DNA from: Candidatus Latescibacterota bacterium | Lineage (GTDB): Bacteria > Latescibacterota > UBA2968 | DNA length: 64,000 bases | Direction of reading: 5' to 3' | Assembly: GCA_965208125.1 (NCBI GenBank) | Contig: OZ242320.1 | Span: 4,160,001 to 4,224,000, forward strand | Part shown: piece by piece, positions 1 to 64,000 of the stretch | Layout: every line of letters starts with the position of its first letter | How positions within the stretch are numbered: the stretch's first letter is position 1 | Notes under the pieces: model-generated | What the model was told of the DNA's origin: nothing | The model's database searches: none | What the model saw: the letters and a program-made list of their open reading frames with translations, nothing else | Program-made: the position numbers and the translations under genes

Positions 1-141
1 CGGGGATTTGACAGCACCCTTTAGGCGTTCCTGCTGCGCCTGTCCCTGGGCGAAGAAAATGCAGGAGCAAAAGGCAGTGACCACCAGTATTGAGCGTGTC
101 ATGCGTTGTTTGGTTCGTTGTGACGGTTTCATGGCGTTCAT
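1..141 (-). CDS. Secreted protein, N-terminal part only (runs off the window)
   Basis: Manual translation from ATG at 141 gives MNAMKPSQRTKQRMTRSILVVTAFCSCIFFAQGQAQQERLKGAVKSP. It has a basic n-region, hydrophobic core and AQA-like cleavage site, is open to position 1 and is co-oriented with its neighbour. Confidence 0.6.
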   Translation of the reverse strand, partial: MNAMKPSQRTKQRMTRSILVVTAFCSCIFFAQGQAQQERLKGAVKSP

Positions 142-161
142 CGTTCCAATGGTTTGGGGGA

Positions 162-1364
162 TCAGGCTTTTGATGTTTGTTGGGCTTCACACGCTTGTTT
201 CCAGACATGGTGTCTCGCCACCATCTTCTCAACTTTTTCAGGGGCGGTGGCACACAGATCGCGTTGTTCATCTGGATCGGTGCTCAGGTCGAACAGGCCG
301 TCTGGTTTGCCGTCTGTTGCGTGGAGTTTCAGATTGCCCTCGCGGATCGCGTCCTCTGTTCTATACGTCCAGTGCAGGGGGCGGTCCAAGGGCTGCTCTT
401 TGCCTTTGAAAAGAGGCCACACGTTTTGGGCGTCAATAACGCGACCATCGGGCACAGTTGCACCGGCGAGAGCGGCGAATGTCGCGTAGAGATCGTAGTG
501 TACCCAGGGCGTGTTGATTTTTGTATTTGGAGCGATTTTTCCCGGCCAGACCGCGTTGCAGATGACCCTGAGTGAACGCTCCCATAGGGTTCGACCATAA
601 CCATTGGTTCGGCTGCCTCCCTGATCGCTCAGGAAGACGATGAGCGTGTTTTCCGCAATACCAGCATGGTGTACCGCATCCAGTACGCGTCCCACGCACA
701 GGTCCAGGTATTCGACCATATATTGGTAGTTTACCAGTGGATCATCGCTGTGATAGTATCCGGGTGGGGCCTGATAGGGACCGTGTGGGGCATAAAAGGC
801 GAGATTCATGTAGAAGGGCTCGGGTTTTTGGGATTGGCGGTTGATAAATTTGATGGCTTCATCCGTGAACAGGGTGTCGAAGTAACCCTCGTGCGCTATG
901 GGTTCCAGACCGCGAAAAAAGTGGCTCTTCATGTCGCGGTTGTAAAGGTGGGTGTAGTAGTCGGCATGGCCAGCGTTGCTGCCGTAAAATTCATGAAAGC
1001 CGTGGTGTAGCGGATTGAATTTTTCAGCATATCCCAGGTTCCATTTTCCAAACAGTCCTGTCGTGTATCCGGCATTTCGCAAAAGCCTGGCTATAGAGAC
1101 TTCCTGGAGCGAGAGTCCGGATTCCGGATTATCTGGACGTGTCTGTGAGTTGATGCCAACTCTATACGGATGTCTGCCCGTGTTCCAGGCACAACGCGCA
1201 GGTGAACACAGTGGGGTTGCGATCAGGCAGTTGTCGAATATAACACCCTTGCTTGCCATTGTGTTCAATATGGGAGTTTCGAATATCCCTTCGCCATAAT
1301 AATCGACTGCTTCGCGACCGAGGTTGTCGGCGACCATGAGGATAATATTGGGCTGGTTTTTCAT
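162..1364 (-). CDS. Arylsulfatase A-like sulfatase (Cys-type)
   Basis: PNIILMVADNLG, CSPAR (CxPxR formylglycine motif), GKWNLG, SDQG. Confidence 0.92.
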   Translation of the reverse strand: MKNQPNIILMVADNLGREAVDYYGEGIFETPILNTMASKGVIFDNCLIATPLCSPARCAWNTGRHPYRVGINSQTRPDNPESGLSLQEVSIARLLRNAGYTTGLFGKWNLGYAEKFNPLHHGFHEFYGSNAGHADYYTHLYNRDMKSHFFRGLEPIAHEGYFDTLFTDEAIKFINRQSQKPEPFYMNLAFYAPHGPYQAPPGYYHSDDPLVNYQYMVEYLDLCVGRVLDAVHHAGIAENTLIVFLSDQGGSRTNGYGRTLWERSLRVICNAVWPGKIAPNTKINTPWVHYDLYATFAALAGATVPDGRVIDAQNVWPLFKGKEQPLDRPLHWTYRTEDAIREGNLKLHATDGKPDGLFDLSTDPDEQRDLCATAPEKVEKMVARHHVWKQACEAQQTSKA

Positions 1365-1418
1365 TGAAATTTTTCTTAATAGGTTGATAAATATAAACTT
1401 GGAGTTGTAAGGACAATA

Positions 1419-2840
1419 TCAGTTTTGAGTCTCGGGATAGCTCGCATTGGCGAGTTCGCACAGTACATCGACCGCGAGGAGGACATCCTCCCTGCGACAG
1501 TCGAATTGCCCGACCTGGAAGCGAATGACGAACTGTCCTTCATGGATCGTCTGCGTCAGGTAGATTCGGCCGTCATCATTGACTGCGCGGAGCAGGCGTT
1601 CGGTGGCGTCGTTGGCGTTTTCACCGTCGGGGGCGTACTGGAACGTGAAGAGCGAAAGGTGGCAGTCCGTTGTCAGGCGAAAGCCGTCCAGCAATGCGAT
1701 CGCGGCGGCGGCTTCTTCAGCCCAGGCAATATGGTTCCGGATGCGCTGTCGGAGGTCTTTGAGGCCGTGGGCGCGGAGCAGGAACCAGAGCTTTAAGGCT
1801 CGGAATCGGCGTCCCAGTGGGATTGTCCACTCGCTGTAATTGGTGATCTCGGTTTGACCGAGGGTCTGGAGGTAATCCGGACGGATGCCGAGGGTGCGAA
1901 CCTGTGGTTCTGGATCCGCAAGAAACTGGATTGAGCAGTCGAACTGCGCACCGAGCCACTTGTGGGGGTTGAAGGCGATGCTGTCGGCTTCCTCGACACC
2001 ATCCCACAACTCCCGTAACTCAGGACAGATCATCGCGGAACCGGCCCATGCGGCGTCAATGTGGACATAGAGATCATGCTCTCGTGCCACTTCGATGGTC
2101 TGGCGCACATGGTCAGATGCGCCAATCGATGTGCCTCCAACACAGAGGACGACACCGGCCGGAAGAAAACCCGCGGCGCGATCTGCGTTGATCGCCCGGC
2201 GGAGTGCCTCCGGGTCGAGTGCCCAGGAACCATCGGTCGGGACTTTGACCAGATTCCGTTGGCCGATACCGGCGATGCGTATCGCCTTGTCAACTGACGA
2301 GTGGGTCTCTGGCGATGCGTAGATCCGGAGTTGTTTCTCTCCCGATATTCCAGAATCGATCCCGCGCCAGCCGAGTGTGCGTTCGCGCATCGTCAGTACG
2401 GCGCAGACATTTGCCGACGTTGCCGTATCCTGGATAACGCCCTGGAACCCTTCTGGTAGCCCGAGCGCCTGTCGCATCCAGTCAACCATCCGAGTCTCAA
2501 TTTCCGTAGCTGCGGGTGAAGTCTGCCAGAGCATGCACTGGGCAGCCATGACCGCCGTCAAATTTTCGGCGATCATCGAAACCGGCGCAGCGTTGGCGCT
2601 GAAGTACGCAAAAAAGCGCCGGTGTTGCCAATGCGTCATGCCGTCCGGCACAATGCGCTCGAAGTCGGCGAAGATCGTCTCCATGCCAGCCGGCTCTTCT
2701 GGTGGCGATAGAGGCAGCATCGCAGCGATCTCGCCCGGTTCGGTCTGCGCTCGTACGGGCCGCTCTTCGAGCGTGGTCAGGTATTCGGCACCCCACTGTG
2801 CAGCTCGTTCAGCCCATTGAAAGTAGTCTTCTCGTTTCAA
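1419..2840 (-). CDS. PLP-dependent aromatic-L-amino-acid decarboxylase (group II)
   Basis: THWQH..FFAYF, HIDAAWAG, NPHKW (PLP lysine), LGRRFRALKLWF; TTG start. Confidence 0.9.
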   Translation of the reverse strand: MKREDYFQWAERAAQWGAEYLTTLEERPVRAQTEPGEIAAMLPLSPPEEPAGMETIFADFERIVPDGMTHWQHRRFFAYFSANAAPVSMIAENLTAVMAAQCMLWQTSPAATEIETRMVDWMRQALGLPEGFQGVIQDTATSANVCAVLTMRERTLGWRGIDSGISGEKQLRIYASPETHSSVDKAIRIAGIGQRNLVKVPTDGSWALDPEALRRAINADRAAGFLPAGVVLCVGGTSIGASDHVRQTIEVAREHDLYVHIDAAWAGSAMICPELRELWDGVEEADSIAFNPHKWLGAQFDCSIQFLADPEPQVRTLGIRPDYLQTLGQTEITNYSEWTIPLGRRFRALKLWFLLRAHGLKDLRQRIRNHIAWAEEAAAAIALLDGFRLTTDCHLSLFTFQYAPDGENANDATERLLRAVNDDGRIYLTQTIHEGQFVIRFQVGQFDCRREDVLLAVDVLCELANASYPETQN

Positions 2841-2874
2841 TGCATTGCGTCCAGGTTTTTAGAAATCCAGTTCT

Positions 2875-3852
2875 TCAAAGGTAATCGCTGACGTCCATTT
2901 CCGGATACGCGTTTTTTATCAGCTCAACGGAGGTGGGCGTGTACATTGCGTCACCGGGTTTCGGCCAGCCGAAGAGACTTCGAACCCTCGATGTCGTTTT
3001 TCCCAAAAAGGGTTTCAAGCGCCGAATCACTTCAGCTTCCCTTTTTCCGGTTGATGTCCAGGGCATGGTGTCTCTGCGTCCTATTGAAAAGAAGATGACG
3101 GCACGTTGCCTGTCCTTGTCTGCAAAAGGTTGTGCTGCGTGTGGCGTGTGTCCACTGTAGAAGAGTACGCTGCCAGCTTTCCCTGTGATTGAGACGGGTT
3201 CTTGCGCGTGAAGAATTTTGCGGATATCGGCAAAGCGGTAAGAGTGGGGTACCTTGCGGATGTCGCCAAAGCCCAGGCCGTCGTCTTCAATCACGCGCAA
3301 GATATCGCCCATTTTGTCGTGTACTCCTGGGACCAACCGAACAGGCGCGCAATCTGCATCGATGTCGTCCAGAAAGACCCAGGCCTGAATATGGCCATAC
3401 CGCTGCCAATCCGGGTGAGGGGGTATAAAGGGTTTGGCCCAATCCAGGTGAAATTCGATTTCCGGCTTCGTTGGGGCTTTTCTATCTATTCTGCCGTTTC
3501 GGATATAGACGTAACCATGGTGGTAGTGTATATCAGGCGTATCCAGAAGCTGTTCCAGAGCATCCAGGAAAGGATCGTGTTCCAGAACCTGGTCAATGAC
3601 CTCTACCCCTGTTGGAATGTCACAGAACTCCGATCTGGGGCCGGCCATACCGAGACCTGCTCCAGGCAGTCTCAGATCATTCTCAAGGTCGGGATTGGCC
3701 TTTATTTCTGCAATGAACTCGGAAAAAGATTTTCCATAAGCGTTTTGTTCCGTGGCCTCAAGTACCGCTGACAATTGGCTGGTTGAGAATAGATCCGGGA
3801 CTAAGAGATAGCCCTCTTGTTGATAAGACTCACACTGTTGTGGTGTCAACAT
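2875..3852 (-). CDS. PhyH-family Fe(II)/2OG dioxygenase
   Basis: MLTPQQ..YQQEGYL start, HLD and distal H (TPHAA), RLVPGVH. Confidence 0.85.
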   Translation of the reverse strand: MLTPQQCESYQQEGYLLVPDLFSTSQLSAVLEATEQNAYGKSFSEFIAEIKANPDLENDLRLPGAGLGMAGPRSEFCDIPTGVEVIDQVLEHDPFLDALEQLLDTPDIHYHHGYVYIRNGRIDRKAPTKPEIEFHLDWAKPFIPPHPDWQRYGHIQAWVFLDDIDADCAPVRLVPGVHDKMGDILRVIEDDGLGFGDIRKVPHSYRFADIRKILHAQEPVSITGKAGSVLFYSGHTPHAAQPFADKDRQRAVIFFSIGRRDTMPWTSTGKREAEVIRRLKPFLGKTTSRVRSLFGWPKPGDAMYTPTSVELIKNAYPEMDVSDYL

Positions 3853-3876
3853 TTTCGATTTCCTTTCATAAATCGT

Positions 3877-5484
3877 CTAAATTTCATCGTCATCCAGAGC
3901 GCGCTGTCCTTCAAACGGTCCCCAGTGAATACGCGCTCTGGTTTTTCTATCGCTCTTGTAAATCTCTGGGTCATAATCCGGGTTTGCCTTCGGGAATCGC
4001 GCCTTGACCAGTTCGAGATAGCGCATCATCTCGTCGTAGAGTTTCTGGTGTGTTTCCGGATTTTGCTTTGCAATATTGGTGACCTCGCCAATGTCGCCAG
4101 ATAGGTCGAACAACATTGGAATATCTGGTCGTTCGTAAAAATGGATCACTTTGGACGAACCAGAAATAATGACCGAATGTGGCATAGAATTCCGATAATG
4201 AGGATAATGAAAATAGAGATAGCGATTTAGAAAGGCCTCGTCCGGTTCTTTTCCCGCCATGTAATCGGCGAGGCTGACACCGTCGATGTTCTGCAATTTT
4301 TCCGAGTCGCCCCCAGCCCAATCAACGAAGGTGGGTAAGAAATCATAGTTGATCACATTGCCGGTAAAAACTGAGCCGGATTTGACTCCTGGGCCCTTGA
4401 CAATCATAGGTACCCGGATGCCTCCATCCCACAACCACCACTTTGTTGCGTGTAACGGTTGCTTGTAGTCGGGTATGATTTCGACTTCTTCGTGTCGGTA
4501 GCCGTTGTCACCCACTACGATGACATAGGTGTTATCCTCGATTCCCAGTTCCCTGAGCTTGTCGAGCACCGCGCCGATCCGACCATCCAGGTCCTCACCC
4601 ATCCCCAACCAGATTGCGGGATCATCTCCCCGGTTGACTGTTTCGGGATGTTTATTGTTTTTCTTATACCACTCCTGCACCAGTGGGTGATTCACATACT
4701 TTTCACGCGTTTTATCCAGGCATTCATAACCCGCATGCATGGCATAATGAGATATCTGGAGATAAAAGGGATTGTTTTTTTCTACCTGTTCTTCCATAAA
4801 GCCAATTGCCTTTTCAGTAATGCTGAACATCAATTTGGGATCGACCATATCTTTTGGCAGGCGCCTGGGCGTCCGCTCGCCCCTCTCCAGGCCGTATTTC
4901 AGCGTATTGCCGGGATTATTATCGGTAGCACCATCGTGTAATACGTAGCCCGCCTTTGCAGGATCGCCTCTCATGTGCCATTTGCCAATGTGGGCGCTGA
5001 CATAACCCAGAGGTTTGAGAGCTTTGGGAATGGTGACAGCGTCTTCGTCGAGTTCTCGGTCGGACACGTTCGGAACCAGCGGGAAATGCCGATATTCCCT
5101 TTTCGTGTCGTAGTAGGGCTCTCTTGCCCCCAGATATACCGTGAAACCACTGTGTGGAGCAGACTGCCCTGTCTGTACGCACACACGAGCAGGTGCACAT
5201 TGGGGCGCTCCATAGGCATTGCGAAACTTCATGCCCTCATTTGCCAGCTTTTGGATGTTCGGCATTTGCAAGACCGGCATCAGGGAGTTCTCCATGGTGT
5301 CATCCATGGCAACCGGTGATCCGTTCCAGGCCCAGTCATCGATGTAAAACATGACAATGTTGGGCCTGGATTGCGCCTGAGATCCCGATTGCGTGTTGGA
5401 TTTGGCCTGTGCGGCCTGACTGCGAACGGCGAAGGTCCCAATCACAATCGCAATCCATAGGATGAGTTTTATAAAAAGGATCAT
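3877..5484 (-). CDS. Secreted sulfatase (Cys-type)
   Basis: Start moved to ATG 5484, which follows AGGAGG. Signal peptide, [24 protein letters not shown]. Confidence 0.9.
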
Positions 5485-5504
5485 ATATTCCTCCTGTTGG
5501 ACAT
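5481..5504 (-). other. Bridging mini-ORF MSNRRNI*
   Basis: Its ATG overlaps the upstream stop (TGATG) and follows GGAGG. Its stop overlaps the downstream start (ATGA). Confidence 0.5.
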
Positions 5505-8317
5505 CAGTTGTTGCTCCTCCAAACAATTTTTCTTTTTTTTCCTTCGACCTCGCGAAACACGGCCAGTCTTCTGGATACAGTGATTCCGAGTTTATAAGTG
5601 CCCAGATCAGACACCTTTTTGGATTCCCAAAGTACCACTTCCGGATGGTCGGGCGTACCGCGATAGGTCACCAATTGCCCCTTTTCGAAAGCAGCATAAT
5701 GGAAGCCGCCGTCAGGGTCCTTTGATCGAGATCGCCAAATCGCGTCACCACTCCTGCCTGGAGCACCTCGACGAAGTACCAGCTTTCCATTATCATGCAT
5801 CTTCAAATAGCATTCCAGGCGGGGGAATACGCGGACATCTCCGATCATAAACCGCTCACCTTCGTTCAGTATTACTTGATGAATCTCATCCCGCCAGTCT
5901 GCCGCGCTGTTTTCCGAGACGTCGCCCACGGCAATCTGAATTTCACGCTGACTGGATATACCGGTTTTGTCCTCTGCCACAGCCTCCAAATGATATATCC
6001 CGGGCTTCAGTGCTTTCAGGAGTTCATCGCTCGAACTGCTCCAAATCTGCGGTTTGGTTGCAGTGAGAAGCAGGCCGTTGAGATAAAGCTTCACCTCCCG
6101 AATGCCATCTCCATCGGTCGCATCTACTTCCACCCGGAGTTCAGTTTCTGCCGGAAAACGCGCGCCGTCCTTCAGGTTTGTAAAACGCACTTCCGGGAAG
6201 TCTCCTTCCCGCTGTACGGTGATGACCTCTTTTTCCACTTCCGCCAGAGTGCGGTTCCAGTCCATAAAGTGGGTCCGGGCCATCAATTGCGTTTTGTATT
6301 GGGGCGTGAGAATCGAGGCATAGGTCTTCCATTCCTCTACTGCATCTTCTAAATGGGCCACGGCTTCATCATTAAACTGTTTCCGCTGGCGATCTTCGCG
6401 AAATATCGCCAGTTTGGCTGCACCGCGCATTTTGTCGGCATAATAACGGCCGAGATAGGCCATGCTTTCAATATCGTTCAGCGTTTCCCGCAATTCCACG
6501 TTATCGCCTATCTGTGCCCACAACGCCGGGAGTGCTTTTAGTGCAGTAATTGCATATTCGTCCAGGTTATCCGCCACCTGCAACGGCGTGATACCCTTCA
6601 GGTTTTTGCCCGCAAGAAAAGCCTTTGCCCACTCTGTTACGGAGTGAATGCCCGATCCACGCATTGGGTCCCGATCAAAATAGTAGTCATCCACAGTCAG
6701 AAAACCCTGGCGCTGCATACACCCTTCCGGCGCGAAGTTTCCATCGGTGCCAGACCAGACGGATCTGTTAAGCTGGGGGATAATCTCGGAAGTTGACTCC
6801 CAGGCATCGTAAAGCAGCCTGGCATCTACACCGGGAAAACGATGCTTCAGGACAGCTTCCCAATAGTCCCGATCGAGTGACGAATTATAAGATAGCTGCC
6901 CCCACAGCCGGAAACGATACCAGTGCTTATCAATCTCCAACCGCCCGGACATTTCTGGATTCCTGGCGATAAACTCGCGGCCCCAGACATAGCCGTCCGA
7001 GCCTGTGTAAAAGCCGGGCGAATGGTCGTGTGGCATCTCTTTAATAAACTCGCGCACAAAATCTGGGCTGCCCCAACGGTGCAGGAAGATATCGTCATTG
7101 CGCAAGTTGAGCCAGACTTTGAAATTATCCAGCCAGCCATCATTTACGATGCGCCTTTCCCATTCCTGCGGCCTTCTCATCGAATAGATATGCGCGACCG
7201 CATACTTCACACTGGTTTCCAGGGTGCCACCCGTATAATTTTTAAAGGCATCTGTAACGTAGTAATGGTCTGTTACGTGTCTGCGAAAAATAAAGCGAAT
7301 TTTGCGATCGGGTTGCTGCTCTAATACGTCCATAACACCTCGGCCGTAGGTGTCGAATATAAAGTTTTCGATCGCATGCATGCCTTTAATTACATTGTCC
7401 GCGTTTTCGCCAGCCGTGACGCCAATCCCCGCTATCTGCGGGTAGGTCAGCAATGCCTGGCGCACACTCTTTCGCATATAATCGACAGTGACGGGGTTGG
7501 TCTGATCCTGCGTTATGCCGTGTTTTCCAGTCGCGCCAAAAGTGAAGACGTTCCAGTGAAAAAGATAAATTTCAATCCCGCGATCCTCCGCGTATTGGAA
7601 CACCCGCTGCCAATGCGCAATTTTTTCTTCGATAGAGATCTTTTTTACCAGCTTCAGGGTGCCCGGTTTGTCAAAATCCACATCCTGCCACTTGTTTTTA
7701 GTCTGCGGATAAATATCGACGCCGATGCGATAGACATCATCCAGCGCGACTTCGGGGTATTCCTCTATCTTGATAATGGAAGGATATGGATGGGTCGTCC
7801 ACAGGCTCAGCACGTTGTAGCGATAGCGCGCGAGGTCATCGAGATAGGCTTGCCAGAATTCAAAGTCCCAGACCGTTTCAATATTGTTCTGTGCCGAATC
7901 GCCCGTGTCGTCGTAGGATGGGGTGCGCGCATCCAATGGGATATTAAATTTGATCCCGCGCTTTTTCACAAAGGGGGCGCGTTTCTGATCCTCAATCGGA
8001 AGGCCGAGGCGCAAAAGGTCGGCTACTTCGAGACCGCCATACATCGCCCCGGTTGCATCCGTACCGATAATCTCTATCCCGGTCGGTTCAACAGACCGAA
8101 TTTGAAATGTTTCGGGTGATGTCTCATCCGGCTTAATGGTTAACGAAACATGCAGATTTTCCCGCTCCGTCTCTTTTAATGCACCTTCCAGTTCCTGCGC
8201 CGCGAATACCAACTGCGGAATCTTTGCATCGTATTCGACCACAGCCGCGAGGCGACCCGGTATGAGAATGATCAAGACGAATATCAAATAGAGGAATGAA
8301 CACGGTCTCTTTTTCAT
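5504..8317 (-). CDS. Secreted multidomain glycoside-hydrolase-like protein (GH67/115/20-like N-terminus, Ig-like domain, bulb-type-lectin-like C-terminus)
   Basis: Signal peptide; [14 protein letters not shown]; [19 protein letters not shown]; Ig-like [23 protein letters not shown]; lectin-like [15 protein letters not shown] and GQLVTY..LWES. Confidence 0.65.
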
Positions 8318-8349
8318 TATTTTAATCCTCTAATCCTCGAAATAGACAT
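8317..8349 (-). other. Bridging mini-ORF MSISRIRGLK*
   Basis: TGATG overlap with the DegT stop and TAATG overlap with the next start; spans the intergenic gap exactly. Confidence 0.5.
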
Positions 8350-9623
8350 CAACTCGTCTTCAATTCATCAATATTATCCCGCAATTTTTGGAACGCTTCG
8401 AGAATGAGGTCCATGTTTTCGCGCGGTCCGAGAAGAATGCGGTGCGTGAGATCAAGGGCTTCGGTTTCGTGAATGCGCTCGGCTTCGGGACAATAGACTT
8501 TGGTGTAGTCGATGGGATCCGCCTGGTACAACGGGCAGCGGATTGGACAGCCTGTTTCTCCCCATTTGCCACTGGCAAACATGCTAAATTGATAGAGGGG
8601 CTTTGTCGGGCCAATGCCACAGGGCACGCCTTCGGCCTGGAGCGCTTTGCGGAATCGTTCGCGGTGGATGCCTTCAAATTCTTCGGAGATAAATTTGAAG
8701 TGCCAGCGATAGGGGTTCCAGCGGGTGACGCGCTCGTCAATGTCGAGGCCAGTGAGTCCGGGAATAGATTCCATTCCTTTGTGGAGGTACTTGAGATTTT
8801 CCCACCGAATTTCTGCCTGTTCTTCGAGGCGGGTGAGTGCGATCAGGCCGATGGCCGCTTCAAATTCGCCCAGTCTTAAGGTTGTGGCAGGCCAGGTGAA
8901 GTTCATACTTTCTTCGCCTCTGTCTCGGCCTGCATGATGATACCGAAAGGCTTTTTCGTACAGGCTTTCGTCTTTGGTCATCACCACGCCGCCTTCGCCT
9001 ATGGCGAGTACTTTGCCGGGCATGCAGGAGAATCCAGCAATGTCGGCTTGAGATCCCACGCCTTTGCCTCTCCATTGCCCGCCGTGCGCATGAGAACAGT
9101 CACTGACCAGGCCGATGTTGTGTTTGCGGCAGATGTCACCTAAAGCATCTGTATCGCAGGGCATGCCGCCCATATCTACGGCAACCACTGCCCGTGTGCG
9201 CGGCGTGATGAGGGCTTCTACGCTTTTGGGATCAATGGTGTAGTTACGCGGGTCGATGTCGGCAAAGATGGGGATGCCATTGCAAATCATGATGCAGGAA
9301 GCAGATGCGATATAAGTTGATGCAGGGACAATGACTTCACAGCCAGCTTCGACGCCGAGGGCGCGCAAGCAGGTTTCGAGTGCTGTGGTGCCTGTGGAGA
9401 CAGCAAGGGCGTATTTGCTGTCGTGAAATTCTGCAAAGGCCCGTTCAAATGCGTAGAGTTTGCTGTCGCCATGGTTGTAATAGTCAAAGCCACTGCGCCC
9501 CCATTTGTGACTGCGAAGGACGCCGACAACGGCTTTTTCTTCGCGTTCATCGTGAACCGGCCAGGGTTGGCGCAGGTCTCTATTAACCGTTTTTGAACCA
9601 CCGTTGATTGCGAGTTCAGGCAT
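8349..9623 (-). CDS. DegT/DnrJ/EryC1/StrS PLP aminotransferase
   Basis: Start moved to MPELAINGG at 9623. STGTTAL, DCSHAHG, FSCMPGKVLAIGEGG. Confidence 0.9.
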   Translation of the reverse strand: MPELAINGGSKTVNRDLRQPWPVHDEREEKAVVGVLRSHKWGRSGFDYYNHGDSKLYAFERAFAEFHDSKYALAVSTGTTALETCLRALGVEAGCEVIVPASTYIASASCIMICNGIPIFADIDPRNYTIDPKSVEALITPRTRAVVAVDMGGMPCDTDALGDICRKHNIGLVSDCSHAHGGQWRGKGVGSQADIAGFSCMPGKVLAIGEGGVVMTKDESLYEKAFRYHHAGRDRGEESMNFTWPATTLRLGEFEAAIGLIALTRLEEQAEIRWENLKYLHKGMESIPGLTGLDIDERVTRWNPYRWHFKFISEEFEGIHRERFRKALQAEGVPCGIGPTKPLYQFSMFASGKWGETGCPIRCPLYQADPIDYTKVYCPEAERIHETEALDLTHRILLGPRENMDLILEAFQKLRDNIDELKTS

Positions 9624-10860
9624 TGGAGCGTTCCTTGTGGGATGAATTATCGTGCAGTTTTGTGAGTAAGGTTTGCGTTTCGTCAATCCAGCGTTCACCT
9701 GTGCCGGGAACAACGCAAGCGCGGTTGTATTCGAGTGGGTCATCTGGGTAGGGGGTAACGCCGTAGCCACCGAAATTATACGCGCGGCGATTTGGCACAT
9801 AGCCACATGACCCCTGGGAATAGCCCATGACAATCGTGCGCGCAAAGGGGGATGACGATTGGGTGGATAGAGATAGCTCGATGAAGGGTTCACCCTGCCA
9901 GAAGACGAGTGCCAGGTCGTCGCTTATGCGGATGGCGGGGATTTCGACTCGGATGGTTTTTTCGTTTGTGTATCGGTTGGGAAGTGTGTCTTGCCAGCGC
10001 TCTACTTTAAGTGAAAGATTTTTTTCTGGCGTTGCTTGTGTCCAGGCAACGATGGCTTCTCTGGCGAGTGCTTTGCCCATTTCTTCGACCGTATCATAAT
10101 TGTCTCTGGGTTCCTGAATCGGAAGTATGTTGCCACATGCCCCTTGTAGAAATATTGAGAAGGGTACAGATGTGCCTGCTTCAAAGTGGTGACAGGTTTC
10201 GCCGGGATATTCGGCGGTGAAGAGACGATTGGCGGTCATCATGATGACGGGATGAGCGGCAAAGTGGATTGCGGTCGCGATGGGTTGGCCTTGGGGTGTG
10301 TCGAATCGCAGGACAGTGACTGCGGGGTCAACAGGGCCGTTGGGCAGTTTTTGGGGATTGAGGTTAAACGATTTAAAGCTTCCGTCGGGCAATATCTGGC
10401 GTCTGTTATAGGCGAGGTCGGTGTTGACAGCGCCCGTTGAGAGTGTGGTGGGTTTGAGATTGGTTAGAGATTCGACAGCAGCCTCGACAACCTGCTTTCT
10501 TATGTGAACAATCGCATCATCTTCGGGGCTTCCGCCAAAGTAATAGATGCATTCTGGACCACTGTGATTGTGGGTGCTACACAGGATCAGGTTTTCGGGC
10601 GGAAGATCGGATTGTGCGGCAAAAGCATCGCGCATGGCATCGACGTCGATCCACTGAAAGCTCAGGAGATCTGCCGAGCAAATGACGATAGTAGTCGTAT
10701 CGTCAGATAGTGCCAGTGCTTTGACGTATAATGGGTCATGGATGCCTTCTGCAATGCGAGGTTGCATGGGCGAGCGGTTTACAGGGAAAGCACCCATGGC
10801 TGATCCCGTAGATGGTGTGATGTCTCGTTGTGCTGTACCAATTTTTATTATATCTGCCAA
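9616..10860 (-). CDS. Neutral/alkaline ceramidase-family amidohydrolase
   Basis: DITP, HDPLYVKAL, STHNHSGP, FAAHP, LQGACGN, GEPF, GYVP. Confidence 0.8.
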   Translation of the reverse strand: MADIIKIGTAQRDITPSTGSAMGAFPVNRSPMQPRIAEGIHDPLYVKALALSDDTTTIVICSADLLSFQWIDVDAMRDAFAAQSDLPPENLILCSTHNHSGPECIYYFGGSPEDDAIVHIRKQVVEAAVESLTNLKPTTLSTGAVNTDLAYNRRQILPDGSFKSFNLNPQKLPNGPVDPAVTVLRFDTPQGQPIATAIHFAAHPVIMMTANRLFTAEYPGETCHHFEAGTSVPFSIFLQGACGNILPIQEPRDNYDTVEEMGKALAREAIVAWTQATPEKNLSLKVERWQDTLPNRYTNEKTIRVEIPAIRISDDLALVFWQGEPFIELSLSTQSSSPFARTIVMGYSQGSCGYVPNRRAYNFGGYGVTPYPDDPLEYNRACVVPGTGERWIDETQTLLTKLHDNSSHKERSNA

Positions 10861-10941
10861 GGCTCAGATGTCCTGTTTTGAATGTTCAGGAAACCCACAC
10901 TGTTTTGTATTCGAACCATCTTCCTTCTGTTGAAACGCTAC

Positions 10942-12357
10942 TTAAAGCTTCATCGCATTCCACGGTTGTGTCGGATAATCTACCCACTGTTTTGATCCGC
11001 GCTCAAACGCCCACCGATACTCAGCGATTGCGCCTGCTTGTAGCTCTGCAATTCGCGGTGAATGTGCCGGATCATTTGCCAAATTTACAAACTCATACGG
11101 GTCTTCAGCAATGTGATAAAGCTCTGGTCCATAAGGTCCGTGAATATATTTCCACTCCTGCGTGCGAATGCTCAGGCTCAAATCTCGCGGATACTGTAAC
11201 TCCGTAATCGCCACCTCGCGTTCACGTTCACGACCATCAACCAGCACCTTCAGACTCATGCCGGGTAAATGCGCGGGGATATCCATCCCCGCAAAATCGA
11301 ATGCTGTAGGTAGTACATCCAAGAGATTCACAAGTGAATCGCTCACCAGACCCGTTTGAAATCCCTTTGGCGGCTTTACAATGAATGGAATGCGAATGGC
11401 CTGTTCGTAGAGATTGTATTTCGAAAATGCGGTTACCCCTCGCGATCCCAACAGTTCACCGTGGTCAGAGAGAAAAATGATCAGCGTGTCATCGTACAAT
11501 CCATTGCGATCCAGGGCGTCTATCACTTGCTGATGGCTCCGGTCGCAGGCTGTGACAAAAGCCATGTAATTTGCAATCGCATCTCGTAGTTCTTCTCGCT
11601 CTAATCCGACAAAATTGGGATAAGCATCTCTATCGGGTAAATTATCCGGCGGTTCAGGGGGCAACGCAACGTCGGCAGGGTTATATAAATCTGCCAAATT
11701 AGCTGGCGTTACGTGAGGTGCGTGAGGCCCTGACAAACTGCAAATCATGAAAAACGGATTGTCCTTGTTTTTTTCCACAAAGGCAGCGGCCTGCCCGCCA
11801 ACCCACCAGTCGCGCGTTTGCTCTAATCTCAAGCTGGTCGTAAATCCCTTAAATGCCGCCGCACAATTGTCTCCACCCCGACCAATCCCACGCGCTTCCC
11901 GCTCGCCCGTCCCCGTCTCCGCCCAATCCCGATGTTCCGCCACAAAATGGCTGTCCATACGCTCGCCCGTCTCGTGAAACGGCCCTGCCCGATGATCAAA
12001 TCCGTAATAGTTGTCGCGTTCAATAGCCGCCTGATACGGTATTGTATGCATCTTGCCAAAGGCACCCGTTACAAAACCCGCCTGTCCAAACGCCTTTCCC
12101 ATTGTCCAATCGGGGATTTGTGCGGGATTCAGTAAATGCCGATTGGAATAAATCCCTGACTGAAATGCATATCGCCCGTGCAACATCGAATGGCGACTCG
12201 GCAAACACGGCGATACAGCACACGTTGCCTGCGTAAACCGCATGCCCTCCCGAGCCAAGCGATCATACGCTGGTGTCTGCAACCCCGGATAATCCGCACA
12301 CCCGAGGAAGGAATGCGCGTGCTGATCGTTCATTAAAATCACAACATTCATAACCAT
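10942..12357 (-). CDS. Sulfatase (choline-sulfatase-like)
   Basis: MNDQH, CLPSR, GKMH, GPHAPH, SDHGE. Confidence 0.9.
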   Translation of the reverse strand: MVMNVVILMNDQHAHSFLGCADYPGLQTPAYDRLAREGMRFTQATCAVSPCLPSRHSMLHGRYAFQSGIYSNRHLLNPAQIPDWTMGKAFGQAGFVTGAFGKMHTIPYQAAIERDNYYGFDHRAGPFHETGERMDSHFVAEHRDWAETGTGEREARGIGRGGDNCAAAFKGFTTSLRLEQTRDWWVGGQAAAFVEKNKDNPFFMICSLSGPHAPHVTPANLADLYNPADVALPPEPPDNLPDRDAYPNFVGLEREELRDAIANYMAFVTACDRSHQQVIDALDRNGLYDDTLIIFLSDHGELLGSRGVTAFSKYNLYEQAIRIPFIVKPPKGFQTGLVSDSLVNLLDVLPTAFDFAGMDIPAHLPGMSLKVLVDGREREREVAITELQYPRDLSLSIRTQEWKYIHGPYGPELYHIAEDPYEFVNLANDPAHSPRIAELQAGAIAEYRWAFERGSKQWVDYPTQPWNAMKL

Positions 12358-12371
12358 TCTCCATTGAGCGA

Positions 12372-13841
12372 TCAGTAAATATATCGCACCCGCCTGAACT
12401 CACCGAGCATCGGGTCTTTCACGCGTTCCATGTGATCTTGCATACATTGCATCAGCGATTCCTGCAACGCCTTGTGTGTCTCGTGACCGTAGAGGTTGTG
12501 CAATTCGTGCGGATCGTTTTCGAGGTCATAGAGCTCTCCGATATCCGATTGATTAAACGCGAACTTGTGCGTTCTGGTGCGCACCATACGAGACTTGTGC
12601 TCCTGAATCTGACCGTTGAACTGACAATACACGCTGTCACGCCCCGTCGGTTCATCCTCTCCCTTTAATAGTGGAAGAATGCTCTGTGTGTCGGGTACAA
12701 TATCGGGTTGCAGACCTGCGACTTCCAAAAAACTCGGAAATAGATCCTGCAGATAGACAAATTCGTTGTTCTCCCGGCCTGGCTGACGGCATTCGGGATG
12801 CGCTGCGATTAGAGGTAGGCGAAAACTCTCCTCATCAAAATAAGGCCCTTTTTCAAACAGCTTGTGTGCCCCCATATTGTCTCCGTGATCTGTGGAAAAT
12901 ACAACAAGCGTGTTTTCCGCCAGGCCGAGCGTTTTTAATTCGGAAAGCATACGCCCCACCAGATCATCGATCATCGTCATATACCCCCAGTAGCGCGCCG
13001 TAATCTCCGCCCATTCGTCCCAGTTGTTGGGATCAATCCCCCAATAACGAGACACCAGAGTCTGAACATAGGGGCGATTCTCCAGTGTATCGCAGAAACT
13101 CGGGTCCTCTGGAATTGACTTCGGGTCGTACATCGAGTAATACGGTTCTGGCACGATACACGGACTGTGCGGGCCCCAGAAATTGGTCCAGATAAAAAAG
13201 GGATCTTCTTCCTGTGCATACGCCTGCATAAGCTCAACTGTTTCCGAGGCAACCATGGCTTCGAAATTGTGCTCAATAGTTCCGGCATGGAGGCCGTGCA
13301 ATTCCCGATTTCGCTGCCCTGGATTTCCCTGAGCATAGAACGCTTCTATAAGCTCTGGAGGTTCCAGATTCTTCTCGTTCAAATAGTCCAGGTAATTCCT
13401 CGCAATCTGAGAATCCTTCCGCGCACCGCTCTTGATACCTGGCATATTGATATTGGATGCGGGATAGCCATATCCGGGGAAATCTCGTTTACAGCGAAAT
13501 CCCCAATCACTCGGATTCTTCTGGTGATCCACATGCCACTTTCCCGCATATCCCAGGTTGTATCCTGCCCGGGGTAGCTCTGTCGCGAAATTGGGAAGCG
13601 ACTGATCCAACTGCCCACCGTTGGTTTCAACCCCGGTAATGTGACCGTACCGACCTGTAAATAGCGCGGCTCGACCGGGCGCACATGGGATGATAAGCGG
13701 AAAAGCATTGTTGAAACGCACACCCCGGCTTGCCAGGTTGTCAATATGTGGTGTTCTGCACTGGGACGCACCATAACAACCCAGCAGATCCCAGCGCTGT
13801 TGATCCGTTAGAATGAGCAGAATATTCGGTTTCTCTTGCAT
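12372..13841 (-). CDS. Sulfatase (choline-sulfatase-like)
   Basis: PNILLILTDQQR, CAPGR, GKWH, TDHGD. Confidence 0.92.
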   Translation of the reverse strand: MQEKPNILLILTDQQRWDLLGCYGASQCRTPHIDNLASRGVRFNNAFPLIIPCAPGRAALFTGRYGHITGVETNGGQLDQSLPNFATELPRAGYNLGYAGKWHVDHQKNPSDWGFRCKRDFPGYGYPASNINMPGIKSGARKDSQIARNYLDYLNEKNLEPPELIEAFYAQGNPGQRNRELHGLHAGTIEHNFEAMVASETVELMQAYAQEEDPFFIWTNFWGPHSPCIVPEPYYSMYDPKSIPEDPSFCDTLENRPYVQTLVSRYWGIDPNNWDEWAEITARYWGYMTMIDDLVGRMLSELKTLGLAENTLVVFSTDHGDNMGAHKLFEKGPYFDEESFRLPLIAAHPECRQPGRENNEFVYLQDLFPSFLEVAGLQPDIVPDTQSILPLLKGEDEPTGRDSVYCQFNGQIQEHKSRMVRTRTHKFAFNQSDIGELYDLENDPHELHNLYGHETHKALQESLMQCMQDHMERVKDPMLGEFRRVRYIY

Positions 13842-13851
13842 ACTTGCGTCC

Positions 13852-14643
13852 TTACATTTGAGATTCCCTGTTGAGGTCCATCACCTCGCGAACACCAGAA
13901 AATTCACGCCAGATATCAGTGAAGCAGTCGTTCCCATTTTCTTCGCAATCAACATGGCGCATACGAGAGATCGTGGCATAACGAATGTTAGGCGACGCGT
14001 TTGGGGCGGCAGTATGGTACACGAGAAAATGAGCAAGGATGAGATCCCCTGCTTCACCGGTAATCATTTCTGGTGATTCCGGCTGAGGTATGCGCGGCTG
14101 TCCCTTGGATAGAACCTCTATGCCCTCTTTTTTGAGAAAAGCTTGATAGACATGGTGAGACCCGGACCAAACGGTGAAATTGCCACTATAAGGTTCGGGC
14201 ACATCGGCGAGATAGATGACACCAAAGCAAGTGAAGCTCCGTTTATAGGTTCCTTTAGGTTTGCCATTTCTCCCGTTGCCCATATTGTCGATATGACCCA
14301 TCGGTTCGGATGGGTCTGCGTCAATATGCTTGGGAAACCGTGGCGCAGGACTTATGCGTTCAAGGGGTGTCTTGAGGTTTCCTTCGCCAAGCAGAGATTC
14401 TGCTAGAGAAATAATGGGGCTGTTGTGATACAAATCCGAAAGAACCGAACTGCCCCTCAGGTCCCCACCAAACCCACCGCCACCTCGATTGTTTGCCAGG
14501 TCTTCTTTACTTGGACCGGTTGAGCCGATAGAATGGTTCATCGCCTGACGCGCTCTGTCCACCATTGCTCTTGAAACTGCACCGGGGATTTTAATATAAC
14601 CACGGTGATAAAATTCACGAATTTGTTCATTGGTAAGTTTCAT
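13852..14643 (-). CDS. PhyH-family dioxygenase
   Basis: Start moved to MKLTNEQIREFYHRGY, which follows GGAGG. HID, WSGSH, HTAAPN. Confidence 0.85.
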   Translation of the reverse strand: MKLTNEQIREFYHRGYIKIPGAVSRAMVDRARQAMNHSIGSTGPSKEDLANNRGGGGFGGDLRGSSVLSDLYHNSPIISLAESLLGEGNLKTPLERISPAPRFPKHIDADPSEPMGHIDNMGNGRNGKPKGTYKRSFTCFGVIYLADVPEPYSGNFTVWSGSHHVYQAFLKKEGIEVLSKGQPRIPQPESPEMITGEAGDLILAHFLVYHTAAPNASPNIRYATISRMRHVDCEENGNDCFTDIWREFSGVREVMDLNRESQM

Positions 14644-14794
14644 GGATTTATTCCTCCAGGTGATATTCCTTAGGATGGGTCGTCGGGAGATTCTTACCGA
14701 CTTCGTCACGAAAACCTTCTTTCGGTCATTCGGGTGGATCGGAAAGAGCATTGAAGCCCATGTAATCCTGCCTGCGGACAAGGATCACATTTCT

Positions 14795-15658
14795 CTAACT
14801 CGCCATCGCCATTACCTGATCTTCATCTATCAGGAATTCTTTCGGTAAATCGAGGGGGTGGCCGTTTTCACACACGGGCAAATAATCCAGATATTTATTT
14901 CCAGGTCGGATCGCCCGCATCCAGGGCACATCGCGTTTGGCAATAAACGTCCCTGCCAGACCGATGCGTTGTTTGTTTGAACGGTTTGGTCCGCTATAGT
15001 GCAATGCATTTTGATGCCATACCAGAATATCTCCGGGGTCCATTTCACAGGCCACCGCGTCCTGTTCCAGGTCATAGCCCTGATCGCGCGGATCCACTTC
15101 CGTGAGTTTATTGCCCTGCCGCTGGTGTGCAATGCGTCCCAGTTTCTGTGAAAAAGGAATCAATTGCAAGCATCCATTCTCTTTTGTTGCCCGATCGATT
15201 GCAATCCAAAAATCAAACATCATAGGCTCGTTGGGATCATAGGGAGCCGGAGGCATGTTCCAGGCTGCAGAATCCTGATGCCAGGGAGTAACAGACCCGT
15301 GCCCGGGTGGTTTTAAAAAGAAACCACCGGCGTTTACACAAAAGTCATCCTGTAATACAGAGCGCACCAGCCCGACGGTTCGCGGATTTGAAATCATCTT
15401 TTTCCAGAGCGTCTCATTGTGATACGCCGGACTATTCAATCGATAAAATCGGTGCAGTGGATTTCTGGCATTCTGCTTGTCCTCCTTCACATGCCCGATT
15501 CCCAATCGCTCGTATATGTCGGCGTGTTCGGCAATAAACCGAACGCGTTCTTTGATTATGGGGATATCGTCACGGTTCAACAATCCCTGAAAGATGAAAT
15601 ATCCCTTTTCCAGCAATTCCAGGTTCCAATTCTTGTCGCGTATCTCGTCTCTTTTCAT
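14795..15658 (-). CDS. PhyH-family dioxygenase
   Basis: KPPGHGSVTPWHQD, ENGCLQLIPFS, HYSGPNRS..R. Confidence 0.9.
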   Translation of the reverse strand: MKRDEIRDKNWNLELLEKGYFIFQGLLNRDDIPIIKERVRFIAEHADIYERLGIGHVKEDKQNARNPLHRFYRLNSPAYHNETLWKKMISNPRTVGLVRSVLQDDFCVNAGGFFLKPPGHGSVTPWHQDSAAWNMPPAPYDPNEPMMFDFWIAIDRATKENGCLQLIPFSQKLGRIAHQRQGNKLTEVDPRDQGYDLEQDAVACEMDPGDILVWHQNALHYSGPNRSNKQRIGLAGTFIAKRDVPWMRAIRPGNKYLDYLPVCENGHPLDLPKEFLIDEDQVMAMAS

Positions 15659-15681
15659 AATAGATTTCCTCTGTTAATCGC

Positions 15682-16833
15682 TTAATCTGCCAGCCCATCC
15701 TGGTTTTCATCGTCTATGCCGGCATAGGGGCTTTCGACGATTGCTTCCCAGGCCACCCGACGCATAATTCTATCAACCCGTTCGGGAATCCCCTCCGGCA
15801 CGTAATCGGCGATGGTTTCCGGACTTCTTCGGTAAAGCATTCCGAAGTACATATATCCCGCCAGTTGCTCAATCCCGCTTGTTCTGGATAAGTGACCGCC
15901 GTCTCGATAGATCCCGCGTTTGCCGGCTCGACCCCGATCTTCATCGATGCAGTCAAATTCGGGCAGTTCCCCTTCATGGTATAACCGGATCATTTTCATG
16001 ACGGCTTCTCCCGCTGGGATCATGTGAACTTTTCCAGGGTATTTCTCTTTCAAACGGGTGTATAGAAGTTCATCGATGGTTTTTTGCAGGTATTTGTGAT
16101 CGGCCTCCAGGCTGGCCATTACCTCGTCGGACTGCTTTTCCTTGTAAGAGGGAAGATGTCGTGGCCATCCGTCCTGGATGTAGAATCTCATTTCGGGATT
16201 GTTCTCAAGGCAGAAGTCGATCCACTGTGTGTAATACTCGGGCAGGTCATCGTAATAGCAACCCCAGGTCATGACGTCCCATTCTCCAGTCGCAATCGCG
16301 GGCAGCAAAATGGGCGCAGGGGGTGTGTCTTCGTTCCATTTACCGAATTCTTTGAGCCATATTGCATTGGCGGCTCCTGTCGATCCGCCCCCTCCGTGGA
16401 CGCGCTGGCGATGGTCCGTGTATCCCGCCGCCTCGGCAATTTCGAGGAGCTTGTTTCGGCCCGGTGCGACCCAGCTATGTCCTGTCATTACGATTCGGAG
16501 TCCATTTCCTTTCTCAAAGGATAGGGGGCGCGCCGAGTTTTTCCCCATTTCTATGAATTTGGCGAACTCGGCTTTGTCCGGTTTGTGAATCAGGGTCTTT
16601 TGAATCCGCGCGCCAGTCCGGTTGGGTTGCGTGCTGTTTGGCCCAATTGTTTCGGCCTGATATGCGCGCCATTCCGCTGCTGTAAGGATTCCGTCCTTAT
16701 TCTTATCCGCCTTCGGGTACTGCGCCAGAAATCTTTTGAAGCGCGGATCCGTCTCCGATGTTCTCTGTTGCGCCAGAGCCAGTCCCACAAAACTGCAAAG
16801 GCAAAATACAAAGATGAACCATTTTGTTTTCAT
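15682..16833 (-). CDS. Secreted EF-hand plus SGNH-hydrolase-like protein
   Basis: Signal peptide, EF-hand loop DKNKDGILTAAE, block I-like MTGHSW, DGGH, and a C-terminal DENQDGLAD. Confidence 0.6.
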   Translation of the reverse strand: MKTKWFIFVFCLCSFVGLALAQQRTSETDPRFKRFLAQYPKADKNKDGILTAAEWRAYQAETIGPNSTQPNRTGARIQKTLIHKPDKAEFAKFIEMGKNSARPLSFEKGNGLRIVMTGHSWVAPGRNKLLEIAEAAGYTDHRQRVHGGGGSTGAANAIWLKEFGKWNEDTPPAPILLPAIATGEWDVMTWGCYYDDLPEYYTQWIDFCLENNPEMRFYIQDGWPRHLPSYKEKQSDEVMASLEADHKYLQKTIDELLYTRLKEKYPGKVHMIPAGEAVMKMIRLYHEGELPEFDCIDEDRGRAGKRGIYRDGGHLSRTSGIEQLAGYMYFGMLYRRSPETIADYVPEGIPERVDRIMRRVAWEAIVESPYAGIDDENQDGLAD

Positions 16834-16871
16834 GGGCTACTCCTCCGTATTAGAATAGGGAAATACACCTG

Positions 16872-16898
16872 ACAATATAGCTTCCGATACCGGTCATT
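16872..16898. repeat. 27-bp direct repeat, copy 1
   Basis: acaatatagcttccgataccggtcatt; 25/27 identical to 18068-18094. Confidence 0.8.
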
Positions 16899-16908
16899 CT
16901 TTGCGTAT

Positions 16909-17940
16909 TTACTCTATGTTCTCCACAGCCTGACGGCGACGACGACGGGCAAGTTCGCGCAGATCGACAACCTCATCTGTTTCATCTACAATTTCACGTC
17001 CGATTATCTCTTCAAGCACGTCTTCCAGGGTCACCACACCAGCCAATCCACCGTATTCATCGATCACGACAAACAGATGTTGCCTGCGCTCAAGAAACAT
17101 GCGCAACACCCGATCCAATGTCAGCGTTTCTACCACAAAGTGCGCGCCTCGCGAGAGACTTTGAATGGGAATATCTTCGCGACCTTCGGCAGCCGACGAC
17201 AAAATATCCCGACGATACACGATCCCAACGACATCTTCAGCATCTTCATCTACTATGGGAATGCGACTATACGATGGAACACCAATTTGCAACACCTCAT
17301 TTACTTTTTGCTGGGCTTGAAGCGAATAAATGACCGTGCGCGGTGTCATTATTTCCTGAACTGTTTTCTCTTTTAACAATAGAATATTCTGAATGGCACT
17401 GCCTTCTTCTGCATTAATGGTTCCCGCATGGCGCCCCATATTTACCAATGCTATGAGTTCCTCTGAAGATACGACATGTTCAACTTTACCATGAGATATT
17501 AGCCGCGTCACAAATTGGCACAGCCAGATAATCGGTGCTTGTATCCAGATCAAGAACTGGATGGGATAGGCAATCATGGACACAAGATGCCGGGCATAAA
17601 CCACGCCAATTGTCTTTGGAATAATCTCAGAAAATAAAAGTATCACCAGGGTAAATACCACTGAAAAATGCGGCAACCACGGCTCACCCAGAACTTCTGC
17701 AGCTGCCGCTCCAGCAAGGGCGGCGCCACCCGTATGTGCAATTGTGTTAAGGGATAGGATACCCGCAATAGGCACATCTACATTTTCTCTAAACTTTTTC
17801 AATAACCGGCCAGAAACACTGCCAGTTTTTGCCAGCGATTCGATATGACCAATAGGAACTGAATACAATGCCGCTTCAAAAAGTGAACACATAAAAGAAA
17901 AGAAAACGGCAAAACTCGCAAAAAAGATCAATTCAAACAT
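16909..17940 (-). CDS. CNNM/DUF21-CBS membrane protein (CorB/TlyC-like)
   Basis: SFMCSLFEAAL, LLFSEIIPKT, IMTPR, YSRIPI, DEYGGLAGVVTLEDVLEEIIG. Confidence 0.92.
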   Translation of the reverse strand: MFELIFFASFAVFFSFMCSLFEAALYSVPIGHIESLAKTGSVSGRLLKKFRENVDVPIAGILSLNTIAHTGGAALAGAAAAEVLGEPWLPHFSVVFTLVILLFSEIIPKTIGVVYARHLVSMIAYPIQFLIWIQAPIIWLCQFVTRLISHGKVEHVVSSEELIALVNMGRHAGTINAEEGSAIQNILLLKEKTVQEIMTPRTVIYSLQAQQKVNEVLQIGVPSYSRIPIVDEDAEDVVGIVYRRDILSSAAEGREDIPIQSLSRGAHFVVETLTLDRVLRMFLERRQHLFVVIDEYGGLAGVVTLEDVLEEIIGREIVDETDEVVDLRELARRRRRQAVENIE

Positions 17941-18067
17941 CGGATTACTCCTCTCTGTTTAAAATGATTCAGCATATGCCTTTTCAGGCCAATTCTTTAT
18001 CTGGAGTCAGATTTTCCAGAATAATCTGTAAGGTTCGAATCTACTTCGATTTGGCTGTTTTATCATA

Positions 18068-18094
18068 ACAATATAGTTTCCAATACCGGTCATT
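18068..18094. repeat. 27-bp direct repeat, copy 2
   Basis: acaatatagtttccaataccggtcatt. Confidence 0.8.
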
Positions 18095-18189
18095 TCCAGC
18101 GAAACTTTCTCTATGCCCAAGAACAAATCGGTCACATGGACCAACACGACGCGAAGTTGAATTACCCAAGCCAAATTCCCCTTGCCTGA

Positions 18190-20418
<2,229 letters not shown>

Positions 20419-20435
20419 TAGAAGGAGAGTGTCAT

Positions 20436-20735
20436 ATGTATTTCGTAGTCTTCGCGACTCACAAAGAAGAAATGGGACAGGAACGGCTCCAATTGCAGGA
20501 TGCATTTGCGGCCTACCTTCACGATCCCACCCAACATCCCGATGTGACCGTTCATCATGGTGGGCAGACGCTCAGCGAGAGTGAACAGATCGTTACCGGC
20601 TTCGTCCTCGTGATCGAAGCTCCCTCGCTCGAGGGGGCGCAGGCATTTGTCGCTGGCAGTCCCTATGCTCAGGCGGGCACCTTTGCCGAGTCTCACATCC
20701 GCCCATGGAACTGGTTGACGGGACGCCCTGGCTGA
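20436..20735 (+). CDS. YciI-family protein
   Basis: About 99 aa after AAGGAG; GFVLVIEAPSLEGAQAFVAGSPY..GTF..IRPW. Confidence 0.75.
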   Translation: MYFVVFATHKEEMGQERLQLQDAFAAYLHDPTQHPDVTVHHGGQTLSESEQIVTGFVLVIEAPSLEGAQAFVAGSPYAQAGTFAESHIRPWNWLTGRPG

Positions 20736-20810
20736 GCGCGTTGCTGCACCGCCCAAATATCTCTGGGCGTGAGGATCACAAGGTGTGCGTAGGCTGGCCA
20801 AGGAGGTATC

Positions 20811-22571
20811 ATGAGCAACCGTCACGAGCAACGCGCTCCTGACGTTCAATACGAACCCGACGAGAATCCTCCCGCGCTTGTGTCTCTGGGCAGCGGCCTG
20901 CAACTGGTGGTCCTCGGCATAACAAGCATCATCTTTATCCCCACAATCGTCGTCAGAGCCAGCGGCGGAACCGATGCGTACCTGTCCTGGACCGTGTTCG
21001 GCGCGGTCGCTGTCAGTGGCATTTGCACGGCTCTGCAAGCGGTCAGGCTGAGCCGGGTCGGAGCGGGATACCTGCTCTTTATGGGGCCCGCCGGAGCCTA
21101 TATCGGAGTCTGCGTCAGCGCCCTCATCGAGGGCGGTCCAGCGCTGCTCGCTACCCTGGTCGTCGCATCGTCGCTCGTCCCGATCGTGATTTCGATGCGA
21201 CTGGCCCTGTTCAGGCGGCTTCTCACACCGACCATCGTCGGTACCGTGAACATGCTAATACCTGCGACCGTGCTGCCGGTCGTATTCAGTCGCCTGGCCG
21301 ACGCGCCGCCCGACACGGCGCTCAGTGCGCCGCTCACTGCGATAGCGACGGGTCTGGTCATCGGAGGCATCTCTCTGAAGGCGGGGGCAACGCTGCGTTT
21401 ATGGGCACCGCTCATCGGGGTGATTGTGGGTTCGGTTTTTGGCGGAACGATGGGACTCTATGACCTCGACCTGGTTGTCCGGGCTCCGTGGATCGGATTG
21501 CCACAGGGCAACTGGCCGGGTATCGGACTCGACCTCGGTCCTGCCTTCGTGGGACTTCTGCCTGCCTTCGCATTCGTGGCCCTCATCGGTGCCATCCAGA
21601 CGATTACCGGTGCGGTCGCCATCCAGCGCGTGTCGTGGCGCCGGCCGCGGGCTGTGGACTACCGCGCGGTGGAGGGCGCGGTGACGGCGGACGGCATCGG
21701 CAAACTCCTATCGGGCATCACGGGGATTGTGCCGACTCAGACCATCGGAGTCAGCGTCCCGACGGTAGAGCTTACGGGGGTCGCGGCCCGCCACGTGGGA
21801 ATCATTGCCGCTGGCGTGCTGATTGTGCTGGCGTTCCTGCCCAAGGCACTTGCCATGATACTGGCGATACCCAGCCCGGTCGTCGTCGCCTATCTGACCG
21901 TCGTGCTGGCACTGACCTTTGTCCGTGGGATGACGGAGGTGGTACAGGACGGGATTGATCATCGCAAGGCACTGATTGCCGGTGTCTCCTTCTGGGTTGG
22001 CGTCGGCTGCCAGAACGATCTCTTATTCCCCGAGCTTCTCGCGGAGTTGGGGGGCGGTCTGCTGGGGAACGGCATAACGGCCGGGGGAATCATGGCGATT
22101 CTCATGACCCTGTTTCTGGAAGTGACGGCGCCCCGCCGCAGCCGGATTGAAGTGGAGCTCGATCTGTCCGTGTTGCCTGAGATCAGGGCGTTCCTCAATG
22201 CGTTCGCATCCCGCAACGGCTGGGGGGCGAAGATGGTCGATCGTCTCGACGCAGCCAGCGAGGAGACGTTGCTGTCGCTGATCGGGCAGGACGAGGGCCG
22301 GGAGAAACGCGAGCAGCGGCGCCTTCTCGTGAAGGCGCGCAAGGAGAGCGGCGATGCTGTCCTCGAGTTCATTGCCGCGGTGGGCGAGGAGAACGTTCAG
22401 GACCGGATCGGATTGCTGGCGGACCGGCCCGATGACGTGCTGATGGAGCGGGAAGTCTCGCTACGGCTGTTGCGGCACATCGCGTCCTCTGTTCGCCACC
22501 AGCAATTCCACGACACGGATATCGTGACTGTCCAGGTAAAAGTTCCGGAAACGGGCGATGGGAATCGTTAA
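20811..22571 (+). CDS. NCS2/SLC23 (xanthine/uracil permease-like) transporter with a C-terminal RsbW-like HATPase-fold domain
   Basis: YEPDENPP..LGSGLQ start, many TM helices, ELTGVAARHVG signature region, and a soluble C-terminal domain of about 145 aa. Confidence 0.8.
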   Translation: MSNRHEQRAPDVQYEPDENPPALVSLGSGLQLVVLGITSIIFIPTIVVRASGGTDAYLSWTVFGAVAVSGICTALQAVRLSRVGAGYLLFMGPAGAYIGVCVSALIEGGPALLATLVVASSLVPIVISMRLALFRRLLTPTIVGTVNMLIPATVLPVVFSRLADAPPDTALSAPLTAIATGLVIGGISLKAGATLRLWAPLIGVIVGSVFGGTMGLYDLDLVVRAPWIGLPQGNWPGIGLDLGPAFVGLLPAFAFVALIGAIQTITGAVAIQRVSWRRPRAVDYRAVEGAVTADGIGKLLSGITGIVPTQTIGVSVPTVELTGVAARHVGIIAAGVLIVLAFLPKALAMILAIPSPVVVAYLTVVLALTFVRGMTEVVQDGIDHRKALIAGVSFWVGVGCQNDLLFPELLAELGGGLLGNGITAGGIMAILMTLFLEVTAPRRSRIEVELDLSVLPEIRAFLNAFASRNGWGAKMVDRLDAASEETLLSLIGQDEGREKREQRRLLVKARKESGDAVLEFIAAVGEENVQDRIGLLADRPDDVLMEREVSLRLLRHIASSVRHQQFHDTDIVTVQVKVPETGDGNR

Positions 22572-22586
22572 ATAGGCAGGAAGCAT

Positions 22587-23204
22587 TTGAAACATGAAGA
22601 AGCGTTCGAGAGGGCCTGGACCGATCCAGGCAACACCCGAATCGAGCTGTCTCCGGTTGACATCAACCTGGTGCTCGCCCAGTATTACCGCACGAATAAA
22701 CCGCTCGAGTTTACCCGGACCATGTTGTGGGACATGGAGGTGAAAAAGGCGTTCCGACCCGATCTCTATATTCCTTCTGTTGTAACGGCGGGCAGCTCCC
22801 ACTATTGGCGCCAGCAAGCGACGGCCGACGGAGCCGATTCCTTCGTGCGATGCTCGCGGCAGCGCCTCTGGCTCAAGCCGTCAGAGCACGGGTTGGTCCT
22901 CGAACAGGTCCTCCTTAACCCTGCGCGGCAGAGTGCCACTTTCATCGGGGCAGCGGAACTCCTCGACAAGGACGGGAACTTGCTTCGAGCAGGCGAAGGA
23001 CAGCCTCTCTTTCACGTTGAGCATTCTGTCAATGGTGACGAATTGCGACCTCTGAACCTGTGGCGCATCGTTTACCTCACGGACAGACCCGAGCAGAAAC
23101 TGATCAAGCGGTTCACGCTTGTGAAGGATGTGTGGCTACGTGAGTTCGTCGAAATCTATATCCGGCGGGACTTGAAGATCGAGTTGACCCGGAGGAATGT
23201 CTGA
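22587..23204 (+). CDS. Hypothetical protein, SRPBCC/START-like (DUF1857-like)
   Basis: LWDMEVKKAFRPDLYIP resembles the DUF1857 N-terminus; TTG start with AGGAAG RBS. Confidence 0.45.
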   Translation: MKHEEAFERAWTDPGNTRIELSPVDINLVLAQYYRTNKPLEFTRTMLWDMEVKKAFRPDLYIPSVVTAGSSHYWRQQATADGADSFVRCSRQRLWLKPSEHGLVLEQVLLNPARQSATFIGAAELLDKDGNLLRAGEGQPLFHVEHSVNGDELRPLNLWRIVYLTDRPEQKLIKRFTLVKDVWLREFVEIYIRRDLKIELTRRNV

Positions 23205-23247
23205 TGAGAGAACCACCCACCGAGAAGCCTATAGGGGAGCCGCTCTG

Positions 23248-24162
23248 ATGAAGATCCAGGACATCCGGCACGTGGGGTTGCTGTCACCGGCGGTCGCGAC
23301 CCATGCCAGATTCTACCTCGAGGTGTGGGGACTCCGATCGGCCGGAGAAGACCGGCACGCACGATATCTCTGCGGAGCGTTGACCGAGCACCACATTCTC
23401 AGCCTGCATCCGGCCGACCGGTGCGGGCTCCACCACTTAGCTTTCAGCGTTGACGGACGCGCCGCAGTTGACGTAGCGGCAACCGAACTCGAACGGCGGG
23501 GAGCTACCCTCGTGGCGTATCCGGCCGACCTGGACGAACCCGGCGGCGGATACGGGTTTCGGTTTCTCGACCCCGAAAACCGCTGCATCGAGCTATCGAC
23601 CGGCGTGGTCGAACACCCGAACGGATGGTCTGCCAGGAAAGTCGGCCCCCGCCGGCTATGCCATGTGGGTCTCAACACTCGGTGGTTCGAGCAAACCGTG
23701 GCGTTCTACACCGAAATTCTCGGGTTTCGGGTCTCGGACTGGATTGAGAACCAGATGGTCTTCCTGCGATGCGACCGGAGACATCACGTCATTGTCTTCA
23801 ATCGTGCAGATTACGCATCGGTCAACCATGTTGCGTACGTGATGGCGAACGTAGATGACGTGATGAAAGGGGTCTCCAACCTGCGTGCCCGAGGGCAGGA
23901 ACCCGACTGGGGACCGGGACGCCACGGCCCGGGCAACAACATCTTCTGCTACTACAAGGATCCGGCTGGATACGTGAACGAATTCTCCAGCGACATAGAC
24001 TATATCGAAGACGACACAACGCACAAACCCGCGGTGTGGAGACGGGTGCCGGAAACTACGGACCTCTGGGGTACGGCAGGGCCGCCCAGTCCCGACGTTA
24101 GGAAGGCGATGGCCGGCGACCCTGATCCAGGCTGGGCTGTGAAGGACATCAACGCGGATTGA
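23248..24162 (+). CDS. VOC-family extradiol dioxygenase-like protein (alternative start 23197)
   Basis: Two glyoxalase-like repeats; LCHVGL, NHVAY, WGPGRHGPGNNIFCYYKDPAGYVNEF. Confidence 0.88.
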   Translation: MKIQDIRHVGLLSPAVATHARFYLEVWGLRSAGEDRHARYLCGALTEHHILSLHPADRCGLHHLAFSVDGRAAVDVAATELERRGATLVAYPADLDEPGGGYGFRFLDPENRCIELSTGVVEHPNGWSARKVGPRRLCHVGLNTRWFEQTVAFYTEILGFRVSDWIENQMVFLRCDRRHHVIVFNRADYASVNHVAYVMANVDDVMKGVSNLRARGQEPDWGPGRHGPGNNIFCYYKDPAGYVNEFSSDIDYIEDDTTHKPAVWRRVPETTDLWGTAGPPSPDVRKAMAGDPDPGWAVKDINAD

Positions 24163-24181
24163 TAGGGAAATCGCCGCAGTG

Positions 24182-24222
24182 TTTAGGGGGAGGACACCAG
24201 CATTCGGTGTCCTCCCCCTAAA
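24182..24222. terminator. Perfect 17-bp stem-loop
   Basis: tttagggggaggacacc-agcattc-ggtgtcctccccctaaa, directly after the VOC gene. Confidence 0.75.
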
Positions 24223-24247
24223 TTATTAACCGGATGGGAGTGATGCG

Positions 24248-25315
24248 ATGAGTGAACAACAACTTTTTCAGGAACGAGTAGTCAAGGTCGAGCGACCAGA
24301 GCACCACTTTGTGCTTCTGATCGCGACCGACGGCGCTATGCTTGGATTGGAGGATGGGGGTGATCTCGCCTTGTTTGATGAGGCGGATGACCGCGTGATC
24401 TGGGACCGCACGGCGGATGGCGTGAGGCCTGTGGCGTCAGGGAAGAAACTCGCTGTAGAAATCGATGACACAACCTGCGTGTTGTCGGTTGGCGAGGAGG
24501 AGATGACATTCACCGTCAGCCATGGCCCGGAGAAGCTGCCGTCTGAATATCTCGAGCATCTGCAACGCGAAGGCTGGGTGTGCCTGACCTGTATTCTGCC
24601 ACCAGAAGTCGTGGAGGATCTGGAGCGCGTCGCCGGTACAGATCGTTACGAACATTTGGAGGCGAACAACGAGATACCCAAGGTCTGTCAGAGTGTCGCT
24701 GTTGGCAGGGCGATCACGGAGCCCGTCTCCATCTGGCTGGCCAGGCAGTATATGCAGGCCCGGGACTTACATCTGGGGCATCCGCCGGGCTTTAGAGTGC
24801 TGGACCCGGACGATGGCAAAAGCAAACTTGGTGGTTGGCATTCTGATTTTCCCTATACGGCGTCAACCGGTGGGGACGAGATTGCCTACCGCAAAGAACC
24901 TGTCAAGGCCATGCAGCGCAATGTTTGTGTTTCTGACTTCACTAAGATTCGCGGTGCGACAGCATTCAAACTTGGCTCGCATCTGTCAGACACACCGCCA
25001 CCGCCTGAGTGGAACAATACGCAAGAGGGGCGTGTGCCCTATAGCGGTCCTGAAGCGGATGTGGTGGAAGCGCCCGGCGGTAGCGTCATTCTCTACGATG
25101 CCAGAATGTGGCATCGGGCGGGTATCAACCGCAGCCAGCAGAAAAGAGCCGCAATGCTGCAATCGTTCCAGGTGCCGGGTGTGATGCCCAAGACGGATAC
25201 CCGAAACGCCTATAAGCTCCTCGTGGAGAGTCCTGTTTATAACGAACTGAATGCGAGGGAAAAGCGGGAAATAACGGATCTTTTAACCAATCAGCCAGCA
25301 ATCGCTGGCTCATAA
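24248..25315 (+). CDS. PhyH-family dioxygenase with an extra N-terminal beta-rich domain
   Basis: GGWHSD, FKLGSH, WHRAG.N..R; about 95-aa N-terminal extension shared with 53106-54290. Confidence 0.8.
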   Translation: MSEQQLFQERVVKVERPEHHFVLLIATDGAMLGLEDGGDLALFDEADDRVIWDRTADGVRPVASGKKLAVEIDDTTCVLSVGEEEMTFTVSHGPEKLPSEYLEHLQREGWVCLTCILPPEVVEDLERVAGTDRYEHLEANNEIPKVCQSVAVGRAITEPVSIWLARQYMQARDLHLGHPPGFRVLDPDDGKSKLGGWHSDFPYTASTGGDEIAYRKEPVKAMQRNVCVSDFTKIRGATAFKLGSHLSDTPPPPEWNNTQEGRVPYSGPEADVVEAPGGSVILYDARMWHRAGINRSQQKRAAMLQSFQVPGVMPKTDTRNAYKLLVESPVYNELNAREKREITDLLTNQPAIAGS

Positions 25316-25329
25316 CCTGAGGACACATT

Positions 25330-26163
25330 ATGCAAGTAGGAATTATGTCAGGTCAAATTGCTCGGCCGACCCTGGAGGAAACACTCGACGCCATACTTGG
25401 GCACGACATCAGGCATCTTCAATTCAATTTGGGATCCCTGAATGTGGAGGGTTCGCTATCTGATAAACTCGCAAAGGCACCTGTGGTTCGGGTGGAGATC
25501 GAAAAGCGCGGCATGGTCATCGCTGCCCTGGCTGGCACGGTCAATATGGTTCATCCCGATGAAGAAAAACGCCAGGAAGCTATCGAGCATCTCAAATTGC
25601 TTATTCCGGCGTGTGCCCCGATGGGTACCTCGGTGATTGCCACCTGTACCGGATCGCGCGATTCAGAGAGCATGTGGCGCTGGCACCCGGATAACGATAC
25701 AGAAGAAGCCTGGCAGGTGCTACGCAATACCCTGGAACAGGTACTGCCGGTTGCCGAAGCAGCTGGCGTGATCCTTGCGTTTGAACCAGAGATAAACAAC
25801 GTTGCCAGCACAGTGCATAAGAGTCGGCAACTGATTGATGAAATGGATTCACCAAACCTGAAAGTCGTGATGGATGCCGCCAACATTTTTGGCAAAGATG
25901 ACCTGTCTCGCATGAGAGAGGTATTAGACGAGGCTTTCGAGCTTTTGGGCGACCACATTGCCATGGCCCATGGCAAAGATCTGGATCGCGGTGGTGATGC
26001 CGGACATCTCGCCGCTGGTACCGGCAAGCTCGATTACGCCCATTATGTGTCGTTGCTCTGTGGACTTCCCTTTGACGTGTCGGTCATTCTGCACGGCCTT
26101 TCCGAAGATCAGGTGGATGCCAGTGTCGCCATGCTCCGGCGTCACGCTGAAGCACATCAGTAA
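25330..26163 (+). CDS. Sugar phosphate isomerase/epimerase (xylose-isomerase-like TIM barrel)
   Basis: LAFEPE, MDAAN, AHGKD, AGTGKLDY. Confidence 0.88.
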   Translation: MQVGIMSGQIARPTLEETLDAILGHDIRHLQFNLGSLNVEGSLSDKLAKAPVVRVEIEKRGMVIAALAGTVNMVHPDEEKRQEAIEHLKLLIPACAPMGTSVIATCTGSRDSESMWRWHPDNDTEEAWQVLRNTLEQVLPVAEAAGVILAFEPEINNVASTVHKSRQLIDEMDSPNLKVVMDAANIFGKDDLSRMREVLDEAFELLGDHIAMAHGKDLDRGGDAGHLAAGTGKLDYAHYVSLLCGLPFDVSVILHGLSEDQVDASVAMLRRHAEAHQ

Positions 26164-26175
26164 GGGATTAACGAT

Positions 26176-27378
26176 ATGAAAGCTAAAGTCGCCATTCTGG
26201 GTTGTGGAAGGGCGTCACAAAAATGGCACCTGCCGACAATGCACACGCTCGCCAAACACGGCGAACTCGATTTTGTTGCGCTCTGCGATATGGATAAGTC
26301 GTTAGCGAAACAGACCGGAGAAATCTACGGTGTTCCGTGGTACACCAGTGTCGAGGAGATGCTGGAAAAACACCCGGACATCATGGCCGTAGATGTCATC
26401 ACCAGCGACCCAACACACCATGTGCTTGGCAGGCTGATCGCAGAGCACGGCAAACACGTCATGGTGGAAAAGCCGATGGCGCTGACCTTGCCCTGTTGCG
26501 ACATTATCATCGATGCCTGCCGCCGTAACGGCGTGCATTTTGAGGTGGCGGAAAATTATTTTCGTATGCCAAAGCAACGGATGATTATCAAGCTCATCGA
26601 AGAGGGGATTCTGGGCGATATCATTCGCGTGTATTTCGTTGAGCCCAAGCGGCAGGATCCGTTTGAGACTACTGTTACTCACAGCGGTTTGGGCCGGCCT
26701 ATCTCTGGGTTTGGGCGCACTTCTGGCATGTGCATGGATATGGGGGCACACCGATTGTCACAGTTGCGTTTGTACGCGCAAAGCGAGCCTCAGCAGATTA
26801 CCGCGACGGTGAGAAAGTACCGGTCGGATCCCATGAGTATCCATGAAGACTGGGCGCATGCTATGATTGATTTTGAAAGCGGCGCAGTGGGTATTTATGA
26901 GACATCGCGCCTTGGTGAGGCACAGAAATACTGCCAGATTATCGGCACTCTTGGCGGTATTCTCGATACCGACTATTTCGGCCCGGAGATCCCCCTGCGT
27001 TTGCGCATCGGCGAAGAGATGCAGGACATTCCTGTCGAGACAGTACGGCGCAAAATCGACGGGGTGGATGTATTGCAGCGGATCGTCGTGCATACGGATC
27101 CCGAGATCGTCTATGAGAATCCGTTTCGGGACTATGCCATCGACGACTGGTGTGTCGGTCACGCTTCCGAGATTATGAGCATCGCGAATGCAGCGCTCAA
27201 CGACGAGCCTCCCGAATATGGTCTCGGCGGTCGCAAAGATGTTGAAATGGCCATGGCGATTTACGAATCATCCCTCAATGGCATGGCTCCGGTTAAGTTG
27301 CCCCTTGAGGACGTGACCTCCTACGAGCAGATGGTACACGAGGATTATCGCGAAAAGTTTGGCCGTCCCATTTTATGA
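26176..27378 (+). CDS. Gfo/Idh/MocA oxidoreductase
   Basis: LGCGRAS, HVMVEKPMA, DMGAH. Confidence 0.9.
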   Translation: MKAKVAILGCGRASQKWHLPTMHTLAKHGELDFVALCDMDKSLAKQTGEIYGVPWYTSVEEMLEKHPDIMAVDVITSDPTHHVLGRLIAEHGKHVMVEKPMALTLPCCDIIIDACRRNGVHFEVAENYFRMPKQRMIIKLIEEGILGDIIRVYFVEPKRQDPFETTVTHSGLGRPISGFGRTSGMCMDMGAHRLSQLRLYAQSEPQQITATVRKYRSDPMSIHEDWAHAMIDFESGAVGIYETSRLGEAQKYCQIIGTLGGILDTDYFGPEIPLRLRIGEEMQDIPVETVRRKIDGVDVLQRIVVHTDPEIVYENPFRDYAIDDWCVGHASEIMSIANAALNDEPPEYGLGGRKDVEMAMAIYESSLNGMAPVKLPLEDVTSYEQMVHEDYREKFGRPIL

Positions 27379-27431
27379 GACAACTTTTAGAAAAACCAGG
27401 AGAGGGAAACAAACATGCAGGAAGGCAATAG
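27375..27431 (+). other. Bridging mini-ORF MRQLLEKPGEGNKHAGRQ*
   Basis: ATGA overlap with the upstream stop; ends inside the fucosidase start region. The N-terminus resembles Zn-dependent dehydrogenase starts. Confidence 0.4.
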
Positions 27432-29139
27432 GCAGGAAATGGACGCGCTTTGGGGCGAAGATGTCATTGCACTGCGCGCTGAAAATGCAGAACGGGGGCA
27501 ACTCTTTAATGATGGCAATTACGCGATGTTTATCCACTGGGGTCCATATGCTCAACTTGCCAACAAAGTCGATGGCAAAACGTATTACGGCATTGGCGAA
27601 TGGATCATGAACCCGCGCATGGCCGATATTCCGGTCGAGGAATATATGGAAATGGCGAAAACCTTTAATCCCGTCAATTTTGATGCAACAGAAATAGCAC
27701 AACTGGCCAAAGACGCGGGCATGAAATACATTATTATCACCAGCAAGCACCACGATGGTTTTGCCATGTATCGCTCAGCTTGCAACGACTTTAATATTGG
27801 TGCAGTTACCCAGTTTAATCGCGACCCCATGAAAGAACTCGCCGGGGCCTGCAAAAAACTCGGTCTCGGATTTGGATTTTACTACTCTCATAATCAGGAC
27901 TGGACTTTTCCAGGTGGTGCAAACGGCCCAGACACAGATGCCGATGGCAACCCGGCCACCTTCGACGATTATTTTGTCAAAAAATGCCTGCCACAGGTCG
28001 AAGAAATCACCAGCCAGTACGGCCCCATCGAACTCATCTGGTTTGACACTCCCGGACAGATGCCCAAAAAGTACATTGAGCAACTCATCGAAGTCGTGCG
28101 AAAAAATCAACCCAATGCGCTCGTTTCAGGCCGCGCCGGGCACGGGCTGGGCGACTACAAGACGCTGGGTGATATGGATGTGCCATCCACCAATGTTGAA
28201 GGTATGTGGGAAAGTGTCGATACCACCAACGACTCCTGGGCTTTTGCCTGGTACGATGAGTACTGGAAAACACCCCGAGAAATTCTTCGCCGCCTGATCT
28301 CCTGTGTTGCCAGAGGTGGCACTTACATGCTCAACATAGGTCCCCGCGGTGACGGTTCAATACCCGAAAGAGCTGCCCGCACTTTACGTGCTGCTGGCGA
28401 GTGGATCAAGCGCTATCCCCAGGTCGTCTATGGCACCGATGCATCACCCTGGCAACAGGCCCTGCCCTGGGGAGATGTGACGGTAAAAGACAATACGCTC
28501 TTTCTCAGCATTTTCAACTGGCCTGCCTCTGGTACACTTTATCTGCCAGGCCTCAAAACAGAAATCGAATCTGCATCCCTCCTCGGTGGCGATCAATCTA
28601 TACCTTTTGAGAAAAAACACGGCTGGACCTGCTTTGAGCTATCGCCACAGGCACCCGAAAACCTGGTTTCCGTCCTTGAAGTCAAACTCAAAGGCACGCC
28701 GAAAGCCGATTCGACCTGGGCAATTGATCCCGAAATAGAGACCGAAATTTTTTCAGAAGCTGCGGCCGTTGAAAATGCCACATTGGCAAATCAACGCTGG
28801 ATGGAAAAATTTGGAGAATGGAAACACGTCAGCCGTATCTACAAATGGACGCCTGAAGGCAAAGCGACCTGGACGGTCAACGTTCTTGCGCCTGGAGACT
28901 ACATCGTGGATCTCACCTATTCAGGTGAAGGGCGTCTCGTCTGGGGGGTTACTATTGAAAATGGTGAACACATTCAAAATCAGCAAAATTCGTCGCATAA
29001 CTACCAGCGTTTTCCCATCGGCTGGATTAACTTTTCCGGGCCGGGTACTTACAAAATCAGCGTTTCCTGTCTCGAAGGCGATTTGAGCAAAGCCAGTCTA
29101 AAATCGATTCACTTCACGCCTGTTCACGATATTTGCTAA
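27415..29139 (+). CDS. Alpha-L-fucosidase (GH29) with C-terminal beta-sandwich
   Basis: MFIHWG, TSKHHDGF, GFYYS, IWFD (nucleophile), LNIGPRGDG. Confidence 0.93.
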   Translation: MQEGNRQEMDALWGEDVIALRAENAERGQLFNDGNYAMFIHWGPYAQLANKVDGKTYYGIGEWIMNPRMADIPVEEYMEMAKTFNPVNFDATEIAQLAKDAGMKYIIITSKHHDGFAMYRSACNDFNIGAVTQFNRDPMKELAGACKKLGLGFGFYYSHNQDWTFPGGANGPDTDADGNPATFDDYFVKKCLPQVEEITSQYGPIELIWFDTPGQMPKKYIEQLIEVVRKNQPNALVSGRAGHGLGDYKTLGDMDVPSTNVEGMWESVDTTNDSWAFAWYDEYWKTPREILRRLISCVARGGTYMLNIGPRGDGSIPERAARTLRAAGEWIKRYPQVVYGTDASPWQQALPWGDVTVKDNTLFLSIFNWPASGTLYLPGLKTEIESASLLGGDQSIPFEKKHGWTCFELSPQAPENLVSVLEVKLKGTPKADSTWAIDPEIETEIFSEAAAVENATLANQRWMEKFGEWKHVSRIYKWTPEGKATWTVNVLAPGDYIVDLTYSGEGRLVWGVTIENGEHIQNQQNSSHNYQRFPIGWINFSGPGTYKISVSCLEGDLSKASLKSIHFTPVHDIC

Positions 29140-29159
29140 ATCCATTGCAGGAGATACAG

Positions 29160-30623
29160 ATGACACAGGACTTCACAGAACAAAACAGATCTTTAACGCT
29201 CGGCAAAGGTGTCAATACCGATTTTACCACAACCGAAGTAAACAAAGTCTCCTATGATAAAGGCTTTTATATTGCGTTCAAAGCAGCCGGATTTGATTCC
29301 GTCCGTTTCTTTATTAAACAGGGCTGGAATCCGGCGTTCTATAAACCGGCAGTTGACGATGCGTTGGAACTCGGCTTAAAAGTCGTCCTTGTTCCTTTTT
29401 CGATGTATTGTTGGGGAAAAGAAAGCCTTGTACAGTGGTGGGGTGAAGTTGCGGAATATTATAGAGACTATCCTGCTGAGTTGATTTTTGAAGCGTTTAA
29501 CGAACCCAAAATGGCAGGACACCCCGACGGGAAAGAAGCTGAAACCATGGCATGGTATTCAGCGTGTATCCAGGAAATTCGCAGATCAAATCCAACGAGA
29601 TTGATAGCCGTTGGTGGGCCGCATTTTAATGGTGTGCAGCTACTCACGAAATATGTAACACCGGAGTATCTTTCATATACGCTCCAGGACGGAACCGGTT
29701 TTGCCGATGACCCCAATATTTGGGGTGTTTTTCATTGTTATCACCCCAAACCTTTTACCCACGGTGCAATAGACCAGGATATCAACAAAGATCATCCAGG
29801 CTGGCGAGAAACCATCCTTGCAGATTTGGAAGAAGCAGACGCGTGGTCAAAAAAACATAACAAAAAGGTCTATCTCAGTGAATGGGGCGCACGTCTTAAT
29901 CATGAAATAAAGCATGTTGAAGAATACACGGGCTTTATGGTACCTGAGCTTGCCAAAAGAAATATTGAATGGTCGTATTACTGTGGTGTATTCAATAATG
30001 CCTGGCCCTACGGACTGTATAATTCAGAATGGGGATTTGCAGGTGTCGAAGGTGTGGTAAAAAACCTGACCGGAAAAGAACCGCCGGCAGAAGTCCCGCC
30101 TACCAATCAGATCGTCAATACGGACTTTCAGCTCGATTTGGCAGACTGGAATTCATCCGAATATGCCATTATGGGGACTGCTGACGAACAAGGTGTAGAT
30201 GGAACACGGGCCATCAGAGTGCATGTGCCTTTTACCTTTGACCCCGACGTGGGGCGCGGGGTGATACCATCGCTCTATCAGCAATACGAGCCGGACTGGA
30301 AGTTTCGCGTAAGGGGAAAGGTGCAGGCAAATAAGTACACCATACAGCTCCGGGAAGGCAGCATATATCGGATCTCGTTTTACGCGAGATGCGAAGTCGG
30401 TACCGCGCGGTTGCACATTCAGCTTGGTCACGCCCCCGAAAATGACCCCGTCATCTGGACCTCTGAAGAAATAACTGTAGATAGCAAACTGAAAAAATAC
30501 GAACTCGAGTACGAACATGCCGTCCAATCGATCAGAAACGTCCGCTTCTCTTTTATCTTCATCGACCGTCATTCAGAGATCGTTCTCGACCAGATTGAAC
30601 TGCGCGGCCGAAGACCTGAATAA
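29160..30623 (+). CDS. GH5 glycoside hydrolase with C-terminal CBM4_9-like domain
   Basis: AGFDSVRF, FNEP (acid/base), FHCY, LSEWG (nucleophile); start moved to ATG 29160 after CAGGAG. Confidence 0.85.
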   Translation: MTQDFTEQNRSLTLGKGVNTDFTTTEVNKVSYDKGFYIAFKAAGFDSVRFFIKQGWNPAFYKPAVDDALELGLKVVLVPFSMYCWGKESLVQWWGEVAEYYRDYPAELIFEAFNEPKMAGHPDGKEAETMAWYSACIQEIRRSNPTRLIAVGGPHFNGVQLLTKYVTPEYLSYTLQDGTGFADDPNIWGVFHCYHPKPFTHGAIDQDINKDHPGWRETILADLEEADAWSKKHNKKVYLSEWGARLNHEIKHVEEYTGFMVPELAKRNIEWSYYCGVFNNAWPYGLYNSEWGFAGVEGVVKNLTGKEPPAEVPPTNQIVNTDFQLDLADWNSSEYAIMGTADEQGVDGTRAIRVHVPFTFDPDVGRGVIPSLYQQYEPDWKFRVRGKVQANKYTIQLREGSIYRISFYARCEVGTARLHIQLGHAPENDPVIWTSEEITVDSKLKKYELEYEHAVQSIRNVRFSFIFIDRHSEIVLDQIELRGRRPE

Positions 30624-30641
30624 GCAGAGGAGGCGGTCTTT

Positions 30642-32069
30642 ATGTCAGCTTTAGAAAAAACCAATATCGTTTTTATTCTCGCCGATGACATGGCTGTTTG
30701 GGCGGCGGGTTGTTATGGCAATGCAGAAATTCGAACGCCAAACCTCGACCGCATGGCGGCAACAGGCGTGCGGTTTGAGAATTTCTTTGTGACGATTCCG
30801 GTGTGTTCGGCCAGCAGGGCTTCTTTTTTGACCGGGCGGATTCCGTCTCAGCACGGCGTTCACGATTTTATTGCGGGTCAAGTCAATTTTGGGCCTACAG
30901 GACAGAGTTTTCTCGATGGTGAAGTTTGTTACACAAATGTTTTGGCTAACAATGGGTGGGCATGTGGTCTGTCGGGCAAATGGCATTTGGGCAATTCGTC
31001 TCTTCCGCAATGTGGATTTTCTCACTGGTTTGCGCATCCGGGTGGGGCGGGCGTTTATAATGATCAGGAAATGATACGCGATGGTGTGACAGAGGTTGTG
31101 CCCGGTTATGTGACGCATGTGATTACGGATGATGCGCTTGAATATATCGATGCTCACGCAGAAGATGAAAATCCATTTTATCTGAGTGTTCATTATACTG
31201 CGCCACACGCGCCGTGGATCGGTCATCCTCAGGATATTGTGGATTCTTATGATGACTGTGCGTTTGAGACGTGCCCACAGGAACCACTCCATCCCTGGGC
31301 AAAGGTGCCTGAGGATGATGCAGATCTGCCAGCCCGATCAATGAGAGGGCTGAGCAATAACATGGGGCAGCGCGAAAGTTTGAAAGGATATTTTGCGGCG
31401 GTGACTGCGATGGATCTGGATGTGGGGCGGATTTTGGACAAGCTGGAAGAAAAGGGTTTGCGCGAAAATACGCTTGTGATGTTTACTTCTGACAATGGGT
31501 ATTCGTGCGGGCAACATGGATTTTGGGGTAAAGGCAATGGAACTGATCCGGTGAATATGTATGAGAATTCGATTGTGGTGCCTTTTCTGGCTACGCACCC
31601 AGGTGTGATTCCAGAAGGCACGGTGCAATCGGCGCTGGCTTCGGCTTATGATATTTTGCCTACGCTTTTGGACTATGTTGATCTTCCGATTCCCGATACG
31701 AATTTGCCAGGACAATCGCTGGTCCCAGTGTTGAAAAATGAGTGTGCAAAAGGTCGTGACAGTGTTGTCATTTACGATGAGTATGGTTATTGCAGGATGA
31801 TTCGGACCGCCGAGTGGAAATACATCCATCGTTATCCAGATGGACCAAATGAGCTTTACGATGTTGTGAATGACCCCGATGATCGCAACAATTTAATTGA
31901 TGACCCGGCACAGGCTGATCGCGTGAAAGATCTCAAAGGAGAGATGGAAACGTGGTTTAAGAAATACGCGATTCCAGATGTCGATGGTCGCATATACAAT
32001 GTGAAGGGTTCTGGCCAGTTGCGGCCTGTGGGTAGAAAATGGGAAGATGGAAAAGAACCTTTTGCATAG
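30642..32069 (+). CDS. Sulfatase (CxAxR variant)
   Basis: NIVFILADD, CSASRASFLTGR, GKWHLG, SDNG. Confidence 0.92.
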   Translation: MSALEKTNIVFILADDMAVWAAGCYGNAEIRTPNLDRMAATGVRFENFFVTIPVCSASRASFLTGRIPSQHGVHDFIAGQVNFGPTGQSFLDGEVCYTNVLANNGWACGLSGKWHLGNSSLPQCGFSHWFAHPGGAGVYNDQEMIRDGVTEVVPGYVTHVITDDALEYIDAHAEDENPFYLSVHYTAPHAPWIGHPQDIVDSYDDCAFETCPQEPLHPWAKVPEDDADLPARSMRGLSNNMGQRESLKGYFAAVTAMDLDVGRILDKLEEKGLRENTLVMFTSDNGYSCGQHGFWGKGNGTDPVNMYENSIVVPFLATHPGVIPEGTVQSALASAYDILPTLLDYVDLPIPDTNLPGQSLVPVLKNECAKGRDSVVIYDEYGYCRMIRTAEWKYIHRYPDGPNELYDVVNDPDDRNNLIDDPAQADRVKDLKGEMETWFKKYAIPDVDGRIYNVKGSGQLRPVGRKWEDGKEPFA

Positions 32070-32094
32070 GCTGTAGTCAGGATACCAGTGAGAA

Positions 32095-33321
32095 ATGAGT
32101 GAGATTGAGTTCAGGCGAGCGATGGTGGGGGATGCGGAGGAGGTCCTTCGCGTAATGGCGCAGGCGTTTGGGAGGGTGCCGGGATCGGAGAAGTATGAGC
32201 GCGACAAGGAGAGAATTACGAGGGAGACTGACGCGCATTGGGTGCTTGTGCGAGAGGGGGAGATCGTCGGGGCGGCGCATGTTCGGCGGGAGGAGATTCA
32301 GGTGGGGCAGGCGGTCGTGGCCAAGGCGGATGTCGGGGAGGTGTGTATTGTGCCGAGTTGTCAGGGGGTGGGGCTTGGGACGGCGTTGATGAGGATGGTG
32401 GTGGAGCAGTTGAGGGTGGACGGATATCCCCTGTCGCGGTTGGGCGGGTATCGGCGGTTCTACGAGCGGTTCGGGTGGGTGCCGTTTCCGCGGGGCTACA
32501 TCGACTTCGCGCTGCGGGGATTGACGTCGCGGGGCGGGTTCACCGACCCGGTGAGCTATCTGGATCGGCCGGAGGAGGATGCGCGGATTCGGGCGTACGA
32601 CGGACGTCGGGATGCGGCAGCGTGCGAGGCACTTTACGCGGCGTTCAACACGGGGCGGACGGGGGCTGAGCCAGCGCGGTCGTTTGGGGAAGGTGCCGGG
32701 AACCCGTGGCGGGTGGTATATGAGGTGGGTGGAGCGGTCCGGGCCTATGTTTTCGCGTCAGAGAATGCGCCGCCTCATACGCGGTTTTCGTCGGCGGTGT
32801 CGATCTCCGACGGGGCGTGCGATCCGGGTGATACGCGACCGCTTGGCGCAACGCTTCGATACGTTCTGCGTCAGGCGGCGATCGCGGGGGCGGAATCGGT
32901 CAGGGCGCGGCTACCGCTGGACCCGTCGCTCTACGATCTGTATCGGGATTCGAGCTGCGGGTTCGTGCCGTCGCTCTGGCAGTCGTCGGAAGGCGGGAAT
33001 ATGCTACAGGTGCTGAGTCTGAGGGGGCTGCTTGAGGCGATTGCGGCAGAACTGACGGAGCGGCTGCGGACGGCGGAACAGGCGACGGGCGAGGTCGGTC
33101 TTCGCGTGCGGGGGGAGACGGTTGGATTGGCGTGGGATGGGGCGCGGTTGACGGTGGAAGAAGGGAAAGGGGATTGGGTGGAACTCGGGCAGGATGGGGT
33201 GATGAAGATGGTGCTGGGGTTGGTGCCGGTGGAGCAGGTCGTGGTAGGAGAGAGGGAGGATGTGGCTATGCTGAGGGCGGCGTTTCCGGTACAGGGGACT
33301 GCGACGGGAGTTTGGGGGTAA
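32095..33321 (+). CDS. Eis-like GNAT acetyltransferase (tandem GNAT plus SCP2-like)
   Basis: VCIVPSCQGVGLGTALM (AcCoA motif A), FYERFGW; length and C-terminus are Eis-like. Confidence 0.8.
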   Translation: MSEIEFRRAMVGDAEEVLRVMAQAFGRVPGSEKYERDKERITRETDAHWVLVREGEIVGAAHVRREEIQVGQAVVAKADVGEVCIVPSCQGVGLGTALMRMVVEQLRVDGYPLSRLGGYRRFYERFGWVPFPRGYIDFALRGLTSRGGFTDPVSYLDRPEEDARIRAYDGRRDAAACEALYAAFNTGRTGAEPARSFGEGAGNPWRVVYEVGGAVRAYVFASENAPPHTRFSSAVSISDGACDPGDTRPLGATLRYVLRQAAIAGAESVRARLPLDPSLYDLYRDSSCGFVPSLWQSSEGGNMLQVLSLRGLLEAIAAELTERLRTAEQATGEVGLRVRGETVGLAWDGARLTVEEGKGDWVELGQDGVMKMVLGLVPVEQVVVGEREDVAMLRAAFPVQGTATGVWG

Positions 33322-33376
33322 ATCCGATACAGGGAAAGCGCCCCAGATACACAACATCACTAAACGGGAGATCATC

Positions 33377-34249
33377 GTGTCATCAAACATCCACTTTGCT
33401 ATGGGCGGCGCCATTTTCGGAGCCTTTACGACTGAATCCGTGGAGCTGATTGCCAAGCACGGTCTGCCGGGCGTCGAACCTTACCGCAGTGGCTTGATCG
33501 CCTGGCTCGACGACCCGCAAGCTCTGAAGGCCCTCCTCGACGAGCACGGTATTCGGCTCATTACCGCTTCGAACGGCGGGCCTGGTCAGTCGATGGAATT
33601 TATCAATCGATCAAAACGTCAGGAAACAATCGCCGACCACGTCGCCTTCTGCCGCGATTTCCTGAAGATTTTCGGCTGCACGCATTTCAAGATCAACATG
33701 GGGAGCCGCCCGCAGAACGGAACAACGGCGGATGACATCAAAGCGATTTCGGAGACTGTGTCAGAACTCGGCAAGCGAACGCTTGAGATGGGTGTGACGA
33801 TCGCGCCACACCCGCATATCTGGGGGCCGATCGAGCGGCCGGAGGAAGTTCGCGCCCTTCTCGATCAGACCGACCCTGATATTGTGTCCTGGATTCCCGA
33901 TACCGCACAGCTCAACCTCGGAGGAGGCGATCCCGTTCAACTCATCGACGATTATTACGACCGACTGGCCGCCGTCCATTGGAAGGATTCGAAGGCGTCG
34001 TATCGCGGTTATACTGGCCCGACACCGACGAAGGAGATGCACGCGGAGGAAATTCTGTACAAAGACCTGGGATCCGGCGGCGTCGATCACCCTGCGATTT
34101 GGGCCATGCTGAATGAGCGAGGCTACGACGGATGGATCACGCTCGATCTCGATCCCCCGCGTTCAAATGAAGGCGAAGGTTCAGTTGACGACAAAATGGG
34201 GATCAACTGTAGATATCTGATGGAAACATTGAAAGTTTCCCGCTTTTAG
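33377..34249 (+). CDS. IolE-like sugar phosphate isomerase/epimerase
   Basis: HPHIWGPIE, PDTAQL..GGGDP, VHWKD, LGSGGVD. Confidence 0.85.
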   Translation: MSSNIHFAMGGAIFGAFTTESVELIAKHGLPGVEPYRSGLIAWLDDPQALKALLDEHGIRLITASNGGPGQSMEFINRSKRQETIADHVAFCRDFLKIFGCTHFKINMGSRPQNGTTADDIKAISETVSELGKRTLEMGVTIAPHPHIWGPIERPEEVRALLDQTDPDIVSWIPDTAQLNLGGGDPVQLIDDYYDRLAAVHWKDSKASYRGYTGPTPTKEMHAEEILYKDLGSGGVDHPAIWAMLNERGYDGWITLDLDPPRSNEGEGSVDDKMGINCRYLMETLKVSRF

Positions 34250-34313
34250 TGTGTCAATTCCGACAGGGTTGAAGAACATGGTCTGACTTTATCGAGAAAA
34301 AAATTGATTTACC

Positions 34314-34571
34314 GTGCGGCGTCCCCCACACAGAGACGTATGGGAAAAGGTGTTAAAAGATATAGGGGAGAAGATCCTCCCTCAGTCTTATGAGAATTGG
34401 TTTCAGCCGCTTTTCATCGCCGATATCGGAGATACGGCTGTTATATTTGATGCCCCGGATCAGATGGTTGCCGACTGGGTCGAAGAAAACTACATTGGAC
34501 TATTGACATCAGCACTCAAAACCGCTGGTATATTTGATCGATCAATCGCTATCGAATATTCGAAGACTTAG
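34314..34571 (+). CDS. Stand-alone DnaA N-terminal (domain I)-like protein or remnant
   Basis: VWEKVL..I...ILPQSYENWFQPL...APDQMVADWVEENY..L matches the DnaA domain I pattern. No AAA+ domain follows; GTG start with weak RBS. Confidence 0.7.
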   Translation: MRRPPHRDVWEKVLKDIGEKILPQSYENWFQPLFIADIGDTAVIFDAPDQMVADWVEENYIGLLTSALKTAGIFDRSIAIEYSKT

Positions 34572-34628
34572 TTGGACGAGTCTGAAAGTGGGAGAGAGTG
34601 TGAATTTGATGACATTCTCAATGCTTGC

Positions 34629-34657
34629 TTGACGACTCGCTATTAACTGAGTATAAT
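34629..34657 (+). promoter_or_regulatory. Sigma70-type promoter of the Type III R-M operon
   Basis: TTGACG-N17-TATAAT. Confidence 0.8.
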
Positions 34658-34774
34658 TGATCACTCTCCCATTTCAACTCAGGTCATTGGATCTCAATGC
34701 ACTCCCCCCGAGATTCGATGTCTGAAGCATTGCACGATTTCTAATCTTTTTCACTCCAGCCAAAAATTCCCATC

Positions 34775-37700
34775 ATGAACGATTCTATCTCATCCCATTC
34801 GACATCAAACGATGTGCAGCCAGCCCCGGGATCCGAAGGAAAACTCGACCTACTGAAGACCTTGCTGCGCGAGATGTTTCAACTCGACCGCGGCGATCTG
34901 GACTTTGGCCTGTACCGCATCATGAACCTGAAGACCGCTGAGATCGCGGCATTTCTTGACAATGATTTGTTGCCACAGGTGCAAGAGAAGCTGAACCTCA
35001 CGGACAATCAAGAGCGCGTCAGGCTGGAAGAGGATCTAAAGGACGCCAATCAAAATGCCAGACGGTTGGGAGTTGATCCCGATACTACACCTTTAGTTCA
35101 GGAGTTGCGAGAGAGGCTTGCCGAGATGCAAAAAGACGCGGACTCTGAAGCCGATGTGTACAACCATCTCGCCAATTTTTTCGCACGCTATTATGCTGAA
35201 GGCGATTTTATCTCGCAACGCCGTTACTCAAGCGGTGGCCGCTCGGCCTATCTGATTCCCTACGATGGAGAGGAAGTCAAGTTACACTGGGCCAACGCAG
35301 ACCAGTACTACGTCAAGACGACAGAGAACTACGCCTCTTATGTCTTCACAGTTGGTACAGGCGAAGCAGAGAGGCGCGTGCGTTTTGAGATTGCGGCAGC
35401 CGATAACGAGAGGGACAATATTAAGGAAGCCGACAATAAGCAACGTCGTTTCGTAATCTCAGGTGATGATGCTATTGCTATTGAGGATGGTGTGCTCATT
35501 GTGCGCTTTGAGCACCGGCCGCTGACCGATAGCGAGAAGCAAACGTGGACGGGCAATGGTGTTAGACAACAGGGTAGGATCAACGAGACAACGGTCAAGC
35601 AGATTCTCAAGGCGGTAGCCTCCGACTGGCTGGCTCTGCTGGCTGTACCGGCACCAACAGACACGAATGAAGAGCGCACGCTGCTTGAGAAACACGTCGA
35701 GCGATACACGGCTAAGAACAGTTTTGACTACTTCATCCACAAGGACCTTGGTGGTTTCTTGCGCCGTGAGTTGGATCTGTACCTGAACACAGAAGTGCTG
35801 AACTTAGACGATCTGGAACAGGGCGATGCCCTTCGGCTGGACCGGGCACTGGCGCGCGTACGTGCAACCCGTCACATCGGTGGGAAGATCATCGATTTTC
35901 TGGCGCAACTGGAAGACTTTCAAAAGCAACTCTGGTTAAAGAAAAAATTTGTCCTCGAAACTAACTGGTGCGTCACTTTGGATCGCGTCCCGGAGGCTTT
36001 ATATCCCGAGATTGCTGCCAACGCGGCGCAGTGTGAGGAATGGGTTGAGTTGTTTGCCGTTGACGAGATCCCAGGCGATCTGATAAACGGAGGTGCGACC
36101 TGGAATCATCCGCCGAGTGTAGATTTCCTCAAGGCCAATCCCTATTTGGTGCTGGATACACGGCATTTTGACAGCGACTTCAACGATCAGTTGTTGTCAG
36201 CACTCTCCGACGCTGGACCGCTGGACGAACAGTTGGACGGGCTGCTGGTGCATGGCGAGAATTTTCAGACGTTGAATCTGCTACGAGCGCGATATCAGGG
36301 GCAGGTGGATTGTGTCTATGTCGATCCTCCTTTCAATACTGATGCGTCTCCCATCCTCTACAAGAATGGATATAAGTCCTCAACCTGGGTATCCCTCATG
36401 GAGGGTAGCCTTCGCGCTGCTCGAATGCTGCTTACGGACAGTGGCATTCTAGTTGCCGCAATTGATGATGAACAACAAAAAGAGCTGAGTTTTCTGCTTT
36501 CTACTGTCTTCAACAAGAAACTACTTGGGACAATACTGGTCCGTACAAACCCTTCAGGGCGACCAACACAAAGCGGATACTCTGTAGCACACGAATACCT
36601 TTTGTATGCAGGTGAGGGGCAAGACGCCGCAATTGAACGAATGCCACCGACAAAGGAACAGGCAGCGCGCTTCTCAAAACGAGACGAAAAAGGGGTGTTC
36701 GAGTGGAGAAACTTACGACGAGAAGGGTCAAATTCAGATCGAACGGCACGTCCCGCACTCTATTATCCTATATACCTGAAAGGCAAGGCTATACGTATTC
36801 CTCAAATGACCTGGAATTCAGTAAACGAAGAATGGATTATAGAGGAAAAACCACATGCCAGAGAACAGGTAGTTTTTCCAGACAACGAAAAGGGAATTCA
36901 GAAGACTTGGCGCTGGGAAGCAAAGACAGTGATAAGTGCTTTGCAAGACATTGCTGTACGCAAGGATCGCTCTGGCCGAGATTATGTTTACTACAAAAGA
37001 CGTCCTCATAATAAAGGTGTGATGTCTATGTCTTGCTGGTTTGATGCAAAATACTCATCGGTTGAACACGGTACAGTGCTTCTCAACGCGATGTTTGGAA
37101 AGACAGTTTTCTCATACCCGAAATCCATTCACGCGGTGATGGATTCAATATATACGGCGGGTGCTTCGAGGACAGATGCACAAGTTCTTGATTTCTTCGC
37201 TGGTTCCGGTACCACTGGCCATGCGGTCATCAACTTCAACCGCGAGGACGATGGACAGCGCAAGTATGTTCTCGTGGAGATCGGCGATTACTTCGATACA
37301 GTTCTGTTGCCACGGATAAAGAAGGTCGTCTATTCACCGGACTGGAAGGATGGCAAACCAATTTCGCGCAAAGGAGTCACGCAGTTGTTCAAGTGCATCC
37401 GGCTGGAATCCTACGAAGATACGATGGACAGTCTTGAAGTGACACCACCTTCAGAAGCACAGCAAAATTTGTTGACCGATAATCCCGCGTTGGCTGAGGA
37501 TTATCGGTTGCGCTACGCACTCGGTGAAGAGACGGCTGGTAGCGCGTGTCTGTTGGGCAAGGCGTTCGCCGACCCTTCCACCTACACACTCACCGTCGTA
37601 CGCGATGGTGTGCGTCGTGAAGTCCAGATTGATCTGCCCGAGACTTTCAACTACTTGCTCGGTCTGCGCGTGACATCCCGCCAGCGAATTGACGGTGTGC

Positions 37701-37954
37701 TCGCGATCACAGGTACTGACCCCGAGGGGCGCAATTGTTTGATTCTCTGGCGCAATCTCGACAAGACGGACTGCGCCGCGCTGGACGCCTGGTTTGATCA
37801 CAACCGTGAGCAATTCGGGTCACTGGACATCATCTACGCCAACGGCGATCAAACTCTGAATGCCATGCAACAGCCCGGCGATAATTGGACTGCTAAGACC
37901 ATTGAGTCGATTTTTCGTGAATTGATGTTTGGAGAGACCAGCGATGAGCGATAA
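34775..37954 (+). CDS. mod: Type III R-M DNA methyltransferase
   Basis: DLDFGLYRIMN, EEVKLHWANADQYYVKT, DPPFNT (motif IV), YPKS, LDFFAGSGTTGHAV (motif I); beta-class motif order. Confidence 0.93.
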   Translation: MNDSISSHSTSNDVQPAPGSEGKLDLLKTLLREMFQLDRGDLDFGLYRIMNLKTAEIAAFLDNDLLPQVQEKLNLTDNQERVRLEEDLKDANQNARRLGVDPDTTPLVQELRERLAEMQKDADSEADVYNHLANFFARYYAEGDFISQRRYSSGGRSAYLIPYDGEEVKLHWANADQYYVKTTENYASYVFTVGTGEAERRVRFEIAAADNERDNIKEADNKQRRFVISGDDAIAIEDGVLIVRFEHRPLTDSEKQTWTGNGVRQQGRINETTVKQILKAVASDWLALLAVPAPTDTNEERTLLEKHVERYTAKNSFDYFIHKDLGGFLRRELDLYLNTEVLNLDDLEQGDALRLDRALARVRATRHIGGKIIDFLAQLEDFQKQLWLKKKFVLETNWCVTLDRVPEALYPEIAANAAQCEEWVELFAVDEIPGDLINGGATWNHPPSVDFLKANPYLVLDTRHFDSDFNDQLLSALSDAGPLDEQLDGLLVHGENFQTLNLLRARYQGQVDCVYVDPPFNTDASPILYKNGYKSSTWVSLMEGSLRAARMLLTDSGILVAAIDDEQQKELSFLLSTVFNKKLLGTILVRTNPSGRPTQSGYSVAHEYLLYAGEGQDAAIERMPPTKEQAARFSKRDEKGVFEWRNLRREGSNSDRTARPALYYPIYLKGKAIRIPQMTWNSVNEEWIIEEKPHAREQVVFPDNEKGIQKTWRWEAKTVISALQDIAVRKDRSGRDYVYYKRRPHNKGVMSMSCWFDAKYSSVEHGTVLLNAMFGKTVFSYPKSIHAVMDSIYTAGASRTDAQVLDFFAGSGTTGHAVINFNREDDGQRKYVLVEIGDYFDTVLLPRIKKVVYSPDWKDGKPISRKGVTQLFKCIRLESYEDTMDSLEVTPPSEAQQNLLTDNPALAEDYRLRYALGEETAGSACLLGKAFADPSTYTLTVVRDGVRREVQIDLPETFNYLLGLRVTSRQRIDGVLAITGTDPEGRNCLILWRNLDKTDCAALDAWFDHNREQFGSLDIIYANGDQTLNAMQQPGDNWTAKTIESIFRELMFGETSDER

Positions 37955-38843
37955 CCGATACCAGTCACAAGATCATCTCCCATTCTCGCAGCGTTACGTT
38001 TATGAACCTTTACCAGAGCCGATGCAATTGGAGGAGCTTTCGGATGATCTAAGGCGAGAAATATGGAACGCAATGCGAAGATACCTTAAGAATGTACTTA
38101 TGAACATATATACAGGTGCTAGTGGCTACCATAATGAAAGAGGATATCAACTTTTCGAAAATATCTTAGGTGAGATATTGCGAGAACCTGAAGATGAAAT
38201 CGATACTTCTCATGATGGAATACTTCATCAGTTCAAATCATTGATTCTGCGAGACAATTTCAATGTGGTTCTCGACCTTATTGAAATCATAGTAAACAGA
38301 GGGTGGCAAGACGAGGAATTTATCAACCGTATCTGTAAATCGTTTGAAAGTTATGCTGCTGCTTACTATCTGGATATGTCACGCCGTCCCTATCAATTTT
38401 TTCCGCGCAGTAATAAAGCGCAAGGTGAAGCAACGCGAGCAGCTATCAAAACGATCCACGATGGCGGTATGAAAGGTGCAGAGACGCATTTGCGCCAGGC
38501 GGCAGAACATATCAACACACGACAATTTGGAGATTCAATTAGCGATAGCATCCACGCGGTTGAATCTGTTGCTCGGCAAATTGATCCAAAATCAAAAACC
38601 CTTGGTCCCGCGCTAAACTCCCTCGAGAAAGCCGGTTTGGTCAAGCATCCAGCACTCAAAGAAGCGTTCGCTAAGCTGTATGGCTATACAAGTAACGAAC
38701 AAGGGATTCGGCACGCGCTACTCGACAAGAACTCGCCGGATGTTGACCTGGACGAGGCCATGTTCATGTTTGGAGCCTGTGCATCCTTTGCTGCCTATCT
38801 CGTAAACAAACACCATAAGATGCAAGAAGAGGATGACAAATGA
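37944..38843 (+). CDS. AbiJ-like protein (AbiJ-NTD4-type N-terminus, HEPN-like C-terminus)
   Basis: FSQRY.YEPLP..MQLEELSDDLRREIWN; SIHAVES..TLG.AL; HPALKEAF.KLYGYTS..GIRHA; overlaps both mod and res. Confidence 0.7.
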   Translation: MSDNRYQSQDHLPFSQRYVYEPLPEPMQLEELSDDLRREIWNAMRRYLKNVLMNIYTGASGYHNERGYQLFENILGEILREPEDEIDTSHDGILHQFKSLILRDNFNVVLDLIEIIVNRGWQDEEFINRICKSFESYAAAYYLDMSRRPYQFFPRSNKAQGEATRAAIKTIHDGGMKGAETHLRQAAEHINTRQFGDSISDSIHAVESVARQIDPKSKTLGPALNSLEKAGLVKHPALKEAFAKLYGYTSNEQGIRHALLDKNSPDVDLDEAMFMFGACASFAAYLVNKHHKMQEEDDK

Positions 38844-41800
38844 CCCGCCTACAAAGTCGCCTCGCTCTGCATCGCTTTATCTGTCGGGAGTTCGGCTACG
38901 ACGATATGGACAGGATGCTCGAACGGTTGGACTATGCCCAAGGCGAACTCGTCTCAGAAGGTACGAGCGACTATGCTCAGGCACTGAGTCCGCCCCCTGC
39001 ACGCGCACGCGTTACCCTCGACCAGTTTGCCGAATACGACGCCAACATCGCGGCGCACAGCCGCCAGTTGCGTATGACAGAAGAACACGGTCGGACCTGG
39101 AAACCCCACCAATACCTCGCCCTGCTGTTCACCGAACATTATTTGCACCGCTATTTCGACGATCCCGATTCCCTGTGTGCCGACTTGAACGATGAGAAAG
39201 TCAGCCATCGTCCTACCTCGTTCTTGCCGGATTATACAGTAGAAGACCTGCACATACTCGCTTTCCAGAGCGCGACGGGTTCTGGTAAAACGCTCCTTAT
39301 GCACGCCCATATTCTGCAATACCAGCACTATCTGGAACGTGCGGGCAAGCAGCTAAACAATATTGTGCTGGTGACGCCGAATGAGCAGATGTCCGTGCAG
39401 CACGAGCGCGAAATGCAAGAAAGCGGTCTGCGGGCACGGCTGTTCTCCAGCGAGGCCAGTTCCGATTTGTTCCAAACCATCGAGATCATTGACCTGAATA
39501 AACTGGCCGAGAAAACGGGCGTGAAGCGCGTTGCAGTGACGGATTTTGGCGACGACAATCTGGTTCTAGTTGACGAAGGGCACTTGGGTGCATCGGGCAA
39601 TGTTTGGCGCGAACGCCGCCGGGAGTTGGCGAGCGGTGGCTTTACTTTTGAGTACTCCGCGACCTTCAACCAAGTAGCAGGTACAGGCAGGGACAACGAC
39701 CTGCTAAACGCCTACGGCAAGTGCCTGTTATTCGACTACTCGTACCGTCGATTTCACGCAGATGGCTACGGTAAGGACTACGCCATCCTGAACCTGCCTG
39801 GTGGGGTGCAGGACGAGAACAGCAAGATGTACCTACTGGGTTGCCTACTGACCTTCTACCAGCAATATCGTATCTGGCAGGACAAGGGCGCGTTGTGGAA
39901 GGCGTTCAATCCGGCAAAACCACTGTGGGTATTCCTCGGCAAGACAGTAACGGGATCGAGCAAAGCGGACCGGGAGACCCGATCTGACGTTATCCGCATC
40001 TTAAAGTTTCTCGGTTGGATGCTGGCCCACAGGGAAGATGTACAGCACATGATCCAACTCCTGTTAGCCGGAAAATCGGGATTGCTCGATAGCACCGGCA
40101 ACGATTACTTTTCTGGTCGCTTTTCTCATTTGCCCAGCGGAGTAGACCTCTACGCCGATCTCTGCGAGACCCTATTTCACGGATCGGGGCGGCTGCACGT
40201 CGTCTATCTGACCGCAGGCGAGGGTGAGTTACATCTTCGCACCGCGGACCATGATCCTTTTGGCGTGGTCAATGTCGGGGACTCGGCGAAGCTCTACAGC
40301 CTGCTCACGGAAGAATCTAAACCCGATTTCGACGTTGACCGAGAGATGGGTTTTGCCGCACGGCTATTCGCCGATGTAGATCGTCAAGACTCAACCGTGA
40401 ACATCGTCATCGGCGCGCGTCGATTCATCGCGGGCTGGAACTCATGGCGCGTGAGCACAATGGGGCTGATGCACGTCGGCGTGGGCGAAGGTCCTGAAAT
40501 CATCCAGATGTTCGGACGCGGTGTGCGCCTGAAGGGCTATAACATGAGCCTGAAGCGGCACCGCGAAATTGAAGGGGAACTGCCGGAGGATAGCGATGAA
40601 CTGGCAGAATTAGAGAAGCTATATATCTTTGGGCTGCGTGCCAACTACATGCAGTCCTTCCGAGATCTTCTGGAAAAGGAAGGGATGCGCGCAGAACAAG
40701 AGACATTTAGCTTGCCCACCACCTGGAACTTTGCCAAAAAGACTGACCTGAAACTGATCCGACTCAAGGATGATCGAAAATACAACCTCTCCGCTGAACG
40801 CCCCATCTTGCCGGGACCAAGGGATGGTGGTAGCTCCGTTGTGACACTGGATCTGTATTCACGGCTTCAATCCGTGGCATCCAATGGCGCTGCATTCAGT
40901 GAGGAAACAGAACCAAATTCGGTCAACCTCACGTCACACGCCGCCTTCTTCAACACAGCCCGCATTTACGAGCGGCTGTTGTCGCGCAAGCAGCAAAAAA
41001 GCTGGCACAATCTGGTTATTGAGCAACGGACGGTGGAGCAGCTATTGCAAAGTCAGGATTGGTACGAACTCTATATGCCGCCAGATCGGTTGAATCCCAC
41101 CGGATTCAGGCAGATGCGTGAACTGGAGAATATCGCCGTTGATTTGATCACCGAATACGCCGATGACTTCTGGCGCAGGCAACGCAGACGTTGGGAACAC
41201 GGTGAACTTGAGGTCGTCACTCTGAATGAGGATGATCCAAATAATGCCGTAACCTACGATTTATCTGTGGATATAACCGAAGATCAGTTAGTCAGGGATG
41301 CGAGTGAACTGGCGTACAACATCCGCGAAGGCAGGTGCGACGAATTAAAAAACTGGTATGAGCACTTGAACATCGGCATCATCATATCACAGGCTCATGC
41401 GTATCAGCCCTTGCTACATGCCAAAGAGGACCGCGTTGTTACGGTTCAACCTGTTCCCTTGGATGCAAACGAGAAGCGCGTTGTCGATCGGCTGGAAGAA
41501 CTGGCTCGGACAGGCGATCCCTGCCTGCAAGGCAAAGAGTTGTTTCTAATTCGCAATCTGACGCGTGGTCGGGGGGTGTCCTTTTTCGACGACTTCGGTT
41601 ATTACCCGGACTTCATCGTCTGGTTGAAGGACGACGAACAACAGCATGTTCTATTTCTCGATCCCAAGGGCTTGAGCAGGTTCGGCCAAAGAGCACGTAA
41701 AAAAGTGCAACTGCATCACGAAATTGTAGAAATTGAAGAGCAAGTGCGCGAGCACGACCCGGACCTGTATCTGCGTGCCTATATTCTGTCTGTCACACGA

Positions 41801-41929
41801 GCCGCGGAAATTGATGATGGCGGGCGTTCCCCGAGCGACTGGAAAGCAGATGGTGTTTACTTCCTGAACGAGAATGATTGTCTGCAACAGGTCATCACAC
41901 ACGCGCTTGATGGCGACGCGGTGACATAA
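38840..41929 (+). CDS. res: Type III R-M restriction subunit (SF2 helicase plus PD-(D/E)xK nuclease)
   Basis: ATGSGKT, VDEGH, YSATF, QMFGRGVR, YPDFIVW..LDPKG. Confidence 0.93.
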   Translation: MTRLQSRLALHRFICREFGYDDMDRMLERLDYAQGELVSEGTSDYAQALSPPPARARVTLDQFAEYDANIAAHSRQLRMTEEHGRTWKPHQYLALLFTEHYLHRYFDDPDSLCADLNDEKVSHRPTSFLPDYTVEDLHILAFQSATGSGKTLLMHAHILQYQHYLERAGKQLNNIVLVTPNEQMSVQHEREMQESGLRARLFSSEASSDLFQTIEIIDLNKLAEKTGVKRVAVTDFGDDNLVLVDEGHLGASGNVWRERRRELASGGFTFEYSATFNQVAGTGRDNDLLNAYGKCLLFDYSYRRFHADGYGKDYAILNLPGGVQDENSKMYLLGCLLTFYQQYRIWQDKGALWKAFNPAKPLWVFLGKTVTGSSKADRETRSDVIRILKFLGWMLAHREDVQHMIQLLLAGKSGLLDSTGNDYFSGRFSHLPSGVDLYADLCETLFHGSGRLHVVYLTAGEGELHLRTADHDPFGVVNVGDSAKLYSLLTEESKPDFDVDREMGFAARLFADVDRQDSTVNIVIGARRFIAGWNSWRVSTMGLMHVGVGEGPEIIQMFGRGVRLKGYNMSLKRHREIEGELPEDSDELAELEKLYIFGLRANYMQSFRDLLEKEGMRAEQETFSLPTTWNFAKKTDLKLIRLKDDRKYNLSAERPILPGPRDGGSSVVTLDLYSRLQSVASNGAAFSEETEPNSVNLTSHAAFFNTARIYERLLSRKQQKSWHNLVIEQRTVEQLLQSQDWYELYMPPDRLNPTGFRQMRELENIAVDLITEYADDFWRRQRRRWEHGELEVVTLNEDDPNNAVTYDLSVDITEDQLVRDASELAYNIREGRCDELKNWYEHLNIGIIISQAHAYQPLLHAKEDRVVTVQPVPLDANEKRVVDRLEELARTGDPCLQGKELFLIRNLTRGRGVSFFDDFGYYPDFIVWLKDDEQQHVLFLDPKGLSRFGQRARKKVQLHHEIVEIEEQVREHDPDLYLRAYILSVTRAAEIDDGGRSPSDWKADGVYFLNENDCLQQVITHALDGDAVT

Positions 41930-41952
41930 TTTTAGTTGATTTTTACCAGATC

Positions 41953-41983
41953 AACCGGCTTTTGCCGGTTTTTTTATTTTTTT
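41953..41983 (+). terminator. Rho-independent terminator after res
   Basis: aaccggc-tttt-gccggtt followed by a long T-tract. Confidence 0.85.
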
Positions 41984-42040
41984 CTCCTGTTTAGGCAGCG
42001 AAAATCGAAAATGCTGCCGATGATCGTTTTTAGATTTTTA

Positions 42041-42069
42041 TTGACAAGAATATGATTAACACATATATT
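42041..42069 (+). promoter_or_regulatory. Sigma70-type promoter facing the CBASS operon
   Basis: TTGACA-N17-TATATT. Confidence 0.7.
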
Positions 42070-42228
42070 CGAAGGCTTCTTAACTCTAAAGCATTTTTCT
42101 CCCCGCTATGCAGTACCTTCTCCCCTACTGAAACTTCTCGTTTTTTTATTTGCAAAGACATATGTGCTTGAAGTTTAGGCTTATGACCCCTCGGATAGTC
42201 TGATGGAACATTTTTCATATTTCTTTAC

Positions 42229-42302
42229 AAAAAACCTCGGCAGCTGCAACTGCCGAGGTTAGAAGTCGCCGGAACATCCGGCAACCCCTTTTATAGTAAG
42301 AT
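42229..42302 (-). ncRNA. Candidate ~75-nt antisense sRNA (two hairpins, intrinsic terminator)
   Basis: Has its own promoter. A 13-bp stem (42261-42289) has 3 G-U pairs that form only on the minus strand. It is followed by an 11-bp perfect stem (42233-42260) and a U-tract. Confidence 0.6.
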
Positions 42303-42308
42303 GGTCGG

Positions 42309-42338
42309 AATATACGGTCACATCGGGGATTATGTCAA
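42309..42338 (-). promoter_or_regulatory. Sigma70-type promoter of the candidate sRNA
   Basis: Minus strand TTGACA-N18-TATATT. Confidence 0.65.
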
Positions 42339-42573
42339 CGAAAATCAAATTTGGAAGGAGGGATAACATATCTGATTTGATGTCTGACTGTAAAGCTGCT
42401 GCATAGGCAAGCCGGGTCTGCGGCCACCTGGGAACCGAAGCGTCGCATATTCTGATGATATATACATATTACCTGCCGGTAAGATGCTTAGAGTTGCAGG
42501 AATGATGTGCTGAAGAACCCCATAACGATTTGCTAATTGAAGAACAACCGGCATTACCTTATTGAGGAAAATA

Positions 42574-43581
42574 ATGACAGAGGAAAGACAATATCAACAA
42601 GGACCGAAACGCCGCATTCTTTCTATTGACGGTGGGGGTATTCTCGGCACCTTTCCGGCGGCCTTTCTTGCAGAACTGGAACAGCATCTCGAACATCCAA
42701 TTGGTGCGTATTTCGACCTGATTGCCGGTACATCAACCGGCGGGATTCTCGCCCTCGGACTGGCTATGGGCCTTCCTGCCTCAAAACTTCTTGACCTTTA
42801 CGAAAAACGCGGGCCTGAAGTCTTCGGCCAGAATCATAGTGCGCTACCAGGATTTGTCTATAGAACACTTCGTGGTATCCAGTGGCTCTATCGACGGAAA
42901 TACGATTCTAATGCGCTGTGTGGTGCCCTTCAAGACGTCTTCGGCAACAAGCGCATCGGCGAAGCAACGACCCGCCTTATGGTTCCTGCATGGAATCCGG
43001 TTGAGCGGAGCGTTTATATCTATAAGACAGCCCATCATCCCCGTCTGAAGAATGATTATCGATCCCCGGCCATTGATGCCGCCCTTGCCACATCCGCTGC
43101 GCCAACCTATTTCCAACACCACATCACGCAGCACGATGTTGGGCTCCTTGATGGCGGGATCTGGGCGAACAACCCGATCGGCATTGCCGCGGTTGAAGCC
43201 ATAACCATGCTGGACTGGCCAAGAGATTCCCTTCACATCCTGAGCTTGGGTTGCCTGGCAGAGACCTACACCATTCTAAAATGGGCCGGAATCGGAACCC
43301 TTGGTCGGAATATCCTGCGGTTGTTCATGGATGGTCAGTCGCACGGTGCGATGGGCATTGCCAAACTAATCACCGGCCACGAACACGATCGACGTGCCAT
43401 ATATCGGATCGATCACACCGTCCCCAAGGACACTTACAAGATGGACGACACGCGGGTTATCCAAGAATTGAAAGGTCTCGGTCACACGAAAGCTCGTGAT
43501 CGACAACCCGTTCTTGAACCCGTTTTCTTTGATCAGCCGGCGGATGAATTCACGCCGGTTTACCAACTTAAGAAGGAGTAA
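42574..43581 (+). CDS. CBASS patatin-like phospholipase effector (CapV/CapE-like)
   Basis: DGGGILG, GTSTG (catalytic Ser), SAAPTYF, DGG.WANNP; TAATG-coupled to the CD-NTase. Confidence 0.9.
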   Translation: MTEERQYQQGPKRRILSIDGGGILGTFPAAFLAELEQHLEHPIGAYFDLIAGTSTGGILALGLAMGLPASKLLDLYEKRGPEVFGQNHSALPGFVYRTLRGIQWLYRRKYDSNALCGALQDVFGNKRIGEATTRLMVPAWNPVERSVYIYKTAHHPRLKNDYRSPAIDAALATSAAPTYFQHHITQHDVGLLDGGIWANNPIGIAAVEAITMLDWPRDSLHILSLGCLAETYTILKWAGIGTLGRNILRLFMDGQSHGAMGIAKLITGHEHDRRAIYRIDHTVPKDTYKMDDTRVIQELKGLGHTKARDRQPVLEPVFFDQPADEFTPVYQLKKE

Positions 43582-44789
43582 TGATGATGGTTGATACAAA
43601 TAGTTATTCAAGATTTTTAGAGAAAGTTGCGGAAACTATCGACATTCCGCCGAGCAAATATCAAGACGCGGTTGATCGCTATCAGGTTGTTGGCAAATAT
43701 CTTGAGGATGGAGAGTATCCGGGTTGCACCGGTGAACTCAGCATTTATCCGCAGGGGTCCTTTCGCCTTGGCACTGTCGTCAGGCCCATAAGAGACGGTA
43801 TCGAAGCCAGCTACGACATTGATCTTGTGTGTGAATTGCCGATAGAAAAGTACCGGACAAGTCCCCGATCCGTGAAATTGATGGTTGGTGATCGCCTCAA
43901 GGAACACGGCACATACCGCAAGTTGCTGGATGAGGAAGGCAAACGGTGCTGGACACTTGAGTATGCCGAGCAGGATGAGATTGGGTTTCACCTTGACGTC
44001 CTACCGTCGATTCCTGACCCCCGATCTCCTTTCGATACCGCCATCGCTATTACGAACAAAAAAGAAAATGTTTATACGTGGTCGGCCAGCGATCCCAAAG
44101 GCTACGGCCTTTGGTTTGACCGCCAGAACCAAGCAGCATTTGAACTCGCACGAACCGACCAGAAGCGGGCCATTCTGACGCAGAGTTCCCATATCTATGC
44201 GAGCATTGACGATGTTCCGGATGCGCTCGTCCGTACGCCACTCCAGCGTTCTATCCAACTCATGAAGCGCCACCGGGATATAATGTTCGACAATGAACAG
44301 AACAACAAACACGCACCTATCTCGATCATCATCACTACGCTCGCCGCGCAGTTCTACCAAAACGAGCCTGACATCTACTCGGCACTCTACAGTATTGTCA
44401 CTCAGCTACACGCACATGCAGTTCTCGTTGAAAACGGAACTGTAAATCGAAGCCTGGCCCCCCACAGTCCCATTAAGCGCAGTCCTGATGGTGGGTGGTA
44501 TATTGGTAATCCGGTTAATCCCGAAGAGAATTTCGCCGACCGTTGGCATGAGGATAATCATGCGCGTGCAAGGGCCTTTTTCCATTGGGTTGCGGCGTTG
44601 AAAGAAGCCCTCTTCGATATTTTGGAAGAGCCACACCTCAATGTTCTGCGCGAACGGCTTTCTGCGACGCTCGGTGCGGCGGTTGCCTCCAAACATTTTG
44701 ACCTGATCGCATCTGGCGTGGCTGCGGAGAGTAGCGTTCCGAGAATCCATATCTCAAAGTCGACGTCGACGAGGCCGTGGAGAGCATAA
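43581..44789 (+). CDS. CBASS cGAS/DncV-like nucleotidyltransferase (CD-NTase)
   Basis: YPQGSFRLGTVVRP, YDIDLV, FHLDVLP, SDPKGY..WF, PISIIITTL, NPVNPEENFADRW; flexible tail ending RPWRA. Confidence 0.92.
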   Translation: MMMVDTNSYSRFLEKVAETIDIPPSKYQDAVDRYQVVGKYLEDGEYPGCTGELSIYPQGSFRLGTVVRPIRDGIEASYDIDLVCELPIEKYRTSPRSVKLMVGDRLKEHGTYRKLLDEEGKRCWTLEYAEQDEIGFHLDVLPSIPDPRSPFDTAIAITNKKENVYTWSASDPKGYGLWFDRQNQAAFELARTDQKRAILTQSSHIYASIDDVPDALVRTPLQRSIQLMKRHRDIMFDNEQNNKHAPISIIITTLAAQFYQNEPDIYSALYSIVTQLHAHAVLVENGTVNRSLAPHSPIKRSPDGGWYIGNPVNPEENFADRWHEDNHARARAFFHWVAALKEALFDILEEPHLNVLRERLSATLGAAVASKHFDLIASGVAAESSVPRIHISKSTSTRPWRA

Positions 44790-45524
44790 ATGAAAGAAGA
44801 ACTTGTTGCCGAGATTGCCGAATTGCAATGTGTACACCGTGGGCTGACGGCAATCACGAGAGCAGAAAACGCGACAATATTATCAGGTCCATTGCCGTTT
44901 GAGGCATCGGCTAATGGACATAGCACAATCGTAGAGTGCTTCGAAATTGAACTCACCATCCCCGATATTTACCCGGAGAATCTTCCGTACGTCCGTGAAA
45001 CCGGTGGGAAGATCGATAGCGATTATGATCACCTGAACGGGGACGGTACGTTATGCCTTGGGATCCCTATCGAAAAGCACCGCGTCTTCTGGCAACAACC
45101 CTCACTCTTGGGATTTGTAAACCGTCTCCTCATTCCGTACTTCTTCGGATACAGCCACTACAAGAAATATGGTACGCACCCCTTTGGTGAGGCAGAACAC
45201 GGTGCAGTAGGCATCGTTCAGCACTATATGGATACTCTTGAATTGGTCGACGAACGAGCGGCATTGGCTGTCATTGCCTTCCTTATTGAGCATGGTTACC
45301 GGGGACACCATTCCTGTCCGTGCGGCAGCGGCAAAAAAGTTCGCAAATGCCACGGTCAAGCTCTGCGAGACCTCCACAAGCTACACACGGCACGTACCTT
45401 ACAGAACGATTTTGTTGCGTTACTTGATGTTTGTATTGCTATGATCAAGTCGAAAAATCTACAAATTCCTGAGCCGCTTCACCGTCAAATTCGGCGCATT
45501 CTCAACAAAATGATTAGACGGTGA
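44790..45524 (+). CDS. CBASS ancillary prokaryotic E2-like protein with SEC-C zinc motif
   Basis: IPDIYP..LP.V, HLNGDGTLCL (E2 catalytic Cys context), PFGE..HG, CPCGSGKKVRKCH. Confidence 0.85.
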   Translation: MKEELVAEIAELQCVHRGLTAITRAENATILSGPLPFEASANGHSTIVECFEIELTIPDIYPENLPYVRETGGKIDSDYDHLNGDGTLCLGIPIEKHRVFWQQPSLLGFVNRLLIPYFFGYSHYKKYGTHPFGEAEHGAVGIVQHYMDTLELVDERAALAVIAFLIEHGYRGHHSCPCGSGKKVRKCHGQALRDLHKLHTARTLQNDFVALLDVCIAMIKSKNLQIPEPLHRQIRRILNKMIRR

Positions 45525-45701
45525 ATGGCTTGTTGAAACTAATTTGGAAAATTTCGTCCCTGTCTATAACGCATACCTGCCTTGTCGAGTCCGCAAGAAG
45601 GTGAACAGCTTGAGATACAGCCAGTTGTAAACCATCCATAGTATAGGCTATTACAGTAATGCACTCTTGTCGATATTTAGACCAAATAAGAGGGACCTTG
45701 C

Positions 45702-45893
45702 ATGTCTGATCAATTGGATAAAAACTGGCGTGACAACATTGCACTCGTCACGAAGACCGCGGCAAGCCTTGTGCCCGTTATTGGTGGGCCGCTGGCCGAA
45801 CTGATTACCGAAGCAATTCCTCTATACAGGCCGATGAGTTTGTCTTGTCGGTCCATCCCTTTACCCCTATTTTCAAGGGTGCTCTTTACTTGA
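45702..45893 (+). pseudogene. N-terminal stub of a hypothetical defence-island protein
   Basis: GAGGG RBS, then AASLVPVIGGPLAELITEAIP, after which the sequence stops looking protein-like. Confidence 0.45.
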
Positions 45894-45976
45894 ATTTACA
45901 TCATAACTCCGATCTGAATGACGACGGCGACCCTGATCCCAATTTTGCAATAGTAAAGAAAAAAAAGGACAGAACG

Positions 45977-46291
45977 ATGATTGACCAAACAATCCTAGAC
46001 AACATCATCAGTCGTATTGTGGAAGTGGCTGATCCCGAGCGGATTATCCTTTTTGGGTCTGCTGCCCGAGGTGACATGAACCGCCATAGCGATGTCGATC
46101 TGCTCGTTATCGCGGATGTCGATGATCGCCTCGCCGCAATGGCGCAAATTCACCGGAGATTGCGCGGAAGGCATCTGGCAGTTGATGTGATCGTGGTTAC
46201 GCCAGCAGATGTCGCCCGATACGGCAAGAGCCATGCCTTAATCATTAAGCCGGCATTGCAGGAAGGAAAGGTGGTGTATGAAGCAGCCTGA
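45977..46291 (+). CDS. MNT (minimal nucleotidyltransferase) antitoxin
   Basis: PERIILFGSAARG..SDVDLLVI..VDVIV..EGKVVYE; 104 aa from ATG 45977. Confidence 0.9.
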   Translation: MIDQTILDNIISRIVEVADPERIILFGSAARGDMNRHSDVDLLVIADVDDRLAAMAQIHRRLRGRHLAVDVIVVTPADVARYGKSHALIIKPALQEGKVVYEAA

Positions 46292-46361
46292 ACGCTTTCC
46301 ACCGGACGACCCGCGCGAGTGGATCAATCGTGCCCGGAGCTACCTTTTTACAGAACTTTAA
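46278..46361 (+). pseudogene. Truncated HEPN toxin
   Basis: MKQPERFPPDDPREWINRARSYLFTEL* overlaps the MNT end; it is a HEPN-type N-terminus that stops after 27 aa. Confidence 0.75.
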
Positions 46362-46378
46362 GGACGCTATCGTCTGGC

Positions 46379-46430
46379 AAAAAGAAAACGGGTAAAGAAT
46401 ATTATAATTCTCTACCCGTTCTTTTTTCTT
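46379..46430. terminator. Bidirectional terminator
   Basis: aacgggtaaagaat/attctctacccgtt stem (one mismatch), flanked by A- and T-tracts, between convergent genes. Confidence 0.7.
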
Positions 46431-46591
46431 AAACCGATACCCTCACGTCAATCAGGGCTCAACTCAATATTGAGCCGACAGCCTACGGTCACACTATATT
46501 TCGCCAATCATATCCTTGACCTTACATACACCATACTCGCTTATCTTCCAGGTCAATCCAAGTCGTGAACCGATCTTTATCGGTGTATTAC

Positions 46592-47494
46592 TCAGTTCGG
46601 CGCTTGCGCAAAAGACGTGATAGATGACGTGTACGCATGGCCTCTTGCCAGTCTTCGCTTCTCGAGACTACTACGAAGTTCATCATACTCCCAATTCCCG
46701 CTCTCGGCCTCCTCACGCCACTTCATGTTGTATGTCTCTCGCTTGCAAACGTCCAGGTGTTTCGGGGCCAGCGTGAGCCACGTCTTCCCTGAAGTAACAC
46801 TTCCGAAGCCGTTAAAGCATGGGGAGTGCAGGTAGAGCAAGTTCTTCGCCATGTACGTCAGATAGTCTTCTGAGCTGTACCTGGCTCCATTGTAACTCAG
46901 TTCGTTGTTGCAGAAGATGGTTTTGTGTCGGCAAAGTCGGTCCCTGGTCTCCCATGGGCTCAGGATCAGTCCTTCAGAGTCACATAGAAACGCATTGTAC
47001 GAGGGGTCAACCATCACCCACTTCGAGCGAGAAGTACACCAAACCACCGTAACTACATGATTGTCATAGTCGTATGGATTCAGAGGATTCAGAGACACTA
47101 TTCGGCTCTGCAACCCCAGAGATAGGCAGGCCTCTGTTAGCACGATAGACAGCATGTAGCAGTTGATGCCATAGTCCTCACCTTTGCCGAACGAATAGCT
47201 CAGAAGTCCCGAAGCGTTCATGGGCAGTACTTTGCAGACCTCGGGCAGCGCTTTGCTTATGTCACCTCTGTGGCATATGCCTTCAGACATCCACTGCATT
47301 AAGTTCAGGATTTTAGACCAGTCGTCTCCACCTCCTGCAACCTGATCAAGTCTATATGCTTCGCGCAGACGCTCGAGTTCAGGATGGGAGAGTTCATATT
47401 GGAAGCCAGGTGCCAATTCGTCTGGTAAGGAATCAAACTCGTCAAACAAGCGTAAGAGCCCGCAGTTTAGTCTAAACTGATAATTCATCGTCAC
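46592..47494 (-). CDS. Transglutaminase-like (Cys-His-Asp) protein
   Basis: GINCYML, NHVV, KWVMVDPSYN. Confidence 0.8.
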   Translation of the reverse strand: MTMNYQFRLNCGLLRLFDEFDSLPDELAPGFQYELSHPELERLREAYRLDQVAGGGDDWSKILNLMQWMSEGICHRGDISKALPEVCKVLPMNASGLLSYSFGKGEDYGINCYMLSIVLTEACLSLGLQSRIVSLNPLNPYDYDNHVVTVVWCTSRSKWVMVDPSYNAFLCDSEGLILSPWETRDRLCRHKTIFCNNELSYNGARYSSEDYLTYMAKNLLYLHSPCFNGFGSVTSGKTWLTLAPKHLDVCKRETYNMKWREEAESGNWEYDELRSSLEKRRLARGHAYTSSITSFAQAPN

Positions 47495-47798
47495 TACCTC
47501 AAGATATGTTGATTCTCTTTTCCCATTTCATCTACCTACGTTATTCACGCACCAGTTCAGTTATACCATAAATATACAGGTACTAAACGAAAGTGTGCAA
47601 TCGTATTTTCGGAGAAGGAATTTGTAAACGGGGCTTAAAGACCTAAGATAGAATCAATCTTTTGGATCCTCGCATTGAGACATTTTGAAGGGATTAAATT
47701 TTGCAATAATCTTTATACGCCAAAATGCCATTGCAAACCCCTGTTTTTTCGACTAAATTGCAGATAATTGTAAATATTGAAAGACAAAGGTGCATAAT

Positions 47799-47900
47799 AT
47801 GACCAAACGCAGACTGCCCATCGGCATTCAGACCTTCCGCGAGATGCGAAAGGAAAACTGCTACTATGTCGATAAAACGGCCCACATGCGGCGGCTTTAA
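47799..47900 (+). pseudogene. N-terminal stub of an AAA-ATPase_like / PD-(D/E)xK protein
   Basis: MTKRRLPIGIQTFREMRKENCYYVDKTAHMRRL* carries the characteristic LPIGIQTF..YYVDKT start and stops before Walker A. Confidence 0.8.
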
Positions 47901-48064
47901 TTGCGCACTCGCAGGCGCAACAGATCCCTATGGTTCTTCTGAAATCGCCGAATTGGATGAAAATCTGTGCCGCGTCAGAGATGAGGTCCACAAACATATT
48001 CGTTAGATACGAGAGATCAGTATGTCATCCTGTTCAGGGACACTACACTGGAGGAGTACAGGTT

Positions 48065-48859
48065 ATGGGACAAGCATTGACGGAGCTTGAAATCGAATCG
48101 ATCGTCCGGGAGGTCACAGACGAAGAAGTGGCTTTTTACCACGAATACGGGTGGGTCATGATGAAGCAACTCGTGGACTCGGAGTTCGCAACGGAGCTTC
48201 TGTGTGTTGGTCAAGAGTGGTTGAAACGCAATGGCGAAGAGAAGGGCGGCAGACGGGCTGTCGGCCTGGCGCGGCGGGAAGAGACCGAGCCGTTCCGTTC
48301 GTTCATGTTCAGCGAGCGCATGTCAAAGAACGCAACACGACTCGTGAACAGGAAGCGGCTCAAGGGCGTAGATATCCCACTTCGCTATCGCATCGACATC
48401 CTCCAACACAAGCCCCCAGGGGCAGCCGGAGCCACTTATCATCAGGACTCGTCAGAGCACGGCTCTGATCGCGTGGGGGAACTCCAGTTCTGGCTTGCAC
48501 TGGTGGAAGTGCCACCGGAGATGAGTGCCATGCGATTCGTCAGCCGCTCACATCGCGAAGGACCGCTTGGCTCGGTATTCAAAGATGACCGGGGCAACCT
48601 GCTCGAGCAGTACCCAAATCTGACGTCTGTGCTGGAGCTCTCTCCTCCGTTCCATTACCAGCCGGGTGACTGCACTGTGCATCACGGATACACAGTCCAT
48701 GGCGGTCCACCCAACAGCACCGACAAGTCGCGCTGGTCATACCTCTTCTCATACTCCCCTTCTGACACGCGATACTGGAATGGTACCGCAGCCAACTGGG
48801 GCAGCGAGCGGAAGCGTTTGAGTGATTCGGACAATCCCACGGTCCATTTTTCCGAATAA
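48065..48859 (+). CDS. PhyH-family dioxygenase, paralog A
   Basis: GGAGG RBS; KPPG..YHQD, VHGGPPNSTDKSR. Confidence 0.88.
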   Translation: MGQALTELEIESIVREVTDEEVAFYHEYGWVMMKQLVDSEFATELLCVGQEWLKRNGEEKGGRRAVGLARREETEPFRSFMFSERMSKNATRLVNRKRLKGVDIPLRYRIDILQHKPPGAAGATYHQDSSEHGSDRVGELQFWLALVEVPPEMSAMRFVSRSHREGPLGSVFKDDRGNLLEQYPNLTSVLELSPPFHYQPGDCTVHHGYTVHGGPPNSTDKSRWSYLFSYSPSDTRYWNGTAANWGSERKRLSDSDNPTVHFSE

Positions 48860-48876
48860 GGTTTCAGGGGGTTGAA

Positions 48877-49611
48877 ATGATTTCTGTACAACAATGGGAT
48901 TTTTTTCAAGAACACGGTTATCTGATCGTTGAAAATGTAATCTCTGTTCAACGATTGGCAGCGTTGCGAGAGGCCCTGGAAAAGAGGTATGATCTGGAGG
49001 GCGAAAAGGCAGGGACAGAAGGATCGACACCTCCGGGCGTTCGCAGGTTGTGCAATCTCATTGGTAAAGGCCGCGTCTTTGAAGAGCTGGCAATCGAGCC
49101 GATTGCATTAGAAATGGCCAGGCTGGTGATTGGAGAGGATATGCGCTGGCAGGCCATGAATTTTCACGATCCCATGCCCGGTGATCCGCGTCCTATTCAG
49201 GAAATCCATGCCGATCGATCGTTCTTTAAGAATTGTACTGCATACCTCAATGTGGTGTGGGCTCTTGATGATATGACAGAAGAAAACGGTGCGACTCGCC
49301 TTGTGCCGGGATCGCATAAAAAACCCTGGCCCCGAGATGTTCTGGACGATCTCAAAGAGGCAGTTGCTGGAGAAATCTATGCGACCTGTAAGGCTGGAAC
49401 TGGCATTTTTTGCCACGGTGATATCTGGCATGGCGCACGAGCAAACCTTTCAAAATCGTCCAGGCGTGTGATCCATATGGGATACAGTTGTACAAACACT
49501 GCGCCTCAATATGAAATTGCAGGCTCTTTGACGCAGGATATTCGCGAGCGGTTGGGCGAGCATTGTGCGCTCATTCCAGAGCCCCTATCGTCATTTGGTT
49601 TGGAGAAGTAA
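48877..49611 (+). CDS. PhyH-family dioxygenase
   Basis: IHAD, ENGATRLVPGSH, WHGARAN.S..R. Confidence 0.9.
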   Translation: MISVQQWDFFQEHGYLIVENVISVQRLAALREALEKRYDLEGEKAGTEGSTPPGVRRLCNLIGKGRVFEELAIEPIALEMARLVIGEDMRWQAMNFHDPMPGDPRPIQEIHADRSFFKNCTAYLNVVWALDDMTEENGATRLVPGSHKKPWPRDVLDDLKEAVAGEIYATCKAGTGIFCHGDIWHGARANLSKSSRRVIHMGYSCTNTAPQYEIAGSLTQDIRERLGEHCALIPEPLSSFGLEK

Positions 49612-51044
49612 TGGCCAATCAAAAACCATTGAATTTTATATTTTTTCAACCAGACGAAATGCGAGCCGAAAGTTTGGCATGTTATGGTCATCCATTGATC
49701 CAAACCCCCAATTACGATCGCCTGGCGGCAGAAGGGGTTCGCTTTGACCAATGCCATGTGCAAAACGCGCAATGTACGCCTTCCAGAGTTTCGATGATGA
49801 CGGGGCTTTATCCCCATTGTGCTGGGCATCGCTCCATGTGGCATCTGATAAGGCCTCATGAACCCCATCTTTTTAAATATCTGTATGAAGCTGGCTACGA
49901 TATTCACTGGTATGGCAAAAATGATTTACTCGCACGAGATAGTTTGTTCTGCATAAAAGAATATTATGAACACAAAGATGACAAAAGGAAGAATCGCTGG
50001 CAAAGGGGTGACAAGGAATTCTATAGTTTTGATTTTGAGCCTTTGGATTGCGAGAGGGAAGAGGTCGCTGATTATATTAAAGTCAAAGCGGGGATCGATT
50101 TTCTGCACAATCGCAAAGATGATGACAATCCCTTCTTTTTGTTTTTGCCGCTTCTACAACCCCATCCAGGCTATACCACCCACCGCGATTTTTATGACAT
50201 GTATGATCCCAGAGATATACCGGACTTGAGACCCGCAGGGCTGGACAAAAAGCCAGACTTTTACACGCTCATCAGAAAGTACCGCCGCTTAGATGAATTG
50301 TCGGAGAATTTCTTTCGAAAATTGAATGCTGTTTATCTCGGTATGATCAGCTATACGGACTGGCTTCTGGGGGAACTGATGAATGTTATGGAGGAGAAGG
50401 GGCTTTTTGAAAATACGGTTCTGATCGTTTCTTCTGATCACGGTGACTGGGCAGGGGATTTTGGTTTGGTGGAAAAATGGCCAAGTGATTACAGTGATGC
50501 GCTGACGCGGGTGCCTCTATTGGTAAAAGCCCCCGGTAGCAAAGCGGGTCATGTGGTGGAAGGTCCGGTTGAGATGTTCGATCTCATGCCGTCTGTTATG
50601 GAACTGGCGGGTCTTTTACCCACACACACGCATTTCGCCAGGTCCTTTGTACCTCAACTCCGGGGTGAAGCGGAAGATAAGGATCGATTGGTATTCGCAG
50701 AAGGGGGTTATGAGACTTGTGAACCCCATGTGTTTGAAGGGCGATGGGACTGGAGTAATCCCAACGAGGATGGTGTCTATTTTCCCAAGGGCAAACTGCA
50801 ACAAGAAGTGCGCGAAAGTGTTTGCCGTACGACGATGATCAGGAGCTTAAATCACAAGCTCATTCGACGCACAGCCGGTCAGGACGAATTATACGACCTC
50901 AAAAATGATCCCCAGGAGTTAAAGAATTTAATTGATGACCCGGGTATGCAAGAGACAAAGTTAGATCTGGAAAGGTCTATGCTTGATTGGTTTATGAGAA
51001 CTTCTGACACCGTCCCCGTCGGAGGAGATCCAAGGGGATTTTGA
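49611..51044 (+). CDS. Sulfatase
   Basis: TAATG-coupled start; PDEMRA, CTPSR, SDHGD. Confidence 0.9.
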   Translation: MANQKPLNFIFFQPDEMRAESLACYGHPLIQTPNYDRLAAEGVRFDQCHVQNAQCTPSRVSMMTGLYPHCAGHRSMWHLIRPHEPHLFKYLYEAGYDIHWYGKNDLLARDSLFCIKEYYEHKDDKRKNRWQRGDKEFYSFDFEPLDCEREEVADYIKVKAGIDFLHNRKDDDNPFFLFLPLLQPHPGYTTHRDFYDMYDPRDIPDLRPAGLDKKPDFYTLIRKYRRLDELSENFFRKLNAVYLGMISYTDWLLGELMNVMEEKGLFENTVLIVSSDHGDWAGDFGLVEKWPSDYSDALTRVPLLVKAPGSKAGHVVEGPVEMFDLMPSVMELAGLLPTHTHFARSFVPQLRGEAEDKDRLVFAEGGYETCEPHVFEGRWDWSNPNEDGVYFPKGKLQQEVRESVCRTTMIRSLNHKLIRRTAGQDELYDLKNDPQELKNLIDDPGMQETKLDLERSMLDWFMRTSDTVPVGGDPRGF

Positions 51045-51073
51045 TGGAACACGACACGGGAGGAGCGCAGGTT

Positions 51074-51889
51074 ATGGGACAAGCATTGACAGAGCGCGAG
51101 ATCGAAGCCGTCGTCCGGGAGGTCACAGACGAAGAAGTGGCCTTCTACCAGGAATACGGGTGGGTCATGATGAAGCAACTCGTAGATCCGGAGTTTGTCA
51201 CGGAGCTTCTATCTGTCGGCCAGGATTGGCTGGACCGCTACGGCGAAGACAAGGGCGGCAGACGGGCTGTCGGTCTGGTACTGCAGGAAGAGGCTGAGCC
51301 GTTCCGCTCGTTCATGTTCAGTGAGCGCATGTCAAAAAACGCGATGCGACTCGTGAATAGGAAGCGGCTCAGGGGCGTGGATATCCCACTTCGCTATCGC
51401 GCTGATGTCCTCAGAGAAAAGCCCCCGGGGGCAGCCAGAACCCATTATCATCAGGACTCGGCTCAGCACGGTTCTGATCGCGTGGGCGAACTCCAGTTCT
51501 GGCTTGCGCTGGTGGAAGTGACACCGGAGATGAGCGCCATGCGATTTGTCAGTCGCTCACATCGCGAAGGGCCGCTCGGCTCGGTAGGCGGCGATGGCCA
51601 AGGCGACCTGCTCGAGCAATTTCCAAATCTGACGTCTGTGCTGGAGCTTTCTCCGCCGTTCCATTACCAGCCTGGTGACTGCACTGTGCATCACGGGTAC
51701 ACAATCCATGGCGCTCCGGTCAACAGCACCGACAAGTCGCGCTGGTCATACCTCTTCTCATACTCGCCTTCCGACACCCGATACTGGAACGGCACAGCGG
51801 ACAACTGGGGCAACGAGCGAAAGCATCTGAGTGACCGGGATAATCCAACGGTCTATTTTCCAATAGAAAGGAACAACAATGTCAATTGA
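51074..51889 (+). CDS. PhyH-family dioxygenase, paralog B (in-frame alternative start 51044)
   Basis: Closely similar at DNA level to 48065-48859, including the leader; HQD, IHGAPVNSTDKSR. Confidence 0.88.
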   Translation: MGQALTEREIEAVVREVTDEEVAFYQEYGWVMMKQLVDPEFVTELLSVGQDWLDRYGEDKGGRRAVGLVLQEEAEPFRSFMFSERMSKNAMRLVNRKRLRGVDIPLRYRADVLREKPPGAARTHYHQDSAQHGSDRVGELQFWLALVEVTPEMSAMRFVSRSHREGPLGSVGGDGQGDLLEQFPNLTSVLELSPPFHYQPGDCTVHHGYTIHGAPVNSTDKSRWSYLFSYSPSDTRYWNGTADNWGNERKHLSDRDNPTVYFPIERNNNVN

Positions 51890-51953
51890 GCAATTACAAG
51901 AAAATGGCCTAACCGGTCCTTTGAGATCCAAACCAGAGAGAGGTCAGTTATGA
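51879..51953 (+). other. Bridging mini-ORF MSIEQLQENGLTGPLRSKPERGQL*
   Basis: AAAGGA RBS, PhyH-like N-terminus; starts inside the upstream gene end and finishes with an ATGA overlap on the next start. Confidence 0.5.
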
Positions 51954-53083
51954 AACACAACGGTCCTGCCGAACTCACCCACGAGCAAAAACGAACTTTC
52001 TATCGGGATGGATTCATTATTCTCAAAAATATCGTACCCAAAGAGCTGACCCACCGTGCCCGACGACTGGTCAATATCACCGCAGGTCAAATTGTGAATG
52101 GTACGATGGATGCGCCCAAAAGAAGAAACCGCTTCGTCGGCAGCGAAGACATCATCACAGATCTCATTAACAAAACGGCACTAACCGAATTGCTCACCAA
52201 CACCATGGGGCCATTTGATCCTCCGACAAATGGCTTTGCGCCGATTCTGTATCCGCGCGAGCCAACCAGAGAAATCGGCATCCACGGCCTGCCGGATGAT
52301 GAAGTGCCCAATCATGCATTTTTCCCGCATCTGGACGGCCAGTGGACGGGCCCCATTCCCAAAGCGGCGGACGAAGTGGATGATTGGTACGCGCCCAAAA
52401 CACCGCACTTTGGTGATCGCAGTGCCAACGTGATCGGGATAAACGGTTCGCCTTTGTTTCAGGACCCGGATTGCACGCTCTCCCTCGGTAGCTTTACCAC
52501 ATTCGTCGGCGTGATCCTGAGCGACCAATCCAAATTTGGCTACGGCAACTTTGCCGTCCTCCGCGGTGCCCATCATCACACAGCGGAATTCTTTCGACGA
52601 CAACGCGCCCAGGGCGGCGTCATCGGCCCCGAAGGCCATGATTGGCCGCGTTTAAAACGCGTTGGCGATAAGGGGGTCGGCATTAATTACATGCCGGAAT
52701 GGATCGCTAATCATTATCGAGAAAGCGCGCAATACACGCCCGATGGCCTCATGTGGCCGGAGCCTACACCCTTGCTCGTTGAAGAGGGCGATGCCTTTAT
52801 TACGGCTCACGGCATCCCACATTGTGGCACCCGCAACGACCTGGGTGCCGATCCCCGCATCAGTGCCTATTTTCGGCTGCGTCGCCATCGCCCGGGAGGG
52901 GCAAAAGTGCGAGGAGACAGCGATCACCCCGACCGCGGTTGGGAAGGCGAGTTTCTCGAATATCCCGATGGTTATAATCCCTGGCAGGTCGCAATCGATA
53001 AATTGTGCGATCCCTGGAGTGAATGGGACGGCATGCAGGAAGTCGTTGCCGAGGCAAGGGGTTTGGGAGATCAAAATAACTAA
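51950..53083 (+). CDS. PhyH-like dioxygenase
   Basis: LTHEQKRTFYRDGF, PHLDG, GNFAVLRGAH, PHCGTRN..R. Confidence 0.8.
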   Translation: MKHNGPAELTHEQKRTFYRDGFIILKNIVPKELTHRARRLVNITAGQIVNGTMDAPKRRNRFVGSEDIITDLINKTALTELLTNTMGPFDPPTNGFAPILYPREPTREIGIHGLPDDEVPNHAFFPHLDGQWTGPIPKAADEVDDWYAPKTPHFGDRSANVIGINGSPLFQDPDCTLSLGSFTTFVGVILSDQSKFGYGNFAVLRGAHHHTAEFFRRQRAQGGVIGPEGHDWPRLKRVGDKGVGINYMPEWIANHYRESAQYTPDGLMWPEPTPLLVEEGDAFITAHGIPHCGTRNDLGADPRISAYFRLRRHRPGGAKVRGDSDHPDRGWEGEFLEYPDGYNPWQVAIDKLCDPWSEWDGMQEVVAEARGLGDQNN

Positions 53084-53105
53084 CTGTGCGACAAAGGAGT
53101 GCCAC

Positions 53106-54290
53106 ATGCCCCCAACTCAGAAATTTGAAGAGCGCGTCGTTCGCGTGGAGAAACCTTCCGCTCATTTCACGCTGTTGAGAAACGAAAAGGGTGATTTTCT
53201 GGGCGTATCGGAAGGCAAGATATCCGTCTTTGACCACGCCGACGACAAAGCGATCTGGAAAGAAGAAGGCGACACCTATTGCCATGTGGTGTCAGGGGTG
53301 ACTCTCGATGTGTCTGCCGCGAATAACGAAGGTGTGCATCTCGCCCTGAATGGAAAATCACTGGGCGAAGACGGCTCCGAATCGTCCGTACCGGGGCGTT
53401 TTCAGCCGGGTCACGGTCCTGCCCATCTTCCGTCCGAATACCTCCAGCAAATCCGCGAGAACGGATGGGTCTGCCTTCCGAGCATCCTGTCGCCCCACGC
53501 GATCAAAGAACTGCAAAGGGTGAGTTGCACTGGCAAGTGGGACCATGAAGAATTAGACAGAAGCCTGCCGACCCTCACGCAGTCTGTGGAAGTGTCGAGA
53601 GCCGCAACCGAGCCTGTATCTCTCTGGGTGATGCGGGAGTATATGCAGTGTCGGGAAATTCGGCTGGCTCACAGGCCCGGTTTCGCCGTCGTGGCTCCGG
53701 ACGACGGTGAACGCCAAGTGGGGGGGTGGCATTCGGATTATCCCTACCTCTGGGGGATCGCCAGGAATTCCTCCGATGGTAATCGGATCGTACCGCACAA
53801 TGCGCTAAATCTCGTTCTTGGCGTTCAGCGAAATTTATGTGTGACCGAATTTAAGAGTGAAAATGGCGCAACCTGTTTCAAACTCGGATCGCATACGTTT
53901 GGGCAAGGACCTCCTCCAGAATGGGGGAGTGGGAATACGTACAGGGAGGAGGGATCTCGCCAGGCAAAAGGCCTCCCTTATACAGGCTCCGAGGCAGATG
54001 TCGTTGAGGCGCCGGCGGGCAGCTACGTCATCTATGATGCCCGAACCTGGCATCGGGCAGGCGTGAACCGCACGGACAAAAAGCGGGCGGCGATGCTTCA
54101 GTCAGTCGTTCCCATGTATATCATGCCTTTTATGGAGACCGCTCGTCCCTACAAGGAATTCCTTGCGAGCCCTCTGGCGAGTCAACTTACGGAGCGGGAG
54201 CATATCGAGCTGGAATCCCTTCTGGTAAGCCGAATTGATGGGCCTCAAGGGCGTTTGGCGATCACTATGGATGAGGAGCTTTCCAGATGA
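53106..54290 (+). CDS. PhyH-family dioxygenase with an extra N-terminal beta-rich domain
   Basis: Start at ATG 53106 after AAGGAG; GGWHSD, ENGATCFKLGSH, WHRAGVN; paralog of 24248-25315. Confidence 0.82.
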   Translation: MPPTQKFEERVVRVEKPSAHFTLLRNEKGDFLGVSEGKISVFDHADDKAIWKEEGDTYCHVVSGVTLDVSAANNEGVHLALNGKSLGEDGSESSVPGRFQPGHGPAHLPSEYLQQIRENGWVCLPSILSPHAIKELQRVSCTGKWDHEELDRSLPTLTQSVEVSRAATEPVSLWVMREYMQCREIRLAHRPGFAVVAPDDGERQVGGWHSDYPYLWGIARNSSDGNRIVPHNALNLVLGVQRNLCVTEFKSENGATCFKLGSHTFGQGPPPEWGSGNTYREEGSRQAKGLPYTGSEADVVEAPAGSYVIYDARTWHRAGVNRTDKKRAAMLQSVVPMYIMPFMETARPYKEFLASPLASQLTEREHIELESLLVSRIDGPQGRLAITMDEELSR

Positions 54291-55051
54291 ACGAATACAA
54301 GACGCATTTTGATACCCCGGAAGATGCCTACTTCGGCTTTTTTGAAGCCGATGCATCCCAAAATGGAGATGCCTGGGCTGCCGTGATGAGCTATCCCCAT
54401 GTCCGCGTTGACGCATCGGGGCGGACCGCCTACTACGACACGGCACGGGACTACGCGGATAATGCCGACTGGACGTCGAGAGTAGCCACGGGTTGGGTCC
54501 TGACGAGGGGGCGAGACCCCGTCCGGCTGCACGAATCTCCCAACAAGGTCCACCTGGTAGGCGGGTGGACGCGATACAATGCAGACGATGATCCCATTCT
54601 GTGGAACCGCGTCACTTATATTGTCACCAAACCCGCTGATTCGTGGGGGATCCAGGCGCGGTTTGCGCTCGGTACTTATTACGACGGGAGGGACGACGAA
54701 ACAGCTATCGCCCAGGCTACCGAGACAGCAATTAATCAGGTGCGACGCTATTGCGATGCACTGGACAAAAGCGATGGCGATGCCTGCGCCAGCCTCTGTC
54801 GTTTTCCGCTGATTGAGGTCGGCGTTGGTGCGGTGACACGGATCGAAGATGGCACCAAACTGGCGCAACAGGTCAACGAAAGAACCACATCGGTCAGCAA
54901 TAGAGAAGTCGAGGCAGCACAATCTGGTCCTGAAGGCGTCCTTGTGGCAGTGACTGCTGACGATGTCTCTGGCAACAGTGAGGAATCCATCGTGGTGGTC
55001 AGCAGATCGGCTGACGCATGGCAGATCGCTGGCATTTCGAGAATGCTGTAA
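54287..55051 (+). CDS. Tandem NTF2/SnoaL-like domain protein
   Basis: Two ~125-aa repeats (FFEADASQNGDAWAAVMSYPH / YCDALDKSDGDACASLCRFPL), each ending in W.I. Confidence 0.6.
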   Translation: MNEYKTHFDTPEDAYFGFFEADASQNGDAWAAVMSYPHVRVDASGRTAYYDTARDYADNADWTSRVATGWVLTRGRDPVRLHESPNKVHLVGGWTRYNADDDPILWNRVTYIVTKPADSWGIQARFALGTYYDGRDDETAIAQATETAINQVRRYCDALDKSDGDACASLCRFPLIEVGVGAVTRIEDGTKLAQQVNERTTSVSNREVEAAQSGPEGVLVAVTADDVSGNSEESIVVVSRSADAWQIAGISRML

Positions 55052-55075
55052 AGCCCCGACACAAGGAGGAATATC

Positions 55076-56230
55076 TTGAAGATTACATCGGTAAAAGCAG
55101 TTCCCGCATCATCTTCACCGCAAGGCCGCCCGCCACGCAACTACATGTTTGTGAAGATTGAAACCGATGAGGGCATCACAGGCTGGGGGGAGGCGACCGC
55201 CGGTCCGCTTAGCGTTGCTACCCAGATCGACGAGGTCGGTCAGGTGCTGGTGGGCGAAGATCCCTGGCAGATCGAGAAACACTGGCAGACACTCTACCAT
55301 CACTTTTTTGTGCGGGGCGGTGTCGTGCAGATGTCAGCCATAAGCGGCATAGAAATCGCCCTGTGGGACATCAAAGGCCAGGCCGTGGGACTGCCCATAT
55401 ACGAAATGCTGGGCGGAAAGATGAGAGATCGGATCTGGTGCTATGGCAGGTGGGATGGGCCGACACCCGAAGGGGCTGCTGAAACTGCGATGAACAACGT
55501 ATCAAATGGATTGACGGCGCTCAAGGGGGACCCGTTTGACCATTGCGGGCTGTTTATTCCGGCAGAAGCCGAACGTGTCGCCATCAAAAAACTGGAAGCT
55601 GTTCGCAAAGCAGTGGGTGACGATGTTGAGTTGCTCGTTGAAGTACATGGACGGCTTGCCCCGGCAGACGCCATCCGCATCGGCAATGCGATGGCCGACT
55701 GTCGGCCCTTTGTGTACGAAGAACCTGTGCCACCAACAAACCTCGACGCGATGCAACGGGTTGCCGAGGCCGTAAGCATCCCACTGGCGACTGGCGAGCG
55801 GCTTTACACGAAGTGGGAATTTACCGACTTGCTGAGCCGACAAATTGTGAAGATGATTCAACCCGACATTGTTCAGGGGGGCGGTATATTGGAGTTGAAG
55901 AAGATTGCGGCGATGGCAGAAGCCCATTATGTCGGTTTCCAACCGCACAATCCCTACGGCCCGCTGTGCACGATCGCGTCTTTGCACCTCGACGCGTGCA
56001 CTCCAAATTTTATGATTCAGGAAGGCGGAATCAGCCCGTGGTTTCAAGACGCTTGCACAGGCGACTTCCCGGTTCAGAAGGACGGCTTTCTGCCAATCCC
56101 GGCCGGCCCTGGGCTGGGCGTGGCCATGAACGAAGCGTGGCTCAAGGCAAATCCCTGGCGTGATGACGCAAATATTTGGCGGCCCCGTCCAGGTACGATC
56201 GCATCATTGCAAGATACAAAATGGGTCTAA
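55076..56230 (+). CDS. Mandelate racemase / galactonate-dehydratase-like enolase-superfamily enzyme
   Basis: ETDEGITGWGE, ALWDIKG, VEVHGR, EEP, ATGER, QPD, PHNP. Confidence 0.9.
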   Translation: MKITSVKAVPASSSPQGRPPRNYMFVKIETDEGITGWGEATAGPLSVATQIDEVGQVLVGEDPWQIEKHWQTLYHHFFVRGGVVQMSAISGIEIALWDIKGQAVGLPIYEMLGGKMRDRIWCYGRWDGPTPEGAAETAMNNVSNGLTALKGDPFDHCGLFIPAEAERVAIKKLEAVRKAVGDDVELLVEVHGRLAPADAIRIGNAMADCRPFVYEEPVPPTNLDAMQRVAEAVSIPLATGERLYTKWEFTDLLSRQIVKMIQPDIVQGGGILELKKIAAMAEAHYVGFQPHNPYGPLCTIASLHLDACTPNFMIQEGGISPWFQDACTGDFPVQKDGFLPIPAGPGLGVAMNEAWLKANPWRDDANIWRPRPGTIASLQDTKWV

Positions 56231-56260
56231 TCATCAGCACCAAGTATAGGAGAGACGTCT

Positions 56261-57667
56261 ATGCCACAACCGACTCAACAGCCCAATATCCTGTTTGTGT
56301 TTTCCGACCAGCAGCGTGCATCGGCAATGGGTTGCTACTACGGCGATGAAGATCTGGAGACACCGCACTTCGACGCATTCGCCAGGCAGGGAATGAAATT
56401 GGAAAGTGCCGTGTCAACGACCCCGCTTTGTTGCCCCTACAGGGCCATATTGATGACGGGATTACACGGCCATCGCCTGGGGATAACGACCAACGGGTAT
56501 CATCCGGATCTAAGTGAATATGCCCACATCGGCAAGGCTTTCAAAAACGCAGGGTACCGCTGTGGTTATATCGGCAAATGGCATTTAGGAGATGTACAAC
56601 TCGATTCGGGTCATCCGATGCGTCTGGGATTCGACGATGAATGGTTTGTACCTCTGGTATCGAGTCACGCGAGTCCCAATCGAAACTATGCGGTGAACAG
56701 CACTGAGACTGTGGTTGGAGAAGGGTTCGACAAGCCGCAGATCGAGGCCAACAGGGCCATTGAGTTCATTCGAGGACAGGACGGTGGGGCGCCCTGGTGC
56801 CTGTTTCTTTCATGGTATCCCCCTCATCCCCCACTGGTATCTCCAGAGGTATATCTCGAAAAATATCGGGGACGGGACCTGAAGTTTCATCCCAATGTGA
56901 AGACCGTAGATGCAGAGGCGCTCAATCGCTTTCAGGACCATTATGCACATTATTACGGTCTCGTAACGGGCCTGGATACTGAGTGGGAACGCTTGATGCA
57001 GGCCCTGGAAGACAGTGGTCAGGCGGAAAACACCATTGTGGTGTACACCTCGGATCACGGTGAAATGCTAAACAGCCAGGGCTGGCGAGGCAAACGATGG
57101 CCTCATCGCGAATCCACCCAGGTTCCTTTTCTGATTCGATGGCCAGGCAAGATTGAAGCCAACGCCACACTGGACATGCCTTTTGGTACGCCAGACATTT
57201 TTCCCACGCTATGTGGACTCGCAGGGATCAATGTGCCATCGGGGTTGGACGGGGCCGATCTGTCCGGCGTCATCCTCGGTAGCGATTCCAATGGGCACCA
57301 GCAAGAGTACGCCTATATGGAGATGCACCACGGCTTCATTCCGTGGCCCGGCTGGCGCGGGATTCGCACAGCGAAGTACAATTACGCGCGAATGGAGGAA
57401 GGACCATGGGTGTGTTTCGATCTTGAAAACGATCCCTACGAACAGAACAACCTGGTCGAAGAGAATGGCGCGATCGTGTCGGAACTGGATGGGCTTCTTG
57501 TAGATGCGATGAAAAAAGCGGGCGATTCCTGGCGCGATGTCGGCAGGGAAGTAGGCGATTGGCAGGAGTGGCACGGCAATAAACAGATTGGGCAACTCGG
57601 ATTGGATGCTGAATACCCGGGTTCCGAGGCCATTCGAATCTGGGCAGAACGGAACAATCTTGTGTAG
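56261..57667 (+). CDS. Sulfatase
   Basis: PNILFVFSDQQR, CCPYR, GKWHL, SDHGE. Confidence 0.92.
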   Translation: MPQPTQQPNILFVFSDQQRASAMGCYYGDEDLETPHFDAFARQGMKLESAVSTTPLCCPYRAILMTGLHGHRLGITTNGYHPDLSEYAHIGKAFKNAGYRCGYIGKWHLGDVQLDSGHPMRLGFDDEWFVPLVSSHASPNRNYAVNSTETVVGEGFDKPQIEANRAIEFIRGQDGGAPWCLFLSWYPPHPPLVSPEVYLEKYRGRDLKFHPNVKTVDAEALNRFQDHYAHYYGLVTGLDTEWERLMQALEDSGQAENTIVVYTSDHGEMLNSQGWRGKRWPHRESTQVPFLIRWPGKIEANATLDMPFGTPDIFPTLCGLAGINVPSGLDGADLSGVILGSDSNGHQQEYAYMEMHHGFIPWPGWRGIRTAKYNYARMEEGPWVCFDLENDPYEQNNLVEENGAIVSELDGLLVDAMKKAGDSWRDVGREVGDWQEWHGNKQIGQLGLDAEYPGSEAIRIWAERNNLV

Positions 57668-57769
57668 CGAGCGGCGACTATCGAGTACGAGCCCGGTCGT
57701 CTCTTCGTCATTTACTGGGGACATGAGCCTGGCGAGGTGAGTTGTATCCAGGGGGTTAGTCTAACATAA
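57668..57769 (+). pseudogene. Probable C-terminal remnant of a sialidase/BNR-like beta-propeller gene
   Basis: RAATIEYEPGRLFVIYWGHEPGEVSCIQGVSLT* fills the intergenic gap and has no start codon. Confidence 0.4.
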
Positions 57770-57780
57770 AAGGAATTGAA

Positions 57781-59028
57781 ATGAATCGCTCTGTTCTGGA
57801 CTGGCCAACAGGTGTTACCGTCTATCACCCTGACCGATGTTACAACGGGTACACGCTCGTTCACGGGCGAGGGCCCTGGGATCCCGTGCGTGGCATCTCG
57901 GCTGAACAGGTTGATCGATGGCACTTGATAGACATGGAAGGTCAGGTGGTTCACGAGTTCTACGGAAATCCGGCGACGCAGCGCGGCTCTCAGCTATTTG
58001 AACGCGTTGCAAACGGCCACTATATCAGCAATGGGGCCTCGATCACAGAACAAGACTGGGATGGAGATATTGTCTGGTCTCTGTCCTCGGACTTCCGCAA
58101 GGATGCACGACCAACGGGTTTCCATCACGACATCCAGAAGACTTCTGAACACACCTATCTCGCTATGGTCGCGGATCGCATCGATGCCCCCCGGGTATCG
58201 CGCGTCACACTCAAAGACGATCACATCATGGAAATAACTTCGGAGGGCGAGATCGTCTGGGAATGGTGGGGGCATCACCACCTACAAGAATTCGAATTCA
58301 GCGATCGTGCGAAGCAGATCATATTTGAAACTGGCGGGGGACAACAGCCGGGACAGGAAGGAGACTGGCTCCATCTGAATACGCTTCACACACTTCCCGA
58401 CAATCCCCTATATGATGAGGGCGACACGAGATTCAAGCCGGGAAATATTCTCAGCTGTTCCAGAAATGGGAATCTGATATTTATCATCGAGAAATCGACT
58501 GGAAATATCGTCTGGAAGTGGGGCTATTTGGATCAGATGGAAACCATGTGGTTAAACGGGACCGAAGGGCAGAATCAATACCTGGTAGGTCCACACGATC
58601 CCAAAATGCTGCACAACGGAAATATTCTGATCTACGACAATGGAGGCGGTACGGGTTATCCTCCGATTAATCGATTCTACACCCGGCTTGTAGAAATCGA
58701 TCCCGTGAGCGGAGAAGTCGTATGGGAATATGCTGCGGGTCCTCAGGCCAGCAAATTTCTGAGCATTGTTACAGGCGGTGTACAGCGTCTCCCGAATGGG
58801 AACACGCTGAGTCTGGACACGGACAAGGGACGGATTTTCGAAGTGACCTGGGAAGGTGAAATCGTGTGGGAATACATCAACCCGAGAGGCGGATTCTACA
58901 GAACCCAGCGCATTGCCTACCCCGATTGCCCACTGGACCCTCCTGACCCGCAGCCCGCAGACCTCCCGGTTCCCGACCACCTCGGCCTGCCTGTATCAGA
59001 CACCCTGGATTACTGCCCCTCCCTCTAA
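57781..59028 (+). CDS. Arylsulfotransferase (ASST)-family beta-propeller
   Basis: GYTL, LIDMEG, HHD, DWLHLN, GPHDP, DNG, QRLPNGNTL, GEIVWEY. Confidence 0.85.
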   Translation: MNRSVLDWPTGVTVYHPDRCYNGYTLVHGRGPWDPVRGISAEQVDRWHLIDMEGQVVHEFYGNPATQRGSQLFERVANGHYISNGASITEQDWDGDIVWSLSSDFRKDARPTGFHHDIQKTSEHTYLAMVADRIDAPRVSRVTLKDDHIMEITSEGEIVWEWWGHHHLQEFEFSDRAKQIIFETGGGQQPGQEGDWLHLNTLHTLPDNPLYDEGDTRFKPGNILSCSRNGNLIFIIEKSTGNIVWKWGYLDQMETMWLNGTEGQNQYLVGPHDPKMLHNGNILIYDNGGGTGYPPINRFYTRLVEIDPVSGEVVWEYAAGPQASKFLSIVTGGVQRLPNGNTLSLDTDKGRIFEVTWEGEIVWEYINPRGGFYRTQRIAYPDCPLDPPDPQPADLPVPDHLGLPVSDTLDYCPSL

Positions 59029-59063
59029 AATTCGATGTCACCCTTCATCCCGACTACAGGATT

Positions 59064-59996
59064 ATGCCCATGTCCGATTACACGTTTAAACTCGCCATGT
59101 TCACGACCGAACTGAGACTGCCCTATGACCGGGCATTTCCCAAAGCGAAAGAGATCGGCGCAGACCGCCTCTGGTACGCGCCTTCGGCGGACGACCTTCC
59201 GTTTGAAGCCATGACCGACGCGGATATGGACCGCATCGGCGCGTGCGCCGAGCAGCATCAAACGGAGATCTTCCTGCTCTGCGGAGGCCGTAAGTTTAAA
59301 ACCGTGCATCTCAGCGATCTGGATCTGGACGATATGGCCGAACACCCCGAATTCCGGGAAGCCCGAGAGGAACTGACCGCCGCCATGAAGATGGCCGCGC
59401 GGCTCAAAATTCCGGCAGTTGCCACGTTTACATTCGCCTGGCCGGGTGAATATACTGCCGGTAAGCCGACCTGGCCCATGCGATGGATGACCCGCGGCGG
59501 CGTCATTTCCGATCTGGATATGGACAAACTGGTCCGGGCGTTTACGCTGCTGGTCGAAGACGCTGACCGCTACGATGTGGATCTGCCGCTGTGCATGATG
59601 CCGTGGAATTACACGAATACCACGGAACACATGCGGCAGGTGATCGAGGCGGTCGGTTCACCTCGCCTGAAAACGGTCTGGGGGCCAGCGGATACCATGA
59701 ATTGCGGCGAATCGGACACCGCTACCCGCGGATTTCAGAATGTCCGTCCGTATCTTCATACGCTCCACATAAAAGATCTGCAAGTCATAGACGGTCTGAA
59801 ATGTGAGTTTGAATACTGTCCCATCGGCGAAGGAGACGTGGATTTTCCGACGGTACTGCGGAACCTGCGCGATTATCAGATCGACGCGGTGATATCCATC
59901 GCCACCCACTTCAAGCCGGAAAGCGGATCGGCGGAAGAAGCGATGCGTATCAACTTTGCCAATATGAAAGCGTTGATCGGTGGGGTAGGGGACTGA
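59064..59996 (+). CDS. Sugar phosphate isomerase/epimerase (TIM barrel)
   Basis: LHIKD, IGEGDVDF, ISIATH. Confidence 0.8.
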   Translation: MPMSDYTFKLAMFTTELRLPYDRAFPKAKEIGADRLWYAPSADDLPFEAMTDADMDRIGACAEQHQTEIFLLCGGRKFKTVHLSDLDLDDMAEHPEFREAREELTAAMKMAARLKIPAVATFTFAWPGEYTAGKPTWPMRWMTRGGVISDLDMDKLVRAFTLLVEDADRYDVDLPLCMMPWNYTNTTEHMRQVIEAVGSPRLKTVWGPADTMNCGESDTATRGFQNVRPYLHTLHIKDLQVIDGLKCEFEYCPIGEGDVDFPTVLRNLRDYQIDAVISIATHFKPESGSAEEAMRINFANMKALIGGVGD

Positions 59997-60003
59997 TTCT
60001 CGA

Positions 60004-61056
60004 TCATTGCGGTACAGCGTCGCTGATGAACCCTTCGTTTCTCACCAGGACCTGGAGATCCAGATTTGTCATAGGAAAATCCACCCGGGCGTTGCCCAAC
60101 CGCTCCGATTCGTGAAGAGATAGCACCATTTCCAGTGCCGCTCGTCCATCTTCTCCAGTGGATATTGTATCCCGATCGCTGTCGAGGCTTTCTGCAATCT
60201 CCTCTACTGACAACGGGATCACACATCGGCCCCTGTCCGTTGTATTCAGCTTGTGTTCCTCTGGTATTTCGGGGAATTTTTCCTCTTTATTTTTGGTGAA
60301 GAGCTTGAACTGACGTGGCCGTGTATTGGCCACCGTTATCCGTCCCCTGGATCCCAACAATTCAAAGAGGTGTTGGGCGCTCCCTCCGGTGGATCCGTTC
60401 ACAATGCATTGTACGCCATTTTGAAAATGAAAGTACCCGGCGCCACGGGGATCCAGAGCATCCGGATCCAATAGGTGACCGGTTGCCCACGCAACATCGC
60501 CTGCAAAGAATCGCAGCATGTCAAAAAAGTGGGTTCCGTTGTTGGCAAGCCCGGCGCTGTACTGGAGTGTCATCGCCTGAAGGGAGCCGATTACCTCCTG
60601 ATCGATTAGCTCCTTAATTTGGCGAAATTGCCAATCCCATCGGCGTGTGTGGTTAATGCTCAGCTTTACGTTGTTTCTCCGGCAAGCATTAATCATTTCG
60701 TCTGCCTCTCGCAACGTAGTCGCCATCGCCTTCTCGCAGAATATGGCTTTTACTCCTGACTGAGCCGCGGCAACAACGATATCCCGATGCGGAATGGGAT
60801 AGGTGCAAACACTCACGATATCCAGTTTCTCAGTATCCAGCATTTCCCGCCAATCTGTGTACAGACCCGGAACATCCCATTTGCCTCCAAAACTCTGTCG
60901 GCGTTTATCGTCCCGATCTGCTGCTGCGACAATACGGGTTCGATCACAGTGATTGTAACAACCCGCATGGGTGTTCGGCGTTCCGCGATGTGTTTCCTGC
61001 TCCAGTAGGCTTGAAATCCTGCCACAGCCGATAACACCAACGTTATAAACTTGCAT
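60004..61056 (-). CDS. Gfo/Idh/MocA oxidoreductase
   Basis: IGCGRIS, FCEKAMA, NHTRRW, GTHFFD. Confidence 0.9.
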   Translation of the reverse strand: MQVYNVGVIGCGRISSLLEQETHRGTPNTHAGCYNHCDRTRIVAAADRDDKRRQSFGGKWDVPGLYTDWREMLDTEKLDIVSVCTYPIPHRDIVVAAAQSGVKAIFCEKAMATTLREADEMINACRRNNVKLSINHTRRWDWQFRQIKELIDQEVIGSLQAMTLQYSAGLANNGTHFFDMLRFFAGDVAWATGHLLDPDALDPRGAGYFHFQNGVQCIVNGSTGGSAQHLFELLGSRGRITVANTRPRQFKLFTKNKEEKFPEIPEEHKLNTTDRGRCVIPLSVEEIAESLDSDRDTISTGEDGRAALEMVLSLHESERLGNARVDFPMTNLDLQVLVRNEGFISDAVPQ

Positions 61057-61136
61057 AGAAAGCTCCAGGAAAAATTGTGGGAAGAAATCGTTTTCAAGAT
61101 CTCAGATCACAATCCAAACAAAGATTTCTACCTTCA

Positions 61137-62264
61137 TCATTGTACCTTCTCGCCTACTTTCCCGCGGTCTTCCTGCCGCTCCAGCGGCAGTTCTTGCATA
61201 AATGTCCACTGACGGTCCCCCAGCTTTTGAAGCTGCGATTCGTCGAGTTCCATCCCTAAACCCGGACCTTTAGGCACGAGAAGGTAGCCATTTTCGTACT
61301 GGACCCGGTGTTTGACAACGTCGTCAATGTAGAGTTGCGCGCCAGCCGCATCGCCGGGGTAATCGAGGTTGGGTACCGATGCGCCCAGATGCGCCTGCGC
61401 GGAGGTCCCAATAGAAAGTTCCTGAGTTGTGCCAATCAAGGTGGAGATTCCGGTGGCCTGTGCTATGGCGAAGATCTGGCGCGATCGTTTGATGCCCTGG
61501 TGGCAGGTCGCAATATTGAAGATGTCGACAGCCTGTCCTTCCGCGAAAGCAATGGCCTGGGTCTCGTCGCTGACATGCTCACTGACCGGGAACCGGATAC
61601 GCTCACGCACCTTTGCTTTGCCCGGGATGTCGGGTGCGGGACTTTCAACCAGGATCGGCTCGACCCACTGCAGACGCTCAACGGCGGCTACGCACGACTT
61701 CCAATCAAGTCGGCGGCTGAAGTCCAGTGATTTAACTTTGAATCGATCTCCATAACGATCGCGACACTCATGTAAGATCTGATTGTCGATTTCGAGGTTT
61801 CCACCCACGTAAAATCGGAACAGGTCGAATCCCAGCTCGAGCATTCGACCGACTCGCTCGACGTTGGGTGCGACGTCCGCCTCTTCGAATTGTCGAAAGA
61901 TGGGGTAGCAGATTTTGTAGCGATCTCGGTAAGCACCTCCATAGAGGTCGTGAATTGGAATGCCCAAGCTCTTGGCCCGAAGGTCGTGAATCGCAATGTC
62001 CACACCTGCGCCAATCTGTCCCTTATATCCGTCGACGATCGGATCGATGGCGGATGGATCGGATGGATCGATTCCGATCAACGATTTCCGAAGTATATAC
62101 TCGAGATGGTTGATGTCGGGTATGTTTCGGATACTGAGGTCGGACATTTCGCCCGCACCGACTATACCATCGTCTGAGATGATACGGATGATAATGTGAG
62201 GACTAAGCGTACCGTTCTCTCGTCTTGTTCCGACTGCAAATAGATCGAGCTCTTTAATGGTCAA
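61137..62264 (-). CDS. Mandelate racemase / muconate-lactonizing-enzyme family protein
   Basis: DDGIVGAGE, DIAIHDL.AK, LDF, VESP, SEH, PKGPGLG. Confidence 0.85.
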   Translation of the reverse strand: MTIKELDLFAVGTRRENGTLSPHIIIRIISDDGIVGAGEMSDLSIRNIPDINHLEYILRKSLIGIDPSDPSAIDPIVDGYKGQIGAGVDIAIHDLRAKSLGIPIHDLYGGAYRDRYKICYPIFRQFEEADVAPNVERVGRMLELGFDLFRFYVGGNLEIDNQILHECRDRYGDRFKVKSLDFSRRLDWKSCVAAVERLQWVEPILVESPAPDIPGKAKVRERIRFPVSEHVSDETQAIAFAEGQAVDIFNIATCHQGIKRSRQIFAIAQATGISTLIGTTQELSIGTSAQAHLGASVPNLDYPGDAAGAQLYIDDVVKHRVQYENGYLLVPKGPGLGMELDESQLQKLGDRQWTFMQELPLERQEDRGKVGEKVQ

Positions 62265-62347
62265 AGCAGACTCCTTTCATCGACCGTCTCAGGAACACCA
62301 ATACGAATAGAGCGACCCTTGTCGGCATCTTAATTTCTCACACCAGT

Positions 62348-63199
62348 TTATGTCTCATTATAATCGTAGGGCCGGTTTCGGAAGAGGTAGTCTATTGGTT
62401 CATCTACAAAAATTATGTTCGGGTCCAGGTCGCTTTCTGCAAAGGCGGTTTCACAGCCGGTATTGAACCGGAGAGGGGGAAGGCGACGCATCCAGTGGCA
62501 GCAGTAGATCGCTGCGATCATGAACCGCGTTTGGTCGGAGAGATTTGGCATTCCCCGGTGCCAGAGCCGGGGATCGCGGATCAGAATGCTTCCCTTTTTT
62601 GTATTCCCCCGGACCGGCGGTGCCACTTTCCGGCGTGCTTCATGCAGGTGTTCTTCTACCTTGATATCATCTCCATCTACCTTTTGCGTTTCCAGATGGG
62701 AGCCGGGCCAGAGTTCGATACTTCCGTTGGCTTCGGTCACCTCGTCCAGGGCAATATTGACAATGACTTTGGACGGCGGGTGCGCGACATCCAGGTTCGG
62801 CCAGAGTTGTCCCGAGTCAACATGTACCGGCTGGAGCTCGCTACCCGGCAAGTTGGTGTTGCCGGTATAGCGATTGTTGAAGATCCCTTCGCCGAGCAGG
62901 GCTTTCGAGACTTGGACCACATAGGGGTTCGCCATAACGTCGCGAAAGACGTACGGGGGGAAGGGGGGCGGCTCCTGCTGGACGTTTCCCCAAACGAAGT
63001 TATGGGGTGGCGCAGGGGCGTTCATGATCTTCTCTATGTCTTCGGTCATCCGCTCACAGAGAAGATCGAGGTGTTCGTGCGCGACCACTGCATTGAGGAT
63101 GATGTAGCCCTCCGTTCGAATGGCATCGAGGGCCTGTTTCAGGTGCGCGTCGATGAGAGATTCGGCTGCGCGCTCTTCCGGTGTGACGGTGATTTCCAC
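62348..63199 (-). CDS. PhyH-family dioxygenase
   Basis: QPVHVD, NGSIELWPGSH, WHRGMPN.S..R. Confidence 0.9.
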   Translation of the reverse strand: MEITVTPEERAAESLIDAHLKQALDAIRTEGYIILNAVVAHEHLDLLCERMTEDIEKIMNAPAPPHNFVWGNVQQEPPPFPPYVFRDVMANPYVVQVSKALLGEGIFNNRYTGNTNLPGSELQPVHVDSGQLWPNLDVAHPPSKVIVNIALDEVTEANGSIELWPGSHLETQKVDGDDIKVEEHLHEARRKVAPPVRGNTKKGSILIRDPRLWHRGMPNLSDQTRFMIAAIYCCHWMRRLPPLRFNTGCETAFAESDLDPNIIFVDEPIDYLFRNRPYDYNET

Positions 63200-63237
63200 G
63201 GTTACTCATCTCCATTTGAGAAATGTTGGACTCTTTC

Positions 63238-63999
63238 TCAAATTCGTGCGAATTTTTGCAGTCGGTTGGGTTGGCGGGGCACTTCGGTGACGTAAATATC
63301 ACCGCGACTATCAACGCAGATGCCGTGCGCAGGATCGATAAACTGCCCGGGATCTGAGCCTTCCTCGCCCCATCTTGCCAGCAGAGCACCATCCAGGTCA
63401 AAAATGCTGACGCGCTGGGGCGATTCGGCAATATAGACAATATGATCTGCATCGATGTGAATGTTATTCGGAGATTGGATATCTGTCCACTCTTCCAGAA
63501 AGTTACCATCAAAATCGAAAAGCTGAATGCGGTGGTTTTCCCGGTCGCTTACAAGCACGCGGTCGCGTGGGTCAATGCATAAATCGTGCGGCAGGGCAAA
63601 CTGGCCGGGTCCCGTGCCTTCCTCGCCCCAGGAAAGAATCCGTTCGCCGTTCGCTGAAAAACGATGCACCCGGTGCTGGCCGTATCCATCCGAAACAAAA
63701 ATCTCACCTGAGGGAGCGGCCATTGCCTTGGTTGGCCTGTTGAACGGCTCGCCCGGTGAACCTGTCTGGCCTGGCATTCCCAGGGTCTGAAGCACTTCTC
63801 CATCCGTGCTGAAGATACGCACAGTATGATCGTCAACATCCGCGCAATAAATCCGATCCGCTGGATCGATCCAGATATTATGCGGATTTGAGAGCACATC
63901 ATCACCCCATGAACCGAGAAAGCGACCTTCCGAATCATAGACCAGAATACCCGCAGGCTCTCGCAGGGTGACATAAACGCGATCCTGCGAGTCAACTGC
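63238..63999 (-). CDS. NHL-repeat protein (PAL-like), 5' end outside the window
   Basis: Frame is open to the window edge (AVDSQDRVYV...); repeated PH...D...IYV.D..N.RI..F units; SDGYG. Confidence 0.88.
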   Translation of the reverse strand, partial: AVDSQDRVYVTLREPAGILVYDSEGRFLGSWGDDVLSNPHNIWIDPADRIYCADVDDHTVRIFSTDGEVLQTLGMPGQTGSPGEPFNRPTKAMAAPSGEIFVSDGYGQHRVHRFSANGERILSWGEEGTGPGQFALPHDLCIDPRDRVLVSDRENHRIQLFDFDGNFLEEWTDIQSPNNIHIDADHIVYIAESPQRVSIFDLDGALLARWGEEGSDPGQFIDPAHGICVDSRGDIYVTEVPRQPNRLQKFARI

Positions 64000-64000
64000 C

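Follow-up and report, generated by a model that had tools for sequence, protein, structure and literature searches.

The deletion scars of engineered knockout libraries are of a non-polar, in-frame design. A natural scar resembling them, found in two congeners (G015 and G013) of the bacterium analysed here, joins the start and the two following codons of a gene for a 937-aa protein to its last ~8 codons; the natural scars differ from the engineered ones, however, in being in frame in only one of five cases and in having no fixed layout. Polar effects have been reported in knockout libraries (in part of PMC8547470).

With respect to natural gene loss, parts of PMC2916853, PMC2817411 and PMC6054270 describe how genes that are dispensable or no longer functional shrink by deletion and leave short relics between the genes that are kept. 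The remnants described below share with such pseudogene relics of deletional bias, as portrayed in those parts, the position between kept genes as well as a change of operon spacing by putatively neutral deletions whose lengths are not multiples of three. In contrast to them, they are tiny end-pieces (3-22 codons) residing in a co-directional array, nearly every gene of which is polymorphic in the genus, and in some of the scars the ribosome-binding site and the start codon look as if they still worked. Translational coupling by termination-reinitiation has the same -4/-1 overlap geometry, but it is defined for two translated genes, whereas here, judging from the sequence, a putative ORF in the middle occurs at about chance frequency and is poorly conserved. 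Finally, MIRUs can also comprise a short intergenic ORF, the sole proposed role of which is to pass ribosomes on to the next gene. However, MIRUs are multi-copy and apparently mobile, whereas the spacers considered here are single-copy and are either leftovers or plain spacers: each of five plain spacers as well as the 51-nt stretch 10870-10920 matches only itself in its own genome. A narrow literature search yielded, among the titles and abstracts listed, no description of natural scar ORFs that are maintained by selection; one may exist in print.

The stretch of 64,000 nt from a Candidatus Latescibacterota genome analysed here (the window) belongs to an extended series of co-directional genes for sulfatases, PhyH-dioxygenases, oxidoreductases and glycosidases, in which single genes have been gained and lost at almost every junction within the genus. 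Seven mini-ORFs at gene junctions of the window had been proposed to be in-frame deletion scars, each made up of the beginning of a lost gene joined to the end of a different one and kept by selection for translational coupling, which would amount to an integrase-free shuffling of gene cassettes. Their coordinates, strands and translations (Table 1) are all as given in this original prediction, and the same holds true for their overlaps with neighbouring genes, i.e., TGATG and ATGA for 5481-5504, TGATG and TAATG for 8317-8349, ATGA at 51950-51953 and ATGA at 27375-27378. The canonical -4/-1 stop/start overlap is found at both ends of 5481-5504 and of 8317-8349, whilst 51879-51953 and 27375-27431 have one such end each, the ATG of the latter being made up of the last leucine codon (TTA) and the stop codon (TGA) of the upstream gene.

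Table 1. Mini-ORFs, repeats and gene remnants in the 64,000-nt window
Feature	Position	Strand	Translation or sequence	Description
Mini-ORF	3846..3869	-	MKGNRKC	7 codons; 24-nt spacer with the AAGGA Shine-Dalgarno sequence of a PhyH gene
Mini-ORF	5481..5504	-	MSNRRNI	7 codons; takes up the 19 nt that separate a sulfatase gene from the 937-aa gene; includes the AGGAGGA Shine-Dalgarno sequence of the sulfatase gene
Direct repeat copy, 9 nt	5498..5506	-	TGATGTCCA	Forms the start of mini-ORF 5481-5504
937-aa gene	5504..8317	-		Secreted protein with Big_7 domain; presence varies among congeners (four allelic states)
Mini-ORF	8317..8349	-	MSISRIRGLK	10 codons; takes up the 31 nt that separate the 937-aa gene from a DegT aminotransferase gene
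Direct repeat, other copy, 9 nt	8343..8351	-	TGATGTCTA	Flanks the 937-aa gene
Mini-ORF	10848..10919	-	MVRIQNSVGFLNIQNRTSEPWQI	23 codons over the aldehyde dehydrogenase scar; overlaps the first 13 nt of the following gene (TTG start codon, 10860)
Gene remnant	10886..10915	-	FEYKTVWVS and stop	Last 9 codons and stop codon; identified by aligning the spacer of the window with the end of the gene in G004
Mini-ORF	27375..27431	+	MRQLLEKPGEGNKHAGRQ	18 codons; over the 36-nt spacer ahead of an alpha-L-fucosidase gene
Mini-ORF	51879..51953	+	MSIEQLQENGLTGPLRSKPERGQL	24 codons; deletion scar; its stop codon and the start of the following gene share ATGA
Breakpoint overlap	51918..51922	+	CCTTT	Shared by the left match (last position 51922) and the right match (first position 51918)
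Mini-ORF	62254..62328	-	MPTRVALFVLVFLRRSMKGVCFDH	24 codons; 83-nt spacer ahead of an enolase-superfamily gene

Gene remnants at two junctions

Based on the alignment to congeners, the mini-ORF at 51879-51953 is read as the leftover of a deleted PhyH gene, and that at 10848-10919 as overlying the leftover of a deleted aldehyde dehydrogenase gene. In the former, positions 51879-51922 are codons 1-14 of a gene for a 248-aa PhyH protein that has been lost here, with the Shine-Dalgarno sequence GAAAGGAA directly upstream, and the remainder is the old spacer ahead of the next gene. Three congeners (G015, G007 and G009) still carry the intact parent (Pfam PhyH, E = 1.7e-11) at this locus, where the right flank is 95-96% identical, and the 5' end of the parent is identical to the scar at 44 of 44 nt. 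Its loss corresponds to a deletion of 733 nt at a CCTTT(T)GAG repeat (left breakpoint CCTTTTGAG and right breakpoint CCTTTGAG in the parent sequence), the right end of which lies in the spacer and not at the end of the gene. The possibility that 51879-51953 and the next gene form one frameshifted gene was ruled out by the separate 248-aa gene at this place in relatives.

The mini-ORF at 10848-10919 holds the start region and, out of frame, the last nine codons of an aldehyde dehydrogenase gene. The parent was found in G004, in which an insert of 1361 nt at this junction codes for a 462-aa Aldedh protein (E = 3.6e-123). Other, differing remnants of the gene are present in G013, G006, G002/G012 and G008, about 23 C-terminal codons being retained in G013.

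The alignment to relatives thus yielded full-length parents at the same junction for two of the seven mini-ORFs and for none of the other five, and the proposal of deletion scars holds for these two. A parent gene for the five plain spacers was found neither in 10 syntenic congeners nor elsewhere in the genome, so that the assumption of a fusion of two lost genes in each mini-ORF is not supported. Nor are the two scars in frame, given the length and the right end of the PhyH deletion and the frame of the aldehyde dehydrogenase remnant. Several of the mini-ORFs had further been proposed to begin like genes of the local families. This is the case for 51879-51953 only, the peptide of which matches the own proteome at 13 of 14 residues (43.1 bits, as compared to 24.8 for the best shuffle), and in its own genome the sole match of the stub is an intact paralogue; the other three that could be tested by length scored at shuffle level against the own proteome. 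For purposes of annotation, stubs such as 51879-51953 should not be called genes.

Conservation and frequency of the mini-ORFs

Among congeners, which as kin are not independent samples and whose metagenome-assembled sequences may contain 1-2 nt homopolymer indels as assembly errors, the coupled arrangement is kept at 5481-5504 only: this mini-ORF is retained in 7/7 aligned genomes with a change from S to P (MSNRRNI / MPNRRNI), and is also found in G002. At 8317-8349 the TGATG is retained in 10/10 genomes, but exact bridging in only 2/10, with gaps of 23, 31, 59 and 182 nt. The ATG of 3846-3869 is present in five of 11 collinear genomes and that of 62254-62328 in three of five, with seven further genomes having a different downstream gene at the latter junction. 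For 27375-27431, the spacer measures 34 or 36 nt in six genomes, and the ORF ends 17, 68 or >120 nt beyond the next start.

With respect to their frequency, the mini-ORFs as a class are ordinary and occur at roughly what is expected by chance. Genome-wide, 4334 genes predicted with our own heuristic caller, which also sets the gene starts, give 2108 junctions at which neighbours on the same strand lie 4-150 nt apart. At 334 of these an ATG ORF spans the gap, compared to 295 ± 9.5 in mononucleotide shuffles, 311 ± 10 in dinucleotide-preserving shuffles (1.3% of which reach 334) and 318 ± 8 with the last 14 nt fixed, and to 340 in the antisense geometry, which served as a meaningless control. 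ATG mini-ORFs that are tightly coupled on both sides number 27 of 2108 as against 23.0 ± 3.0, 21.0 ± 2.8 and 23.0 ± 2.2, respectively, with fractions of 0.155, 0.027 and 0.053 of the shuffles reaching 27. The genome-wide count against shuffled spacers suggested along with the original prediction hence gives no clear excess. Yet in every frequency and bridging test there is a small excess, always in the same direction. Within the window, 10 of 34 junctions are bridged vs. 5.4 expected (binomial tail P = 0.034) and three are doubly tight vs. 0.44 (P = 0.009; P = 0.07 for the two originally described), P values which refer to one of about 90 such windows in the genome, chosen for these very ORFs. 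Caution is needed, as a tiny ORF overlapping the genes on either side gives the impression of design but arises at chance frequency where spacers are short and purine-rich.

Deletion scars in the genus and their probable origin

The comparison of 11 congeneric regions (68-212 kb each) yielded 268 shorter alleles, 20 of which lack a gene in the extra DNA and six of which are artefacts. Among the remaining 242 gene-sized indel alleles, 64 have a coding remnant of at least 9 nt (3'-terminal in 41 cases, 5'-terminal in 16 and present at both ends in seven), so that further scars do exist at these junctions in relatives, and short spacers in these arrays of sulfatase and PhyH genes often lend themselves to being read as a record of gene loss. 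Environmental contigs display at the same sites the intact allele as well as joints at which the gene is cleanly absent and further skips of gene size; those from RNA libraries are metatranscriptomes of relatives (90-99% identity) and inform on alleles, not on expression in this genome, and stretches that they leave uncovered carry no information. A search of spacers against coding sequences was rejected as a genome-wide scar count: 425 of 2409 spacers match the region of another gene compared to 46 reversed controls, but most of these matches come from a short interspersed repeat over two predicted gene starts, and true paralogue stubs amount to a handful.

A dedicated mechanism of cassette shuffling finds no backing in the boundaries. 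Apart from A-rich or Shine-Dalgarno-like words, no motif is enriched after stop codons, the 82 occurrences of TGATGTCYA compare with 84 expected, and the microhomology at breakpoints is of an ordinary 5-9 nt. Adjacent genes with a common stop codon plus 4 nt number 13 vs. 7.4 ± 2.7, a rate close to chance, and are mostly tandem paralogues.

Taken together, the junctions have probably been shaped by neutral microhomology deletions that were filtered by selection on the neighbouring genes, the mini-ORFs being incidental. The deletions would arise by slippage or illegitimate recombination at direct repeats of 5-9 nt, and only those sparing the upstream stop codon and the downstream ribosome-binding site would persist. 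Such a filter would cause breakpoints to cluster just within the ends of the lost gene, so that short end-pieces stay. The seven mini-ORFs are then probably incidental frames in short spacers bearing the Shine-Dalgarno sequence of the next gene. Whether a leftover start reaches the next gene would mainly be set by the short remaining distance, which is 19-56 nt in the bridging cases; at this distance two to three of the three frames are usually open, and selection for coupling is apparently not needed. Close and canonical gene spacings have likewise been argued to form by neutral deletion (in part of Price et al. 2006, PMC1480536).

An alternative hypothesis assumes that the scars are sieved such that an ORF starting from the ribosome-binding site of the lost gene ends at or just beyond the next start, which would hold ribosomes on the mRNA and keep the operon non-polar. 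We consider this unlikely, although the weak excesses all point one way, three scars end exactly in ATGA or TTGA (G000, G002 and G008), and a good Shine-Dalgarno sequence is retained at the 51879 stub. In a first scar set with hand-curated start codons, seven of nine ORFs bridge vs. 5.0 expected (P = 0.049; P = 0.074 without the originally described case). In a later test of 22 cases, in which retained starts were mapped by alignment, 11 extend to the next start vs. 8.67 expected (P = 0.066), and six of the seven with an unforced outcome bridge; in a first automatic round of 5' scars, five of 13 had been dropped (three tandem-duplication artefacts and two with too little remnant). However, none of these tests is convincing, the best falling to P = 0.13 by hand calculation once in-frame fusions are excluded, and G000 and G002, having one common downstream frame, are not independent. 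Moreover, the loss is a multiple of three in one of five single-gene scars with both ends kept and out of frame in the other four, some scar ORFs stop early (G004, G014 and G006) while others overrun by 34 to >190 nt into the next gene (G017 and G009), which is not tight coupling, and the ATGs and ends of the mini-ORFs drift among congeners. The proposed selection for coupling is accordingly not borne out by frequency, conservation or bridging.

That the extra genes of relatives are recent insertions and the short alleles found here ancestral is very improbable. In 178 of the 242 gene-containing indel alleles the breaks lie in spacers and cannot be polarised, and an IS605-family tnpB element has indeed inserted in G015. 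However, both remnant-bearing junctions of the window hold coding sequence of the absent gene (44/44 nt of PhyH; nine codons and stop of the aldehyde dehydrogenase), and several differing remnants of one gene exist across genomes; an insertion cannot make such coding remnants. A role of the mini-ORFs as functional small genes or as regulatory leader peptides, conserved for their product or for an attenuation-like control, is more improbable still, for, in spite of the conservation of MSNRRNI / MPNRRNI in all seven aligned genomes and of the TGATG at 8349 in all ten, they are only 7-24 residues long, suffer substitutions and frameshifts among ~90% identical genomes, owe their conserved bases to a stop codon, a last sense codon or a Shine-Dalgarno sequence and, bar the PhyH stub, match nothing in the own proteome above shuffle level.

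The deletion scars help to trace the remodelling of polysaccharide-degradation clusters in uncultured Latescibacterota. A true bridging excess would suggest that polarity is under selection while operons erode, and if relay ORFs were indeed selected, genes could drop from long operons without silencing the downstream ones, as a natural equivalent of engineered non-polar scars.

Allelic states of the 937-aa gene

The gene coding for the 937-aa protein is flanked by two 9-nt repeat copies which are identical at 8/9 positions, and exists in four states. It is either intact or, as in G015 and G013, reduced to its first three and last ~8 codons in an out-of-frame scar with A-rich AAAGA microhomology. 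In G008 and G017 a second deletion joins that scar to the sulfatase gene. In G002, finally, a clean deletion between the TGATGTCYA repeats has left a single hybrid copy, TGATGTCTA followed by ACAGGAGG. As a side observation, one scar has been reused as a new N-terminus in two congeners, whereby the signal peptide of the sulfatase was removed.

Gene junctions and the frequency of bridging mini-ORFs

The source genome is a single contig of 5.75 Mb with 51% G + C, and Pfam searches with 50 long ORFs of the window reveal several gene families in long co-directional runs, namely sulfatases, PhyH-type dioxygenases, Gfo/Idh/MocA oxidoreductases and xylose-isomerase-like TIM barrels as well as an alpha-L-fucosidase, a GH5 cellulase and enolase-superfamily enzymes, which are broken by a defence island at ~34.3-47.9 kb. 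With the window's KatG as query, the closest public matches found are MAGs labelled Latescibacterota. As all genomes compared here (G000, the source genome, and its congeners, with handles between G001 and G020) are metagenome assemblies, indels of 1-2 nt are to be read cautiously.

The seven mini-ORFs of the original prediction translate as given there and overlap their neighbours accordingly, and every one sits in a spacer bearing a Shine-Dalgarno-like site of the next gene (see table). The ATG of 27375-27431 is composed of the final codon (TTA) and the stop (TGA) of the upstream gene.

Coordinates of the features discussed (window positions unless marked as genome positions)
Feature	Position	Remarks
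Mini-ORF MKGNRKC	3846-3869 (-)	contains AAGGA; ATG in 5/11 collinear genomes
Sulfatase gene	3877-5484
Mini-ORF MSNRRNI	5481-5504 (-)	contains AGGAGGA
937-aa gene	5504-8317 (-)	Big_7 domain, secreted
Mini-ORF MSISRIRGLK	8317-8349 (-)	contains GAGGA
Mini-ORF, aldehyde dehydrogenase scar	10848-10919 (-)
Aldehyde dehydrogenase 3' end, FEYKTVWVS*	10915-10886	final 9 codons and stop
KatG gene	18286-20418
Third doubly tight ORF	23204-23248	rests on our own start call
Mini-ORF MRQLLEKPG...	27375-27431 (+)	contains GGAGAGGG
Defence island	34300-47900	absent from most congeners
N6/N4 DNA methylase	34775-37954	defence island
AbiJ_NTD4 protein	37929-38843	defence island
ResIII helicase	38840-41929	defence island
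Patatin phospholipase and DncV-like nucleotidyltransferase	42562-44789	defence island, CBASS-like
Further gene	44790-45524	defence island
Mini-ORF, PhyH scar	51879-51953 (+)
254-aa gene	54287-55051	without Pfam match; precisely missing in G014 and G004
Mini-ORF	62254-62328 (-)	ATG in 3/5 collinear genomes; other downstream gene in seven more
Interspersed repeat, examples	genome 954602-954715, 1432434-1432526
47-codon ORF	genome 1118790 onward	outside the window
Intact PhyH paralogue	genome 4955652-4956398

With respect to frequency, a purpose-built gene caller, trained iteratively on hexamer coding score, Shine-Dalgarno bins and start-codon type, yielded 4334 genes at a coding density of 89%. 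At the 2108 same-strand junctions with a gap of 4-150 nt, 334 ATG ORFs span the gap, compared to 295+-9.5 after mononucleotide shuffling, 311+-10 after dinucleotide shuffling and 318+-8 with the last 14 nt fixed; read in antisense, these junctions have 340. Doubly tight ORFs, with a tight overlap at both ends, number 27 versus 23.0+-3.0, 21.0+-2.8 and 23.0+-2.2, respectively, the fractions of shuffles reaching 27 being 0.155, 0.027 and 0.053. Among the 34 qualifying junctions of the window, ten have a bridging ORF and three a doubly tight one; the binomial tails (0.034 for bridging, 0.009 for doubly tight ORFs, 0.07 for the two originally listed as exact) are unremarkable, since this is one of ~90 windows and was picked after the fact. 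The mini-ORFs are thus confirmed as an observation and statistically ordinary, the genome-wide excess over shuffled controls being small at most.

Among the congeners, the 19-nt spacer of 5481-5504 is near-identical in 7/7 aligned genomes and translates to M[S/P]NRRNI. At 8317-8349, TGATG is present in 10/10 genomes with a gap of 23, 31, 59 or 182 nt, and the ORF overlaps the next start in two genomes, stops 2 nt before it in three and 18-156 nt before it in another three, and reads into the next gene as an in-frame fusion in two. At 27375-27431, with a spacer of 34 or 36 nt, the end of the ORF lies 17, 68 or >120 nt beyond the next start.

The doubly coupled 47-codon ORF outside the window has a clear Gfo/Idh/MocA Rossmann N-terminus (INIAVIGAGNIATRHLENL) and probably represents an oxidoreductase gene with a frameshift or truncation.

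Remnants of deleted genes

Each mini-ORF had been proposed to be a deletion scar fusing the start of one lost gene in frame to the end of another. Scars they are in two of seven cases, 51879-51953 and 10848-10919, for which full-length parents exist in relatives, whereas the five other spacers match no gene in the ten syntenic regions or their own genome.

At the first of these, G015, G007 and G009 carry between the same neighbours a 248-aa gene (Pfam PhyH, E=1.7e-11), with a right flank 95-96% identical. Of this gene the window retains the Shine-Dalgarno site and the initial 44 nt (44/44 identical to G009) and resumes 25 nt 3' of the stop, the 733 nt deleted being bounded by CCTTTTGAG and CCTTTGAG. 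According to these breakpoints the stub consists of gene start and spacer, without the gene end, and the length lost is not divisible by three. The intact paralogue elsewhere in the genome explains the only significant N-terminal match among the mini-ORF peptides. In G014 the gene has decayed to 22 codons and a 3' fragment in another frame, and in G004 to its final 39 codons; it is wholly absent from G002, G011 and G013. Contigs from public runs carry the intact allele (a loose end at 51922 runs on into the gene) as well as clean-absence joints (51860/51862 to 51928/51939); they also show a 732-nt skip (54332 to 55065) that removes the 254-aa gene.

At the second, a 1361-nt insert in G004 encodes an aldehyde dehydrogenase (Aldedh E=3.6e-123), of which the window spacer retains the ribosome-binding-site region and the 3' end; since the mini-ORF crosses these codons in a different frame, it continues beyond the old stop. 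The remnant comprises ~23 3' codons in G013, has a different left breakpoint in G006, and has lost a further 36 nt in G002/G012 and 27 nt in G008. The position of the gene itself (remnant at window 10875-10915) differs between genomes: in G004 its neighbours are sulfatase and ceramidase-like genes, and in G001 it immediately precedes the 937-aa gene. Other loci in G002, G011, G012 and G013 also carry its 3' end.

The two exact mini-ORFs flank the 937-aa gene, which occurs in four allelic states. It is intact in G000, G004, G009, G014 and G020, with further copies at full length in G007 and G011, on two contigs in G012 and broken in G001, G006 and G019. In G015 and G013 its ATG and two codons are joined out of frame to its final ~8 codons, and the resulting 22-codon ORF enters the sulfatase gene by 14 nt. 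A second deletion in G008 and G017 has joined the scar ORF and the mature portion of the sulfatase in one frame; the sulfatase thereby has the new N-terminus MPKKNC[LF]KEQQARPNIVMF... and has lost its signal peptide, a remodelling that probably changes the location of the enzyme. In G002, finally, the gene is deleted exactly between the 9-nt direct repeats TGATGTCTA and TGATGTCCA, each spanning a stop codon and the opening six bases of one exact mini-ORF, so that both mini-ORFs start with MS.

Scars in the genus and the question of selection

In a 20-kb DNA search, match boundaries fall at gene junctions in at least one congener (junctions compared by eye over 48-64 kb). Each same-strand junction in the source genome's region and the syntenic regions of ten congeners was then compared with every other genome, over 42-92 kb per genome in a first and 68-212 kb in a second round. 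The latter comprised 1178 junctions and 4819 junction-by-genome comparisons and gave 268 alleles shorter than a relative by at least 151 nt (20 without a called gene in the extra DNA, 6 artefacts and 242 gene-containing); kin genomes are not independent, though alleles were clustered. Breakpoints lie in spacers, with polarity not assignable, in 178 of the 242, and coding remnants of at least 9 nt occur in 64 (41 at the 3' end, 16 at the 5' end, 7 at both), the 3' excess possibly reflecting in part uncertain start calls. Scars are a common feature of this gene array in the genus.

Their formation in frame is not borne out, given the PhyH loss of 733 nt, the out-of-frame aldehyde dehydrogenase remnant and a multiple-of-three loss in only 1/5 single-gene scars keeping both ends. 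Price et al. (2006, PMC1480536) ascribe close and canonical gene spacings to neutral deletion, with changes that are not multiples of three.

The original prediction also proposed selection for junctions that keep operons translationally coupled. According to a 2025 review (PMC12548453), short ORFs may bring ribosomes to a coupled gene, the natural case cited there being MIRU repeats. Of the 22 alleles whose 5' scar leaves a start codon, 11 have an ORF from that codon extending as far as the start of the next gene, compared to 8.67 predicted from open frames between breakpoint and next start (Poisson-binomial P=0.066). Unforced outcomes bridge in 6/7 cases, or, minus two in-frame fusions, in 4/5 versus 2.3 expected (P ~0.13, hand calculation); an earlier hand-curated set had 7/9 versus 5.0 expected (P=0.049, or P=0.074 minus the case ascertained by the original prediction). 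Scar ORFs end from 280 nt before to >190 nt beyond the next start, a spread unlike tight coupling. Together with the near-chance number of doubly tight ORFs, this leaves such selection unsupported and improbable, though kept alive by a weak one-sided excess.

A dedicated mechanism of cassette shuffling finds no footing, as the 9-nt repeat occurs 82 times versus 84 expected and a stop plus 4 nt is shared by adjacent genes in 13/3417 pairs versus 7.4+-2.7, mostly tandem paralogues.

Mobile elements and further observations

At the fucosidase junction of G015 (equivalent of window 27378/27415) an IS605-family tnpB is inserted exactly between two genes (L034:335-1459, L034 being G015 sequence), and hence one "extra gene" of a relative is a transposable element; it has OrfB_IS605 and Cas12f1-like TNB domains and five copies in G000 at 89-94% identity. 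The oxidoreductase gene upstream (MKAKVAI...) has left scars at the same junction in G013, G009 and G004.

Non-coding spacer inserts of 180-240 nt occur in G014 and G017 at the equivalents of window 8317/8349, 30623/30642 and 12351/12372. Two of them, which have ends in common and inverted termini (CTGAYGTTACGCAT ... ATGCGTAACRTCAG), resemble miniature transposable elements. The 182-nt insert has no match in the source genome, where the other two inserts have 4-9.

In the defence island of G020, the methylase and helicase genes overlap and the AbiJ-like gene is missing.

KatG is 80-94% identical to proteins of MAGs labelled as various phyla or classes (Dehalococcoidia, Spirochaetia, Gammaproteobacteria, Gemmatimonadota, Binatia and others), a distribution that suggests either wide horizontal spread within one habitat or mislabelled bins.

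Finally, an interspersed repeat of ~35-40 nt, which made up most of the spacer-versus-gene search results, lies in both orientations in ~40 spacers genome-wide; it translates as M[VL][LK][AS][AR]IQ... and overlaps two predicted gene starts.
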